64,000 nt of DNA from an uncultured Gemmatimonadales bacterium (GTDB lineage Bacteria; Gemmatimonadota; Gemmatimonadetes; Gemmatimonadales; Gemmatimonadaceae): assembly GCA_963793305.1 (NCBI GenBank), contig CAWBZV010000003.1:832001-896000 (forward strand), written 5' to 3'. The notes beneath the pieces are model-generated. The model was not told where the DNA came from. It made no database searches and worked only from the letters and a program-made list of their open reading frames with translations. The position numbers and the translations under genes were made by a program. Numbering within the stretch: the stretch's first letter is position 1; the number at the start of each line of letters is the position of its first letter. Of the stretch, positions 1 through 64,000 are shown piece after piece.

Positions 1-2
1 TC

Positions 3-1193
3 CTGGTCACGGACGACCGGTCGAACATCATCCTGATGAACGAGCAGGCCGAGCGCTTGTTCGAGGCGCCACCTCCCACGGCGGTGACGACGGTGCGTGG
101 CCGGCGCGTGCAGGCCCAGGCCGTGCGCGGCAACGACATGAAGTTCACGAGTTTCATCTCCGATTTCGCGATGGCGACCGCGACCGCGCGCCGGGCGGAG
201 ATGACGCTGACGCGGCCGGATACCGGGGACGCGCTGCCGATGGAGGTCGTGTCCGGAAAGATCCGGAACGAGCGCGATGAGGCGATCGCGATCGTGTCCG
301 TGCTGCACGATCTCACCAAGCAGTACGAGAACGCGCGACTGTACGAGGAGTTGAAGCGGTCGAGCGAAGGCCTCGAGGCCAGAATTCGCGCGGCGACCGC
401 GGATCTGGCCGAGCAGAACGCGAAGCTCCAGTGGCAGACGCAGGAAGTGGAGCGGGCGAACACGCTCAAGTCCGAGTTCCTCGCCAGCATGTCGCACGAG
501 CTCCGAACCCCGATCAATGCCGTGCTCGGGCACACGGCGAACATGATCGAGGGCATCTACGGCGGCGTCTCCGACGATCAGTTGGAGATGCTCAAGCGCA
601 TCCGCTCGGCCGCGAACCATCTGCTGGCGTTGATCAACGATATCCTGGATCTGGCCCGGATCGAAGCCGGGAAGATGCCGTTGCGCATCGAATACGTGCA
701 CGTCAAGAGCATCGTGACCGAGATCTCGCAGCAGATCGAGCCGCTGGTGCGCCGCAAGGGGCTCGACTACGTGATCGAGGTCCCGCCCGACTGCCCGCCG
801 TTGCGCACGGATCGCACCAAGGTCAAGCAGGTGTTGCTCAACCTGCTGTCGAACGCGATCAAGTTCACGCCGCGCGGGAGGATTACGCTACGCGCCGAGT
901 GCGACGCGGATTCCGTGAAGCTCAGGGTGACCGACACGGGCATCGGCATCAAGACGAAAGACCTGAGTGTGATCTGGGAAGATTTCCGCCAAGTGGATCA
1001 GACGTTGATCCGCGAGTACGGCGGCACGGGCCTAGGCCTCAGCATCACGCGCAAGCTGCTGGAGCGGCTGGGCGGGCGGGCCGAGGTCGCGAGTGAGTAC
1101 GGGAAGGGGACGACGTTTACGGTGACGCTGCCGTGGCGCGTGGAAGAAGAGGCCCACGCCATCACGCCCGCGGATCAAGCGGCGCTGCCGTAG
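3..1193 (+). CDS. PAS-domain sensor histidine kinase (5' end outside window)
   Basis: Frame is open from the window edge (LVTDDRSNIILMNEQAERLF, PAS-like). H-box FLASMSHELRTP, N-box NLLSNAIKFT, DTGIGI and GGTGLGL motifs. Confidence 0.92.
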   Translation: MVTDDRSNIILMNEQAERLFEAPPPTAVTTVRGRRVQAQAVRGNDMKFTSFISDFAMATATARRAEMTLTRPDTGDALPMEVVSGKIRNERDEAIAIVSVLHDLTKQYENARLYEELKRSSEGLEARIRAATADLAEQNAKLQWQTQEVERANTLKSEFLASMSHELRTPINAVLGHTANMIEGIYGGVSDDQLEMLKRIRSAANHLLALINDILDLARIEAGKMPLRIEYVHVKSIVTEISQQIEPLVRRKGLDYVIEVPPDCPPLRTDRTKVKQVLLNLLSNAIKFTPRGRITLRAECDADSVKLRVTDTGIGIKTKDLSVIWEDFRQVDQTLIREYGGTGLGLSITRKLLERLGGRAEVASEYGKGTTFTVTLPWRVEEEAHAITPADQAALP

Positions 1194-1199
1194 GCTCTC

Positions 1200-1517
1200 T
1201 TAGTCCGCGCGGCCGCGGACCTCGCTCGCCCACTGCACGACCTGCTCGAGGAGCGCGCGCGCGCCCTCGCCGTCACCGCGCATCGCACCCGTTCGCGCCA
1301 TCGTTTCGGCGACCTCGCGCTTGATCTCGGTGACGACGCGCTCGGTGGGTTCGCCTTGCTCGCGCAGATGCGTCGCTTGCTCGCGAACCGCATCGCGGAG
1401 CTCATTGCGCGCGTTCGGGTCTGACGCGTCGGCGAGTCGCACGGCGATCTCCAAACGCTGCAGTGCGCCCGACGAGAGCCGTTTCCGGCGTGGCGCTGGC
1501 GAATCCGCGTTGATCAT
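1200..1517 (-). CDS. Hypothetical helical protein (105 aa)
   Basis: Fills the gap between flanking genes; amphipathic, protein-like composition; no recognised motif. Confidence 0.65.
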   Translation of the reverse strand: MINADSPAPRRKRLSSGALQRLEIAVRLADASDPNARNELRDAVREQATHLREQGEPTERVVTEIKREVAETMARTGAMRGDGEGARALLEQVVQWASEVRGRAD

Positions 1518-1559
1518 TCAGGGACGATCACTGGATCGCCCCTAAATGTCAACACGGTG

Positions 1560-2450
1560 TTACTGCCCGCGCGCGTACCCCATGAACTTCGCGCGCACCG
1601 GCCCGGTGCGCTGGCTGTTGACGAGTTCGTGATCAAACTCGCCATACGCTTGGCTCGCCACACGCACGGTCACGTTGTCGCCGACCTGCCACGCGGCCGT
1701 CTCGGTCTGATCCGCGGGATAAATATCCCACACACTGCCGTCATCGATTTGGACATAGCGGCTACCGGACCGAATACCCGTGACCGTATGCGCATTCGCG
1801 GGCACCGACGAGCGTGTGTTCGCCGCCGCGGTCGCCGCTGGTGCTGGAGCCGCGGGCACGAATTGCGACGTCGACGCACGCTGCTGCTGCGCGGCGCGCG
1901 TGGTGCTGTCGATGAGCGCGGCGCGATAACGCTCCAACCACATCTCCAGTGCTTGCACTTCTTGCGGCTTGAGCGTCGTGAGTCCCGTCGACGTGTATTC
2001 GTGGAGACTCATGAGCTCATCGAGATGCACACCGCTGCTATTGCCGGCGTTCGCCGACGCAGCTGGTATCGTGTCATACGTGCCCGCCGCCGCAACGGCT
2101 GGTGCGGCAGCTGGTGGGCCGACCGGCGCTGGGCGGTCGCCCATATAGACGCCGTTCGCTGGCGGAGGCGGCGCGTCGCTGGAGTAGTGGCTGCTGCCGC
2201 GGATCGTCGGCAACGTCGTGACTTGCGGCTGCGTAGCCGCTGTTGGCGCGGCGGGCGTGATGCCGGGCGCTGGCTGAGCAGTCACTGAGGGGGCGGGCGC
2301 TGAGGGAGCGGTGCTGTTACTCGCTCGACTTCTTGGCGACGAGTACACGATGCCCCAACCGTGTTTCGTCGTGTCCTGCTGTTGCTGCTGCGCGTGCGCG
2401 ACGGAAGCAAGCAGACAGAGTCCGAGTGCACCAATGCCGCGGTACCACAT
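1560..2450 (-). CDS. Secreted hypothetical protein with Pro/Ala-rich linkers
   Basis: AGGAG RBS before ATG 2450; signal peptide MWYRGIGALGLCLLASVAHA; small globular C-terminal domain (YVQIDDGSVWDIYP). Confidence 0.75.
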   Translation of the reverse strand: MWYRGIGALGLCLLASVAHAQQQQQDTTKHGWGIVYSSPRSRASNSTAPSAPAPSVTAQPAPGITPAAPTAATQPQVTTLPTIRGSSHYSSDAPPPPANGVYMGDRPAPVGPPAAAPAVAAAGTYDTIPAASANAGNSSGVHLDELMSLHEYTSTGLTTLKPQEVQALEMWLERYRAALIDSTTRAAQQQRASTSQFVPAAPAPAATAAANTRSSVPANAHTVTGIRSGSRYVQIDDGSVWDIYPADQTETAAWQVGDNVTVRVASQAYGEFDHELVNSQRTGPVRAKFMGYARGQ

Positions 2451-2590
2451 GGGACAGCTCCTGACGGTGTTCGTGTTAGTTGTCTCAGCACTTGCAAGTG
2501 TAGGACCGCCGCGTAACACGCATGCGACGGCCACCAAGAGCGAACTCGGCTACGCTCTTGTCCTACCCCAGATACACTCGCGTGTCCCCG

Positions 2591-4112
2591 TTACTGAGCG
2601 GGCAGCCTGAATTCCGCGGTCTGCTCGGTGCGGCGGCCCCGGCGGTCGGTCACGGTCACCGTCAGCGAGTAGGATCCGCGCGGCAGGCGCGGGAGCTGAT
2701 GATGCGTGCGGGTCGCGTTGGACCCCGCGCGGTCGTCGTATGCCTCGGTCGTCTCGTGCGTTGCGCCGAGGAGCTTTTGCAACCCGGATTCCTGTCTCGT
2801 CGCCGTTATCACGGTGTGATAGTGCGAGGCGCTCTTGAGGCCGCAGACACCGTACGCAATCATGGGCCCCGCATCCTCGTGCGAGTTAATCGAGTCGAGC
2901 ACGACGTGGAATTCGGTTACCCCGCCGCCAGCGTCACAGAACGTCTCTTTGGGCGCAACAGGCGCGGGCTTCGCCACGGGCTTGGGCTTCGGCTTGAGCG
3001 TAGCGGGCGCCAAAATCGGGGGCAACGCGGGGGTTGGCGCGGGCGCCGGGTCCGGCACGAGCGCAGTCACGGCCGCCAGTGTCACAACCGGAGCCGGTGG
3101 CGGCGGCAGCTTCGCCCGCCAGGTCGCATACATAGCAGCCGCAGCGGCGGTCGCGGCGAGCGCCAGGCCGCCCACAATCGCGCCCCACGGCGTACGGCGG
3201 CGACGCGGCGGCAATGCCGGAACTTCGAAGCGGGGAGTATCGACGCGAACTGGCTCAGGAGGAAGCTCGCCTAAGCCCTCCAATACGCGGAGCAACTCTT
3301 CGCCGTCCTGAAACCGGTCACTGGGTTCCTTCTCCAGCATCCGGCGAACGATCGCAAACAGCGACCGCTCCTCGTCGCTGTAGAGCGTTGGCGTCGGGAT
3401 CGGCGTCGTCACGTGCCCGTAGAGGATCGCAATCCCGTCCTCGCCGTCGAACGGCACTCGCCCAACCAGGCACTGATAGGCGACGACGCCCAGACTGTAC
3501 ACGTCCGCGCGCTGATCGAGCGGTCTGGCTCGCGCCTGCTCCGGGCTCATGTACCGCGGCGAGCCGACGGCCATGCCCGAGTTCGTGAGCGTGCGATGCG
3601 TGCCGACCTTCGCGATCCCGAAATCGGCCAACACCCAGCGGTCGTCGTCCCGCATGATGTTGTCCGGCTTGATATCGCGATGCACGACGCCATTCTTGGC
3701 CGCGTAGGCGAGCGCTCGGGCCGTATCCGTGAGCATCGCTCGGATCTCACCCGGGGCCAGCTTCCCGTTCGGCCGCTCGGCCAGCACCCGGGCGAGCGAT
3801 GGCCCGCGCAGGTACTTCATGACGATGTAGGAGACCCGCTCGCCGGACCGGCCGACCCGATAGATCGGGACGATATTCGGATGTTCCAGGGAGGCCGAAC
3901 GTCCGCGCCTCCCGCTGGAAGCGCTCCACGAAATCCGAGTCGAACGTCATCGCAATCGGCAAAACTTTGATTGCAACGTCCCGTCCCAACGAGCGATCGT
4001 GTGCCAGAAATACGACCGCCATGCCACCACGGCCGATTTCTGACCGCACGTCGTATTCGTCGGCCAGAGCGCTCTTTACAACGTCGAGGTCGGAGAGTTC
4101 GCCTACTATCAC
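2591..4112 (-). CDS. Hanks-type Ser/Thr protein kinase with TM helix and C-terminal external domain; +1 frameshift near 3898
   Basis: IGRGGMAVV, VAIK and FQREART in one frame; SASLEHPNIV, HRDIKPDN, DFG and YMSPEQ in the next. Removing one T joins them. Confidence 0.9.
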
Positions 4113-4212
4113 GCGATCTTGACGGGCACCATTTCTGGTTAGTCACGAAGGGCGGTCATTGTGACTCCCGTCACACCGAGAGAGCATGCACCGTTCATAA
4201 GTTGGTCACACA

Positions 4213-4494
4213 ATGATCGACCGCTATTTCACCCACGAAGGTGAGCAATGGCGATGCTCCGTCGCCGTCACGCCGGCCGCCCCCGCCGGCCGTCCGCGCA
4301 GCGCCGTGTCGGTCGAAGAGGGCCGCACGCGGCTCTACTTCTGGTCGGCGTCCGGTGAGATGCGGTCGATCCTCTACCCGACCCCCCGGCGCCTCACGGA
4401 AGAGGAGATCCAGGCCGTCCCCGACGACCAGCTCCGCGAGCTGCTCGATGCGCCCGACGTGAAAACCATGGGGCGCCTTCCCATCGCCGGCTAG
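4213..4494 (+). CDS. Hypothetical protein (93 aa)
   Basis: ATG preceded by a TAAGTT -10-like hexamer; GC3-rich codon usage. Confidence 0.7.
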   Translation: MIDRYFTHEGEQWRCSVAVTPAAPAGRPRSAVSVEEGRTRLYFWSASGEMRSILYPTPRRLTEEEIQAVPDDQLRELLDAPDVKTMGRLPIAG

Positions 4495-4577
4495 CTCGGC
4501 GCAGCCGAGCGTTTCCAACCGATCAGCTTCGGGGCGACCGCTCCAGCGTTGCCGCGAAGCGTCGCCGGCCCGGCGCA
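4493..4577 (+). repeat. Dispersed three-hairpin element, copy A
   Basis: GCTCGGC-GCA-GCCGAGC, CAACCGATCA linker, GCTTCG..CGAAGC, CGCCG-GCC-CGGCG. Similar to copies at 17153, 28606 and 29339. Confidence 0.8.
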
Positions 4578-4628
4578 AGAGTTCGCCGGATGCTCGACAA
4601 CTCGGGGGCCGGCGCTTACACGTTTGAT

Positions 4629-5336
4629 GTGGCAGATGAGACCGTGCTCGTCATCGATGACGAGCCGCAGATCCGCCGCGTCGTACGAAACGCCCTCAAG
4701 GACGAAGGCGAAGTCGCGCGGACCATAGAGGCGTCAACCGGGGCCGAGGGGATCGACCGGGCGGCGGCGGAGCGGCCGTCGTTGATCGTTCTCGATCTCG
4801 GACTTCCCGACATGAGTGGCGAGGCGGTCTGTCGCGAGATCCGCGGCTGGTCGACCGCGCCCATCATCGTCCTCTCGGCCCGCCACTCCGAGCGCGAGAA
4901 AGTCGCCCTCCTCGACGCCGGCGCCGACGACTACGTGACCAAGCCGTTCTCGACCGTCGAATTTCAGGCCCGGGTCCGCGCGCAACTCCGTCGGTCACGG
5001 CTAGCCGGCGCCGGAGAGACCGGCGAGCCGCTGGTCTTGGATGGCGGGGCCATCACGATCGATCTCACGAAGCCCCAGCTCATGAAGCAAGGCGCGCCAG
5101 TACACCTCACGCGCACCGAGTGGGAGCTCTTGCGCGTGCTCGTCTCCCACGCCGGGAAGACCCTGACGCACCGCGAGTTATTTACCGCCGTCTGGGGCAA
5201 CTCGTTCGGCGACGCGCAGCAGTACCTTCGCGTCCACATTCGGAGCCTGCGCCGAAAGATCGAGCCCGATCCCGTGCGGCCGCGCTACATCATTACGGAA
5301 CCAGGCGTCGGATACCGCCTCGAGCCGACCGCGTGA
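4629..5336 (+). CDS. kdpE: KdpE response regulator (OmpR family)
   Basis: Receiver motifs VIDDE, LDLGLPD, GADDYVTKPF; winged-helix C-terminus YLRVHIRSLRRKIE..PRYIITEPGVGYR; lies upstream of kdpFABC. Start could be 4590. Confidence 0.92.
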   Translation: MADETVLVIDDEPQIRRVVRNALKDEGEVARTIEASTGAEGIDRAAAERPSLIVLDLGLPDMSGEAVCREIRGWSTAPIIVLSARHSEREKVALLDAGADDYVTKPFSTVEFQARVRAQLRRSRLAGAGETGEPLVLDGGAITIDLTKPQLMKQGAPVHLTRTEWELLRVLVSHAGKTLTHRELFTAVWGNSFGDAQQYLRVHIRSLRRKIEPDPVRPRYIITEPGVGYRLEPTA

Positions 5337-6859
5337 CGCGTGTGACCCGCCGGCAATTCGGCGAATATGCACTCTGGGTTGCCGCGCTCTTCCTCGTGTG
5401 GGCCGCCATGTTGTCCGTGCGGCCGCGCCTCAACGAAGCCCACGTCGCCCTCACGTTCCTCCTCGTCGTCCTCGGCGCTTCGGCGCGCGGGGGCCGCACG
5501 TTCGGGTTGGCCATAGCGGGTGCGGCGTTCTTGCTCTTCGACTGGTTTTTCTTGCCGCCGTATGGCGCACTGTTGGTGAGCAACCCGCTCGATTACGTGG
5601 TGCTGCTCGCGTTCCTGGCCACGAGCTTCGTGGCGGCCCAGCTACTCTATCGAGCCCAGGCGGAAGCGACGCTGGCCCAGCGACGGGCGGCCGAAATCGA
5701 CCGATTGGCCGCGCTGGGCTCCGAGTCGCTGAACGCCGGCCAGCCGCAAGACGCGCTCTTTGCGGTGGCCGAGGTGATCCGGACGACGCTCAAGCTCGAT
5801 CAGTGCGTGATCTTCCCGCGCGAGACGCCGCCCGCCGTCACGCAGTCTCCGCCCGACGTGCGGGCCGATCGCACGATCGCGCCTGGCCTCGTCGCCTGGG
5901 TCCTGCAGCACGGGACCGAGGCCGTGCTCTCCGCCGACGGCACGACGCGCCTGGCGTGGGACGGTCCCGCGCGGCTGGAGGCCGTGCCACAAGCGCGGGC
6001 GCTGTTGATGCCGCTGCGCGTGCGCGAGCGTAACGTCGGCGTGCTCGCTATCGTGCGCGACCACGGGCTTGCCCTCGATGCCGAAGCCCGGCGCGTGCTC
6101 GATGCGCTCTCGTACTACGCCGCGCTCGGCGTCGAGCGGGCGCGGCTCGTGGCCGATGCGCAGCACGCCGAGGCGCTGCGGCAGGCGGACAAGCTCAAAG
6201 ACGCGCTCGTGGCATCGGTCTCGCACGATCTCCGGACGCCGCTCACCACAATCAAAGCGCTGGCCCACGACATCTCGAATGGCGGCGACGAGCGTGCGAC
6301 GATCATCGAGCAGGAAGCTGATCGGCTGAACGAGTTCGTCGCCAACCTGCTCGACCTGTCGCGGATCCAGGCGGGTTCATGGCAGCCGTGTCCCGAGGCG
6401 AACGAGGCCGAGGATCTGGTCGGCGCGGCGTTGCAGCGAGTGGCGGGTCCGCGTGGCAGCCGCGATATCACCGTCTCGCTCGACGATGAGCATGCCATCC
6501 TGATCGGGCGGTTCGATTTTACGGCGACGCTTCGCGCGCTGGTCAACCTGCTCGACAACGCGATCAAATATGCGCCGGCGACGGCGCCCATCGAGCTGTC
6601 CGTCCGGCGGGATGGCGACATGATTGCGTTCGCCGTGAGCGATCCCGGGCCGGGTATCCCGGCGTCCGAAGCCGAACGCGTGTTCGAGCCGTTCTACCGG
6701 CCACCCGGCACGCCGCCCGACATCGGTGGCGCCGGCCTGGGTCTCTCGATTGCCCGCGGCCTCGTCGAAATGCAGGGCGGGTCGCTGCGCTACTCGCCCC
6801 GGCCGGGTGGCGGCAGCGTGTTCACGCTCCGCGTACCTCTTCACGAAAAATTTATGTGA
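5333..6859 (+). CDS. kdpD: KdpD-like sensor kinase (4-TM DUF4118-like, GAF, HisKA, HATPase) lacking the N-terminal KdpD and Usp domains
   Basis: GTGA overlap with the kdpE stop; FDWFFLPPY membrane motif; SVSHDLRTPL, NLLDNAIKY, DPGPGI, GAGLGL. Confidence 0.85.
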   Translation: MTRVTRRQFGEYALWVAALFLVWAAMLSVRPRLNEAHVALTFLLVVLGASARGGRTFGLAIAGAAFLLFDWFFLPPYGALLVSNPLDYVVLLAFLATSFVAAQLLYRAQAEATLAQRRAAEIDRLAALGSESLNAGQPQDALFAVAEVIRTTLKLDQCVIFPRETPPAVTQSPPDVRADRTIAPGLVAWVLQHGTEAVLSADGTTRLAWDGPARLEAVPQARALLMPLRVRERNVGVLAIVRDHGLALDAEARRVLDALSYYAALGVERARLVADAQHAEALRQADKLKDALVASVSHDLRTPLTTIKALAHDISNGGDERATIIEQEADRLNEFVANLLDLSRIQAGSWQPCPEANEAEDLVGAALQRVAGPRGSRDITVSLDDEHAILIGRFDFTATLRALVNLLDNAIKYAPATAPIELSVRRDGDMIAFAVSDPGPGIPASEAERVFEPFYRPPGTPPDIGGAGLGLSIARGLVEMQGGSLRYSPRPGGGSVFTLRVPLHEKFM

Positions 6860-6904
6860 AGTGGCGGCTTGCATACGCGGCCTTAACGCCCACGCCGGTA
6901 GCAT
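6840..6904 (+). promoter_or_regulatory. Putative KdpE box(es) and -10 element of the kdp promoter
   Basis: TTCACG-AAAAA-TTTATG (6840-6856) resembles the 11-bp-spaced E. coli KdpE site TTTATA-N5-TTTACA. A second pair CATACG-N5-TTAACG lies at 6872-6888, and TAGCAT at 6899-6904. Confidence 0.55.
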
Positions 6905-6913
6905 CCATCCGCT

Positions 6914-7009
6914 ATGCTCGATCTTCTCTATGTCGCGATCACGGTCGTCTTCTTCGGCCTGATGCTCGCGTTCGTTCGCGGTCTCCAGATCTTAGGCCGC
7001 GACAAATGA
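6914..7009 (+). CDS. Small single-TM peptide upstream of kdpF (31 aa, MLDLLYVAITVVFFGLMLAFVRGLQILGRDK)
   Basis: Translated by hand because it is below the ORF-track cutoff. Hydrophobic helix; its stop overlaps the kdpF ATG (ATGA). Confidence 0.8.
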   Translation: MLDLLYVAITVVFFGLMLAFVRGLQILGRDK

Positions 7010-7095
7010 GCCTCGACGCGATGATCGGCGGTCTCGTGTCCGCCGTTCTTCTGGTCTATCTGGTCTACACGCTGCTCCGTCCCGAGAAGTTCTGA
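7006..7095 (+). CDS. kdpF: K+-transporting ATPase subunit F (29 aa)
   Basis: MSLDAMIGGLVSAVLLVYLVYTLLRPEKF carries the hallmark YLxYxLLRPEKF end; 2 nt before kdpA. Confidence 0.95.
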   Translation: MSLDAMIGGLVSAVLLVYLVYTLLRPEKF

Positions 7096-7097
7096 TC

Positions 7098-8795
7098 ATG
7101 ACGGTGAACGGCTGGGCCCAGATTGGGTTCTATTGCCTCGTGCTGCTCGCGGTGACGAAACCCGTGGGCCTGTACCTGGTCCGCGTCTACGACGGCACCT
7201 ATCGATGGCTCGCGCCAGTGGAGCGCGTCATCTACCGCGTGTGTGGCGTCGACCCCGACGACGACCACCACTGGACGCACTATGCCGCGTCGCTCTTGAT
7301 CTTCAGCGCCGCGACGATGCTCGTGACGTATCTCGCGCTCCGGTTGCAGCATCTCTTGCCGCTCAATCCGGAGCATCTCGCGGCCGTCACCGACCGGCAA
7401 GCATTCGAGACGGCGGCGTCATTCACGACGAATACGAACTGGCAGTCGTACGCGGGCGAGACGACGATGTCGTACTTCTCGCAGATGACGCAGCTCGCGT
7501 TTCACAACTTCGCGTCTGCCGCGGTCGGCATGGCGGCGGCGGTCGCCTTGGTGCGTGGCATCGCGCGGCAATCGGCCGGCCGGCTCGGCAACTTCTGGGT
7601 CGATGTCGTGCGTGGGACGTTGTACGTCCTCATTCCCGCCTCGATCGTGTTGGCCCTGTTATTCGTCCAGCAAGGCGTCATTCAGAATTTCAAGCCGTAC
7701 GTGCACGCGACGACACTGGAGGGCGGCGCGCAGACGCTGCCGATGGGGCCCGTCGCGAGCCAGGAAGCGATCAAGCAGCTCGGGACGAACGGTGGCGGGT
7801 TCTTCAACGTCAACGCCGCGCATCCGTTCGAGAATCCCACGCCGTGGAGCAACTTCCTGCAGATGCTGGCGATTTTTATTATCCCCGCCGGCCTCGTGTA
7901 CATGTTCGGCCACACCGTGAAAAGTCCCAAGCATGGCTGGGCGGTCTGGTCGGCCATGTTCATTCTGTTCTTCGCGGGCACGACGACCGCCTACTGGGCC
8001 GAGGCGCGCGGCAATCCGATCCACCAGGCGCGAGGGATCGCGGTCGCTGACGGCAATATGGAGGGCAAAGAGGTTCGCTTCGGGATAGTGAACTCGGCCC
8101 TTTACGCAACGATCACGACCGACGCCTCGTGCGGCGCGGTGAACGCCATGCACGACTCGTTCACGCCGATCGGCGGCATGATACCGCTCGTGAATATCCA
8201 GCTGGGAGAGCTCGTCTACGGCGGCGTCGGCGCCGGCCTCTACGCGATGATCATTGAGATCGTGCTCGCGGTGTTCATCGCCGGGCTCATGGTCGGACGG
8301 ACGCCGGAGTATCTCGGCAAGAAGATCGAGAGCCGGGAGATCCGCATGGTCATGGTGTACGTGCTCGTGTACGCCTTTGTCGTGCTCTCGTTCACCGCCG
8401 TCTCGGTCGTCACGAAGGCCGGGCTTGCGGGCCTCAACAATGCCGGGCCACACGGGTTCTCGGAGATCCTGTACGCGTTCAGCTCCACCGTCGCCAACAA
8501 CGGCAGTGCGTTCGCCGGGCTGACGGGGACGACGTACTACTACAACACGATGTTCGGGCTCGCGACAATGTTCGGGCGGTTCGCGATGATGGTGCCGGCG
8601 CTGGCGCTGGCCGGGTTCTTGGCCGAGCGGCGCGTGGCGCCGGAGACGGCCGGGACATTCCCCGTGACGACGCCGCTGTTCGTGGTGCTGCTCCTCGGCG
8701 TCATCGTCATCGTCACCGCGCTGACGTTCTTCCCGGCGCTCTCGCTCGGCCCGATCGTCGAGCACTTCCTGATGCAACATGGCATACTCTTCTAG
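7098..8795 (+). CDS. kdpA: K+-transporting ATPase subunit A
   Basis: [52 protein letters not shown]. Confidence 0.98.
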
Positions 8796-10940
8796 ACCGC
8801 TCTTCGATCCTCCGATCGTCAAGCGGGCGATCCGGGACTCGTTCGTCAAGCTCAATCCGGCGCATCTCGTCCGGAACCCCGTCATGTTCGTCGTCATGAT
8901 CGGGAGCGTGCTCACGACGCTCGTCGTCGTCCGTGACGCGGTCACCGGTCATGGTGAGCTCGGCTTCTCGATTCAGCTCACGCTGTGGCTGTGGTTCACG
9001 GTGTTGTTCGCCAATTTCGCCGAGGCGATGGCCGAGGGTCGGGGCAAAGCCCAGGCCGACACGCTGAGAAAATCGCGGACGCAAACCGTCGCCAAGCGGC
9101 TTCTCTCGCGTGATGACCGCGGGCACTTCGAAACTGTGCCCTCCTCCTCGCTCACCAAAGGTGACTACGTCGTCGCGCTTCCGGGCGACGTGATCCCCGG
9201 CGACGGCGACGTCGTCGAAGGCGTCGCATCGGTCGACGAGTCCGCGATCACGGGCGAATCAGCGCCTGTCATCCGGGAGTCTGGCGGCGATCGCTCGGCC
9301 GTCACCGGTGGCACGCGCGTCCTCTCTGACTATCTGGTCATTCGCATCACCGCGAATGCCGGCGAGACGTTCTTGGATCGCATGATCGCATTGGTCGAGG
9401 GTGCCACGCGCCAAAAGACGCCCAATGAGATCGCGCTGACCATTCTCTTGTCCGGCCTGACGATCGTGTTCTTACTGGCTGTTGTAACACTGCAGCCATT
9501 TGCGATCTACAGCGGGACGGCAATCAGTATCCCGGTCTTGGTGGCGCTTCTCGTCTGTCTCATTCCGACAACGATCGGTGGGCTTCTCTCGGCCATCGGT
9601 ATCGCCGGCATGGACCGCGTCATCCAGCAGAATGTTATTGCGATGAGTGGGCGGAGCGTCGAGGCTGCCGGCGACGTGAACACGCTGCTGCTCGACAAGA
9701 CGGGAACGATCACCCTCGGCAACCGCCAAGCCGTCGAGTTCGTCCCGATGCCTGGCGTGACCCCCGAGCAACTCGCCGACCGCGCCCAACTCGCGTCATT
9801 GGCCGACGAGACGCCCGAGGGTCGCAGCATTGTCGTGCTGGCGAAGGAAAAGTTCGGCCTCCGGGGCCGCCAGTTGAGCGACGCCGAGAACGTCCTGCCG
9901 CCGGCCCAGTTGGCCGCGGTCGGGGCCGAGGTAGGCACAGTCAGGATCGCGTCGCAGGAGAGCACGAGCATCGCGCAGCCAAAAGAATGTCGAGTTCGTG
10001 CCGTTCAGCGCGTCCACGCGCATGAGCGGCGTCAACCTGCGCGGCGGCGGCGCGCTGCGCAAAGGCGCCGGCGACTCGATCAGTCGCTGGGTGCAGGAGA
10101 ACAATGGCGCGATCCCCCCGGAGCTCGACGCCGCGGTCGCGCGGATCGCGCGCGAGGGTGGGACGCCGCTCGTGGTCGCCGAGAAGACCAATGGAGCCGC
10201 GCGGGTGCTCGGCATCATCTACCTCAAGGACATCGTGAAGGGCGGCATGCGCGAGCGGTTCGATCGCTTGCGGGCCATGGGCATTCGCACGGTGATGATC
10301 ACGGGCGATAACCCGCTGACCGCCGCGGCGATTGCTCAGGAAGCTGGGGTCGACGATTTCCTGGCCGAGGCGAAGCCGGAAGACAAGAATGGCGCTGATC
10401 AAGCGCGAGCAGGCCGGCGGGCGGCTCGTCGCGATGACGGGCGACGGCACGAACGACGCGCCGGCGCTGGCGCAGGCGGACGTTGGCGTCGCCATGAATA
10501 CCGGAACGCAGGCGGCGAAAGAAGCCGGGAACATGATCGATCTCGACTCGAATCCGACGAAGCTGATCGAGATCGTCGAGATCGGGAAGCAACTGCTCAT
10601 GACGCGCGGGTCGCTCACGACGTTCTCGATCGCGAACGACGTGGCGAAGTATTTCGCGATCATTCCCGCGATGTTCACGGTCACATTTCCCGTACTGCAG
10701 TCGCTCAACATCATGCGGTTGCACAGTGCGAACTCGGCGATTCTGGCGAGCGTCATCTTCAACGCCCTGATCATCGTCGCGTTGATTCCGCTGGCGCTCC
10801 GTGGCGTGCGATATCGGCCGATGGGTGCCGCGTCGATTCTTCGGCGCAATCTCTTCATCTACGGCGTCGGGGGCATCATCGTGCCGTTCGTATTTATCAA
10901 ACTCATCGACATGATCCTGGTCGCCACTCATGCTGCGTAA
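8779..10940 (+). CDS. kdpB: K+-transporting ATPase subunit B; +1 frameshifts near 9982 and 10388
   Basis: [38 protein letters not shown] and DLDSNPTK spread over three frames; each junction is repaired by removing one A. Confidence 0.96.
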
Positions 10941-11508
10941 TCAATTACGCCCGGCGATCGCGCTCACGTTCATCCTGATCGTGATCACCGGGTTGATCTA
11001 TCCTGGTATTGTCACCGGCCTCGCGCAGGCGCTCTTCCCGCACCAGGCCAATGGCTCGCTGATCGAATCGAATGGTCGCGTGGTTGGCAGTGGGCTCATC
11101 GGGCAATCATTCGCGTCGGCCAAATATTTTCATCCTCGGCCATCGGCCGCCGGGTCCGGATATATCGGTGATTCGTCGTCGGGGACCAACAAGGGTCCAA
11201 CAGACCGCAAATTGGCCGACACGCTGATCGCGCAAGCCGTTGACAGTGCCGTCAAGAACGACGGTGCAGTAAAGGGGCATATCCCGGCCGACATGGTGAC
11301 ATCGTCGGGCTCGGGCCTCGATCCTCATATCTCGCCGGCAACGGCGGAGATACAAATTGCCCGCGTCGCCAGAGCGCGGGGCGTTTCAGCCGATCGCATC
11401 CGCGCGATCGTCGCCGCACACACCGAAGCCCGCCAGCTCGGATTCTTCGGCGAGCCACGCGTGAACGTGCTGCTGCTCAACCTGGCGTTGGACTCACTCA
11501 ACCACTAA
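10930..11508 (+). CDS. kdpC: K+-transporting ATPase subunit C
   Basis: [51 protein letters not shown]. Confidence 0.97.
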
Positions 11509-11520
11509 GCCCCCAGCCAT

Positions 11521-12891
11521 ATGCGAAATTTTCTCGGCGTCTACGCACTCGCGTGGGCGCTGGGCGGAGCCGCGTCTGCCCAGCAGCCCGATTCCACGAA
11601 ATCCGACTCCACGAAGTCGGCCAAGCCCAAACCTCCCGACCCGTTCTCGTTCGCCGACTTCACGTGGGTCAACGGCAACAGCCGCGCCCACTCATCCCCG
11701 CTCGACACCAAATGGTTCACCCCGGAGCTCCGCGTCGACGTCAACTTCGTCAGTGACTTCAATCGCCCCAAGGACCACACGCTCGATGGGGCCGCCGAGA
11801 TGGGCCGCACGAGCGAGTTCCAGCTCCAGCAGTTCGGGATCGGCGGCGACTTTCACTACGACAACGTTCGCGCGCGGCTCATGACCCAGTTCGGCGCGTA
11901 CTCGACCGAGACGCCGCGCGACGACGCCAGTCCATCGCGGGGTCAGTTCCAGCTCGCTGACGCCTACAGGTACGTCTCCGAGGCGTATGGCGGGTATCAC
12001 TTCGACGTGATGAACGGGATCAACGTCGACTTCGGCATCTTCGACTCGTACATCGGTCTCTTCAGCTACTACAATGCGGACAACTGGGCGTACCAGCCGT
12101 CGTATGTGTCGGCCAATACGCCGTGGTTCTTCAACGGCATGCGCGTGCAGATGTTCCCGAGCCAGAAGCTCAAGGTCGAGTTCTGGCTCATCAACGGGTG
12201 GCAGTCGTACGGCATGTTCAACAGCTCGCCGGGCTACGGCACGCAGATCCTCTGGCGTCCGACGGGCAACCTCTCGATGCTGTCAAATGACTACTGGGGG
12301 TACGACGACTTGGGCGCACCGTCGCGCTCCCGCATCCATAGCGACGACAGCTTCTTGATGAAGGTCTACGATTCACCGAACAGTCTGTGGGACAAGTCGG
12401 CTTTCTCGTTCACGTTCGACATCGGCTGCGAGTTCGGCGATCATGTGAACTGTGCCAAGGCCGGACCGGGCCGTCCCCAGCAGTACTTCGTCGGCTTCAT
12501 GCTCTATGACCGCAACTGGTTCTATCACGACCATTTCGGCATCACGGTCGGCGGCGGCGCCATCAACAATCCGGGCCGGTACCTCGTCCTGCCGCCGCCG
12601 ATCAACGGCGCCACGGCGGCGGTCTCTTCGCCCTATTTCACGTTCAATCCGGGTGACCAATTCCACGCCTGGGATGCATCGATCTCGTTCGACTGGGCAC
12701 CGAACGACTTCTTCATGTTCCGCATCGAGCCTGATCGTCGAGGCTCGAGCGTGCCGTATTTCGTCGGGCGCCAAGGCATCACGCCCATCGGCGGCAATAC
12801 GGGGAATCCCGCGGCAATGGTACCCGGCTTCACGCCGGACCTCGTGAAGGAGGAGATGCGCATCAACTTCGCCGTGCTGGTCAAGATGTAA
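11521..12891 (+). CDS. Outer-membrane beta-barrel porin (kdp-associated, OmpL-like/BBP2-type)
   Basis: Signal peptide; aromatic-rich alternating beta-strands; NGW motif; directly after kdpC. Confidence 0.8.
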   Translation: MRNFLGVYALAWALGGAASAQQPDSTKSDSTKSAKPKPPDPFSFADFTWVNGNSRAHSSPLDTKWFTPELRVDVNFVSDFNRPKDHTLDGAAEMGRTSEFQLQQFGIGGDFHYDNVRARLMTQFGAYSTETPRDDASPSRGQFQLADAYRYVSEAYGGYHFDVMNGINVDFGIFDSYIGLFSYYNADNWAYQPSYVSANTPWFFNGMRVQMFPSQKLKVEFWLINGWQSYGMFNSSPGYGTQILWRPTGNLSMLSNDYWGYDDLGAPSRSRIHSDDSFLMKVYDSPNSLWDKSAFSFTFDIGCEFGDHVNCAKAGPGRPQQYFVGFMLYDRNWFYHDHFGITVGGGAINNPGRYLVLPPPINGATAAVSSPYFTFNPGDQFHAWDASISFDWAPNDFFMFRIEPDRRGSSVPYFVGRQGITPIGGNTGNPAAMVPGFTPDLVKEEMRINFAVLVKM

Positions 12892-12935
12892 AAAGGGGGT
12901 AGCCCAATGTCGCCCAGTGGACCACGTTATGGCGC

Positions 12936-14060
12936 ATGGTTTCGCGCACGAGTCTCTCGGGATTATTGGTGCTCTCACTCGCACCCGTATGCGCCGGCGC
13001 GCAGACCAGCGCGCCGGCCGCATCGGTGGCCGACACGACACCCAAGATCACGTTCGGCGCATTTATCGACGGATACTACGCGTGGGATTTCGACCGGCCG
13101 TACAACTTCGACCGCGCGTTCACGACCCAACCGGCGCGGCACGCCGAGTTCAACATCAACCTGGCGTATGTCGAGGTGAAGCTCACCGCGCCGAATTTTC
13201 GCGGGCGACTCGCCGTGCAGTTCGGGACGTCCGTGCAGGATCTGTACGCGGCCGAGCCGCACATCGGCGATGTGAGCGGTCCATCCGTGGCCGAGTTCAT
13301 CCAGGAAGCGACGGCCGGCTACAAGCTCAGTTCGACCCTGTGGATCGACGGCGGCATCTTCGCCGCGCACACGGGCTACGAGGGCTGGATCTCGCGCGAC
13401 AACCTGACGTACACGAGATCGATCATGGCCGACTATTCAGCGTACTACGAGGCCGGGGTCAAGCTGACCTGGACGCCGTCCCAGGCCGTGGCGGCGCAAT
13501 TTCTCGTCCTCAACGGGTGGCAGGACATCTCGAACTACAACACGCCGCCCGCCCTCGGCGCTCGCGTAGACTACACCGTGTCGCCCGTGCTCACGCTATC
13601 GTACGACAACTTCGTGGGGGTTATCTCCCCGGATACGGTGATCCCACAGGTGCGGTTCTTCAACGAGTGGATCGCCCAGTACAACCCGACCGCTCGCTGG
13701 CAGTTGGCCGCCGCGATCGACGTAGGGCTGCAGAGCCGGACGGCGAGCGCGCATGGCACCGCGACCTGGGATGGCGCCGCGCTCTTCGCCAAGTATCACG
13801 CGACCGCCAAGGTCGGCATCGTCGGCCGGATAGAGCGGTACGCCGATCCGAGTCGGGCGATCGTTCAAACGAATCTGCCGGCGACGTTCGAGGCGAGCGG
13901 CGCATCGCTTGGGGTCGACATCGCCCCCGTGTCGCGGCTCCTCTGGCGAACGGAGGCGCGAGGATTGCGCGCCGACCGGCCTGTCTTCCCCCTGCACCAC
14001 GCTGGCGATTATTCTCGCAATGACGGGTTCGTCGTCACCTCGCTCGCCTTGACCATTTGA
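12936..14060 (+). CDS. Second outer-membrane beta-barrel porin (BBP2-type)
   Basis: Signal peptide; FIDGYYAWDF, NLAYVEV, DGGIFAAHTGYE, PY/AYYEAG-type motif and LNGWQ. Confidence 0.8.
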   Translation: MVSRTSLSGLLVLSLAPVCAGAQTSAPAASVADTTPKITFGAFIDGYYAWDFDRPYNFDRAFTTQPARHAEFNINLAYVEVKLTAPNFRGRLAVQFGTSVQDLYAAEPHIGDVSGPSVAEFIQEATAGYKLSSTLWIDGGIFAAHTGYEGWISRDNLTYTRSIMADYSAYYEAGVKLTWTPSQAVAAQFLVLNGWQDISNYNTPPALGARVDYTVSPVLTLSYDNFVGVISPDTVIPQVRFFNEWIAQYNPTARWQLAAAIDVGLQSRTASAHGTATWDGAALFAKYHATAKVGIVGRIERYADPSRAIVQTNLPATFEASGASLGVDIAPVSRLLWRTEARGLRADRPVFPLHHAGDYSRNDGFVVTSLALTI

Positions 14061-15190
14061 GCGACTTTCTCACTCTCGTCCGGCAGCGCGAGCGCGGCAA
14101 GCTCAAGCTGTACATCGGGTCGGCGGCCGGCGTCGGCAAGACGTACCGGATGCTGAACGAGGCGTGCGCCTTGAGAAATCGCGGGGTCGATGTCGTCATC
14201 GCGTTCGTCGAGACGCACGGGCGTGCGGATACCGAGGCGCAAATTGGCGATCTCGAGATCGTGCCACGCAAGCGCATCGAGTACCGTGGCGTGACGCTCG
14301 AAGATATGGACGTCGAGGCGGTGCTCGCTCGGCGTCCGGATATCGCCGTCGTCGACGAGTTGGCGCATACGAATGTCCCCGGGGCCAAGCACGCCAAACG
14401 GTGGCAAGACGTCATGGAGCTGCTCGACGAAGGCATCAACGTCATCTCGGCCGTCAACGTCCAGCATCTCGAATCGCTGAATGACGTCGTGGCCCAAACG
14501 CTGGGCGTAACGGTTCGCGAAACCGTCCCCGACTGGGTGGTCGCCACTGCCGATCAAGTGGTGAACCTGGACATCTCGGCGCAGGATCTTCGTCAGCGGC
14601 TGCAAGAGGGAAAGATCTATCCCAAAGAAAAAATACAAGCTGCACTGGCCAATTTTTTCACCGAAGAGAATCTGACGACGCTCCGTGAGCTCGCACTGAG
14701 GGAAGTGGCGAGCTCGGTGGACAGAACACGCGAGCAGATCGTTCGGCGCGAGGCGGGCGAGGCGCCGGCGCCCAAGACCGTTGACCGTGTTCTCGTCGCG
14801 CTCTCCAGCGACCCGCCACAATCGGCGGTTCTCCTGCGCAAGGCGAGCCGAATCGCCGGCCGCCTGAATACCGACTGGTACTGCGTGTACGTTCAAACAC
14901 CGGACGAAGCCGCCGACCGGATCGACTCGACGATCCAGCGTCGTCTCGTCGACAACATTCAGCTGGCGCAGGCTCTCGGCGCCGAGGTCGTGAAGCTCAC
15001 GGGTACCGATGTCGCAGCGACGCTACTGGAGTTTGCCGGCGAGAAGGGCGTGACCTTGATCCTCACCGGTCAGAGCCGCCGCCCGTGGTTCCAACATCCG
15101 TTCCGCGGCTCGGTCGTCGCACAGCTCGTGAAGAACACGCAGGGGCTCGACGTGCTCGTCGCCTCCGGCGTGGACCGGGAGGACGACTAG
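14057..15190 (+). CDS. kdpD: Stand-alone KdpD N-terminal sensor domain plus universal stress (Usp) domain
   Basis: RGKLKLYIGSAAGVGKTYRML (Walker A), VETHGR, VDELAHTN, NVQHLESLND, LRELALR, followed by a Usp-like domain; no TM or kinase domain. Confidence 0.9.
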   Translation: MSDFLTLVRQRERGKLKLYIGSAAGVGKTYRMLNEACALRNRGVDVVIAFVETHGRADTEAQIGDLEIVPRKRIEYRGVTLEDMDVEAVLARRPDIAVVDELAHTNVPGAKHAKRWQDVMELLDEGINVISAVNVQHLESLNDVVAQTLGVTVRETVPDWVVATADQVVNLDISAQDLRQRLQEGKIYPKEKIQAALANFFTEENLTTLRELALREVASSVDRTREQIVRREAGEAPAPKTVDRVLVALSSDPPQSAVLLRKASRIAGRLNTDWYCVYVQTPDEAADRIDSTIQRRLVDNIQLAQALGAEVVKLTGTDVAATLLEFAGEKGVTLILTGQSRRPWFQHPFRGSVVAQLVKNTQGLDVLVASGVDREDD

Positions 15191-16185
15191 TGCGCGTCGG
15201 CGCCCGTCTCTTTCTCTCGCTCGTGCCCGCGATCCTGGGCGTATTTACCGTTGCTGGGCTCGCCTACTGGGGCGAATACGGGCGGCAGGCACCACATGTG
15301 CTGGTCATTACGGCGGTGATCGCGTCGGTGGCCTCACTGATCATGACTTGGATGAACACGCAATACGTGGCGAAGCGGGTGCAGAAGCTCGCGGAAGGAT
15401 CGCCCCGAGAGGGTTCTGGGGCGTTTCGCCTGCGGGACGTAGCCGACGCGGTCACCGGTCGAGCGATCTCGACGGGCGCTCGCGACGAGCTCGATCGCAT
15501 CGAGCACACGGTCGATCGGCTGTCGAGCGAGCTCGAACGGGTGCGCTCCGAGCGCAACGTGAGTCAGGCCGAGTCCAGCGAGAGGATCCGCGAATACACG
15601 AAACTGTTGGCCAATGCGACGGGCGACGCCATGAAGCAGCTCGACGAAGCGCGGCTGCCGTTGCACATCCTGCTCGATAACAAGTTCGGCGATCTCAATG
15701 AGAACCAGGAAGAGATGCTGGCCGCCGCTCGGTCGGCGGTCGAGCAGGCCGACCTCCGCCTTCGCCGGCTGCGCGAGATCGTCGACATCGATGCCGGGCG
15801 CGTGCCGCTGCGTAGGGATGCGGTTCGCACCGGAGACCTCATCACGTCGCTGCTGCCCGGGCTCAACGCCCAGGGCCAAGAGAGTGGCGTCGAGGTGACC
15901 GCCGACCTCGCGCCCGCGCTTCCCCGGGTCACCGCTGATCGCGCCAAGTTGCAGGAGGCGTGTGGCCTGTTGCTCAGTGAGCGCGTGCGCGGGCTACCGC
16001 CTGGCAGCAAGGTCGCGATCTCGGCCGAGCAGTCTGGGGACGTCGTGAAGATCGACGTGAAGCACCCTGGTGGTACGGAAGGGACCGGAGCCGACACCGC
16101 GCTCGCTCGACGCCTGATTGCGGCAATCGGCGGCACCGTCGAAGATCACGATGGTATAACCACCATCACGCTCCCGAGGAACTAA
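15190..16185 (+). CDS. Membrane histidine-kinase-like protein with degenerate catalytic motifs (pseudokinase)
   Basis: GTG overlaps the upstream stop; 2 TM, HAMP-like and HisKA-like segments (LLDNKFGDLNENQEEML); HATPase-like tail lacking intact H, N and G1 boxes. Confidence 0.75.
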   Translation: MRVGARLFLSLVPAILGVFTVAGLAYWGEYGRQAPHVLVITAVIASVASLIMTWMNTQYVAKRVQKLAEGSPREGSGAFRLRDVADAVTGRAISTGARDELDRIEHTVDRLSSELERVRSERNVSQAESSERIREYTKLLANATGDAMKQLDEARLPLHILLDNKFGDLNENQEEMLAAARSAVEQADLRLRRLREIVDIDAGRVPLRRDAVRTGDLITSLLPGLNAQGQESGVEVTADLAPALPRVTADRAKLQEACGLLLSERVRGLPPGSKVAISAEQSGDVVKIDVKHPGGTEGTGADTALARRLIAAIGGTVEDHDGITTITLPRN

Positions 16186-17132
16186 TGCGCACGCTGCTTA
16201 TACTGGCGGCGGCCGCTCTAGCGGCGCCGGGCATCGTCGAATACCAGATCCCGCGCAGCGGAGCGTTCCCGCATGATCCGGCCGTCGGGAAAGACGGCAT
16301 CGTGTGGTACACGGACCAGGCGAACAGCTATATCGGCCGCCTCGACCCGGCGACGGGAAAAATCACCGACTATCCGTGTCCCACGCCAAGCTCGGGCCCG
16401 CACGGCATCACGGTTGCCTCGGACGGCAGCGTGTGGTACACCGCGAATCGTATTGGGAAAATCGGACGGCTCGACCCGGCGACAGGCAAGATTCAGGAGT
16501 TCGTGCTTCCCAAAGAAGCCGATGATCCGCACACGCTGATTGTCGTCAACGGCAGGGTGTGGTTCACCGTCCAACAGGCCGATCTCTATGGCGTCTTGGA
16601 TCCGTCGACCGGAAAGGCCACCATCTGGCCCGTGCCAGTGAAAAAAGCGTTGCCCTATGGCATCGCCGCCTCTCCCGATGGCCACCTCTGGATTGCCTTG
16701 TTTGGGACCAACCAACTCGGTCGCGTCACGCCATCGAATGGCGAGATGAAGTTGTACCCACTACCGGAAGCCAACACCCGCCCGCGCCGGATCGTCGTCG
16801 ACGGCACTGGCCAGGTCTGGTACACCGACTACTCGCAGGGCTATCTGGGCATGTTGGACCCGAAGACCGGCCAGACCAAACAATGGCCGGCGCCAGACGG
16901 GAAGGGGGCGGGCCCCTATGGTATCGCGATCGGCCCGGACGGGAAGATCTGGTATGACGAGTCGGGGTCGAGTCGCATCGTCTCGTTCGACCCGAAGACG
17001 GGACAGTCCACGACAGTGGACATCCCCACCAAAGGGGCCATCGTGCGCAATATGGAAACGGATTCGACCCGTGGCCGACTGTGGCTAGCGCTCTCCGGCA
17101 CGGGCCGAATCGGGCGCATCGATTTACGTTGA
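16185..17132 (+). CDS. Secreted Vgb (virginiamycin B lyase)-like beta-propeller
   Basis: Seven ~42-aa repeats (PHGIxxxxDGxVWYT..IGRLDPxTG); signal peptide. Confidence 0.85.
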   Translation: MRTLLILAAAALAAPGIVEYQIPRSGAFPHDPAVGKDGIVWYTDQANSYIGRLDPATGKITDYPCPTPSSGPHGITVASDGSVWYTANRIGKIGRLDPATGKIQEFVLPKEADDPHTLIVVNGRVWFTVQQADLYGVLDPSTGKATIWPVPVKKALPYGIAASPDGHLWIALFGTNQLGRVTPSNGEMKLYPLPEANTRPRRIVVDGTGQVWYTDYSQGYLGMLDPKTGQTKQWPAPDGKGAGPYGIAIGPDGKIWYDESGSSRIVSFDPKTGQSTTVDIPTKGAIVRNMETDSTRGRLWLALSGTGRIGRIDLR

Positions 17133-17152
17133 GGGCCATGTATTCACGGTTC

Positions 17153-17245
17153 TGCGCCGCGCTTCGCGGCGGCTCGAACGCTTCGAGGCAGTGCTTCGCC
17201 CTGCTCGAAGCTGGTCGGTTGGACAGCGCTCGACTGCGTCGAGCT
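17153..17245 (-). repeat. Dispersed three-hairpin element, copy B
   Basis: Minus strand: GCTCGAC-GCA-GTCGAGC, CAACCGACCA, GCTTCG..CGAAGC, CGCCG..CGGCG. Confidence 0.8.
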
Positions 17246-18193
17246 TTGGCTCTGGCGGCCGCCGCCGCGACCGCGGTCATTGTCGGCGCGACTTCGGGCT
17301 GTCTCGGCAACACCACCGTTGCCGCTCCGCCGCCGGCGGACACCGTCTGCGCCCGCGGCGCGCTCAAGGTCGGCGATAGCATCGTCAACATATTCGACGC
17401 CGCCAACGGCTGTCGCACGGTCGATCTCTACTCGGCCGAGACCACGTTCGCCAACGCGTATACGGTGGCGCTCACGTCGGGGTCGGGCTATCTCATCACG
17501 ATGGGCACGACGGACTCGAACCCGTACCTGCGTTCGTCGCTCGAGCTCGTGAACACGAAGAAGCGGTTGATCGCCTACGACACGTACTATTTCCCACAGG
17601 AAGCGGCGCTGACGTTCGTGGCGGACAGCACGATCAACTGGACGGTGAGGGCCGCGACCCTGGACACGCTCGCCGGCGATCTCGGGCAGTATTTCATCAA
17701 GATGCAGTCGTGCAAGGTGCCCGTTGCGTTGCTGGTCAACTCGACGGACTCGGCGACGCACTCGGACAGCCTCACGAAATCAGACTGCAAAATGCCGATG
17801 GGCGACTTCAATCCCGTCGACAGCTCGCGCGTGCATCTCTACTCGATGCATCTGGACGCGGGCCAGTCGCGCACGCTGACCTACAGCTCCACGGTGCCGA
17901 TGGTGATTCTGATCGGCCCAACGTACGACACGTTCGCGTCGCTCCTGGGATCGCGCGGCGCCGATAGCCTCGACTCCCAGAGCGGCTCGCTGGAGTTCTT
18001 CCCGGACTCGACCGCCGACTATACGGTCGTCGTCGGCACCTTTGCTTATTCTACGACGAGCGTGCCGTACACGCTGACCATCGGCGCGGAGCACGCGCCA
18101 TCGGTGCAACGAGTGCTCCCCCGGCATCGTATTACCGAGCATGAGACCCATTTGTCTGTCGGCACTCGCCCTCGCTGCTGCAGCGTGCGGTAG
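17219..18193 (+). CDS. Lipoprotein of unknown function (paralog 1)
   Basis: Lipobox-like TSGC after a hydrophobic stretch; Ser/Thr-rich beta sequence; aligns along its length with the next gene. Start uncertain (TTG 17219 or ATG 17138). Confidence 0.75.
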   Translation: MDSARLRRALALAAAAATAVIVGATSGCLGNTTVAAPPPADTVCARGALKVGDSIVNIFDAANGCRTVDLYSAETTFANAYTVALTSGSGYLITMGTTDSNPYLRSSLELVNTKKRLIAYDTYYFPQEAALTFVADSTINWTVRAATLDTLAGDLGQYFIKMQSCKVPVALLVNSTDSATHSDSLTKSDCKMPMGDFNPVDSSRVHLYSMHLDAGQSRTLTYSSTVPMVILIGPTYDTFASLLGSRGADSLDSQSGSLEFFPDSTADYTVVVGTFAYSTTSVPYTLTIGAEHAPSVQRVLPRHRITEHETHLSVGTRPRCCSVR

Positions 18194-19088
18194 CGACAAC
18201 ACCCCCACATCCGCCAATTCGGCGGCGAAAAGCGTCGCCTGCGCCACGGGATCCCTCTCCGTTGGCGCGATGCACAATGGGGATCTCGACTCGGCGTCGA
18301 CCTGCAAGCGAGCCAGTGCCGTCTCGGGCGATTCGACGCTGACGGCGTTCTATACGCTGAGCGTCCAGTCGGGCCATGGCTATCTGTTGGCAATGGCCGG
18401 ACAATCTCTGCACAGCGTGATGGCATTGGTCTCGCCGGGCGACACGTTGCGGGCGTTGAGCCCCGTGTATGCCGGCCCGTTCCCGATCGCGCGGATGCTG
18501 ATCGCGAGCGAGGTGACCGAGACGGACACGGTGCGCGCGACGACGTTCGATACGCTGGCGAGCGACACGGGCGCGTACACGCTCACGACGCAGGCGTGCA
18601 AGGCGCCGGTGCCGCCCCTCATGCAGCCCACGGACTCGATCACGCATACCGACACCATCAGCGTCGGCGGCGACTGCCCGGTGCTCCTGTCGGACTTCGT
18701 GAACAACGCGAATGGCGAACAGGTCTTCGTGCACCTGTACTCGCTGCACTTTTCAGAGCGGGGTGTGTTCCGTCAGGTGACGGTCGACGCCTCGAGCCCG
18801 GTCTGGCTGCTCATGGGCGGACCGGAAGACGACGCGTTCGGGGCGATCGCCGGACAGAGCACCGTCTCGTCGATCGACACGGCCACGACGCACACGATCA
18901 ACGATTTCGGTACGGGTCAGGGGCACTACACGTTCATCGTGGCGGCGACCGCGCCGGCGTCCTACACGCTGACGATCGGGACCGAGCAGCCCTTCTCGAG
19001 CGTTACTCGGTTTTCCAGAAGTCGATCCCGCCCGCTTGTGGTCCAACATCAATCGACGCCACCTTCTGTAGTGCGTCGAGGTCGATGA
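18141..19088 (+). CDS. Lipoprotein of unknown function (paralog 2)
   Basis: MRPICLSALALAAAAC lipoprotein signal; shares TVRAxTxDTLA, QxCKxPV, TDSxTHxD and VHLYSxH with paralog 1. Confidence 0.8.
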   Translation: MRPICLSALALAAAACGSDNTPTSANSAAKSVACATGSLSVGAMHNGDLDSASTCKRASAVSGDSTLTAFYTLSVQSGHGYLLAMAGQSLHSVMALVSPGDTLRALSPVYAGPFPIARMLIASEVTETDTVRATTFDTLASDTGAYTLTTQACKAPVPPLMQPTDSITHTDTISVGGDCPVLLSDFVNNANGEQVFVHLYSLHFSERGVFRQVTVDASSPVWLLMGGPEDDAFGAIAGQSTVSSIDTATTHTINDFGTGQGHYTFIVAATAPASYTLTIGTEQPFSSVTRFSRSRSRPLVVQHQSTPPSVVRRGR

Positions 19089-20076
19089 CGTCGACCGTGC
19101 CGGGTTGGGAGCCGATGCCTTCGTCGGTGACGAACGCGTAGCGATCATCGGGCGTCACGGCGACGCCGCTCGTGACCTTGCGCGTGGTCGGGATGCGGGC
19201 GAGCTCTTTCCCACTCGCCACGTCGACGATCGACACCGATTGCCCGCGTTTGTTGGTGCCGACGAGCAGCTTGCCGTTGTGGGTGACGGCGAGATTGTAG
19301 ACGCCTTCCCCAAACGGGATGCGGCGGGTCATCGTCCACCTCTTGACGTCGATCTCGACGACATCGTTCGTCTTGTTGCAAGCGACCCAGACCTTGGTGC
19401 CATCGGGCGACGGTTGCGCCCACGTTGGCAAACATGTCGGGACTGACATCTGCGCGGGTCGTGACGTCACGCCATGCTCGGCGCCGGTCGCCACACTAAA
19501 CCACCGGGCAACCTTCAAATTGCGCGCATCGATCTCGACGAGCATGTCGTCCATCATGCACGCCGAGTAGTGCCGGGTCCCGCTGGCATTCAACCGCGAC
19601 CCATGGGGCATGGTACACGTGGGGATCCGTGCGATCTCGGTGAGCCCATCGGTATACACGACGGACACCGATGACGTGATCATGTCGCCGTACAAATTGA
19701 AATTCACGACGTAGACATAGGCGCCGTCGGGCGTGACCTGCAGGGTGGCGGGGAAGAGGCCGAGCTCGACCCGACCGACGAGCGTGTCGCCTTTCGTCGT
19801 GTATTTCCAGAGCGACCCTTCCGGAGTTCCGTGGGCGGTGGAGACGTAGTAATAGCGTCCGTCGGGCGAGACGCCGAGGCCGTGCGGCCCGACGGGCTCG
19901 GTGGGATTGAACCCCATCTTGATCTGATGGTCGACTTTGGCGCCATTCGGCCCAAATCGCACCAGCGCGATGTGGTCGTTGCCTTCGGAGCCGACGAAGA
20001 AGAGATAGTCGACCTTGGGCGGCTCGATCGGTTTTTGCAGTACAACGACGGCCAGCAGCAGCGTCAATGCTCTCAT
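19003..20076 (-). CDS. YncE/YVTN-family beta-propeller, secreted
   Basis: Repeats such as PHGLGVSPDGRYYYV, VTPDGAYVYV, SPDGTKVWV and VTPDDRYAFV; short N-terminal signal. Confidence 0.85.
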   Translation of the reverse strand: MRALTLLLAVVVLQKPIEPPKVDYLFFVGSEGNDHIALVRFGPNGAKVDHQIKMGFNPTEPVGPHGLGVSPDGRYYYVSTAHGTPEGSLWKYTTKGDTLVGRVELGLFPATLQVTPDGAYVYVVNFNLYGDMITSSVSVVYTDGLTEIARIPTCTMPHGSRLNASGTRHYSACMMDDMLVEIDARNLKVARWFSVATGAEHGVTSRPAQMSVPTCLPTWAQPSPDGTKVWVACNKTNDVVEIDVKRWTMTRRIPFGEGVYNLAVTHNGKLLVGTNKRGQSVSIVDVASGKELARIPTTRKVTSGVAVTPDDRYAFVTDEGIGSQPGTVDVIDLDALQKVASIDVGPQAGGIDFWKTE

Positions 20077-22073
20077 GGGATGATCGGCGGTTTCGGGTCG
20101 ATGCGAACGATCCAGAGGCCGTTGTTGAAGTCATTCACGTACGCCAGGCCGTCCTTTGGATTGACGACGACACCCCAGGCCTGGGCGGCATTCTTTACAA
20201 ACCCGTCCATGTCCGCGGTATTGAGCGACGCGATCTCGCGGCCTTGCGCCCGGAGGTCGCCTTTGAGCTCGCCGGAAATGTCGAACACGTGGAATCCGGC
20301 GTCGTAGGCGCCGAGGTACAACGTATCGGCGACGACCCAGACGTTGTGCACGCCGCCTTGCTCGGGTGTGTACCAGGCGACCGAGCGGGGATGCTCGATG
20401 TCGCTCACGTCGACGACCTGCAGCGTGCCGTACATGCGGTCGGCCGAGGCGTCTTTGGCGCCCTTGATCTCGCCGTTGCGATAGACCTCGTCGGCGATGA
20501 ACACGTACTGGTTGTGGCGCCAGGCGGTGTGCGTGCCGCGCGTGAACCCCGATGCCGATGCCGCCTCGACATCCCGGTACAGCGAATCCAGGTCGTACTT
20601 GAACTGGGAGACCATCACCGGGTGCGACGGACTGCCTCCCTTGATCCCGTTGCCGATGTCGAGAATCACCAGGCCATCGTTCCAGTAGCTGGCGTACAAA
20701 AGGCCGTCGCGCACGTCGATATCGTGCACGTAGCGGGCGGCATCGGGTCTGTTCGTACGAAACTCGCCGACTTTCTTGGGATGATACGGGTCATTGAGAT
20801 CGATAATGTCGATCGCGCCCGTGCCGTCGTTCGTGATGTAGTCGTGCGTTCCGTACTTGTCCTGCTTGTAGATGTAATTCGAGTGCACGCCCGCGGTCAC
20901 GCCGTCGGTGAACTCGGCGATCTTCTTTGGGTGCAGGGGGTCTTCGACCGACGCGATGACGATCCCGTTCTTGCGATCGGACGCGCTCTCGCGCGTGAAC
21001 GACATGTACTTGCCGTCCGGCGTCGTCATGATATCGTTGACCAGGCGCGTGTTGGCCTGGATCGAGTCGACGATCGTGGGATTGGCCGGGTTGCTGATGT
21101 CGATCGCGTACAGCCTATCGCCGCCGCCGTGCGTGCCCAGATACGCTACTGTGCCGTTCGGGTGAATCCATATTTCCGATGTGGGGAAGGCTGTCCGTCC
21201 GAGTCGTCCCACGACGGTGACCCCGCGCCGCACATCCCGCGCTTGGGCATGTATGACGGTACTCGCCGTGATCGTCCCCAGTGACGCGGTGACCAGATAG
21301 TCGCCGGGGTTGTAGGCGACGAAGCTCCCGTCTTGGTCGAGCTGCCCATTTCCCGGTGCAAAGACCCAGGTTGGCGTCAGTCCGTCGATAGTGCCGCCAG
21401 CCGCATTCTTGGCGGTCACGGCGAACTTGACGACATCGCCTTGGCGGACCGTCGTGTTCGTGGGTGTCAGCGTGAGCGAAGCGATCTTCGTTCCGAGAAC
21501 GTTGACGGAGGCTTTGGCGGTCGCCGAGCCGGTGGTCAGCGTGATGTCGGCCTTGCCGGGCGCGACGGCCGTAACAAATCCCGCTCCATCGACCGTGACG
21601 ACGCTGGGTGCGCTCGACGACCAACTCATGGGGTCCCGCGAGCGATCGTTCGCGGCGGAGAAGGCGATCGCGTCGAGTTGCAGTTGCTGTCCCGGCACGA
21701 GCGTGCCGAGGTGCGTTCTGATTTCGGCCCGCACGGCTTTGCCGGGCACGACATGAAATTCGATCGGCTGAATGACGGGCTTCGTGCCGGGCACCAGCGC
21801 CACCACATTCAGCGGGATCTTGCCCACCGAGCTCGCGACGATCATTCCGGCCGAATCAATGCGACCTTCGTTCGTTCCACCGCGCATCGTGTAACGAACG
21901 ATCGCGTTCGTGACGGGCTTGCCACTCGCATCAAGCGCCCTCACGCTGATGCGAACCGAGTCACCAGCCGTGATCTCCCTGGTCGGCGGCGTAACGATCA
22001 CGCGAGCGATGGGAGACGCCGGAAGGCCCGGCGTCTGCTGCAGAACGAGCGACACTAAGAGCGCGACGTGCAC
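20073..22073 (-). CDS. Secreted protein with three Ig-like (Big_2-type) domains and an LVIVD-repeat propeller
   Basis: WSSSAPSVVTVDGAGFVTAVAPG (Big_2); LYAIDISNPANP, GLVILDI, LQVVDVSDIEHP (LVIVD); 4-nt overlap with the YncE gene. Confidence 0.85.
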   Translation of the reverse strand: MHVALLVSLVLQQTPGLPASPIARVIVTPPTREITAGDSVRISVRALDASGKPVTNAIVRYTMRGGTNEGRIDSAGMIVASSVGKIPLNVVALVPGTKPVIQPIEFHVVPGKAVRAEIRTHLGTLVPGQQLQLDAIAFSAANDRSRDPMSWSSSAPSVVTVDGAGFVTAVAPGKADITLTTGSATAKASVNVLGTKIASLTLTPTNTTVRQGDVVKFAVTAKNAAGGTIDGLTPTWVFAPGNGQLDQDGSFVAYNPGDYLVTASLGTITASTVIHAQARDVRRGVTVVGRLGRTAFPTSEIWIHPNGTVAYLGTHGGGDRLYAIDISNPANPTIVDSIQANTRLVNDIMTTPDGKYMSFTRESASDRKNGIVIASVEDPLHPKKIAEFTDGVTAGVHSNYIYKQDKYGTHDYITNDGTGAIDIIDLNDPYHPKKVGEFRTNRPDAARYVHDIDVRDGLLYASYWNDGLVILDIGNGIKGGSPSHPVMVSQFKYDLDSLYRDVEAASASGFTRGTHTAWRHNQYVFIADEVYRNGEIKGAKDASADRMYGTLQVVDVSDIEHPRSVAWYTPEQGGVHNVWVVADTLYLGAYDAGFHVFDISGELKGDLRAQGREIASLNTADMDGFVKNAAQAWGVVVNPKDGLAYVNDFNNGLWIVRIDPKPPIIP

Positions 22074-22239
22074 GAGGAGTTTCGCCCCGGAAAAAGTCGC
22101 TACTGACTACCACCGTGTCAGGCCGAGCGCAACTGTTTTGGGATGAGTGCCCGATCGCCCACGCCGCCCGATCGTCCACGCGCCCGAATTATCAACTAGT
22201 CGACTAGTAGCGTCGGCGACGAGCGCGAAGCGCGAGGAG

Positions 22240-23004
22240 TTAGTACCCGGGCCGCACGAGGATCGAATCGCCGACGCGGATCCGGTTGGACGCCAGGTGA
22301 TTCCACCGCTTCAACGAGTCGACGGGAACGTGATACTCCGTCGCAAGCGTGGCGAGCGCGTCGCCGCGCTTGACGCGATGGTACTGCGGCGCCCGCGCCA
22401 GCTGCGCCGCCTCCTCCTGCTGCTCGATGACCTTCGCGGCAGCAGCCCGCGCTGCGCTCTGCCACCGTGCCACCCCAGTCATGAGCAGCTCCGCCGCCTC
22501 CCGATCGCGCGGCAAGATGGCAAACCGCTCCCGCGTCCCCGGCGCCCGCAGCGCGATGCTGTGTATCCCGCTCACGGGCGACCGACTATCCCTCAACACG
22601 ATGGAGTCGAGCCAAAACCCGTACAGCTCGGTCGCCGGCGTCTCCCCGTCCGCCGCCGGCGGCGGTAGCAACGATGGCACGAGCCCGACGAAGATGAGCC
22701 GTCGATCGGTGACGGCGAGCATGCCCGGTGTAGCCTTCGGCGACCACCAGACGTGCCGAGACACCGGCACGGTGTACAGCGCCCTTTCCCCAGAGCGCCG
22801 TAGCTCGTCTCTCAAATGCTGGGCGACCGCGGGTGGGGGCGCATCGGGCGGCCGCTCGAGCACATAGAGCGCGTACCCAATCACTTCTCTCGCCCCGACA
22901 ATGGCGAGAATGACGAACGCCACCTTCGCCAACCGGCGCGCCGTCAGTCGCTGAATAATGTGCCCGGATTCAACCAGGGCATGACGAACACTGAGTTGCA
23001 CCAT
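22240..23004 (-). CDS. Membrane-anchored LysM-domain protein
   Basis: C-terminal YHRVKRGDALATLATEYHVPVDSLKRWNHLASNRIRVGDSILV; one N-terminal TM; start uncertain. Confidence 0.85.
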   Translation of the reverse strand: MVQLSVRHALVESGHIIQRLTARRLAKVAFVILAIVGAREVIGYALYVLERPPDAPPPAVAQHLRDELRRSGERALYTVPVSRHVWWSPKATPGMLAVTDRRLIFVGLVPSLLPPPAADGETPATELYGFWLDSIVLRDSRSPVSGIHSIALRAPGTRERFAILPRDREAAELLMTGVARWQSAARAAAAKVIEQQEEAAQLARAPQYHRVKRGDALATLATEYHVPVDSLKRWNHLASNRIRVGDSILVRPGY

Positions 23005-23017
23005 GAAATTTACCCCA

Positions 23018-24542
23018 ATGACCGCGGAACGCGCCGCCATGCGCGTGGTGCAGGCCGGCGCGATCGCCGTCGTCCTCGCCGCGCTGCCGTACAAGACATT
23101 TGACCTCGATCGCTACTTCGTGCCGAAGGAGCTCGTCCTCGGCCTGACCGCGACCGCCGCCGCGCTTCTCTTGCTCGCGCACCGGGACGCGCACAAACCG
23201 GCAGTCAGTCGCGTCGATGTCCTGCTGTTCGTCTTCCTAGGTCTAAGCGCCGTATCGTCTTGGTTCGCGCAGAACGGCTGGCTCGCCTGGCGCGCCCTGG
23301 CCTTAAGCCTGGCCGGAATCCTGATTTTCTGGACCACCCGCGGCCTCTCCCGCGCTGGCCTGGGCCACCAGGTCCTCGGCGCAATAGCCCTCGCCGTCGT
23401 GGTCGCCGCCGGCACGTCCCTGTTTCAGGCCTATGGCGGCCACGGCGACCTCCTGAGCTTGAACCGCGCTCCCGGCGGCACGCTCGGCAACCGGAACTTC
23501 GTAGCCCACCTGGCCGCGATCGGCCTCCCGGTGCTCGTGCTGATCATCCTCGACACCCGCCGGTTCGTCGCATTTCTCGCCGGCACCGTCGGCTTAGGTC
23601 TAGTCGTCTGGGCCCTGATCCTCTCGCGCTCCCGAGCGGCCTGGCTCGCCGCCGGCCTGTGTGCGCTTCTGGCGCTGATCGCGGCCTGGCGTTCCGGCTA
23701 CCGTCCACCGATCGGCCGAGCGGTGATCCTCGTCGGCGCCGCCGCAGCCGGCATACTCGCGGCGTTAGTGCTGCCGAACACGCTCCACTGGAAGAGCCGC
23801 AACCCGTACCTGGAATCGGCCGTCGGCGTCGCCGACTACCGCGACGGCAGCGGCCATGGTCGCATCGTGCAGTACTCGACGACCACCAAGATCGCCCTCG
23901 CCCACCCGATCCTGGGCGTCGGCCCGGGCAACTGGCCCGTCGTCTACCCAAAGTACGCCGCGCCAAACGATCCATCGCTCGACAGCGACGACGGCATGAC
24001 CGCGAACCCGTGGCCCTCCAGCGACTGGGCCGCGTACTTGTCCGAGCGCGGGTTAGTGGCCACGCTCTTCCTGGCCTTAGGGCTCATCACGCTCGCCGCC
24101 ACCGGCGCGCCGTTGACACTCATCGCGACGGTCCTCGCGGTGTTCACCGTCGGCGCCTTCGACGCGGTATTGTTGTTACCCGCGCCCACTCTGTTGGTCT
24201 GGGCCACCCTCGGCGCCCTCACGCCTCAAGCCAAGCCCAGGCCTCCGCATTCCAATCCCCCGAATCCTGGCCGCCGTCGTGATCTTCGTCCTCGGTGCCG
24301 CCTCAATCCTGCGCAGCACCCAGGAGGCCGTCGCCATGGCGATCGCCAACGACGAGACCTCGGCCGGCCCCCTCGAAATCGCCGCCCGCGTCGACCCAGG
24401 CTCCTATCGCATCCAAGTCCGCGTCGCCGAGGCCGAGGAGCGCCGCGGCCACTGCGGCGCGGTGATCACGCACGCCACCGCGGCGCGGAAGCTCTTCCCC
24501 TCGGCTCCAGCGCCCCGGCACTTACTCTCGCGTTGTCGCTGA
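23018..24542 (+). CDS. O-antigen ligase (Wzy_C)-like membrane protein; +1 frameshift near 24242
   Basis: Multi-TM; GTLGNRN, LSRSRAAWLA, HPILGVGPGNW; C-terminal TPR-like segment in the adjacent frame. Confidence 0.8.
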
Positions 24543-24548
24543 TCGGCA

Positions 24549-24631
24549 ATTTACAAGAGCACCGTTAGTTTTACGTCATGTAAAACTTTAGATATTTTGC
24601 AGATCGTTAAAACAACGATTACTTTGTAAAT
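24549..24631 (+). promoter_or_regulatory. AT-rich promoter with inverted-repeat operators upstream of the AbiEi-like gene
   Basis: AGTTTTAC-N5-GTAAAACT (24567-24587), ATCGTT-N5-AACGAT (24603-24619), and outer ATTTACAA..TTGTAAAT. Confidence 0.7.
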
Positions 24632-25693
24632 ATGCCCGACACCCGGTCGTCTCAGCTGGAGCGGCGTGCGCTCGCGCTCGTGCGCGACGCCGTGCCCACA
24701 TCCGTCGAGGTGATCGGCACTCCGACCGAGACCGACACCGGTGCCGATGCCCGCGTGACGCTACCAGATGGCGGGACCGCATTGTTGGAGTTCAAGCGAT
24801 GGCCTGGTCCGGACGCGCACAAGCGGCGATCCCGCGAAGACGAGCGCTCGCCTACACTCGTATGGGTCACGCCGCGAGCGTCCGCCGACCAACGGCGGCA
24901 ATGGCGCGATCGCGACGAGAGCTTCGTGGATCTGAGCGGCGCGGTCCGCCTCGCGCTCCCCGGTCTGATCATCGACCGGACAGATCTCACGGGCAAGCAG
25001 TCCGCGTCGGATCGCATCACGTTCAGCCGAAACCCGTTCTCGGACCGCGCCTCACTGGTCGTCCGCGCGATGCTCGAAGCACCGCGTAAGCCTTGGAGTA
25101 CGACCGCGCTCGCCACAGCAGCCGGTGTGTCTGTCCCTACCGTTTCACTCGTGACGGAAGGGCTGCGGCGATTAGAGCTCCTGTCATCGCCGCCCGGGCA
25201 ACGCGGCGCGATGACGCTCGACGACCCGGCGGCCGTCATCGCGCAGTGGTCTCGGCGCTATGACTGGCGACGGAATGCAAGCGTTGCGCTCGCTGCACCC
25301 ATCGGGAGTGCGGAGGGTTTCTTTGGACAACTTGCGACGACGTTGGGGCCAGCGAAGCGTAGGCGGTGGGCTCTGACGCTTCAGGCGGGAGCATCGTTCG
25401 TCGCTCGGCACGCGGATTGGGACATCATTCACGCGTACGTGGATGTGGAGTCGGTCGACCAGCTGATCGAAATCGGGTTGAAGGCGGGATGGCCGCCCTC
25501 GCCGACCGGCAGACTCGTGCTGATGCAGCCGTGGTATCACGCGTCTGTCTGGTATCATGCCCAAGCGTACATCAAAGCGCTACGCGAATTTCCCGTAGTG
25601 AGTCCCGCGCAGCTCGTGCTCGATCTGTGGCATTATCCCGTACGTGGCTTGGAGCAAGCGGAACTCATCATGAAGCGCGCAGGATGGATATGA
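24632..25693 (+). CDS. AbiEi-like antitoxin / transcription regulator (type IV TA)
   Basis: N-terminal restriction-endonuclease-like D..EFK, SFVDLSG motif, central HTH (LATAAGVSVPTVS), C-terminal VSPAQLVLDLWHYPVRGLEQAE typical of AbiEi_2-like proteins. Confidence 0.75.
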   Translation: MPDTRSSQLERRALALVRDAVPTSVEVIGTPTETDTGADARVTLPDGGTALLEFKRWPGPDAHKRRSREDERSPTLVWVTPRASADQRRQWRDRDESFVDLSGAVRLALPGLIIDRTDLTGKQSASDRITFSRNPFSDRASLVVRAMLEAPRKPWSTTALATAAGVSVPTVSLVTEGLRRLELLSSPPGQRGAMTLDDPAAVIAQWSRRYDWRRNASVALAAPIGSAEGFFGQLATTLGPAKRRRWALTLQAGASFVARHADWDIIHAYVDVESVDQLIEIGLKAGWPPSPTGRLVLMQPWYHASVWYHAQAYIKALREFPVVSPAQLVLDLWHYPVRGLEQAELIMKRAGWI

Positions 25694-26574
25694 CTCCGCG
25701 CAACGAGACGGATCAGGAGCGGGCTTTCACTCGTGTCCTGTGGTTCCTCCGCGAGTACTTGCCGGACCTCGTGATCATCGGCGGATGGGTGCCCTATATC
25801 TACAAGAATTACAGTGGAGATCCTTGGATTGGGCGTCAGTCGCGCACGAACGAAGTCGACGTCCTAGCGATGCCCCCGCTTCCAGTGCGACAGGGTGTAC
25901 CACTCGATGAGATCCTACGCGAAGCGGGGCTCGCCCCGCAACGAGACACAGGACCTTCCGCCGTCTGGTCAGCGATCGGCGACACTGGCGAGGAAATCGA
26001 GTTTCTGACGCCACTTGCCGGCACGGCCACCGAGTTCGGTTCCACCGTGAGCTTGCTTGGACATGGCCGAATCGGGGCGATCCGATTGACAGGTCTCGAG
26101 CTCCTCGGTCGCCACACGAACACGATGCGCGTGCCGCTCGGAGACATCGGCGGGCGAATGCAAGAGGTCACCGTACGGGTGCCTCTCCTGGGCGCTTATC
26201 TGGTGAACAAGGGCGCGACGTTCCTTGCCCGGCGGCCGCACTCCAGTGGACCCAATCCGAAGCAGGCGAAAGATCTCGTCTACGTGCACAACGTCATGGC
26301 CGCGAGCGACGTCGTCAGAAAGCGCGTCGAGACTGATATCCAGCGCTTGTGGCAGCAGAGCAAGAAGGCGAGCATCGAGCGCCAGGCGATTCGCACGGCG
26401 AGCAACAACCTGTCATTGGCACTCGGCGGAACCCTGGGGGTCGTCACCTCGGCGGCCGAGGAGCTCGGAACGCGCGACGGCTTGACGCGGGTTGACGCAT
26501 CGGCGCGCATTCGCGGACAACTGGGCGACTTCATGGCCCTGCTAAAACAGACCCAGACCAGCACTCCACGTTAG
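25690..26574 (+). CDS. Nucleotidyltransferase-fold protein (AbiEii/GSU2403-like putative toxin)
   Basis: ATGA overlap with the upstream gene; VIIGGW, RTNEVDV, IEFLTP, YLVNKG, KQAKDLVY. Confidence 0.75.
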   Translation: MTPRNETDQERAFTRVLWFLREYLPDLVIIGGWVPYIYKNYSGDPWIGRQSRTNEVDVLAMPPLPVRQGVPLDEILREAGLAPQRDTGPSAVWSAIGDTGEEIEFLTPLAGTATEFGSTVSLLGHGRIGAIRLTGLELLGRHTNTMRVPLGDIGGRMQEVTVRVPLLGAYLVNKGATFLARRPHSSGPNPKQAKDLVYVHNVMAASDVVRKRVETDIQRLWQQSKKASIERQAIRTASNNLSLALGGTLGVVTSAAEELGTRDGLTRVDASARIRGQLGDFMALLKQTQTSTPR

Positions 26575-26587
26575 AGCGGCGGGTTCC

Positions 26588-26637
26588 ACCGCGACGCCAC
26601 TGTTCCACTTGGATGGAACAGTAGGCGTGGCTGCGGT
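26588..26637. terminator. Long imperfect hairpin between convergent genes
   Basis: ACCGC.ACGCC-ACTGTTCCA-CTTGGA-TGGAACAGT-A-GGCGT..GCGGT. Confidence 0.5.
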
Positions 26638-26649
26638 TTGTCCAAGCTG

Positions 26650-28572
26650 CTATTGCACCGTCCCAAGTAGATACTGCTGTACGAACGCCACCATCGCGTA
26701 CTGCTGGTAATCCTGGTTCTTCTTCTTCGCGAACCCGTGCCCTTCGTCGAGGCCGACGAGATACCAGACCGGCGTGCCGTGCTGGCGAACCGCGCTGACG
26801 ATCTGGTCGGCCTCGGACTTGGGCACGCGCGGGTCGTTGGCGCCGGAGACGACGAAGAGGGGCTTCGTGATCTTGTCGGCGTGGTTGAGTGGCGCCATCG
26901 ACTCCATGAAGGCGCGGACCGTCGAGTCGCGCTCGTCGCCGTACTCGACGCGGCGCAGATCGCGACGGTAGCTCTCGGTGTGCTCGAGGAACGTCGCGAG
27001 GTTGGACATGCCGACAACGTCGAGGGCGCAGGTGATCTTGTCGGCGTACAATGTCGCCGTCACGAGGGTCATGTGCCCGCCGTAGCTGCCGCCGGTGACC
27101 ATGACGCGATTCGCGTCGAGATCGGGCTGCGTGGCGATCCAGTCGAAGAGCGTGCCGATGTCGTGGTAGGCGTCGACGCGTTTGACGCCGTTGTCGGCCG
27201 CGACGAAGGTCTTGCCGTACCCGGTCGAGCCCCGGACGTTCGGGAAGATGATCGCCACGCCCTGCTGGTCAATGAAATAATTCAACCGGCCCAGGAATCC
27301 TGGCCGTGACTGTCCCTCGGGGCCGCCGTGGATGTCGATGATGACCGGACGCTTGCCCGTGAACTTGGCGGCGGGTTGATATAAGAATCCGGAGAGCGTG
27401 AGTCCGTCCGTGCCTTTCCAGTGGACCAGCTTCGGCTCGACGAACGTCTTGGGATCGATCCCGCCGGTCTCGCTCTCGGTCCAGCGGTCGACGTTCCCGG
27501 TCTCGACGTTGAGCGAGTAGACGTCCTGCGGCGATCGCGCCGAGCTGACCACGAAGCCCAGGTCGCGGTTGTTGCGGTGCCAACGCAGTCCGCCGATGAC
27601 GCCGACGGGCAAGTTGGCCGAGTGGCGGATGGCGCCGGTTTTCGGATCCATCAAGTGCACGACGCTGATGCCATCCTCGTTCGTCACGTAGGCCAGCGTC
27701 TTCCCATCCCAGGAGAGCGCGAAATCCTCGACATCCCACTTGGGCTCACGGCTCACGACGTGCGCGACCCCGGTCGCGACGTCGATCGCGATCAGGCGGG
27801 CGAACTCGGCGCCCTCGTCGCTCGTCGCGTAGACGAGCTTCCCGTCCGGGCTGAACTGCCCGCCGCCGTAGGCGACCACGCCCGGCGGCGTTAGCCGGCG
27901 CTTCGAGCCCGTGGCAACGTCGACGAGCCAGAGTGCGCTCTCGTTCACCGAGTGGTAGTCGGAGACGAGGAGCGATTTGTTGTCGGGCGACCAGTCGAGC
28001 GGCGCCCATCCGCCGCCCTGCACCTCGAGCACCTTGCGATCACTCGACGGGTTGGCCGGATCCATGGTGTAGATGTCGGTGTCGGTCCCGTTGCGCCGTG
28101 TCGAGCGGTAGGCGATGCGCGTGCCGTCGGTCGACCACGGCCCGACGTCGTTCTTGCTCTTGCCATCGGTGAGCAACGTCGCTTCGCCCGTCACCGGGTC
28201 GAACCGGTACAGCTGATTGAACTCGCTGCCGCCGACGTCGCGCTCGAGGACGAGATACGCGCCGGTGGCCGGCTGATAGCTCGCGGCCAGCACGCGATCG
28301 GGGAAGAACGTGAGCTGCCGGCGATCGCCGCCGGGGAACCGCACCACGTGCATCTGCACGACGTCGGCGAAGCGCGTGCCGATCAGGATCTCGCGGCGCG
28401 TCGGGTGCCAATCCTGGAGCGCCGCGCTCCGGAACTCCGTGTAGCGTCCGACCGTCTCGGCCACGCGCGCCGAGATCGGGGGGATGCCGTCGACGACGAG
28501 GTGCTCGTTCGGCACGACATTCTGTGCGCCGAGGGCCACGGGGAGAGCCAGTACGCACCAGCGAGCAAACAC
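26650..28572 (-). CDS. S9 family serine peptidase (prolyl oligopeptidase / acylaminoacyl peptidase-like), secreted
   Basis: TolB-like propeller repeats; IHGGPE, NVRGSTGYG, GGSYGG, GANDPRVP, EGHGF. Confidence 0.93.
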   Translation of the reverse strand: MFARWCVLALPVALGAQNVVPNEHLVVDGIPPISARVAETVGRYTEFRSAALQDWHPTRREILIGTRFADVVQMHVVRFPGGDRRQLTFFPDRVLAASYQPATGAYLVLERDVGGSEFNQLYRFDPVTGEATLLTDGKSKNDVGPWSTDGTRIAYRSTRRNGTDTDIYTMDPANPSSDRKVLEVQGGGWAPLDWSPDNKSLLVSDYHSVNESALWLVDVATGSKRRLTPPGVVAYGGGQFSPDGKLVYATSDEGAEFARLIAIDVATGVAHVVSREPKWDVEDFALSWDGKTLAYVTNEDGISVVHLMDPKTGAIRHSANLPVGVIGGLRWHRNNRDLGFVVSSARSPQDVYSLNVETGNVDRWTESETGGIDPKTFVEPKLVHWKGTDGLTLSGFLYQPAAKFTGKRPVIIDIHGGPEGQSRPGFLGRLNYFIDQQGVAIIFPNVRGSTGYGKTFVAADNGVKRVDAYHDIGTLFDWIATQPDLDANRVMVTGGSYGGHMTLVTATLYADKITCALDVVGMSNLATFLEHTESYRRDLRRVEYGDERDSTVRAFMESMAPLNHADKITKPLFVVSGANDPRVPKSEADQIVSAVRQHGTPVWYLVGLDEGHGFAKKKNQDYQQYAMVAFVQQYLLGTVQ

Positions 28573-28605
28573 GGGAGAAGCCTCTCGAGGGGAGGCCCGT
28601 AATCT

Positions 28606-28662
28606 AGCAAGACGCTACGCGCTTGCCCGAATACGGAGTCGGTTGGATACGCTCCGCTCCGC
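28606..28662 (-). repeat. Dispersed three-hairpin element, degenerate copy D
   Basis: Minus strand GAGCGTATCCAACCGA matches copy A GAGCGTTTCCAACCGA at 15/16 positions, followed by a GCAAG-CGC-GTA-GCG-TCTTGC hairpin. Confidence 0.55.
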
Positions 28663-28678
28663 TATGCTGGCGAAATTC

Positions 28679-29281
28679 TCAGGTACCCGTGAGGTGAATG
28701 GCGATCTCGCCGACGTACGGCCGGAGCTCACGGGCGAGACGGTTCGACGAGGAGACTTTCTTGTCGCCCATGACCGACCGGTACGGCTTGTTGTCGAACA
28801 GGTGGAGCGCGTCGAGCCGGATCGCGATCGTGCTATCGCGCGCCAAGACGCCACCGTGCCAGTTGATGACCTGCCCGCCGTAGTCTAAGCCGAAGCCATT
28901 GAACTCGAAGGGCTTGGTGTTGAGCCGCTGCAGATCTTCGACCGTGGTGCCGAGCGTCACGCCCGACATGGTGTGCCACACGGACTGCGATCCGCGGAGC
29001 GTGACGCTCTTCGGATAGCGCAGGTTGACGGTGTCGCCAAAGGCGATCTCGATGCGACGCAGGGAGTCATCGGGGAAGATCACGGCCTCGACCACCCCGG
29101 CGTCCCGTTTGAGGCGCACGTTGGTTTCGCCATAGGAGCGGGCGATATCGGCCAATGTGCACTTGGACGTGATCGCACCGACTCGTGAGCCGGGGATGAT
29201 CACCCAATCGGAGTTGTCGGGTGTCGCTGACGCGAGAGCGGCCAGAACAAGGGCCGCGATGTGCGTGTATGCGGCGCTCAT
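28679..29281 (-). CDS. Secreted hypothetical protein
   Basis: Signal peptide; IIPGSRVGAIT, GVTLGTTVEDLQRLNTKPFEFNGFGLDYGG. Confidence 0.75.
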   Translation of the reverse strand: MSAAYTHIAALVLAALASATPDNSDWVIIPGSRVGAITSKCTLADIARSYGETNVRLKRDAGVVEAVIFPDDSLRRIEIAFGDTVNLRYPKSVTLRGSQSVWHTMSGVTLGTTVEDLQRLNTKPFEFNGFGLDYGGQVINWHGGVLARDSTIAIRLDALHLFDNKPYRSVMGDKKVSSSNRLARELRPYVGEIAIHLTGT

Positions 29282-29338
29282 GCTACAGAGACGATCGACT
29301 CGCAAAAGAGTCGCGCGGACTTTCTGTCATCCGCGCGA

Positions 29339-29422
29339 CGCCGCTCCGCGGCGCGTCGATGCAGCGCTTCGCGCTTGCTCGACTGGTCGGTTAGAAGGAG
29401 CTCAGGCTTGCGCCTGAACTCC
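29339..29422 (-). repeat. Dispersed three-hairpin element, copy C (first hairpin may act as a terminator)
   Basis: Minus strand GGAGTTCAGGC-GCAA-GCCTGAGCTCC, TAACCGACCA, GTCGA..GCGC-GAA-GCGC..TCGAC, CGCCGC-GGA-GCGGCG. Confidence 0.75.
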
Positions 29423-29444
29423 ACCTGTCACGCGTCCTTATGCC

Positions 29445-31034
29445 CTATTTCGAGGCCACGACCTGCTGCGACCGGTGCGTATAGGCTTCGAGCCACCCGG
29501 GGAGGACAGGCGTACCCTCGATGACTGCCCCGGCCAGGAGGCCCGGGTTGAGACCGATCGCCCAGAGGGCAGTTGTGGCCACGGATCTCGTATCTACGGG
29601 CGCGTCGATGTGCGTCTCCGGAACGCCCGGCAGGAACAGAAGAATCGGCAGCTCGACGTCGTAGTCGTGGAACCCGCCGTGGTCCTCGAGCGCCGTCGTG
29701 CCGATCGGATCGTAGATCACGCCAGGCTGCGGCAGCACGATGATGTCGGGCGTGCGGCTGTCCTGGAGAGGGCTCGGAAATCCGGGGAAGCCGGCGTTGC
29801 CCGCGGTCAAGCTGGTGCCCCACAGGATGTGCTGCGCGCCGTTCGTGGCCGCGTTGAGCTGAATCTTGTCGACGGCCGCCGAGGTCAGGTCTTGATTGCT
29901 GAGCCAGAGAAGCCCGATGTCGTCCAGGGTCGAGCCGGCGACGAGATTCGGGGCGACGCTGTCGACCTGCGTCTGGAGCAGTGTGTCGGCGATGATGTGC
30001 TCCGTCGGCGGCAGAATCGGTCCTTGTCCGTGCTTGGCGGTGACGATGATCAACGTCTCATTGGCGACGCCGGTCGCGCGCAGCTGGCCTTCGAACTTGC
30101 CGAGCGTGCTGTCGACGTAGTCGAGCGCTTTGCCGAGCTGCACCGAGGGCGTGTAGTCGGCGTGGTAGTAGCCGTTCACGGTCTCGCCGGTCGAGACGGA
30201 CTGGAAGTCCATGCCGAAGATCGCCGGCACGCCAATGTGCTTCGTGCCGGTGTGATCGAGCCCTTTGCACCAATTCAGCACGTAATTGACTTTCATGCTG
30301 TCGTACGTGATGTCGTCGTTGACATCGTGGGTCGCCGAATTGCCAGACGGCAGCGTGCCCGCGACCTCGAGGTTGGCGAGATCAGTCACGCCTTTGCCGG
30401 ACGGACCTTCGACGATCGTGTACGCGCCGATGTGCTTGTCCGACCACGCGGTCACGTAGCCCGCCTCGTGCGCGACCTCGAAGATGTTGTTCACGCGCAC
30501 GTACTGCCACGGATAGACCGGCGTGCAGCCGTTATTGGGATCGCGCGGCAACGCGGCCGTGTTGATGCCACCGCCGCCATCGAGGCGCGTGGAGTTGATG
30601 TCGATCGACTCGTCGAACGTGACGGTGGTGCCGACTGTAGAGCAGTTCGAGCCCGGTGGCGAGAGCTGCCGATCGTAGCTGACATCGTACCACACGCCGG
30701 TCGTCGCGGCCGACGCGCCGCTGATGAGCTGCTGGAGCCCGGGGAACGAGTCCGAGGGTTTCGAGCCGGTGACGTTGCTGTACGTGACGCCGCTCTTCTC
30801 CCATTTGGCGAGCACGGAGTTCGGATGCGTGGCGACGTAGTGCGTGAGATCGCCGTTGTGCATCCCATCGACCGAGATCAGGAGCACGTGCTTGATCACG
30901 TGCAGGCCGCCGGTCCCGGATGCGTCCGCGACCGATTCAGATGCGCTTGGCGCGAGCGGCTTGCTCGAATCGCACGCAGCGAGCCCTACGCCGGCCATGA
31001 GCGCGAGTCCCGCGTAGATGACTTTTAGTTGCAC
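29445..31034 (-). CDS. Alkaline phosphatase superfamily lipoprotein (type I phosphodiesterase / nucleotide pyrophosphatase-like)
   Basis: LAAC lipobox; HVLLISVDGMH, PSDSFPG, IIVTAKHGQ, EDHGGF. Confidence 0.88.
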   Translation of the reverse strand: MQLKVIYAGLALMAGVGLAACDSSKPLAPSASESVADASGTGGLHVIKHVLLISVDGMHNGDLTHYVATHPNSVLAKWEKSGVTYSNVTGSKPSDSFPGLQQLISGASAATTGVWYDVSYDRQLSPPGSNCSTVGTTVTFDESIDINSTRLDGGGGINTAALPRDPNNGCTPVYPWQYVRVNNIFEVAHEAGYVTAWSDKHIGAYTIVEGPSGKGVTDLANLEVAGTLPSGNSATHDVNDDITYDSMKVNYVLNWCKGLDHTGTKHIGVPAIFGMDFQSVSTGETVNGYYHADYTPSVQLGKALDYVDSTLGKFEGQLRATGVANETLIIVTAKHGQGPILPPTEHIIADTLLQTQVDSVAPNLVAGSTLDDIGLLWLSNQDLTSAAVDKIQLNAATNGAQHILWGTSLTAGNAGFPGFPSPLQDSRTPDIIVLPQPGVIYDPIGTTALEDHGGFHDYDVELPILLFLPGVPETHIDAPVDTRSVATTALWAIGLNPGLLAGAVIEGTPVLPGWLEAYTHRSQQVVASK

Positions 31035-31146
31035 CCTTCCCCCCAGTATGAGTGGAGCCCAGGGTACTGGGATGGCGTGTCACTCTATTGACGCGGGGTT
31101 ACCGAGTGAGTCCCACAGCCGTAACACCAAGCGCTGCCGTGGTATA

Positions 31147-31161
31147 GGGCATGCGAATTGC
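31147..31161 (+). promoter_or_regulatory. Putative sigma-54 promoter
   Basis: GGGCAT-GCGAA-TTGC fits TGGCAC-N5-TTGC with exact GG-N10-GC spacing, 13 nt before ATG 31175. Confidence 0.5.
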
Positions 31162-31174
31162 GGCCCGGTCTGGC

Positions 31175-31360
31175 ATGATGACCGACAAAGAGTCACGGTC
31201 CCGGGAGCCGGTGGTTCCGACGGTTGATCCGAAGGAGAAAACGAAAGCTGATCAGAAGAAGGCCAAGCGGCGCGAGCTGGGCGGTGATGCGGATCGGGGG
31301 CTCGATACTGGGGAGTTCGAGCCGTTCGACGACAAACGGGCGCCGGACTCAGGTACGTAG
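31175..31360 (+). CDS. Small highly charged hypothetical protein (61 aa)
   Basis: Purine-rich coding-like ORF filling the gap; preceded by a sigma-54-like motif. Confidence 0.55.
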   Translation: MMTDKESRSREPVVPTVDPKEKTKADQKKAKRRELGGDADRGLDTGEFEPFDDKRAPDSGT

Positions 31361-32089
31361 TGCGTGGTGGACCGCGATCCCGCCGTACAGGTGGGAATAG
31401 ACTCGCTCCACGGCGAAACCGGCCTCGGCGAGCGCGGCGTTGAACTCCGGGATCGAGACGAAGTGGTCGACTGATCGGGCGATGTAACCGTAGACGACTG
31501 GCTCTCTATGCCAGAGCCAGCCCACGGTATTGCCCGCGGCGCTCAAATAAGCCAGGAAAACCTGGCGCCACACGACGTTCGTGGGGCGATAGAAGTCGAG
31601 CGTCAGCAATCTCCCGCCGCGTCGTAGCACTCGCGCGATCTCTCGCAGTCCTCGGCGAAAATCCGGCACGTTGCGGAGCGCGTAGCCGGCGGTGACGATA
31701 TCGACCGATGCATCGCTCACATCGAGCGCGGTCATGTCGCCGACCACGAACGAGGGGGACAGCGGCCCGTGTGATCGCTGCGTCGCCGCTTCGATCATTC
31801 GGGGGGATGCGTCCAGGCCGGTGACCTGAGCGCCTTTCGCGGCGAGCGCAAACGTGAGATCGCCCGTCCCACAGGCGAGATCGAGTGCGCGCGTATTCGG
31901 GCCCACATGCGACTCGAGCTCGCTCAGCAGCTGGGATTTCCAGTGCCGATCGAGCCCGAACGAAAACAGTCGCGTGAACTCATCATATCGTGACGCGATG
32001 ATATCGAACATCGGCGTCACGAATTGCTGCTTGAGCGCTGGATCAGTTAAGTGCCGCTCCAGGGACATCCCCCGGAGCGAACTTTTCAT
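31349..32089 (-). CDS. ubiE: UbiE/MenG family C-methyltransferase
   Basis: MFDIIASRYD, SFGLDRHWK, ALDLACGTGD, YALRNVPD. Confidence 0.85.
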   Translation of the reverse strand: MKSSLRGMSLERHLTDPALKQQFVTPMFDIIASRYDEFTRLFSFGLDRHWKSQLLSELESHVGPNTRALDLACGTGDLTFALAAKGAQVTGLDASPRMIEAATQRSHGPLSPSFVVGDMTALDVSDASVDIVTAGYALRNVPDFRRGLREIARVLRRGGRLLTLDFYRPTNVVWRQVFLAYLSAAGNTVGWLWHREPVVYGYIARSVDHFVSIPEFNAALAEAGFAVERVYSHLYGGIAVHHALRT

Positions 32090-32090
32090 C

Positions 32091-32366
32091 TCAACCAATG
32101 AGCCGGCGCGGCTCCCTGGTTGTCTGATCTCCCGCCGTTTCCGATCGCGTGGGCGCGGTGGTGTTCGTCGTATCCGCGCGACCCGCGTTCACCTGGTCCT
32201 GCTGGGGCGCCTCATTGATCGCTTCTTTGACGCCCGACAAGCTGCCTTTGAACTCCCTGATTCCCTTGCCGAGGGAGCGGCCGAACTCAGGCAACCGCTT
32301 GGCCCCGAAGAGCAAAAGGATGATCAACAGCAGGAGCAGAATTTTTTCGATACCGATCTCACCCAT
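32091..32366 (-). CDS. tatA: Twin-arginine translocase subunit TatA/E
   Basis: N-terminal TM followed by LLFGAKRLPEFGRSLGKGIREFK. Confidence 0.95.
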   Translation of the reverse strand: MGEIGIEKILLLLLIILLLFGAKRLPEFGRSLGKGIREFKGSLSGVKEAINEAPQQDQVNAGRADTTNTTAPTRSETAGDQTTREPRRLIG

Positions 32367-32400
32367 GACCGCCTTCCCGAAGTAGAGAGCGATCTGAAAC

Positions 32401-32619
32401 TTACTTCGGGACGCCGGCCTCGCGGAACTGGGCCAATGCGCTGCGGGAGACGGAGATCATCCCGCCGCACTCCGGGCAGACATCAACGGTCACGTTGGGG
32501 ACGCGAAGCCGAGTCCGGTTTACCGTGACGGTCCGCTGTTGGGTATGCGTACGAACGAGGGAATCGCAGTGGGGGCAGACGGCCGACTCTTGCCGGCGCG
32601 CCATTGTCATCGAGGGCAT
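32401..32619 (-). CDS. YgiT/MqsA-type zinc-finger protein (stand-alone)
   Basis: CPHC...VPNVTVDVCPECG; AGGAG RBS upstream. Confidence 0.8.
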   Translation of the reverse strand: MPSMTMARRQESAVCPHCDSLVRTHTQQRTVTVNRTRLRVPNVTVDVCPECGGMISVSRSALAQFREAGVPK

Positions 32620-32675
32620 TTAGTTAACTCCTATTAGGTCTCGCACTGGGCACTACGTGCGATCGTACAAGAAAG

Positions 32676-32860
32676 TTTTGTGGCTCGCTTCGCTTCGCCA
32701 AAATCGAGGGGCCGGTCCCGCGTAATCTCCGGTCAAGTCTCCTAAACGCTTCGTCCAGCTTCGCCAGCCAAGTCGCTCACACGAACGCTTTGTCCAGCGT
32801 CGCCCGTTCAGGGGTCCTTCCCCCCTCAACACTTTGGGCGAGCGAAGCGAAGCCCAAAGC
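32676..32860. other. Structured intergenic element (candidate ncRNA or REP-pair/MITE)
   Basis: ~35-nt imperfect terminal inverted repeats, each self-hairpinning around GCTTCGC; internal 21-nt direct repeat (32745-32765 and 32784-32804). Confidence 0.5.
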
Positions 32861-32877
32861 ATATTTTCACTCTATAA

Positions 32878-32894
32878 GACGCCCGAAAGGCGTC
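32878..32894 (-). terminator. Hairpin downstream of lipoprotein gene
   Basis: GACGCC-CGAAA-GGCGTC, 7 nt past the stop at 32902; weak U-tract. Confidence 0.45.
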
Positions 32895-32901
32895 GAAGGT
32901 T

Positions 32902-33333
32902 TTAGTCGGATTTCTCGCCCGGTGTTCCCGCCACCGCGTGCGTTTTCCCAGACAAATCGTCCGCACTCCACGTGTAGTTGCCAAACGTCATCGTGGAGTC
33001 GCTATCGCCAGCGTCAAAGATGACGGTGACGCTCTTGAGCGACGACTTATGCTGATAGTGCGCGACCGCATACTCGGCGACATGCCGGGCGAGCGTCGGC
33101 GGATCCGTCGTATCGCGCTGAACCGAATCGGGCTTGGTCGTATCGACCTTAGCCGGCGGAATGACGAGAATCAGGTGGCTCCTCCGGTCGACCGAGACCA
33201 TGATGGGCCGCCCAAACTCATGCGCGATATCCTTGCCGAGCGCCGAGACCTGCTTGACGGGCCGACAAGCAGCGAGCGCTAGCGTCACGCCAGAAATGGC
33301 GTTTATGGCGTTTCGAAAAGAGGATCTCCGCAT
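32902..33333 (-). CDS. Hypothetical lipoprotein
   Basis: MRRSSFRNAINAISGVTLALAAC lipobox. Confidence 0.7.
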   Translation of the reverse strand: MRRSSFRNAINAISGVTLALAACRPVKQVSALGKDIAHEFGRPIMVSVDRRSHLILVIPPAKVDTTKPDSVQRDTTDPPTLARHVAEYAVAHYQHKSSLKSVTVIFDAGDSDSTMTFGNYTWSADDLSGKTHAVAGTPGEKSD

Positions 33334-33488
33334 ACATTTGTGAGACGCACACCCGGTGCAGCGGCAACCGGGGAACATTTGTGTTCTTTGGAAAAAAATA
33401 CGCCGCCGAGGCTGCTCTTTGATTATCTTGTTCGCACTTGATGTCCGGCTTTTCCGTAGCCGGCACACCACTTAACCGGGTCCCCATA

Positions 33489-34407
33489 GTGAAGCATGCC
33501 AAGGCGACGGCCGGACACCTCACGCAACCGGCCGCCGGCGGGGATGTCCCAGGCGCGGACATCCTCGACTTGTACATTGAAGAATTACGTCGTACCCCCG
33601 TTATCTCCGCACAAGCCCAGAAGGATCTCGCCCGTCGCATGCGCAATCCGCGCGTCTCGACCGGCGATCGCGCGCGCGCGCGCGAGGAGTTGATCACCGC
33701 GAATCTCCGGTTCGCGTTTTCAGTCGCGAAGAAATACCAGAACCGCGGTCTCCCGCTCGATGATCTGATCAGCGAGGCGAACGCGGGCCTGTGCCGCGCC
33801 GCGGATAAGTATGATCCCGACGTCGGCGTGAATTTCATCAGCTACGCCGTGTGGTGGATCAAGCAAGCGATCCTGTCGTCCATCACCACCACGGGTCGCT
33901 CGGTCCGTCTGCCCCTGGGGCGCGCGGCCGATGTGGCGCGTCTCGGCAAGGCGCAAACCGCGCTTCGCCAGGCGCTCAATCGCGAGCCCACCGTCGACGA
34001 GGTCGCGCGCGTCTGTGGTCTGTCGGTCGAAATGGTGCAGAGCCTTTCGGCCCTCGCGTATCCGGAGCGGTCGCTCGATGAGCCGGTGTCGCGCAATGGG
34101 TCGGAAGATGGTGGCGCGACGCTGGCCAATTTCGTGGCCAGCGAAGATGACGATGGGCTGCCGCCCGGGTTCGATGAGCGGGCGCGCCGCGAGGCACTCT
34201 GGAGCGCGCTCGAAGAGTTGCCGCCGCGCGATCGCCGCATTCTTGGCGCTGTACTATGGCCTCGAGACCGGCGAGCCCCTGACGCTCGAAGAGATTGGTC
34301 AGATCTTCGGCGTGAGCCGCGAGCGGGTGCGTCAGCTCCGCGACCGCGCGCTGGCCCGTGTGCGCCGCGGCGTGGCCGCGTCTACGCTCCGGGATTGGGC
34401 GGCGTAA
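33489..34407 (+). CDS. RpoD/RpoS-like (group 2) sigma-70 factor lacking region 1.1; +1 frameshift near 34243
   Basis: Region 1.2 DILDLYIEEL; region 2 ANLRF..VAKKYQNRGL..FISYAVWWIKQAI; region 4 TLEEIGQIFGVSRERVRQL in the next frame. Confidence 0.92.
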
Positions 34408-35845
34408 ACACAGATATTTCTCCGACGCTGTAGGCCTCCCGCATGTGCGCGCTCACGTCCTGGCGCACACGCGGGTCTGGCCCGGCGACAATCACATAAT
34501 CGTACTGCGCCAGGATCCGCTCCCAGTCGAGCGGCTCTCGGCGTTCCACAGGCCCGCCATCCCACCCCTGCGGGTCGTACAGACTGCCCGTCTCCTCGAA
34601 GTACGGCATGAAGCTCTCTTTCGGCCACCCGAACAACCCGGGCTCGCGGCCGCCGCGTTCGATCTGGTACCAGAACGCGAAATGCCGATACGGGAGCACG
34701 CGTGGTCCCCACCGCAGGTCGTCGGCAACGAGCGGCAGCACGTTCTTCGCCGGCGGGAGTTGGTTGAGGGCCGCCGCGTAGTCATCGAGCTCGTGATCGA
34801 TCGCGTGGTCCGAGCGCGCGAGTATCGCCGTGTTGATCAAACACGCGACGAGCAGCGTCATGACCATGCGGAGACTCACGGGTTTCGCGTTCGGACTCGT
34901 GAGAGTAAACGGCAACAACACCGCGGGCACGAGCCACCGCATATCGAGATACCCAGCGCCGGGCAGGTTCGCGGGAAAGACAAAGTACAACGCCAGAAAT
35001 GCCAGCACAGCGAGCCCCCACGTCGTCTTGAGCGAGGGCCGCGGATTCGTGCGCAGAAAGAGCCCGAGCGCGAGCACATAGGTTGCCGTCGCGACAACCG
35101 CCTGGGTGTATCCGAACACATAAAACGGCGTGAAGAGATTCCGGATCTTGGACCACGCCGTGCCGAAATGCGTGAACTTGTGCGTCCCCGGCGCGACGAT
35201 CGGCGTCAGCGCGGCCTGCAAGAGGAAAAACGCCACGAGCACCAGGGTGATGCCGATGACACCCTTCCAGCGTCCGTCGCGCCAGTTGAGCAGCATGTCG
35301 AGCCAGATGACGACGAGGACGATGAGCGGCGCCGAGAGGTGGAAGAGATACGCGACGATAATCCCGAGCGAGAGTCCGGCGAAGCGCGCTGGAGACAACG
35401 CGGCCCTATGCGGCCACCACGCCGCGAGCCACGCCAGCGCGATCCCGATGCCGATCGTGTAATTCATGAAGCCCACGTGGGTAAAAAACCCGAAGCCCAC
35501 GAGCACCCCCACGAGTGCCCAGCCGACGCTCTCCCGATTCACTGCCCGCAGCAGCAGGTAGAACCCGATCGGGATGGCCGTGACCACGAGCACGGCCGTC
35601 ACCCGCAGCGTCATCTCGGGCGAGAGCACCGTCGCCAGCGCGGCGCCGACGAGATCGAGGCCCAAGTACGGACTCGGGATCGCGTGCAGCCGCACGTACG
35701 GCGCTCCGTGTCCGGTCCACGCGTGGGCCATGAGCACCCACCGCGTGAGGTGATTGACCGAGTCCTCGAATGGGAAATTGTTACGGAGCGAAAGGGCCAC
35801 GCCGACGTTCGCGGCGAGGCCGACCAGGAAGGCGCCAAAAATCAA
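34382..35845 (-). CDS. Multi-pass membrane protein, possibly a GT-C-type glycosyltransferase
   Basis: About 11 hydrophobic segments; PFEDSVNHL acidic motif after TM1; GFMNY; soluble C-terminal domain; start uncertain. Confidence 0.65.
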
Positions 35846-36017
35846 ACGGCGCTTCGCTTCGCTCGCGCTAACGGCCGCGCTGGACGTGGACGTTCTCGCC
35901 TCGCTGGCGTTGATCGCGGTTGCGTTCGCTGACGCAGAGGTTCCAGTCAGTTCGCCTGTGGTTAATCATACGGCGGGGAAACAGTTGCAAGAGTCGAGCT
36001 TGTTCGTCCCAAAACAG

Positions 36018-37736
36018 ATGACCTCCGACAATAGCGGACTCAAGCGCTCGCGATCGATCGCCGAGCGACTGTGGATCGGGTTCGCGGGTCTCCTCGTGCT
36101 CTTGCTCGCGGCGGGCGCGATCGGCTGGTCAGCGCTCCATTACCTATCCATTGCCGTCAAAGACTCGGTGTCGGGCGTCCAAAGCGACGCCCAGCTCGCT
36201 TCGCGCCTTTCGAGCGACGTCGCGCGCGAAGTCGATGCCGCCGGCCGGCTGCTCGACACGCAAGGCGACTCGGTGGCGGCCGAGTACCGGTCGCTGAGCG
36301 AGAACGCGCACGCGATACAGCACGAGATGACGACGCGCCACGATCAGACCGCGGTCGAAGTGGCGCTCCTGGCCGATGTCGATGCCAAGCTTTCCCAGCT
36401 CGAGGTGCGTTTCTCGCTCGCCCACGTCCTCCACGCGCTCGGCCGGGCCGATGCCGCGGTCACCGAGCGCTCAGCCGCCCGCCCGCTCGTCCGCGCCGTG
36501 CTCGATGACCTGGATCGCCTCGCCCAACTCAAGGCCACGCGCGAGCGCGAGCAATCGGTCCGCTTGGGCGATGACGCCGCTCGCCGCGCTTTTCTTTTCG
36601 TGCTCGCCATTCTCGCCGCGATGGCGCTCTCGCTCCTGGTCGTCCGCGGCACGGTGCGCGGCATAGCGGGTCCGCTCCAGCAGCTCCTCGCGCACGCACA
36701 GCACCTGAGCGACGGCGACCTGACCTCACGCACAACTACCTCGCTGCCCGGCGAGTTCGAGACGCTGGCCACGGCCCTCAACCAGTCGGCCGAGTCGCTG
36801 GCGAAGGTCGTCGGTGTCGCCACCGCGACGGCCGAGAGCGTGGCCAAGTCCGCACATGATCTCACCACGGTGGCCGAGCAGATCTCGAACGCGGCGTCGC
36901 AGACGGCCGACTCGATGGGCGAAGTCACCGCGGGCGCCACGAGTCAGGTCGAGGCGCTGCACCGCATCGACGCGCTGCTCAAGGGTGTCACGGAGCGGAC
37001 CACGGGCGTGCGTACAGGCATCGAAGAAGTCACTCAGATGGCTGCCGATGTCGCAAACTCCGCCACGGCGAAACGTGAAGAGGTCGAGCGCGCGCTCGGC
37101 ATCCTCAAGGACGTGCGCGATACCGTCCAGCAGGCCGCCACCGAGGTCTCCGCGCTCACGGCGAGCACAGATGATGTGAACCGGTTCGCGGGCCTCGTGC
37201 GCGGGATCGCGGACCAAACGAATCTCTTGGCGCTCAACGCCGCCATCGAGGCCGCCCGCGCCGGTGATGCTGGCCGCGGGTTCAGAGTCGTCGCCGACGA
37301 AGTCCGCGCGCTCGCCACGCAGGCCAGACAGGCAGCCGAAGACATTGCCCGCACGACGGGCGACGTCAGCGCGCGCGTCGTTGGCGTATCCCGCGCGATG
37401 GAAATAGGCGTGTCACGCGTAGCCGAGATCGCCAAAGTCACGCGCGATATCGACGCCGCCCTCGCCACCGTCGGCGAGTTCGCCGGCCGCACCCGCGCCG
37501 CCGCCAACGGCGTCACCGAGGCCGCCGGCCAGAGCATGGCCGCGGTCCAGGAAGCCGCACTCGGCCTGGGCTCGATCGCCCGCACGGCCGAGGGTTACGC
37601 CGCGGCTGCCCAGGAAGTCAGTGCCTCGACCCAAGAACAGAGCGCCGCCTGCGAGCAGATGACCTCGGCCTCGGCCGAGCTGCTCGATGGCAGCACACAA
37701 CTCCGCCAGATCGTTCGCACACTCCGCGTCGCGTGA
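36018..37736 (+). CDS. Methyl-accepting chemotaxis protein
   Basis: 2 [43 protein letters not shown]. Confidence 0.95.
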
Positions 37737-38389
37737 TGATCGTACTGTTGCAGGACCCCTCCGGTAACGCCGCCGCGCAGGTGCATCAGATTCTCGGGAC
37801 AGCCGTCCCGAATGTGTGGGTGACCGCGGGTATCACCGTGGGCCTGCTCGCGCTCGTGAGCTACCTGCTGCGCGTGCCGCACCAGTATCCCCTGCGGGGC
37901 GCGGTCATGGCGCTCACGACACTCGCATTCCTCTGCTGCGGCATTGTCCTCGGCATGCAGATCTGGGGCATAGTCCAACAGAAACTGCCCGACGTGCAGA
38001 ACGTGAAGGCCGATATCAAAGCGGTGGAGCAGCACCAGGTCGACAAGCAACCGGTGGGTGCGCTCAGTACGTACGTGCCGCCAATGCCGGGCACGGACTC
38101 CGCGACGAGTCACGTGCAGCCATCGATGAACGGCTTACCCTCGGGTACCGTCTGGGACGAGTACACAAATCAGTCGATCGCCGAGGTCGTGAAGTACTAC
38201 GCCGACGAAGAGAATCGCCCCGGGTGGCAGGTCGAGTTCTCGGCCCCGAACGGCATGGTCTTGCGCCGCGTCATCACCGCGATGGGACAACCCGAGGAAG
38301 AGCGCCTGCGCGTCCTCGCACGGCCCAATATCGACCGGCACGGCAAGAAGACCGAGATCGAGTTCGAGCTCACGAGGCGATTGAAATGA
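37733..38389 (+). CDS. Hypothetical membrane protein (2 TM plus external domain)
   Basis: GTGA overlap with the MCP stop; GC3-rich codons. Confidence 0.7.
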
Positions 38390-38582
38390 AAAAAACCTGG
38401 CCGTTGCTGCTCGAGTTTCGATCCGGGCAGCCATAGTATCAACGGAAAAGTGCGCGACTCGTCCTCGACGCTCTTCCACCATCGCTCGATTCGGCTCGAG
38501 TTCGTGTTCGACGAGCAGGGCAGACTTCGTCAGCGGACGATCAGGAGCGGCGCCAAAGGGTAGTAATTATACTTGGGCCCAC

Positions 38583-41483
38583 ATGCGAATCCTTTCGATG
38601 TGGGCCCTCGTCGCTTGGGCGTCTGTCGCACAAGCGCAACCAAAAATGCAGTGGCGCCTCGTGGGTCCATTCCGAGGCGGACGCGCGCTAGTCATTGAGG
38701 GGATCGCCGGCGATCCCGCGACGTTTTATTTCGGTGGCGTTGCCGGCGGTGTCTGGCGAAGTGGAAACGCCGGCCGCACGTGGGACGCAATAACCGACGG
38801 GCAAACATTCGCGTCGATCGGCGCGCTGGCCTTGGCTCCTTCCGACCCGCACGTGATGTACGTCGGCGCGGGCGAAGCCGACATGCGGTCGGACATCACG
38901 TATGGCAACGGGATGTGGAAGTCGGCCGACGCCGGCCATAGCTGGACGCACCTAGGCCTCGACTCGACGCGACAGATCGCGCGCATTCTCGTCGATCCGC
39001 GCGATCCCAACACGCTCTTGGTTGCCGCGCTCGGCCACGCGTACGGGCCGAACGCTGATCGCGGGGTGTATCGCTCGACGGACGGCGGGCAGACGTGGCA
39101 GAAAGTGTTGTATCGGAACGAGCGCACCGGCGCGATCGATCTCGCGTGGGACCCGAAAGACCCGCACACCGTGTACGCCGCCCTCTGGGAGGCGCACCGG
39201 CCGCCGTGGAGCCAGTACCCACCAATCGAAGGTCCTGGCGGCGGCGTCTTCAAGTCGACCGACGAAGGGCTCACGTGGACCGAGCTCTCGGGGTTGCCCA
39301 AGGATGGGGGACGGATTGGGCTGGCGACGGTGCAGGGTGTGGTCTACGCCATCTGCGAGGGCAAGGGCCTGTTTCGCTCGGACGATGGCGGCGCCACGTG
39401 GCGGCAGACGAGTACGGACCCGCGCCTGGGCCGCGGATGGTATTTCGGCCAGGTGTTCGTCGACCCGTCGAATCCGGACGTCGTCTACGCGCCGAACGTC
39501 GCGATCCTCCGGTCGACCGACGGTGGCAAGACGTTCACGGCGATCAAGGGCAATCCGGGCGGCGACGACTATCACTATATGTGGATCGACCCCACGAGCT
39601 CGAAACATGTCGCGTTCGCCAGTGACCAGGGCGTGGGGGTGAGCTTCGACTACGGCGCGACGTGGAGCGAGTGGTTCAACCAGCCGACCGCCCAGTTCTA
39701 TCATGTGATCACCGACAATCGGTGGCCGTACTGGATCTACGGCGCCCAGCAGGACGCGGGCAGCATGGGCGTCGTGAGCCGAAGCGACTACGGCACCATC
39801 ACGTACCGCGACTGGATGCTGCCGGGCGCGGGCGAGAGCGGCATGATCGCGCTCGATCCGCTCGACTCGAACATCATCTATGGCGGCAACACCTACGGCG
39901 GGTTGCTGCGCTTCGACCGCACGACGAACGTGACGCAGGACATCCAGCCGTGGCCGCGCGACGCGTTCGATGTGCCGATCGACAAGCGCCGCTACCGGTT
40001 CACGTGGACCTCGCCGCTCGTGTTCGATCCGATCGACAAGCGCACGTTGTATTTCGGGTCGCAGCGTCTCTTGAAGACGACCGACGGCGGGCTCTCCTGG
40101 CAGTTCGCGAGCCCCGCTCTCACACGCTCGGACTCCGGTGTCATCTATGCCCTCGCCCCCTCGCCCAAGCGTGAGGGCATCATCTGGGCGGGCGCGGACG
40201 ACGGAAGGATTCAAGTCACGCTGGACCGGGGACTCCATTGGCGCAATGTCACGCCACCGGACTTGGCGCCCTGGAGCAAAGCCAGCATCATCGACGCCTC
40301 TCCACTCGACTCGGCGACCGCGTACGTCGCGATCGATCGCCACCGCCTCGATGATATCGCGCCCTACATCTATCGGACGCACGACCTCGGCGCGCACTGG
40401 AGTCGTGCCGATCAGGGTATCCCGTTCGGCGCCTACGTGCGTGCCGTGCGCGCGGATCCCGTGCGCAAAGGCCTGCTCTACGCCGGCACGGAGCTGGGCG
40501 TCTATGTCTCGTACGACGACGGCGATCACTGGCAGTCGTTGCAGCTGAATCTCCCGCTGTCGCCGATTCACGATCTGGTCGTGCACGATGGCGATCTCAT
40601 CGTCGCGACCCATGGGCGTTCGTTCTGGGTGCTCGACGACCTCTCGCCGCTCCGGGACAACGCGCGCGGCGACGTGCACCTATTCGCCCCAGCGCGCGCG
40701 GTTCGCGTGCGACGCAGCGTGAACCAGGATACGCCGCTGCCGCCCGAGACGCCGCACGGCGACAATCCGCCCGCCGGCGCGATCATCGACTACTATCTCG
40801 CCTCTCACCCGAGCGCACCGATCGCTCTCGACATTCTCGATCGCCAAGGGACCGTCGTGCGCCACTTCGCCAGCGATCAGCTGGGCGATGACTCGACGGT
40901 CAGCTCGCCGAAGCACCCGCCGTCGTTCACGAGCGACTGGCTCCCGCGTCCGGTGATCCTGCCGGCCGACTCCGGGATCAATCGGTTCGTGTGGGACCTA
41001 CGTTATCCTCGTCCCCCCGCGTCCGAGCACGAGTACAGCATCTCAGCCATCCCCGGCGCCGGCACTGTCGCCGACCCCGAAGGACCATTCGTCGTGCCCG
41101 GCACCTATCAGGTGCGCCTGACGGTCAACGGCGTCACCCACACGCAGCCGCTGCGCGTGGTCCTCGATCCTCGCTTGCGCCTCGCGCCAACGGTGCTCGC
41201 CACGCAACTCGCGGTCGCCAAGCGCATTTGGAACGCGATGGCCCAAGCCGATGCACTTTCTCACGCGGTCGGCGACAGCGCCATGCAGTCCGTGCACGCC
41301 GACGGGATCGCGGGCGGCCTCGCGAAGCTCATGACGATGGTCGAGAGCGCCGACCGGCCGACGCCGACGCCGGTGCTCGAAGCGCTCACCGATTTCCAGG
41401 CGCAACTCACGGCGGCAGTCGCCAAACTCCATGCGCAGATCACACCGCGCACCTTGACATCGCGTCACGAAAAGAGAAACTAG
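38583..41483 (+). CDS. Secreted VPS10/BNR-repeat glycosyl hydrolase-like protein
   Basis: WRLVGPFRGGR start; many Asp-box repeats (SxDGGxTW). Confidence 0.9.
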   Translation: MRILSMWALVAWASVAQAQPKMQWRLVGPFRGGRALVIEGIAGDPATFYFGGVAGGVWRSGNAGRTWDAITDGQTFASIGALALAPSDPHVMYVGAGEADMRSDITYGNGMWKSADAGHSWTHLGLDSTRQIARILVDPRDPNTLLVAALGHAYGPNADRGVYRSTDGGQTWQKVLYRNERTGAIDLAWDPKDPHTVYAALWEAHRPPWSQYPPIEGPGGGVFKSTDEGLTWTELSGLPKDGGRIGLATVQGVVYAICEGKGLFRSDDGGATWRQTSTDPRLGRGWYFGQVFVDPSNPDVVYAPNVAILRSTDGGKTFTAIKGNPGGDDYHYMWIDPTSSKHVAFASDQGVGVSFDYGATWSEWFNQPTAQFYHVITDNRWPYWIYGAQQDAGSMGVVSRSDYGTITYRDWMLPGAGESGMIALDPLDSNIIYGGNTYGGLLRFDRTTNVTQDIQPWPRDAFDVPIDKRRYRFTWTSPLVFDPIDKRTLYFGSQRLLKTTDGGLSWQFASPALTRSDSGVIYALAPSPKREGIIWAGADDGRIQVTLDRGLHWRNVTPPDLAPWSKASIIDASPLDSATAYVAIDRHRLDDIAPYIYRTHDLGAHWSRADQGIPFGAYVRAVRADPVRKGLLYAGTELGVYVSYDDGDHWQSLQLNLPLSPIHDLVVHDGDLIVATHGRSFWVLDDLSPLRDNARGDVHLFAPARAVRVRRSVNQDTPLPPETPHGDNPPAGAIIDYYLASHPSAPIALDILDRQGTVVRHFASDQLGDDSTVSSPKHPPSFTSDWLPRPVILPADSGINRFVWDLRYPRPPASEHEYSISAIPGAGTVADPEGPFVVPGTYQVRLTVNGVTHTQPLRVVLDPRLRLAPTVLATQLAVAKRIWNAMAQADALSHAVGDSAMQSVHADGIAGGLAKLMTMVESADRPTPTPVLEALTDFQAQLTAAVAKLHAQITPRTLTSRHEKRN

Positions 41484-41513
41484 GCACGTAGCGTGACGCA
41501 GAATTGAGAATGT

Positions 41514-41552
41514 CGGCGGGTGGGCGCACCGGGGTGCCCGCCGCCGCTTCTT
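41514..41552 (+). terminator. Putative intrinsic terminator
   Basis: GC-rich imperfect hairpin CGGCGG..GCACC-GG-GGTGC..CCGCCG followed by CTTCTT. Confidence 0.35.
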
Positions 41553-41587
41553 GTCCGCTCCGCACACTCGTAGTATCGTGGAGGGCT

Positions 41588-43183
41588 ATGACACCGCCCT
41601 CCTACGACGTTGCCATTATCGGCGCCGGCCACAACGCCCTCGTCACCGCTGCCTATCTCGCGCGCGCCGGCCTCCGCGTGATCGTGCTCGAGCGCCGCGA
41701 CGTGATCGGTGGCGCGTGCGTCTCCGAAGAAATCTGGCCGGGATACAAAGTCTCGACCGCATCCTACGTCAACAGTTTGTTGCGCCCGGAGATCATTCGC
41801 GATCTCGATCTCAAATCGCACGGATTCGAGATGATCCCGCGAAATCCGTCGTCCTTCTCGCCGTTCCCCGACGGTCGCTATCTCATGCTCGGCCCCGACA
41901 AGGCCGCGACGTATAACGAGATCGCGAAATTCTCGGCCAAGGACGCCGAGGCGCTGCCAAAATACGAGGCGATGCTCGAACGCGTGGCGGACTTCATCGA
42001 GCCGACGCTCACGATGACGCCGCCGGATCCCTGGTCGTTCGCGCCCGAGAATCTCTTCAAGCTCGCCAAACTTGGCTGGGGGTTCGCCAAGCTCGGCACA
42101 CACGGCGTGGAAGCAGTGGACGTCCTCACCGGCGCCGCACGGCCCATTCTCGACCGGTGGTTCGAATCCGAGCAGCTCAAGGTCACGCTGGCTACCGATG
42201 CGGTTATCGGCGCCAAGGCCTCACCCTCGATGCCCGGGACCGCCTACGTGCTGTTCCATCACGTCATGGGCGAGACCAACGGCGTGCGCGGCGTCTGGGG
42301 CTATGTGCGCGGCGGCATGGGCGGCATATCGAATAGCATCGCCTCCGCGGCCCGCGCGGCGGGCGCCGAGATCCGGACCAACGCCAAGGTCGCGCAAATC
42401 GTCATTCGCGAGAATCGCGTGCAGGGTGTCGTGCTCGAAGACGGCACCGAGATCACCGCTACGCGCGTGGCGTCAGGCGCCGACGCACACGTGACCTTCG
42501 AGCGCCTGGTCGATCGCAAAGACCTGCCGGACGATTTCGCGAGCGCCGTCTCCAACATCGACTACTCGAGCGCGAGCCTCAAGATCAACGTGGCGCTATC
42601 CGAGCTGCCGGATTTCACGGCGTGCCGCGGCACCGCGCCCGGGCCGCAGCATCGCGGCACCATCCACATCTGCCCGACGCTCGACTACATCGAAGAGGCG
42701 TACGACGACGTCAAGTACGACCGGCCGTCGCGGAGTCCCATTCTCGAATGCACGATTCCCTCGGTGCTCGACAACACCGTCGCGCCGCCCGGCAAGCATC
42801 TCATGTCGATGTTTATCCAGTACTTCCCGTACAAGCTTCGCAATGGCCAGTCCGTCGATCAGGCGAAGAATGCGTTCGCCGATCGGTGCTTCGACATCCT
42901 GAGCGAATATGCGCCCAACTTCAAGCGCGCGGTCATCGATCGGCAGGTGCTGGCGCCGGTCGACATCGAGCAGCGCTATGGGTTGACCGGGGGGAACATC
43001 ATGCAAGGCGCCATGGCGCTCAACTCCCTCTTCTTCATGCGCCCCGTGGGCGGATACGCCAACTATCGCACTCCGGTCAAGAATCTCTATCTCTGTGGCG
43101 CGGCCACGCATCCGGGCGGCGGCGTCATGGGAGCGTGCGGATATAACGCCGCCCGCGAGATCCTGAAAGACGCGCGGCGGTGA
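41588..43183 (+). CDS. Phytoene-dehydrogenase-family FAD oxidoreductase (PYROXD2-like)
   Basis: GGAGG RBS; IIGAGHNALV..VLERR..GGAC; YVRGGMGG; LYLCGAATHPGGGVMG. Confidence 0.9.
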   Translation: MTPPSYDVAIIGAGHNALVTAAYLARAGLRVIVLERRDVIGGACVSEEIWPGYKVSTASYVNSLLRPEIIRDLDLKSHGFEMIPRNPSSFSPFPDGRYLMLGPDKAATYNEIAKFSAKDAEALPKYEAMLERVADFIEPTLTMTPPDPWSFAPENLFKLAKLGWGFAKLGTHGVEAVDVLTGAARPILDRWFESEQLKVTLATDAVIGAKASPSMPGTAYVLFHHVMGETNGVRGVWGYVRGGMGGISNSIASAARAAGAEIRTNAKVAQIVIRENRVQGVVLEDGTEITATRVASGADAHVTFERLVDRKDLPDDFASAVSNIDYSSASLKINVALSELPDFTACRGTAPGPQHRGTIHICPTLDYIEEAYDDVKYDRPSRSPILECTIPSVLDNTVAPPGKHLMSMFIQYFPYKLRNGQSVDQAKNAFADRCFDILSEYAPNFKRAVIDRQVLAPVDIEQRYGLTGGNIMQGAMALNSLFFMRPVGGYANYRTPVKNLYLCGAATHPGGGVMGACGYNAAREILKDARR

Positions 43184-43187
43184 CGCT

Positions 43188-44247
43188 GTGACGCTGGAGC
43201 GCACCCTCGATCGCTCGTGCTATCTCTCCGCGGACTTTTATGCTCGCGAGCGCGAGGGGATCTTCTCTCGCGAATGGGTCTACGTTGGCCGTGCGCCTGA
43301 GGAGCGCGGGTCGTATTGCGTCGTCGACGTTGCCGGCGAAGGCATTCTTATAGTGCGTGGCGACGACGGGCTGCACGGTTTTTACAACTTGTGCCGCCAT
43401 TGCGGCTGCCAGCTCGTTCTCGGGGAGGGCGAGTCCACCGGGCGATTTGGGACGGCAATTCGATGTCCATATCACTCGTGGACATATGCGTTCGATGGTA
43501 CGCTGAAAAACGCGCCGTTTCTCGATGAACCACCGGATCTACCCTTGCATCGCGTCTCGGTCGACACGTGGGGCGGGTTCCTGTTTGCCAGCTTGGAGCC
43601 GCGCCAGACGTTGGCCGAGCAACTCGGGCAGATTCCGGAACGCTTGCGGCGATATCCGTTGGCCGAGCTCCGGGTAGCGAGGAGCATCGAGTACGACGTC
43701 GCCGCCAACTGGAAGGTGATCCTCGAGAACTACAACGAGTGCTATCACTGCGCAGGCGTGCACCCCGAGTTGTGCGCTATAGTCCCGGCATTCAAATACC
43801 GCGGCGGCTCCGATCTCGACTGGGACTGCGGCATCCCTCACGCACCGGGCGCGTGGACGTTCACGAAGACCGGGACGACCAACAGGGTCCCGTTCGCCGG
43901 TCTCGACGCGGACGAGCAGACACGGCACAAAGGTGAGCTGATCTATCCGAACTTCATGTGCAGCTTGTCGGCCGAGCACGTGGCGACGTTTCGGCTGCAG
44001 CCAAAGGGCCCCGAACGCACGGTCGTCACGTTCGACTGTCTGTTTCATCCTGATGCGATCGCCGCGCCCGACTTCGACCCGAGCGACGCCGTCGACTTCT
44101 GGCACGTTGTGAACGTCCAGGACTGGACGATCTGCGAAGGTGTCCAACGCGGCATGCACGCCCGGCCATTCGAGACCGGGTTCTACGCCCCCATGGAAAG
44201 CCTGAGCCTCGACATTCGGCGCTATATCCGAGAGCGCCTCGGATCGA
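43188..44247 (+). CDS. Rieske non-heme iron oxygenase alpha subunit (choline/betaine/stachydrine-type); stop obscured by an insertion near 44245
   Basis: CRH..CPYH Rieske motif; ANWKVILENYNECYHCAGVH iron site; QDWTICEGVQRG. Confidence 0.9.
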
Positions 44248-45416
44248 CGCGCGCGGGAATTCGAGTACATCGTCCTTGGACTCGGCGGCCTCGGCTCCGG
44301 CGCCGCATACTGGCTGAGCAAACGCGCCGGCGCCGACGTGCTCGGCATCGAGCAGTTCGAGCTCGGACACGCGAGAGGCGAGTCGCAGGATCACTCGCGG
44401 ATTATTCGCCTTTCGTACCACCTCCCCGTGTACGTCGAGTTGGCGAAACGCGCCTACGAGTCATGGGACATGCTGGCCGCCGATGCAGGCGAATCGCTTG
44501 TCCTTCGCACCGGTGGCCTCGACCTCGGCCCCCGCTCGGGCGCGATCCCACTGCTGGGGCTATGCCGACAGCATGAGCAAAGCCGGTGTCGCGTACGAGT
44601 GGCTCGACGCCAGAGAGATCATGCGGCGGTGGCCGCAATGGACATTGCCCGACGACGTGCACGGGTTGTTTCAGGCTCGCGCGGGGATCGCGATGGCGGC
44701 TCGCGCGAATGCCGCGCATCAGAACAATGGCGCGCGCCTTCGGCGCGACGCTGCTGGAGAACACTCCGGTCACGGCCGTTGCGTCCGCCGTGGAGAGGTA
44801 CAGGTGCGACTCTGGCGGCGTGACGTATAGGGACGGCAAGCTGATCGTCGCGGCCGGGCCTTGGTCCGTCGATTGTCCTCGCTTCTTCGGAGCGAACATT
44901 CCACTCGAGGTCACGCAAGAGCAGGTGACCTATTTCGCGTCGCCCACGCCGGAAGAGTTTGCGCCGGATCGCTTTCCGGTGTGGATCTGGATGGACGACC
45001 CGTCCTACTACGGCTTTCCCGTGTTCGGAGAAAACGGCCCAAAAGTCGCCCGCGATGCGGGTGGCAAACCGGTGACGGCCGATACGAGAACCTTCGAACC
45101 AGACGCCGAGGCGATTCAGCGTATCAGAGAGTTTCTCGCGAAATTCTTGCCTGGTGCGGCCGGCCCAGAGATCTACACGAAGACGTGTCTCTACACGCTC
45201 ACGCCGGATCGCGATTTCGTCATCGACCGCGTCCCAGGCACCGACAACGTGTGGATCGTGATCGGCGCCGGCCACGCGTTCAAGTTTGCGTCCGTTATCG
45301 GCCGAATCCTGTCCGAGCTGGCAATCGACGCGCGGACGCCGTCGGACCTCCACCCATTCGGGATCGAACGGCCGATCCTGAAGATGGCGAATCCGCCGAA
45401 ACACTATATGCAATGA
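44243..45416 (+). CDS. solA: N-methyl-L-tryptophan / monomeric sarcosine oxidase; frameshifts near 44245-44256, 44558 and 44722
   Basis: YIVLGLGGLGSGAAYWL, EQFELGHARGESQDHSRIIR, CLYTLTPDRDF, GHAFKFASVIG across frames. Confidence 0.82.
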
Positions 45417-46819
45417 GAGCGGCGCTCGCAGTAGGACTATTGAGTATGACGATCATCGCCCCGATCGCCAGGGCGCAATCGCCCGACTCGGCCGATCTCG
45501 CGATTCGCGACGAAGGCGTACGCCGGCTCTCCGAGTATATCCAAGTCAACACGACGAACCCGCCAGGCAACGAGCTCGCGGCCGCGCATTGGCTCCAACA
45601 GGTCCTGGCCGCCGACGGTATCGAGGGCCAGATCCTGGATACCACTGAGCTCGGAGGTGGCCGCGCCAACTTCTACGCTCGGCTGCCCGCCACCGTCCCA
45701 GGAAATCGCTCGGCCATTGCTCTCGTAAGCCACATGGACGTCGTGCCGGTCACGCGCGAAGGTTGGTCGGTTGACCCGTTCGCGGGGCTAGTAAAAGACG
45801 GATACGTGTGGGGCCGCGGGGCGCTCGACATGAAAGGCCACGCGGTGATCCAACTCATGTCGCTCATTGCCTTGAAGCGATCCGGCATTCCGCGCACGCG
45901 TGATATCGTCTTTATCGGCAACGCCGACGAGGAATCCGATGGCGCTGGCGCGATTACGTTCGTGGCCAAGCACAAGGACCTCTTGTCGGGCGTGCAATTC
46001 TTGCTAACCGAGGGCGCCGATACCCGGGTCGAGAACGGCAAGGTGAAATGGTGGTCGATCAACGTCGGCGAGAAGCGCCCGTACTGGCAGCGGCTGACGG
46101 TACACGGCACAACGTCCCACGGTTCGATCCCCACGCCAGACAACCCCGTGCCAAGGCTGGCAAAGGCGCTGGCGCGGATCGCCGACTGGCAGACACCAGT
46201 CCGTGTGCTGCCATCCGTCGAGCGATTCTTCCAGGCCCAGGCCCGCTATGAGACCGGCGAGCACCGGAAATGGCTTTCGGACGCCGCAACCTGGATCCAC
46301 GACCCGCGGGCTCGCGCGTGGATCCTGTCCGAGCCCGAACGCAACGCGCTCCTGCGCAATACGGTCTCGATTACCGTACTCAAAGGCTCGAACAAGACGA
46401 ACACCATTCCGGCCGAAGCCTCCGCCGAATTAGATATACGGCTGCTCCCGGATGAGGACACGTTGGCGTTCCGTCAACAACTGATCCGGGTGATCAACGA
46501 CCCGAAGGTCAACGTCCACACGATCGACGGCGTCGAGCCCAAATTCAACGCGCCACTCGGCACGGAGATGTTCGTCGCCATCGAGCGAGTCGTGAAGGAG
46601 ATGCTCCCGGGAGTCCCGATCGCGACGCCGATCTCGGTCGGCGCGTCGGACCGTCCCACCTACGCCCAGGCCGGCATCGTCTGCTACGGACTCGACCCTT
46701 GGCTCGTCGACATTGAGGACAACCGGCGTGGGGTACACGGCAATGACGAGCGGCTATCGATCGACAATGTCGGCTTTGGGATTCGATTCTATCAACGTCT
46801 CCTGACGATTCTGCAATGA
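45413..46819 (+). CDS. M20/M25/M40 family metallo-hydrolase, secreted
   Basis: ATGA overlap; SHMDVVP, WGRGALDMKG, ADEE, HGS, HGNDER. Confidence 0.92.
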   Translation: MRAALAVGLLSMTIIAPIARAQSPDSADLAIRDEGVRRLSEYIQVNTTNPPGNELAAAHWLQQVLAADGIEGQILDTTELGGGRANFYARLPATVPGNRSAIALVSHMDVVPVTREGWSVDPFAGLVKDGYVWGRGALDMKGHAVIQLMSLIALKRSGIPRTRDIVFIGNADEESDGAGAITFVAKHKDLLSGVQFLLTEGADTRVENGKVKWWSINVGEKRPYWQRLTVHGTTSHGSIPTPDNPVPRLAKALARIADWQTPVRVLPSVERFFQAQARYETGEHRKWLSDAATWIHDPRARAWILSEPERNALLRNTVSITVLKGSNKTNTIPAEASAELDIRLLPDEDTLAFRQQLIRVINDPKVNVHTIDGVEPKFNAPLGTEMFVAIERVVKEMLPGVPIATPISVGASDRPTYAQAGIVCYGLDPWLVDIEDNRRGVHGNDERLSIDNVGFGIRFYQRLLTILQ

Positions 46820-48723
46820 GCGAAATCGCTTTATCAGACGAGGTGCTGTCCAACGTTTTCGAGTACGCCGGGATCGGCATGGCGATCACGTCGCTCGACA
46901 AGCGCTTTCTCCGCGTGAACGAGGGCCTCTCGGAGCTCCTCGGCTGGCCGGTCGACGCGCTCATCGGGCAGTCGGTCCACGACGTGTCGCACCCCGACGA
47001 TTTACCCGAGGACCTCCAGCTCCGCGATCAGTTGCTCGCCGGAACCATTCGCCGGTACACGCGCGAAAAGCGCTATCGGCACGCGTCAGGCCGCTACATC
47101 TGGGTCCAGGTGCACGTCGCCATCGTGCGAGACACGATGGGACAGCCATCGTACTTCGTGGGGCAGATCCACGACATCAGCGCCCGCAAGCGCGCCGAGG
47201 CATTGCTGCAGGAGTCCGAGGAACGATATCGCACGCTGATCGAGAATATCCCGATCGGGCTCTATCGCATGACGCCCGACGGACATTTCCTCAACGTCAA
47301 CGCCGCCCTCATGCAGATGCTCGGGTACACCGATCGCGCCGAGCTGCTGGCGACCGATACCCATGCCTTCTTCGTCGATCCGGACGACCGCGAACGGTTC
47401 GTCAAGGCGATGATGGATAACGACCCCGCGCCCGCGTCGATCGTCGTGCAGAAGCGACGCCGCGATGGCGGCCAGATCTGGTCGCGCATGACCGCGCGTA
47501 TCGTGCGCGGCGACAATGGGCAGCTGCTGTACTATGAGGGCGCGACGGAGGACATCACCGCGCTGCGGCAGAACGAGGAGCAGCTCCGGCAGTCTCAGAA
47601 AATGGAAGCCATGGGGCGGCTCGCCGGCGGCATCGCCCATGATTTCAATAACCTGTTGACGGCCATCAAGGGCAACGCAGCCATGGTCCTCGACTCGTTG
47701 CCGCAAGGCTCGCCCGATGCGCTCTGCCTCCAGGAATTGGATGCCGCAGCAACTCGGGCCGCCGGGCTCACGCGCCAGTTGCTCGCATTCAGCCGCCGCC
47801 AGGTCCTGCAAACCCAGGTCCTGGACCTGAACGCGATCATCGCCGAATCTCGCCCGCTCTTGGGCCGCCTGATCCGGGAAGACATCGAGGTTATCGTCAC
47901 CCCTGACGCCACGGCAACATACGTCCGCGGCGATCGGAGCCAGATCGACCAGGTCCTGCTCAATCTCGCCGTCAATGCGCGCGATGCCATGCCGCACGGT
48001 GGCGTGCTGTCGCTGCGCACGATGAACGTCCTGTTCGATTCCGCCCGCTCGACGATCACCGGGCTATCGCAGGGCCGCTACGTGCTCTTGTCCGTGAGTG
48101 ACAACGGCTGCGGGATGGACGCCGAAACTCGCGCCAGAATCTTCGAGCCGTTCTTCACGACGAAAGAGCGAGGCAAAGGCACGGGCCTCGGCCTCGCCAT
48201 CGTTTACGGGATCGTGAGACAGAGTGGCGGGGCAATCGAAGTCGACACCGCGCCAGGCGCGGGCGCAACGTTCAACATCTATCTGCCCGTGTGCGAGACC
48301 TGCGCGGCCGAAGCGCAGCTGCCGCCGGCCGGACGGCCGAAGGCGGCGAACGGCAAGAGCGTGCTCGTGGTCGAAGACGAAGAAGCCGTACGGCGGTACG
48401 CCGCCCGCGTGCTTGCCAACGAGGGCTACACCGTGGTCGAGGCGGGAGACGGAGTCGAGGCGCTCGATCGTTGGCAGACCCAGGGCGGCGTCGACGTGGT
48501 ACTGACTGACGTCATCATGCCCCGCATGGGCGGCCGGATACTCGTCGAGCGCCTGCGCGCAATGCGCCCGGATCTGCCCGTCGTTTTTATGTCCGGCTAC
48601 GCCGAGGACTCGATGCCTTCCGTGCTTTTTTTGGAGAAGCCTTTCGGCGCGGACGCGATGGCGCGGGTCGTCGCGACGGCTTTGCGTGCTCCAAGCTCCG
48701 CCACAGGTACCAAGCCGCAATAG
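46816..48723 (+). CDS. Hybrid PAS-PAS histidine kinase / receiver (CckA-like)
   Basis: [56 protein letters not shown]. Confidence 0.93.
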
Positions 48724-49285
48724 TCCCGTGCGGCTCCCAGCGGGCGCCGATCTCCTGTACCCTGGCCGGCGTCGGAAGCTTGCGTAGGCCGTAAGCGCGC
48801 TGCACCGCTTTGCGAATCCCGAGATCGAGCTCGGGGATGACGTTCGGGCGACCGAGCCGGAACATCAGGAACATCTGCGCCGACCACCGGCCGATCCCCT
48901 TCACCTGCACGAGCGCGTCCATGATCGCTGCGTCATCGAGCTCATGGAGGCGATCGACCGGAAGCCGGCCATCGAGCGCATGCGCCGAGAGATCCTTCAC
49001 ATACTTGATCTTCGCCCACGAGAGCCCGGCTCCGCGCAGCGTGGCATCATCAGTCGCCAACAACTCAACCGCGGTCGGTGCGCGATCGCCATACAGTGCG
49101 TGCACGCGAGAATAGATCGTTGACGCGGCCTTACCCGAGAGCTGCTGGAAGACGATCGCGCGTACGATATGATCGAAATGGGTGCCCTCGGCGCGGACCT
49201 CGAACCGGCATGGCCCCACGAGGTCGATCACCTGGGCCATGGCGGGGTCGGATTTCTTGAGATGACTGACGGCACGGGTGTGCAT
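48587..49285 (-). CDS. alkA: DNA-3-methyladenine glycosylase II (AlkA/HhH-GPD)
   Basis: IVFQQLSGKAA, GLSWAK, VKGIGRWSAQMFLMF, LDLGIRK, AWYLW. Confidence 0.9.
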   Translation of the reverse strand: MHTRAVSHLKKSDPAMAQVIDLVGPCRFEVRAEGTHFDHIVRAIVFQQLSGKAASTIYSRVHALYGDRAPTAVELLATDDATLRGAGLSWAKIKYVKDLSAHALDGRLPVDRLHELDDAAIMDALVQVKGIGRWSAQMFLMFRLGRPNVIPELDLGIRKAVQRAYGLRKLPTPARVQEIGARWEPHGTIAAWYLWRSLEHAKPSRRPAPSRPRRKASPKKARKASSPRRSRT

Positions 49286-49302
49286 GGGTCAAATTTAGCC
49301 AT

Positions 49303-50187
49303 ATGCACATCTTCGGCACGCATCCGCCCGATACCGGCGGCATGGACATGGCCGTGCGACGCTCGGCGAACGCCGGCATGACCGCCGTCCAGATCTTTAC
49401 CGCGATTCCGAAGTTTTACGGCGACAAGAGCAATATCAATCCCGACCGGATTACTCGCTTCAAAACCGCGCTCGCCGAAACCAGCATGTCTCCCAAGCAT
49501 GTCATGGCGCACGGCGCGTATGTGCTGAACGTGTCCACGAACAATGACGAGCAGTACGCCCGCGCGAGTGGAGGCCTCAGGAAAGAATTGGAGCGCTCCA
49601 CGACATTGGGGTTGGGACAATTTTGCTTTCACCCCGGAGCGGCCGTCTCCGGCGATCCCGAAGCGGCTTACGCGCGGGTGGCGAGAGCGATAACCGCGGC
49701 CATCGAGGCCGTGCCAGGTCAGACCCGCGTACTGGTCGAGAATACGGCCGGAGCAGGACGTACGGTGGGCCGAACACCGGCTGAGATTGGAACGATTCTA
49801 GCCGAAGTGCCCAAGGCACTGAGATATCGCACCGGTTATGGACTCGATACGTGTCATCTCTTTGCGGCGGGATTCGATATCGCAAAAGACGAGAAGACCC
49901 TAACAGAGACCCTCGATGCCTTCGAGGAGGCCACCGGAGAGCCACCGTCGTTCTTTCACCTGAACGACAGCGAGGGCGCGCTCGGCTCGAACCGTGACCG
50001 TCACATGCTCATCGGTGAGGGACAGATCGGCGTCGAGCCGTTCCGTTGGCTCCTCCGGGATCGTCGAACCTCGGGCATTCCGCTGATCCTCGAGACCCCG
50101 CAGCTCTATGCAGAGCCAGCCAAGGAAGACGCGACGGCTGATCCCTACGACATCAAGATGCTAGGTTTGTTGAAGAGTCTGGAGTAG
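49303..50187 (+). CDS. nfo: Endonuclease IV
   Basis: Zn-ligand motifs HGAY, FHPG, ENTAG, DTCH, HLNDS, DRH and ETP all present. Confidence 0.93.
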   Translation: MHIFGTHPPDTGGMDMAVRRSANAGMTAVQIFTAIPKFYGDKSNINPDRITRFKTALAETSMSPKHVMAHGAYVLNVSTNNDEQYARASGGLRKELERSTTLGLGQFCFHPGAAVSGDPEAAYARVARAITAAIEAVPGQTRVLVENTAGAGRTVGRTPAEIGTILAEVPKALRYRTGYGLDTCHLFAAGFDIAKDEKTLTETLDAFEEATGEPPSFFHLNDSEGALGSNRDRHMLIGEGQIGVEPFRWLLRDRRTSGIPLILETPQLYAEPAKEDATADPYDIKMLGLLKSLE

Positions 50188-50191
50188 TGAT

Positions 50192-51940
50192 ATGAATCAG
50201 CCGTCGCCATCGTTAGCGATTCGATTGTTGGCCCGCGTCAGTGGGGCGGCGGCGATCGTGGTGGCGTTCGCTGGTCTGCTCGACCTGCTGCTCTGGCGGC
50301 TCGGCAGCGCGCCGCTCGTCGAATCGACAACGCAATTGAGCCTGCCGCTCCCCACCACGGCGCTGGGGATCACGGCGATCGGTATCTCGCTCTGGCTCGG
50401 CCGATCCGACGACGTCCCGCGATGGTCGATCATCGCCTCGCGCATCGTCGCGGCGCTCGCGGTGGCGTGGGCCGTGGTATTCCTCGTCGAGTGGATCGCC
50501 ACCATCGACCTGGGCGCCGATAAGCTGCTCTTCGCGGACCGGCTTCGCCCGGCCACGGGGCATCCCCCCGGACGGCCGTCTATCTCGGTCGCGGTCACCC
50601 TGGCGCTACTCGGGTCGGCCCTCATTGCGCTCCATGCCGATTCGCCGATTGCGCATATGACCACGCGCGTCGGGACGGCGCTCGCGCTGCTCATCACGTT
50701 CACGATCCTCGTGAGTCATGTGAACGGGGCGCGAGATTATTATCACGTGTACCCGGTCGGCGACATGGCCCTCGTCTCAGCGCTGGCGCTGGGATTCGCC
50801 GCGCTGGGAGTGCTGCTCGTCAGACCCGCGGTCCGAGGTGGGCTCTCCTCGATTTTGATCGACGAAGCCGCGGGCGGTGTCCTGGCGCGGCGACTATTGC
50901 CCGTCGCCATTCTCGTCCCGATGGTCCTGGGCCGCCTATGGCTGTCGGGCGCGGTTGCTGGATGGTACGATCCGAAAGGGGGCGCCTCGCTCTTCGTCGT
51001 CGCCAGCACGGTCGTGCTCGTCTGGGCCGTCGCGCGCAGCGCCCATGTCGTGCACGCGACCGACGTCCAGCGCTCACGCCTTCTCGTCCGCGAGCAAATG
51101 GCGCGCGAGGAAGCCGAGCGGGCGAATCAGGCGAAGGGCAATTTCTTGGCGGTCATGTCGCACGAATTGCGCACGCCGCTGTCGGCCATCATCGGATACG
51201 AAGAGCTACTCGCCGACGAGATCACCGGGCCGATCAACGATGGCCAACGTCAGCAGCTCTCGCGCATCAAGGCGAGCGCGCGCCATCTCTTGCAACTGAT
51301 CGACGAGATCCTCACGTACTCGAGGGTCGAGGTGGGGCGCGAGGCCGTTGATATCGAGACGGTGCCGCTGCAAGCGGTCATCGATGACGCCGTCGCGCTC
51401 GTCGCGCCCATGGCCGATGACAAAGGCGTGGCATTGACGTGCTCGAAGCTCGATGGCGTGACGCCGATTCGCACCGACGCGCAGAAAGTGCGTCAGATCG
51501 TCGTCAATCTCCTGTCGAATGCCGTGAAGTTCACCGCGGCCGGTGGCTCGATATCCGTGACGCTCACGATCTCGGAGCGCCGCGTGGCCATCGCGATTCG
51601 GGATTCGGGGATCGGCATTGCCGGCGAGTTCCTCGACCGGATCTTCGAGCCGTTCTGGCAAGTCGAGCAGAAGGCCACGCGTACGGCTGGCGGTACGGGC
51701 TTGGGCCTCAGCGTCTCGCGCCGCCTCGCGCGGATGCTGGGCGGGGAGATCGAAGTCGAGAGTACGGTCGGTGCCGGGAGCACGTTTATCGTGACGCTCC
51801 CGCTCGATGCCCTCAATCTCGCTCAGTCACACCCGCGCGTGCCGACTCCGACGGCGCCGCGTCCCAGCCTCTCTGATGCGCAGGTGAGTCCCCGTCGAGC
51901 CCCGGCGTCCGTGGAGTCGAGCGCGAGCGCTCGCACGTAG
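50192..51940 (+). CDS. Multi-TM sensor histidine kinase
   Basis: About 8 TM; FLAVMSHELRTP, NLLSNAVKFT, DSGIGI, GGTGLGL. Confidence 0.92.
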   Translation: MNQPSPSLAIRLLARVSGAAAIVVAFAGLLDLLLWRLGSAPLVESTTQLSLPLPTTALGITAIGISLWLGRSDDVPRWSIIASRIVAALAVAWAVVFLVEWIATIDLGADKLLFADRLRPATGHPPGRPSISVAVTLALLGSALIALHADSPIAHMTTRVGTALALLITFTILVSHVNGARDYYHVYPVGDMALVSALALGFAALGVLLVRPAVRGGLSSILIDEAAGGVLARRLLPVAILVPMVLGRLWLSGAVAGWYDPKGGASLFVVASTVVLVWAVARSAHVVHATDVQRSRLLVREQMAREEAERANQAKGNFLAVMSHELRTPLSAIIGYEELLADEITGPINDGQRQQLSRIKASARHLLQLIDEILTYSRVEVGREAVDIETVPLQAVIDDAVALVAPMADDKGVALTCSKLDGVTPIRTDAQKVRQIVVNLLSNAVKFTAAGGSISVTLTISERRVAIAIRDSGIGIAGEFLDRIFEPFWQVEQKATRTAGGTGLGLSVSRRLARMLGGEIEVESTVGAGSTFIVTLPLDALNLAQSHPRVPTPTAPRPSLSDAQVSPRRAPASVESSASART

Positions 51941-53450
51941 AAACGGCGCGCCATCTCGTAGTGCGCGGTCGCGTACTCGTGATCCGCGATCGTGCGCATC
52001 GCCGACGCCGTCCGTGGCACTCGTGGCATCGCCTGGGCATGCTGCCGGACCAAGCCGAGTGCGACGACTGACGCGGCTACCAACGCCAGGGCCGTCCCCG
52101 AGAACGCGAGCACGCGACTCTTGCGGCGTTTCGGCTTCACCGGCGGTCGTCGTACGGCGGTCGCTGGTTTCGCCGGCGGGCGCGGAGTCTGCGCGCGTGG
52201 CGTGATCGGCAGCGGGGCCGGCGCCACGGCGGTAGCGGCGAATGCCGGTGCCGAGGCTGGCATTGGCGTCAACGGCAGCGGCGTGGTCGGGGCTGACGCG
52301 GCTTTGGCCGTTTTGGCCGAAATGCGACGTGACGCTGATGAGGGTCGCGGGGTGTGCCCGACCGGTGTCGGCTCGGGAGCGGCGGGCGTGCCTGCCGCGG
52401 GCGTAGCCCCCGACACCCGCGCACCGGAGGTCCGCGGCCGGGGCGCCGTGCCGCGCACCATGGAGCGCAGCAGCGTCTCACCGGCGGCGCGATCAGCGTC
52501 CGTCTGGCGGATTGCGTCGAGCGTCGTCACGAGCTCCTGCGTGCTCGCGAAGCGCTTCGCCGGATCTTTCTCGAGCAAGCGCAGCACCGCCACCGTGAGC
52601 GCCGCGGGCGAATCGGGCCGCATGCAGCGAGTAGTCGGCGACCGGCGTGAACCAATGGTGCTGGATGATCTCGGGCAGCGAGTCCCCGTCGAAGGGCACG
52701 CTTCCCGTGATCATCTGGTAGGCCACGATGCCGAGAGAGTACTGGTCGGACTGGGGACCAACGGGTTTCCCGGCGCACTGCTCGGGGCTCATGAAATGCG
52801 GAGTCCCGATCATGGCACCCGTCGCCGTCAGGGTGCCGGATTCGACGGCGCGCGCGATGCCGAAATCGGACACGACGACTTTCGCGTCGCGGTCGACGAG
52901 GATGTTCGCGCCCTTGATGTCCCGATGGATGATCCCATGCTCGTGCGCGAAGGCCAGCGCCGCGGCGGCCGAACGGAGCACGATGAGGATGACGGGGAGC
53001 GGCAGCGCGCCGTACGCATCGAGAACGGCATCCAGCGGCTTCCCGTCGATGAACTTCATCGCCATGTACATGATCCCGCCCGCCTGGCCCACACGGTACA
53101 CCGGGATCACGTTCGGATGATCGAGCGACGCCGCGAGGCGTGCTTCGCGCTTGAATCGGTCGGCGACTGAGCCGACGGGTCCCAGCTCGGGCGGGAGCAC
53201 CTTGAGCGCGACCGGCCGGTCGAGCTCGATCTCTCGCGCTTTGTACACGATCGCCATGCCACCGCGGCCGAGCTCGCGCTCGAACGTCGTATTCGGCGGC
53301 CAGGCCCCGTTTCAGGGTATTGAGGAGCCGTTCGGACTCAGTCCCGCCCAGGGCAAGCGTCGACCCTTCGGCGTTCGTCACGGGCTGGCCGCAGGCGACG
53401 CAGAACTTCGAGTTTGCCGAGACGAGGGTGCCGCACTGAGCGCAGAACAT
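51823..53450 (-). CDS. Zinc-ribbon Ser/Thr protein kinase with TM and C-terminal TPR-like repeat; +1 frameshifts near 53283 and 52625
   Basis: CAQCG..CVACG; GRGGMA, VALK, HRDIKGAN, DFG, FMSPEQ; Pro/Ala linker; TM. Confidence 0.9.
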
Positions 53451-53492
53451 GTCTACTGATGAGACTAGGGTCTTCCGTATGGCGTCACGGAG

Positions 53493-54167
53493 TCAGGCGT
53501 CGTTAAGTGCCAGCGTCCGCAGGGTTTCGTCGTCCAATCGGTGGCCCCCCTCGAACTCGATTGCCGTAAACGACTTATCCGCGGCCTTGAGCGCGGCCTT
53601 TTGCCGCGCCACCCGTTCCGGAGTGGCGTATTCGTCGCGCGACCCGAGCACGAAGACCATCTCCGCTCGACGGAGCGCCGTGTCGGCGCCGAGCGGCACA
53701 TCGTCGGGGATGTATCCGGCCCAGAATATGGCGCGATCGACCGGGAGGCGGGTGTGCGACAGCCAGCGGGCTACGGTCGCCGCGCCCTGCGAGAATCCCA
53801 GCACGGTGACGCGGACCGTGTCGCGGGCGACCTCGCGGAAGATCGTGGCGTAGAGCGTGTCGAGATACGTGATCTGGTCGGTGATCTCGCTCGCCCGGTC
53901 TTCTTTCGTCATCCACGTCGCCCCGACGCCGGAGGTCTGGGATGCGCCCGGTCGGGTGTCGTGGTAATACCGGTTCAGCGCCTCGGGTGCGACGATGAGG
54001 TGCGCGCCGTCGTCGACCGCCGTGCATCGGGCGATGAACTCGCTGGCCAGCTGCCCATACCCGTGGCAGACGATCCAGACCGCGCGCGTCTCCGGCCCCA
54101 CGGCGCCCAGCGTGTAGTAGCGCGCCGTGCGCGGGACGGTTACGTGGTGCTCGTGCGGGGTTCCCAT
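53493..54167 (-). CDS. Phospholipase/carboxylesterase-type alpha/beta hydrolase
   Basis: HGYGQ, GFSQG, GSRDE, GGH. Confidence 0.88.
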   Translation of the reverse strand: MGTPHEHHVTVPRTARYYTLGAVGPETRAVWIVCHGYGQLASEFIARCTAVDDGAHLIVAPEALNRYYHDTRPGASQTSGVGATWMTKEDRASEITDQITYLDTLYATIFREVARDTVRVTVLGFSQGAATVARWLSHTRLPVDRAIFWAGYIPDDVPLGADTALRRAEMVFVLGSRDEYATPERVARQKAALKAADKSFTAIEFEGGHRLDDETLRTLALNDA

Positions 54168-54883
54168 TCGGGCACGAAGTTGAACCCTTTGAGCACGAGT
54201 GCGCCCCTGCGTCCTTGCTTTGGATCCAGGACGTAGGTCGTGAGCGAGCCGTTGGCGACTTCTTCGCCCTGGTCGAGGGCGAGCAGCTCGCCCTCGGTCA
54301 TGTGCTCGAGGATGTAGCGAAAGCAGAGGACGACGACCGAGTGCGCGACGATGAGCAGCCGCTCGCCGGGATACTCGTGCGAGATCGTGTCGATCAGGGT
54401 GCGTAAGCGCAGAATGACATCGGTCCAACTCTCGCCGCCGGGTGGCCGATGATAGAACTTGCCGAGGAAGCGCCGCAGCGTGGCTTGCTCGGGTTGGCGC
54501 GCGACAATGCCATCCCCGGTGAGGCCATCCAGCACGCCGAACTCTTTCTCGCGCAGGCGCTCGTCGATCCAGATGGGCACGTGATCGAAGCCCGCGGCCG
54601 ACACCAGGATGGTCGCCGTGCGGTGCGCCCGCTCGTAGGGCGAGGTGAGCAGCATGGACGGCTGCTCGTCTGGCGGTTGCGCGCGGAACCAGTGGCCGAG
54701 TGCGGCGGCTTGTTGCTCGCCGCGTGGTGAGAGGGGGACGTCAACGTCGCGAATGTCGATCCCGGTCGAGAGACGCCGCGCCGCGAGCGCGGCTTCGCGC
54801 GCGATGTTGCCCGCGCTTTCGCCGTGGCGGACGATCCAGAGGACCGTTGGCCAGATCTCGCTAGGGTCGTGAAGCGGACTCAC
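54140..54883 (-). CDS. Histidine phosphatase (phosphoglycerate mutase family)
   Basis: VRHGES, SPYERA, LREKEFG, PGGES, VAH. Confidence 0.92.
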   Translation of the reverse strand: MSPLHDPSEIWPTVLWIVRHGESAGNIAREAALAARRLSTGIDIRDVDVPLSPRGEQQAAALGHWFRAQPPDEQPSMLLTSPYERAHRTATILVSAAGFDHVPIWIDERLREKEFGVLDGLTGDGIVARQPEQATLRRFLGKFYHRPPGGESWTDVILRLRTLIDTISHEYPGERLLIVAHSVVVLCFRYILEHMTEGELLALDQGEEVANGSLTTYVLDPKQGRRGALVLKGFNFVPEWEPRTSTT

Positions 54884-55455
54884 CGCCGAAGCATAACCCG
54901 CCGTTCCGCGATGATCACGCGGGTCACCGTGAGCGCCGCCCGGATGGTGAGCACGAGTCCCAGGACGGCGGCCACGTCCGCGAAGTTGAACACGACCTCG
55001 TGCCCGTTGCCCGGGCTCCAGGCGACGAAGTCGATGACTCCGCGGGGCGACGTGATCAAACTGAACAAGTTGCCGGCGGCGGCGCCGGCGATGAGGCCGA
55101 GCATGACTGGCGACAGCTTGTCGATAATCGCCAGCGGGCGACAGAGGATGCCGGCCAGGACGAGTGCGATCAACGTCAGCGCGACGTTGATCTGCCAGGT
55201 GTAGGGGCCGATCGAGATGCCGAGCGCGGACTGATCGTTGTGCGCGAGCACGAGTCGCATGGTTCCGGCGACGAGCTTGATCTCCCGCTGCCCATCGAGA
55301 TAGTGCGCCGCCAAAGCCTTGGTCGTCAGGTCGACCGCGACCACGATCGCGGCGCAGATGGCGAATGTTCGTATCGGTCGCCGCGGAGTAGGCGCGGTGA
55401 CGAGCGGCTGGGACGCCGTAATGCGGCGGTGCCAGATAGGGGTGAGGCGACGCAT
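54880..55455 (-). CDS. lspA: Lipoprotein signal peptidase II family protein
   Basis: DLTTK, HNDQSALG, GN, GVIDF, FNFAD (both catalytic Asp present). Confidence 0.8.
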   Translation of the reverse strand: MRRLTPIWHRRITASQPLVTAPTPRRPIRTFAICAAIVVAVDLTTKALAAHYLDGQREIKLVAGTMRLVLAHNDQSALGISIGPYTWQINVALTLIALVLAGILCRPLAIIDKLSPVMLGLIAGAAAGNLFSLITSPRGVIDFVAWSPGNGHEVVFNFADVAAVLGLVLTIRAALTVTRVIIAERRVMLRR

Positions 55456-55579
55456 CCGACGCGAATTACGCAGGGCGCGTACCGCGCCACCGCTCCCAGT
55501 AACACTCTGCGGCATCAGGAGTTACAATCGGTCTACATGACCGGCGCCTGTAGCGCGTACACGACAAGTAGATTCGGCC

Positions 55580-56119
55580 ATGCGCTATTGCGTTTTCTGT
55601 GGCTCGAACAGCGGAACCAGGCCGAGCTATGCCGCAGCCGTTGCGGATCTCGCCAGGTGTCTCGTGGCCGACCGAATTGGGATCGTCTACGGCGGTGGTA
55701 ACGTTGGCCTTATGGGTGTATTGGCCGACGCCGCATTGGCTGCAGGCGGTGAAGTCGTGGGCGTGATCCCCCGAATGCTGGTGCAAAAAGAAATAGCGCA
55801 TCGGGGACTCAGCGAGTTGCTAGTCGTTGGCTCGATGCACGAGCGCAAAGCACTCATGGCCGACTTATCCAATGCGTTCATCGCCGCGCCGGGCGGCTAC
55901 GGAACGCTCGACGAGTTTTGCGAGATCTTGACCTGGACCCAACTCGGACTGCAGAAGAAGCCGGTCGGCATTCTGAATGTCGACGGCTACTTCGATCGGT
56001 TGGTGTCCCTGTTCGATCACGCCGTGACCGAACAATTCGTCAAGCCAATGCATCGCGACATGATCGTGACCAATGACACCCCTCAATCACTGATTGCTCG
56101 GATGCGTGTGCCCGGCTAG
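55580..56119 (+). CDS. LOG family nucleotide 5'-monophosphate phosphoribohydrolase
   Basis: VFCGS, YGGGNVGLMG, MHERK, PGGYGTLDE. Confidence 0.93.
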   Translation: MRYCVFCGSNSGTRPSYAAAVADLARCLVADRIGIVYGGGNVGLMGVLADAALAAGGEVVGVIPRMLVQKEIAHRGLSELLVVGSMHERKALMADLSNAFIAAPGGYGTLDEFCEILTWTQLGLQKKPVGILNVDGYFDRLVSLFDHAVTEQFVKPMHRDMIVTNDTPQSLIARMRVPG

Positions 56120-56130
56120 TCTCTCTCGTC

Positions 56131-56643
56131 ATGTCATTGACGAAGCGAGTTCCAACGATCCAGCCGTACGTGATCAAGACGTCGAAGATCCAGGGCAAGG
56201 GCGCCTTCGCGACGCGTCTCATCCGGAAGGGCGCGCGCATCGCAGAGTACTTGGGCGAGCGCATCTCCCACGAGGAGGGCGACCGGCGCTATGACGACGA
56301 CAAGATGAAACGGCACCACACGTTTCTGTTCGTGGTCAATAAGAAAATCGTGATCGATGCGGGCACGGACGGGAACGATGCCCGGTTTATCAATCACTCG
56401 TGCGACCCCAACTGTGAGGCGGTCATCGAGGATCGGCGCGTGTTCATCGACGCGCTGCGCACGATTCGGCCCGGCGACGAGCTGGCGTACGACTACCAGT
56501 ACGATCGCGACGACGCGACCGGGTGGGGGAAAGAGGCCGATGCGCAGTACCCCTGTCATTGCGGGGCCGAAAAGTGCCGGGGCACGATCCTTCTGCCCCA
56601 AAAGAAGAAGCGGAAGCCACGCAAGAAGGTGAAACAGGCTTAG
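56131..56643 (+). CDS. SET-domain protein-lysine methyltransferase
   Basis: GKGAFA, RFINHSCDPN, ELAYDY, post-SET CHCGAEKCRG. Confidence 0.93.
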   Translation: MSLTKRVPTIQPYVIKTSKIQGKGAFATRLIRKGARIAEYLGERISHEEGDRRYDDDKMKRHHTFLFVVNKKIVIDAGTDGNDARFINHSCDPNCEAVIEDRRVFIDALRTIRPGDELAYDYQYDRDDATGWGKEADAQYPCHCGAEKCRGTILLPQKKKRKPRKKVKQA

Positions 56644-56654
56644 GTTTCACCCTT

Positions 56655-58746
56655 ATGCGCCGCATCCTTGCGATATCCATACTGGTAGCCGGCTGCGCCC
56701 ATTCGCGCCCCGCGTCTCAACAACCCGCACCCGAAAGCCAAGCGGTCGCGGTGAAACAGAATGCCACCCGACACGATCCGCCCCGAGGGCATGCATGCGC
56801 GCATGCACGCGGCTCCGGTGGTCGATATTCGCTCGGACCCGTTCTACTCGATGAACCGGATGGACTGGCCTGGCCCGAACGTCTATCGCGACGCCTCGGG
56901 TTCGCCCGGGCCGAGCTATTGGCAGCAACGGGCTGACTACTCGATCCGCGCGACGCTGGACACGGCCGCGCAGCGGGTGAGCGGCAATGTGATCGTCACC
57001 TACACGAATAACTCGCCGGACACGATGCGGTTCGTGTGGATGCAGGTGGACCAGAACATCTATCGCCAGTCGAGCGAAGGGAACGCGCTGTACTCGGCCG
57101 ACACGCGCACGGCAGCGGGCGCGTTTGACGGCGGATACACGTTTACCGAAGTCGCGGTGAATGGCACTCCAGTGACGCCGCATATCGACGACACCATGAT
57201 GCGGCTCGACCTCCCGTCGTCGCTGCCTCCTCACGGCGGCAAGATCACTATCACGATCAAGTACGCCTTCAAAGTGCCGGAGCATGGCTCGGATCGCATG
57301 GGCCGTGATGGGCCGTTGTACGAGATCGCCCAGTGGTATCCGCGCATGGCGGTGTACGACGACGTTCGGGGATGGAACGTCGATCAGTATCTCGGCCAAG
57401 GCGAGTTCTATCTCGAATATGGCGATATCGACTACGCGGTAACCGTTCCCGCGGGCTACACCGTTGCGGGTAGCGGCGTACTCGAGAATCCGGCTGACGT
57501 GTTGACGGCAGCAGAGAGACAACGACTCGCCAAGGCCTTCACGACCAAGGACGTCGTGCAGATCATCACGACGACCGAGGCGGCGCCCAAGGTGACCGCC
57601 GGCACCAAGACGTGGCGATTCCGCGCGAGGAACGTTCGGGACGTCGCGTGGGCCGGGGCGCCGGATTTTCGGTGGGACGCGACGAGCGTACACGGGATTC
57701 TGTGCCAGGCGTACTACGAGGAGCCCAAGGCAGGGGCCGAGTGGGAGCAGGCGGCCGAGAATACGCAGTGGACGATCGGGACGTACTCGGAGCTTTTGTA
57801 CCCATTCCCGTATCCACAGGCGACCGCGGTCGCTGGTCCCGTCGGCGGCATGGAGTATCCGATGTTCGTGATGGACGGCTACACGAACGCCGAGCTACCG
57901 GGCGACGTGTTCCGTACCAACGATCACGAGCACGGGCACGAGTGGTTCCCCATGATCGTCGGTTCCAACGAGCGGCGTTATGCGTGGATGGACGAAGGCA
58001 TCAACACGTATATCAACGCGTTCTCGCAGGAGCGTCGCTACGGGAGCGACCCCACGCAGTGGCCGCGGGGGATGAGCAACTTCTTCGCGTTCCTCGGCGA
58101 CTGGTATGCGGCGAACAAGGCCGGCATTGATAACCCGCTCATGAACCGGCCCGATCACTTCGCCGACCAGGACGTCTTGGGCGTCGAGGGCTACCAGAAA
58201 CCTGGCGCCGTTCTCCTCGCGCTTCGCGATCATGTCGTTGGGGCCGAGTCGATGGATCGCGCGATGCGCGAGTACGTCCATCGGTGGGCGTTCAAGCATC
58301 CCACGCCGGGCGACTTTTTCCGGACCGTCGAAAATGTCGCGGGCAAAGATCTGTCGTGGTTCTGGAGATCGTTCTTCTACACGACCGATGTGCTGGATAT
58401 CGGCATTGACTCAGTGAATACGAAGCCGGCAGATGACGGGCGGTTAATTGCTTCGGTGCAACTGCAGCGGCACACGTCGGTCGTGTTCCCGGTCGAGCTG
58501 AGGCTGGCGCTGGCCGACGGGTCGACGAAGGACATCACGCTGCCGGTCGATATCTGGTCGCGCGGCATGACCTTCACGGCCGAGATTCCGGTGTCGGCCG
58601 AGGTCAAGGGAGCGCGGCTCTGGCCCGATCGGTCGTCGATCCCTGACATGAACCCCAAGAACGACACCTGGGGTATGCCACCGGCTGGCGACCCACCCCA
58701 TCCGGCGACGGTTGGCGGTCTAGCGCCCGTGTTCTCGGCCCGCTGA
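56655..58746 (+). CDS. M1 family zinc aminopeptidase lipoprotein; +1 frameshift near 56760
   Basis: MRRILAISILVAGC lipobox in one frame; GGMEYP, HEHGH and WMDEG in the next. Confidence 0.9.
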
Positions 58747-58758
58747 TATTACGGACCT

Positions 58759-58926
58759 ATGGCTTACGTCCCATTCAAGAAAGGCGGCTGGGGCTTCGCG
58801 GCGTTTATCTCGATCCTGACGATCGCAATGTACGTGAGCGCCTATGAGATCCACCAGGCGACGTATCGGTCGCCGCGTGACCCGACCACCCTCGGCGCGA
58901 TCAGCCACAATCATGCGAGTCCGTGA
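58759..58926 (+). CDS. Small single-TM protein (55 aa, MAYVPFKKGGWGFAAFISILTIAMYVSAYEIHQATYRSPRDPTTLGAISHNHASP)
   Basis: Translated by hand (below the ORF-track cutoff); fills the gap after the M1 peptidase; positive-inside TM pattern; GC3-rich codons. Confidence 0.7.
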   Translation: MAYVPFKKGGWGFAAFISILTIAMYVSAYEIHQATYRSPRDPTTLGAISHNHASP

Positions 58927-59164
58927 GCTGATCGCCGCCCTGCAGAAGAGCAACCCGGACTCGGTGGTCATGGTGCCTGGGTTCGATGGCGGCTTCCAGG
59001 TCGCGGAGTTCGTGCATCCCGAACGGCTGCGGAGGTCGGTCGACGAGTCCGGGTACGAGTGCTACGGGACGACCAATGGGCGTCCCGACCCCGGCAACGA
59101 GTATCTGATCATCGAGCCCGAGCCTGGTGTAGAAGCGGTAGATCAACCCAAAAAGTTGTCTTGA
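58913..59164 (+). CDS. Hypothetical protein (83 aa, MRVRELIAALQKSNPDSVVMV...)
   Basis: Overlaps the upstream small ORF by 14 nt; coding-like codon usage. Confidence 0.65.
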   Translation: MRVRELIAALQKSNPDSVVMVPGFDGGFQVAEFVHPERLRRSVDESGYECYGTTNGRPDPGNEYLIIEPEPGVEAVDQPKKLS

Positions 59165-60619
59165 CGCCGGGCTCGGACTCGAACCCGATCCGTCCGTCGT
59201 GTTGCTCCACGATCGCCTTGGCGATCGCCAGGCCAAGCCCCGTTCCACCGCGCTGACGGTTGTCGGCGCCATCGAGCTGCTGGAACCGCCGAAATAGCTT
59301 CTCTTTGTCCGCGGTCGGAATCCCTTGCCCGGGATTCTCGACCGCGAATCGCACCCGCTCGTTTGTCGCCGTCACGGTGACACTGACGGCCGAGCCCGTC
59401 GGCGAAAACTTGATCGCGTTCGACACGAGATTGGTCAGCACTTGCACGATGCGATCACGATCCGCATGCACGGTTGGTGTCGCTTCGATCGTTTGCTCCA
59501 GCCGAATGCCATAGACCACGGCCATGCCGGCAATGCCATCGAGCGTCGCCCGCACGACATCCGCTGGCGCGAGATCGACGAGATCGAGCGACAACACACC
59601 GGCCTCGATCTTGTCGAGATCGAGCATGTCGTTGATGAGCCGAATCAACCGCTCGCAATTCTCGCGCGCCACGTGCACCAGGTCGATCCCCTTATCACTC
59701 AACTCCCCGGTCACACCAGCTTCGAGCAACCCGAGCGCTCCCCGAATCGAAGTCAATGGCGTCCGCAGCTCGTGTGAGACCGTCGACACAAACTCGTTCT
59801 TCATGCGATCGAGCTTCTTCCATTCGCTTAAGTCCCGCATGATGGTCGACAGAAACCACACGCCGCCTTGCGCCGAGGGATGCGCCACCAGCACCTGCGA
59901 AACGGGAAGGTCGGCCCCATCCGCCGCCCGCACGAGCGTCTCGCCGCTCCAGTGTCCCTCTCGCAGCGCAACAGGCACCGCGATTTCCCACATCTGATGC
60001 GGCACCGGCGGCGCGTTGCCGAGCACGCGGCGCGCGGCGTGATTCAAGTACACGAACGTCACCGGCCATCGTATAAATCGCTACGAGATCGACGGTCGCC
60101 TCGAGCGTCGCGACTAGGCGGCGCTGGGCATCCTCGGCGCGACGCTGCTCGGTGACGTCGCGGAACCCGCCGTGTGGCCCCGTGAGATATCCCTCGACGA
60201 CAAGTCGCCGCCCGTCTTTCTTGGCGAACACGCTATCGTGCGGCACCCTTTCGCCGGTCGCCGCGCGCTCCAGCGCCCGCCGGAACGCGTCCCGGTGCTC
60301 GGGCACGACAACGTCGAAGACGTTCTCCGTGGCGCCGAGCGAATCCCGCCAGGCTCGGTTCGTGTACAACAGTCGCCCGTCGCGAGCGGCAATGTCAGAT
60401 GAGATCCCCGGATGCATCGAGCATGAGCTCGAGCTGCACGGCGAGATTCAGCTTCTCGGCGTCGAGCCGCGCTTGCTCCAGGACCGTGCTGCCAACCCGA
60501 AGCGAGGGACCGTCCCCTTCAATGCGGACGTCGTACTCGTCATCGTCGACGACACGGTACTGCGGCCCCAGCAGTGCGCGCGCACGCTCCGCGTCGACGA
60601 GCCGAACGCGAATGATCAC
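59109..60619 (-). CDS. PAS-PAS sensor histidine kinase; +1 frameshifts near 60397 and 60058
   Basis: Three consecutive ORF pieces; FVSTVSHELRTP, NLVSNAIKFS, GGTGLGL; 4-nt overlap with the upstream TPR gene. Confidence 0.85.
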
Positions 60620-61794
60620 AGAGCACTGAGCGCGCGAATGACTGGCGCCAACGCGCCGGGCGCCTCGACCCGGCTCTCCGGCAGCAGCGGATCTGCGCGC
60701 GAGAGCGCCCCCTGCGCCGCCTCGGCCAGCACCAGCACCTCGTTGATCTCATGCGCCTCGGCGATCTCTATCGCCCGGGCGTATGACCGCCGCGCGTCCT
60801 GCACCCGGCCGAATCGTCGCGCCCCATCGCCGGCCAAGAGGTGCATGCGCGCCAGCTGCGCCGGAGGCAATGATGCTTGCACCAAGGCCGAGGTGTAGTG
60901 CTCGAACGCGTCCAGGTCGCCCTCGCGCGAGGCAACGTCGAGGAGATTGATCGCGGCCGACCACCGCACGTCGGGGTCGGTCGACGAGTGATACAACGCG
61001 TAGAACCCGTCCCGCGCGGCGGCGGTCAGCCCCCGCGCACAGAGGGTCGTCGCCAGGTCGACCAATGCCCGGTCCCGGCGCAATGCATCCGCGTACAGCC
61101 TGAACGCCACGAAAAAGTGTTGCGCGGCCCGATCGAGATACGCGGTATTGATATGTCCACCGGGATGCGCGGTCGCCCGGTGATAGCACACGTAGCCGAG
61201 GTCGTGCGTGGCCCGCGCCAGCACGTCGCCCATGTCGGCCGCGGCCGCGCACACGCCCTCGAGGATCGCCTCGGCCGCCGGCAGATTGCCGCGCTCCAGA
61301 GCGACGTTGGCGACACCGATGTCGGCCAAGAGCGTGCCGCGCAGCTCCAGCATGCGCCGGCACGACTGGACCCTCAAGGCCGCGTCGGCGCGAGCCTCAA
61401 CGTCTTCCGGCGTCGTGGCGTACTCGATGAACGTGAGATAAACGTCGAGGGCCAACGCCCACTGGGCCGACGCGTGGAGGGCCCAGGCGTAGGCGACGAG
61501 ACAGCTCGTGGTCGAGGGGCCGTCGTTATACAGGGCGCCGGAGACCGCGCAGGAGAGGGCATCGAGCGGGGCCCGCAGCGCACTGCCACGATTGACGCGG
61601 TTGACGGCACGGCGCACGGCCCTGACCGCTTCCACCGGCACCATGCGTCCATCCTCGCGCAACCGCATATAGCGGTCGACGAGCCTCAACGTGACCAGCC
61701 CGGCGCTCGTCGCACGCCAAAACGGGCCGGCAGGATCCTGCGTCGCCAGCGCTTCGAAGAAAGCCGCATGGCGCAATGCCCGACGGGCTGTCAT
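60616..61794 (-). CDS. TPR-like helical repeat protein
   Basis: Ala/Leu-rich helical repeats (ERGNLPAAEAIL, ARATHDLG, ALVDLA, FGRVQDARRSYARAIEIA). Confidence 0.75.
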   Translation of the reverse strand: MTARRALRHAAFFEALATQDPAGPFWRATSAGLVTLRLVDRYMRLREDGRMVPVEAVRAVRRAVNRVNRGSALRAPLDALSCAVSGALYNDGPSTTSCLVAYAWALHASAQWALALDVYLTFIEYATTPEDVEARADAALRVQSCRRMLELRGTLLADIGVANVALERGNLPAAEAILEGVCAAAADMGDVLARATHDLGYVCYHRATAHPGGHINTAYLDRAAQHFFVAFRLYADALRRDRALVDLATTLCARGLTAAARDGFYALYHSSTDPDVRWSAAINLLDVASREGDLDAFEHYTSALVQASLPPAQLARMHLLAGDGARRFGRVQDARRSYARAIEIAEAHEINEVLVLAEAAQGALSRADPLLPESRVEAPGALAPVIRALSAL

Positions 61795-61881
61795 GCGAAA
61801 AAAACTTACTTGACGCTTTCTTCCGCGGGGAGCAGGTTCGCGACCTGTAGGGGTGTGGGGAAAAAGCGGGGGAGGTGTGGT

Positions 61882-62715
61882 GTGACGGATTCCACAGTCG
61901 AGGGGTCACTAGGCGTTTATCTGGCGTTCGGCTTGCGACTCCGGTCTGATCTGCCGCTGCCGGAGCTGCCGGTCGTCCCCGGTCGCAATGGACCGCCCGA
62001 CGTGGAAGTGCGCGTGTTCGACGTGCCGGCCTTCGAGACCGCGACGCGCGACGCAGGCCTCGCGGACGTCGCCGACGATATCGCAATGTTGTGGTGGCCC
62101 GGCGTCGGCCGATTCGTCGTGAGCGATGGCACCGACATCTGCGTCGCCCGCGCTCCCGGCGCCGATCCCGCTCTCGTCCGCCTGTATCTCCTGGGCCCCG
62201 TGCTCAACGCGCTGCTGCATCAGCGCGGCTGGGTCGTGCTCCGCGCGGGTGCCGCGCGCCTGGGCGATCGCGTGGTCGCGTTCGTGCCGGGACCGGGCGT
62301 CAGTGACGCGCTGGCCGACGCCGGGTACACGATCATTGCGCGCGACGTGCTGGCGATCCGGGCGGGCGATCGCATCACGCCCGCGGTGGTGCAGCCGTGC
62401 GTCCCGCCACTCGCGCACCGCCCGCTCGATCAGGCGCAGGCGCGGCAGTTGTGGTGCGATGCCGCGCGATCGGAGGCCCCGCTTCCTCTCGACGCGCTCC
62501 TGGTGCTGAACGGGGACAGCGAGCGAGCCGACACGCTCACGGCCGCCGAGGCATTCGCGGAGATCGGCGCGTGCATGTTCGACGACCTGACGTGGCCGGG
62601 CGACGTGCGGCGCGCCTTGAGGCTCATGTTCCACCTCGCATCGACCCTGCCGGTGCACCGGGTGAGTCCGGAATCGCTTGCCAGCAGTGACTCACTGCGC
62701 GATATTCGCGGTTAG
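61882..62715 (+). CDS. HPr-kinase-related (lasso-peptide-kinase-like) protein with degenerate active site
   Basis: GGAGG RBS before GTG; YLAFGLRLRSDLPLPEL, WPGVGRFVVSDG, LYLLGPVLNALLHQRG; Walker A missing. Confidence 0.7.
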   Translation: MTDSTVEGSLGVYLAFGLRLRSDLPLPELPVVPGRNGPPDVEVRVFDVPAFETATRDAGLADVADDIAMLWWPGVGRFVVSDGTDICVARAPGADPALVRLYLLGPVLNALLHQRGWVVLRAGAARLGDRVVAFVPGPGVSDALADAGYTIIARDVLAIRAGDRITPAVVQPCVPPLAHRPLDQAQARQLWCDAARSEAPLPLDALLVLNGDSERADTLTAAEAFAEIGACMFDDLTWPGDVRRALRLMFHLASTLPVHRVSPESLASSDSLRDIRG

Positions 62716-62772
62716 TTTGACACTACATGTGATATCGCTGTTGGTGGGATGTATACATTCTAGACAGCAATC

Positions 62773-63021
62773 GTGGGTGATCCTACGCTCGGTCAATTTG
62801 TCGCAGGGGATGTTTCCTCGTTGGCGGAGCTGTTCGACCGATGGTCGTCGGCGGTGCACGCGGTCGTCACCCGTGCCCTGCCACCCACGGCTCGCCCCCA
62901 CGAAGTCGATGCCGCCGTCGAGGATGTCTTCTGGCGCCTGTGGCAGCACGCGGGACATGACGTTCCCGCGATGCGGACGCTGATCAGTGAGGTAGTAGAT
63001 CGGTCCCGCGGACGGCGCTGA
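62773..63021 (+). CDS. Small protein resembling isolated ECF sigma region 2
   Basis: GDVSSLAELFDRWSSAVHAVVTRAL...AVEDVFWRLWQHA resembles the ECF GDxxAxxxLYxRY...AEDxxQEVFxxxW pattern; ends after 82 aa. Confidence 0.6.
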   Translation: MGDPTLGQFVAGDVSSLAELFDRWSSAVHAVVTRALPPTARPHEVDAAVEDVFWRLWQHAGHDVPAMRTLISEVVDRSRGRR

Positions 63022-64000
63022 CCGGCTCGTCTTCGGCCACTTTGCCGAGCGAGTCGTGATTCCGGCGCATCATTGACGCGAATGCCTCGGCGATGAGCGG
63101 ATCGAACTCGGTCCCCGATCGCCGCTCGATATAGGCGACCGCGTCGACCGATGACCAGGCTGGCCGATATGGGCGGTCCGTGTGCAGGGCGTCGAACACG
63201 TCGCAGACGTGCACCAGCGTGCTCGCATAGTGGCAGTCGCGCGTGAAGTGCCGGTGGGGGTAGCCGCCGCCGTTGATCATCACGTGGTGCTCGTACGCGA
63301 CCGCGGCCTGGAGCCCGAGCGTCTTGTCGCTGTTCAAGATGATCCGCGCGCCCTCGGCCGGATGCCGCTCCAGAATCTCGCGCTCTTCCGGCGTGAGCTC
63401 GCCGGGCTTCGTGAGAATCTCGGAGGGAACTCTGACCTTCCCGAGGTCATGCAGCAGGCCCGCGATCCCGAGCGCGCGCACATCTCGCGGGACGTGCTGG
63501 AGCTCTTCCGCCAACGCCATCGTCAGGACCGAGACGTTGATCGAGTGCGTCGTCGTGTATTGATCGAACTGCTTTAATCGCAACAGGGGGATCAACAAGC
63601 GCCCATCGGAGTGCAGGGCAATCGATAGCGACCGCACGATCATCTCGGCCTCGGCCATCGGAATCGCGCCCTTGCCCGCGACCTCGCCGTGGATCCAGCG
63701 CACGGTCTCCGACTCTTCTTTCAACGCATAGCCACCGGTCGCGTCATACAGCTCGGCCGCGGACGCACCTTTCCCATTGCCGCCGACCTGTACGCCGACG
63801 GCGCCGAACTTGATCGCCTTCTGCCTCGGCGGGGCTTCCCGCGCGGCGTGGTCACCCAAGCGCGAATGGATGTCGTCGATAAATAATTCAAACGCCTCGG
63901 CGCTGACATCCGCGACAACCTCGATGCGTTGTATTCCGGCGGCGGCGCATTTCTCGGCCCACTCCCATGCCTTGAGCTCACGCAAGGAGTCGTAGCCGTA
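62984..64000 (-). CDS. HD-GYP cyclic-dinucleotide phosphodiesterase (5' end may lie outside window)
   Basis: YTTTHSINV, LLHDLGK, EHH..NGGGYP, CDVFDAL, RPYR. Confidence 0.9.
   Translation of the reverse strand, partial: YGYDSLRELKAWEWAEKCAAAGIQRIEVVADVSAEAFELFIDDIHSRLGDHAAREAPPRQKAIKFGAVGVQVGGNGKGASAAELYDATGGYALKEESETVRWIHGEVAGKGAIPMAEAEMIVRSLSIALHSDGRLLIPLLRLKQFDQYTTTHSINVSVLTMALAEELQHVPRDVRALGIAGLLHDLGKVRVPSEILTKPGELTPEEREILERHPAEGARIILNSDKTLGLQAAVAYEHHVMINGGGYPHRHFTRDCHYASTLVHVCDVFDALHTDRPYRPAWSSVDAVAYIERRSGTEFDPLIAEAFASMMRRNHDSLGKVAEDEPVSAVRGTDLLPH

Follow-up and report, generated by a model that had tools for sequence, protein, structure and literature searches.

A gene-less hairpin element of about 80 bases occurs in about 115 copies (115 anchored on its linker) in the source genome, G000. 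The first-pass annotation of the window, the whole 64,000-nucleotide stretch analysed here, had suggested looking for empty orthologous sites; each of the four sites in the window has an empty counterpart in one relative or more, and the element is therefore mobile. With moderate confidence we read it as a mobile element without genes whose imprecise insertions, at many unrelated sites, likely involve a single folded DNA strand. Empty sites, restriction to a single genus and GNA loops on one strand favor the annotation's proposal of a non-autonomous ssDNA mobile element, with a single-stranded form likely. The window copies and their features are:

4493 to 4577, + strand: copy A, with left hairpin, linker, GCTTCG-type hairpin 2 and a non-standard last hairpin
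4494 to 4510, + strand: hairpin 1 of copy A, a 7-bp stem with a c-GCA-g loop, from sequence and fold
4517 to 4523, + strand: linker core of copy A, AACCGAT, a putative recognition or nick region
17153 to 17245, − strand: copy B, linker core at 17214–17220
17138 to 18193, + strand: ORF hosting copy B, with no Pfam match for 17246–18193
28607 to 28670, − strand: copy D, of the two-hairpin subfamily, linker core at 28638–28644
29339 to 29422, − strand: copy C, the standard three-hairpin form, linker core at 29386–29392

For copies A, B and C, the annotated coordinates, stems and linkers were all confirmed. Their ssDNA folds comprise three hairpins (z = −3.4, −3.8 and −5.2), and a covariance model built from 46 copies, these three among them, scores them at 41–78 bits and everything else in the window at 17 bits or less. 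The left end of copy A overlaps the TAG stop of the ORF at 4213–4494, and its third hairpin can alternatively form a longer fold closed by flanking DNA. This site is empty in G005 (net +78 bp), holds a different 1.06-kb insert in G001, and carries an inverted left-half copy in the same gap in G003. Copy B had been described as inverted; the orientation stands, but the copy is more than inverted, being a 93-bp in-frame antisense insert that adds 31 codons near the N-terminus of its host ORF, a terminus that, judged by eye, probably resembles a lipoprotein signal peptide. G001 has copy B as well, with one difference inside the element, and the G005 orthologue lacks it. Copy C lies 23 nt after the stop of the ORF at 29445–31034; the site is empty in G001 and G004, with a net gain of 85 bp and target bases replaced. 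Copy D, just past the stop of the ORF at 28679–29281 and ahead of a TAG, scores weakly on its own (E = 6 with nhmmer, E = 0.14 with the covariance model). It is nevertheless real, since it is a clean insertion absent from G004 (+64 bp) and G001 (+65 bp), and what had been read as a degenerate copy is rather a two-hairpin family member.

Across the genome, nhmmer returned 117 matches at E ≤ 0.1 against none in the reversed genome, placing the family far above chance and bearing out the expectation of further copies above background. As predicted for a lineage-specific repeat, it is confined to one genus of Gemmatimonadota-like bacteria, represented by six genomes (67–95% complete, one a single 5.1-Mb contig), and includes both genic and intergenic copies. 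G000, G001, G004 and G005 are rich in the element, and G002 has no exact match to the linker core. Five single weak model matches in other genera, with 30 candidates scored per genome, were unconvincing, four lying in coding DNA and one in a GNA-hairpin cluster with a different linker; six viral-contig matches were chance. We found no plasmid or phage match for the element. A loose pattern search did no better than its control, and a genome-wide scan for linker plus inverted repeat gave no extra copies above control heptamers. The suggested Rfam comparison gave no match at gathering score, with none in the window and one chance match (E = 0.31) in six loci. The literature in coverage, namely main texts outside subscription, held no account of this family or of palindromic repeats in Gemmatimonadota.

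The element is modular. One of two alternative left arms (main type in 88 of the 115 copies, a G-rich minority type in 27) is followed by a fixed unpaired linker and then by one or two right hairpins, for a length of 60–120 nt. A fixed third hairpin without a target-derived arm ends about three-quarters of the copies. The family as a whole is mostly solitary rather than in inverted doublets, with occasional tandem arrays. The unpaired stretch after hairpin 1 spans 10–12 nt. Within it, only the core of the YAACCGAYCA linker first proposed is invariant: AACCGAC is retained, each of its 7 positions in 103–115 of 115 copies (partly owing to how copies were found), and the CAG that follows varies. 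That this unpaired core is kept while the stems on either side change implies recognition. The c-GNA-g loops noticed at the outset recur through the family: over the 115 copies, 222 hairpins of c-GNA-g or c-GNNA-g type lie on one strand and 3 on the other. Among the 88 main-type copies there are no terminal inverted repeats (best end-to-end match, 2–7 nt), and only 2–5 per end have a terminal GTAG or CGTC tag; GTAG lies internally in 18 of the 27 minority-type copies, and in 17 of the 27 the left arm holds GTAG, two bases and then a G-rich stem.

Comparison of filled and empty alleles illustrates how imprecise the junctions are. Across 53 pairs, 27 lose 2–36 target bases, 18 duplicate 3–43 and 8 are flush, giving overlaps from −36 to +43 and no fixed target duplication. 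A general long target duplication was rejected: none of the 88 main-type copies shows one, and 4 of the 27 minority-type copies do. Mismatch is elevated within about 30 nt of both ends, partly as an alignment artefact. Some alleles that we call empty may be imprecise losses, and the empty allele at site C3:1530520 keeps a possible remnant. Turnover of sites is rapid. Of 53 testable sites, in a sample enriched for shared ones, 15 are also occupied in the ~93%-identical relative G001, and about 48 of 111 indels of 15–260 bp between the two genomes, in a targeted sample of G001 DNA, hold a linker-like motif. Shared copies diverge by 4.2%, against 7.1% for intergenic DNA (a difference due partly to ascertainment), which hints at some function once inserted.

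Predicted genes overlap 39 of the 115 copies, and 17 lie deep inside genes in either orientation. The net insert length is a multiple of three in 29 of 53 pairs (p = 0.001), and in-frame inserts absent from relatives occur in polA (+75 bp), smc (+63), transketolase (+69) and alcohol dehydrogenase (+72), all with open frames and intact Pfam domains. Judging from these sequences, DNA polymerase I and SMC apparently tolerate 21–25 extra residues at the insert positions. A predicted stop coincides with the left end in 27 of 115 copies, and the lagging and leading strands do not differ significantly in copy number (57:38, p = 0.06). We regard the element as probably selfish; its inserts persist where the reading frame is kept or at stop codons and gene junctions.

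Where the standard third hairpin is missing, the final stem is often formed between an internal arm that departs from the consensus and target DNA already present in the empty allele. In a discovery set of 27 copies, 46 bases pair in this way against 27.6 in flank-swapped controls (p < 0.001, post hoc), and a second set of 20, fetched afterwards, replicates the excess (43 against 24.2, p = 0.0005). All of this signal comes from copies in which the standard third hairpin is missing (48 paired bases against 12.2), a class defined by loss of the standard end, so that some selection on outcome is possible. In this class, 6 of 15 copies have a mirror stem of at least 5 bp against 0.06 expected; in the other nine it is shorter than 5 bp, and window copy D has none. 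Copies with the standard third hairpin show no excess (41 against 37.3, with 0 of 32 reaching 5 bp), nor do left ends (39 against 35.8). At site C5:1155572, a 15-bp mirror of a gene start begins 2 nt past the linker; in two-hairpin copies generally, the mirror stem starts 1–4 nt past it. A tandem array in G003 mirrors a gene end that is conserved in element-free alleles.

These mirror stems bear on the covariation that the annotation had described. The stems do covary: 14 of 26 pairs changed on both sides (72 cells), a level reached by 0 of 500 shuffles and compared with 10–18 cells in slid controls, in a set of hand-picked three-hairpin copies whose sequences are related and in which copy A aligns poorly. 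The covariation is real, but selection cannot be read cleanly from it, since some of the stems are mirror images of the target that are particular to their own site; part of it likely arose through fold-back DNA synthesis and not through selection. Motif hunters should thus take care, as significant covariation in a dispersed repeat can come from copying and not from selection on RNA structure.

How might such an element move? Its working form would be one folded DNA strand in which hairpin 1 and the linker act as a recognition module, with some enzyme nicking or priming near AACCGAC. A repair polymerase likely joins the element to the target and briefly copies the target backwards, presumably at insertion, and such copying would account for the mirror-image stems. 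For the joining step, host end-joining by Ku with a LigD polymerase is the leading candidate. Ku is present in all six genomes and G000 has four LigD polymerase domains. Against this candidate, both proteins are common in soil bacteria and also occur in G002, which has no exact match to the core. Bacterial NHEJ is described in PMC6379672 as capturing DNA at breaks with messy ends, and template switching in PMC8794818 as making perfect stems in one step. We offer only as a speculation, and an improbable one, that hairpin and AACCGAC together form a module that brings in a host polymerase, either a primase-polymerase or one of end-joining, uses the target for priming and at each landing site generates its own terminal stem from the local sequence, without any transposase. 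If this were true, a transposase-free family would manufacture its own covariation and adapt its ends to any site, and the long-unexplained RPE- and CGTC-type repeats without a known mover would gain a mechanism.

Searches of the genus genomes identified no mobilizing enzyme. The HUH partner envisaged by the annotation, a co-occurring RAYT-type nuclease, did not appear: Y1_Tnp (PF01797) is found in none of the six genomes at E ≤ 0.1, with controls detected, and the searches found no nuclease gene linked to the element. A scan of predicted genes for HUH motifs gave 37 matches and no candidate, a search of G000 for DUF559 no mobilizer, and TrwC relaxase is absent from the genus. The two relaxases of MOB-P type are encoded on islands that contain no elements; close to one of them is a TATCCTG motif, which we take to be the MOB-P nick consensus. 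Reverse transcriptase (PF00078) occurs only in G003 and is absent from the four element-rich genomes, and a SINE-like retro-element reading was rejected on this ground. A GIY-YIG gene beside one copy is UvrC-like and conserved, and its orthologues in G001, G004 and G005 have no element; IS110 is represented by one split gene with no copy nearby; and no copy lies within 1.5 kb of any of the seven tyrosine recombinase loci. Neither orphan halves nor close pairs yielded an autonomous version with a gene between the halves, and no gene is flanked by inverted copies; genes between close copies look like housekeeping genes (by eye, and some by Pfam).

The strongest competitor, although we consider it unlikely, is an ordinary REP/REPIN-type element whose RAYT-like HUH transposase is lost, unassembled or too divergent, with messy ends and mirror stems arising later through template-switch errors at hairpins in replication. 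One-strand GNA hairpins without a fixed duplication suit HUH substrates as presented in PMC2817692 and PMC6006769, and template switching is treated as a general mutational process in PMC8794818. The GTAG-REP-like motif in minority-type left arms points the same way, as does the 92% completeness of G000, but Y1_Tnp is missing even from the single-contig genome and main-type copies lack the terminal tags. Moreover, neither the left hairpin nor the standard terminal one of 7 bp, though equally exposed to later errors, shows a target-derived extension, and copies so recent that the ~93%-identical strain does not share them already have mirror arms. It is far less probable that the internal arm is a pre-existing guide that chooses its target by base pairing, making the element self-programming. 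The arms do pair with the target; by inspection, 7 of 13 such targets have TAG within a few bases of the junction, and CTAG occurs in many of the arms. IS608-type elements likewise select their target with a short guide. A carried guide should recur at several sites, however, whereas the arms, the 15-bp one included, are each found at a single site once the core common to them is set aside; the junctions are imprecise, and survival at stop codons can itself yield TAG enrichment.

A selected RNA motif for processing, stability or termination, bound by a host protein and spread for its regulatory benefit, has similarly little to recommend it. The GNA strand is usually mRNA-like, both between co-directional genes (37:14, p = 0.002) and inside genes (29:10, p = 0.003), and the many left ends at stops and the modest conservation of shared copies fit as well. 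Yet few sites are shared, coding sequence is entered in both orientations and Rfam gave no match, while c-GNA-g loops are known for exceptional stability as DNA rather than as RNA. The annotation's alternative of a protein-bound RNA motif is thus unsupported as a primary role, because of the few shared sites and the two orientations inside coding sequence. We give slighter credence still to a process without dedicated recognition, in which random breaks capture GNA hairpin fragments that resist exonucleases, whatever their sequence, this family being simply the most amplified. Linker-less GNA hairpin inserts are indeed polymorphic among the same strains, some mirroring the target, and one gene end has four different hairpin inserts in four strains; the linker kept amid changing stems argues otherwise.

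How palindromic repeats spread without a known transposase, and enter essential genes in frame, is an open question. This family supplies 53 filled/empty pairs and a testable signature, a target mirror just past a fixed linker, that points to a polymerase and end-joining step. Several known systems share features with it. Hairpin 1 with its unpaired linker has the layout of relaxase nic sites (oriT), in which a hairpin precedes a short single-stranded recognition stretch, but the relaxase genes of the genus lie apart from the element. Integron attC sites have paired RYYYAAC and GTTRRRY end boxes with crossover at AAC; an attC reading was rejected, as the element has a single AAC in mid-segment, both flanking hairpins are inserted together, and tyrosine recombinase loci have no copy close by. 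Bacterial MITEs (ERIC/RU, RUP, Correia; PMC2759123) are similarly small, non-coding and structured and form in-frame ORF fusions, but the element has no terminal inverted repeats (best end match at most 7 nt) and no TA or other fixed duplication. REP/REPIN/BIME elements with RAYT (TnpA-REP; PMC2817692, PMC6006769) share copy numbers above 100, compensatory changes in the hairpins, the lack of a fixed target duplication, occasional tandem arrays, a probable ssDNA form and the GTAG-REP-like motif of the minority left arm. Unlike them, the main type has no terminal tag, the genus has no RAYT gene and inverted copies flank no gene; the element is also mostly solitary rather than in inverted doublets, at 60–120 nt against 20–40 nt. 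Template-switch (quasi-palindrome) mutation (PMC8794818) likewise makes a reverse-complement copy of nearby sequence with perfect stems in one event, but here the mirror is tied to one end of a spreading element.

The closest likeness is to Rickettsia palindromic elements (RPEs) and intragenic REPs, which, in the available portions of PMC3733652, are short, palindromic, lineage-specific repeats lying in frame in working genes, including genes of DNA replication and repair; DNA polymerase I is among the tagged genes there, and CGTC repeats have no dedicated transposase. By description, the element differs from RPEs in being modular and untagged, and its empty alleles reveal imprecise junctions and terminal stems that mirror the target, a junction analysis we did not note in those portions. 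Taken together, this is an RPE/REP-like and probably selfish element with an informative junction signature.

The four stretches of the window that the first-pass annotation read as a structured repeat, copies A to D of a gene-less hairpin element of ~80 bases, were borne out as described. A whole-genome scan with the linker, the unpaired stretch after hairpin 1, found dozens of relatives in the genome holding the window (G000; 5.72 Mb, 26 contigs, 92% complete). Further copies lie well above background: a profile built from 47 linker-scan relatives gave 117 matches at E ≤ 0.1 in G000 versus 0 in the reversed genome. The 115 copies analyzed here are the E ≤ 0.3 matches that could be anchored on the linker; three could not. 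Judged by one neighboring protein, of KdpE type, whose nearest named relatives come from Longimicrobiaceae and Gemmatimonadaceae genomes, the host probably belongs to the Gemmatimonadota. Exact matches to the 14-base core number 60 in G000, 27, 9, 9, 1 and 0 in the five other genomes of the genus, and two, both by chance, in 55 further genomes. Among 146 genomes of the family, with 30 candidates scored per genome, strong covariance-model matches were confined to the genus, and a left-half pattern matched 62 times in G000 versus no more than 10 times per genome across 380 others of the order. Two unpublished genomes, G012 and G344, enter these tallies as counts alone. Among 80 metagenome loci listed as matching a 17-base core, 17 are true copies, all mapping to G000 at 81–99% identity. 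Rfam and the plasmid and phage collections searched with the element returned no match.

The unit is modular, comprising a left arm, the unpaired core AACCGAC, and one or two right hairpins. The main left arm (88 copies, A–D among them) is a 6–8-bp hairpin with a GNA-type loop; the alternative (27 copies) is a G-rich/C-rich hairpin, with an internal GTAG-REP-like motif in 17. Each core position is kept in 103–115 of the 115 copies, partly by construction. About three-quarters of copies continue after the linker with a second hairpin that is fixed and a third of 7 bp; in 84 of 94 strong copies the loop of this third hairpin is c-GGA-g. A non-standard end was assigned to 29 of 118 listed copies, a few of which are misclassified standard copies. 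Copies A and B belong to a GCTTCG subfamily, in which the last hairpin varies, and copy D to a two-hairpin subfamily that also forms a 66-base tandem array in G003. In 46 selected three-hairpin copies, the proposed covariation of the stems proved significant, at 14 of 26 pairs. In DNA, c-GNA-g loops have unusual stability. Within the element, loops of the GNA type lie on one strand (222 versus 3).

Related forms were also seen. Some G-rich left arms hold nested extra hairpins in the loop (G000 C14:29995 and C19:10149; locus L098), and this form is found in both G000 and G001, at sites that differ. At G000 C2:526556, a tRNA-like 3′ end is immediately followed by a G-rich left arm that lacks both the linker and the right half. 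A second small family (G000 C2:566654 and C2:710912) combines a GNA hairpin and an AACCGAY motif with a different conserved right part; G001 is empty at one of the two sites.

The element is almost certainly mobile. G001 and G004 share ~93% DNA identity with G000, which exposes empty alleles, and the anticipated empty orthologous sites were found for all window copies: G005 has empty sites for A and B, and both G001 and G004 have them for C and D. Fifteen of 53 G000 copies with covered flanks are common to G000 and G001, as counted over 0.77 Mb of G001 in a sample enriched for shared sites. From 61 candidate filled/empty pairs, we dropped eight: at three the site was not really empty, two were duplicates, two were misaligned and one belonged to another family. 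The 53 kept show target loss of 2–36 bases (27 pairs), target duplication of 3–43 bases (18) or flush junctions (8). Copies of the G-rich type sometimes lie next to ~20–110-base duplications of a gene end, and they occur in tandem arrays. Direction is established for some pairs, not all, and one or more of the empty alleles may reflect loss of the element.

Several sites carry other inserts. Exactly where G000 has copy A (window 4494–4590), G001 has a 363-aa gene (L121:9815-10906, contig C2), called AAA-ATPase-like on its Walker motifs, and the G003 gap holds an inverted left-half copy; because the three genomes carry different inserts there, this gap is a repeated insertion site. At a CTAG gene end downstream of a UvrC-like gene (loci L168, L169, L170, L175, L177), G000, G001, G003 and G005 each have a different short insert, in most cases a hairpin; G004 is empty there. 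In L168 (G000 C5:285280), a G-rich-type copy lies 3′ of a diverged duplicate of a gene's last codons, with the peptide nearly unchanged; the downstream copy of these codons matches the empty alleles. Linker-less GNA-loop hairpin inserts are polymorphic between strains at G000 C5:308343, C5:370352, C3:161601, C3:282706 and C19:26990, all five being present in G001, and at least two apparently contain a mirror (reverse complement) of the target.

By our own gene calls, 39 of the 115 copies overlap coding sequence, in both orientations: 17 are internal, 15 lie close to the C-terminal end and 7 close to the N-terminal end. Among the host proteins are MeaB, MazG, DNA polymerase I, SMC, transketolase, alcohol dehydrogenase, and arginase-family and PLD-family enzymes. 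The polA insert adds 75 bp relative to G001, G004 and G005 and 72 bp relative to G003, and the smc insert 63 bp relative to four genomes; at both of these sites G002 shows different length changes. Relative to G001, transketolase gains 69 bp and alcohol dehydrogenase 72 bp. Of the 53 pairs, 29 have a net insert length divisible by three (p = 0.001). These observations fit near-random targeting in which the ends vary and the events that survive are those that keep the frame or fall next to a stop. Elsewhere in the window, the gene in the kdpB position between kdpA and kdpC (8779–10940) is split into ORFs at 8779–10311 and ~10332–10940, which points to either a frameshift or a misassembly.

In several pairs, the last hairpin closes, via internal non-consensus bases, on DNA also present in the empty allele, forming a mirror stem. 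Counting from empty-allele flanks only, a first set of 27 pairs gave 46 paired bases versus 27.6 with swapped flanks, in a test designed after examples had been seen and leaving out six pairs with long duplications or mis-set junctions. A second set of 20 pairs, fetched afterwards, gave 43 versus 24.2 (p = 0.0005). When the 47 pairs are pooled, the excess comes entirely from the 15 copies without a standard end (48 versus 12.2), a class whose definition by that loss limits generality, and is absent from the 32 standard copies and all left ends. The mirror measures 5–7 bp in six of these 15 copies and less than 5 bp in nine, which counts against generality; copy D has no mirror stem. A position-free test on 13 non-standard-end copies yielded 78 versus a null mean of 59 and a maximum of 71 in 300 draws. 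The clearest mirror matches 15 bp of a gene start, beginning 2 nt after the linker; at this site G001 shares the gene start, lacks the element and differs in the DNA upstream. A site-specific mirror of 5–15 bases calls for templated synthesis; such an origin of the mirror arms is very probable.

We favor, short of proof, mirror synthesis coupled to insertion, because equally exposed standard and left hairpins have no mirror and mirrors occur in copies younger than the G000–G001 split. Insertion would be single-stranded, by nick-and-join with polymerase fold-back: the 3′ end would fold back or switch template, copy the target for a short stretch, and then be joined. We put this whole chain at about even odds; mobility and templated mirror arms are much firmer than enzymes or timing. 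Template switching makes perfect stems in one step, according to the available part of PMC8794818. By analogy, the mixture of deletions, duplications and fillers at junctions is reminiscent of end joining, a process by which bacteria can capture DNA at breaks (PMC6379672, available part). Ku is present in all six genus genomes and four LigD polymerase domains in G000; these genes do not track element copy number.

The conserved hairpin and unpaired linker look like a putative recognition and nick module, in the manner of relaxase sites. The co-occurring RAYT/IS200/IS91-type nuclease that had been envisaged did not emerge: the genus genomes searched contain no Y1 transposase or TrwC, and no nuclease gene is tied to the copies. 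The same holds for GIY-YIG, IS110, integrase and relaxase genes; G000 has no DUF559, and within the genus reverse transcriptase occurs only in element-poor G003. The one IS110-family transposase gene of G000 (C3:810332; L193:760-2027) is divided between two reading frames. A DnaA-like gene (named by eye) in two frames, divergent from the adjoining ku, lies at L479:2245-3443 (G000 C3), with an orphan third-hairpin-like motif between the two.

The GNA strand is mostly the mRNA-like strand (37:14 and 29:10), and copies shared by G000 and G001 diverge by 4.2% versus 7.1% in intergenic DNA; these sequence patterns make effects on RNA possible. Rapid turnover argues for a selfish element.

Tests of membership among RAYT-REPs, MITEs, attC sites and retro-elements failed for this element. 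We found no description of it in the literature outside supplements, which may list related repeats. Its interest is carried mainly by the junction evidence. As far as the available part of PMC3733652 describes them, RPEs and untagged or enzyme-less REPs are its likeness among known systems, and it works in a similar way.
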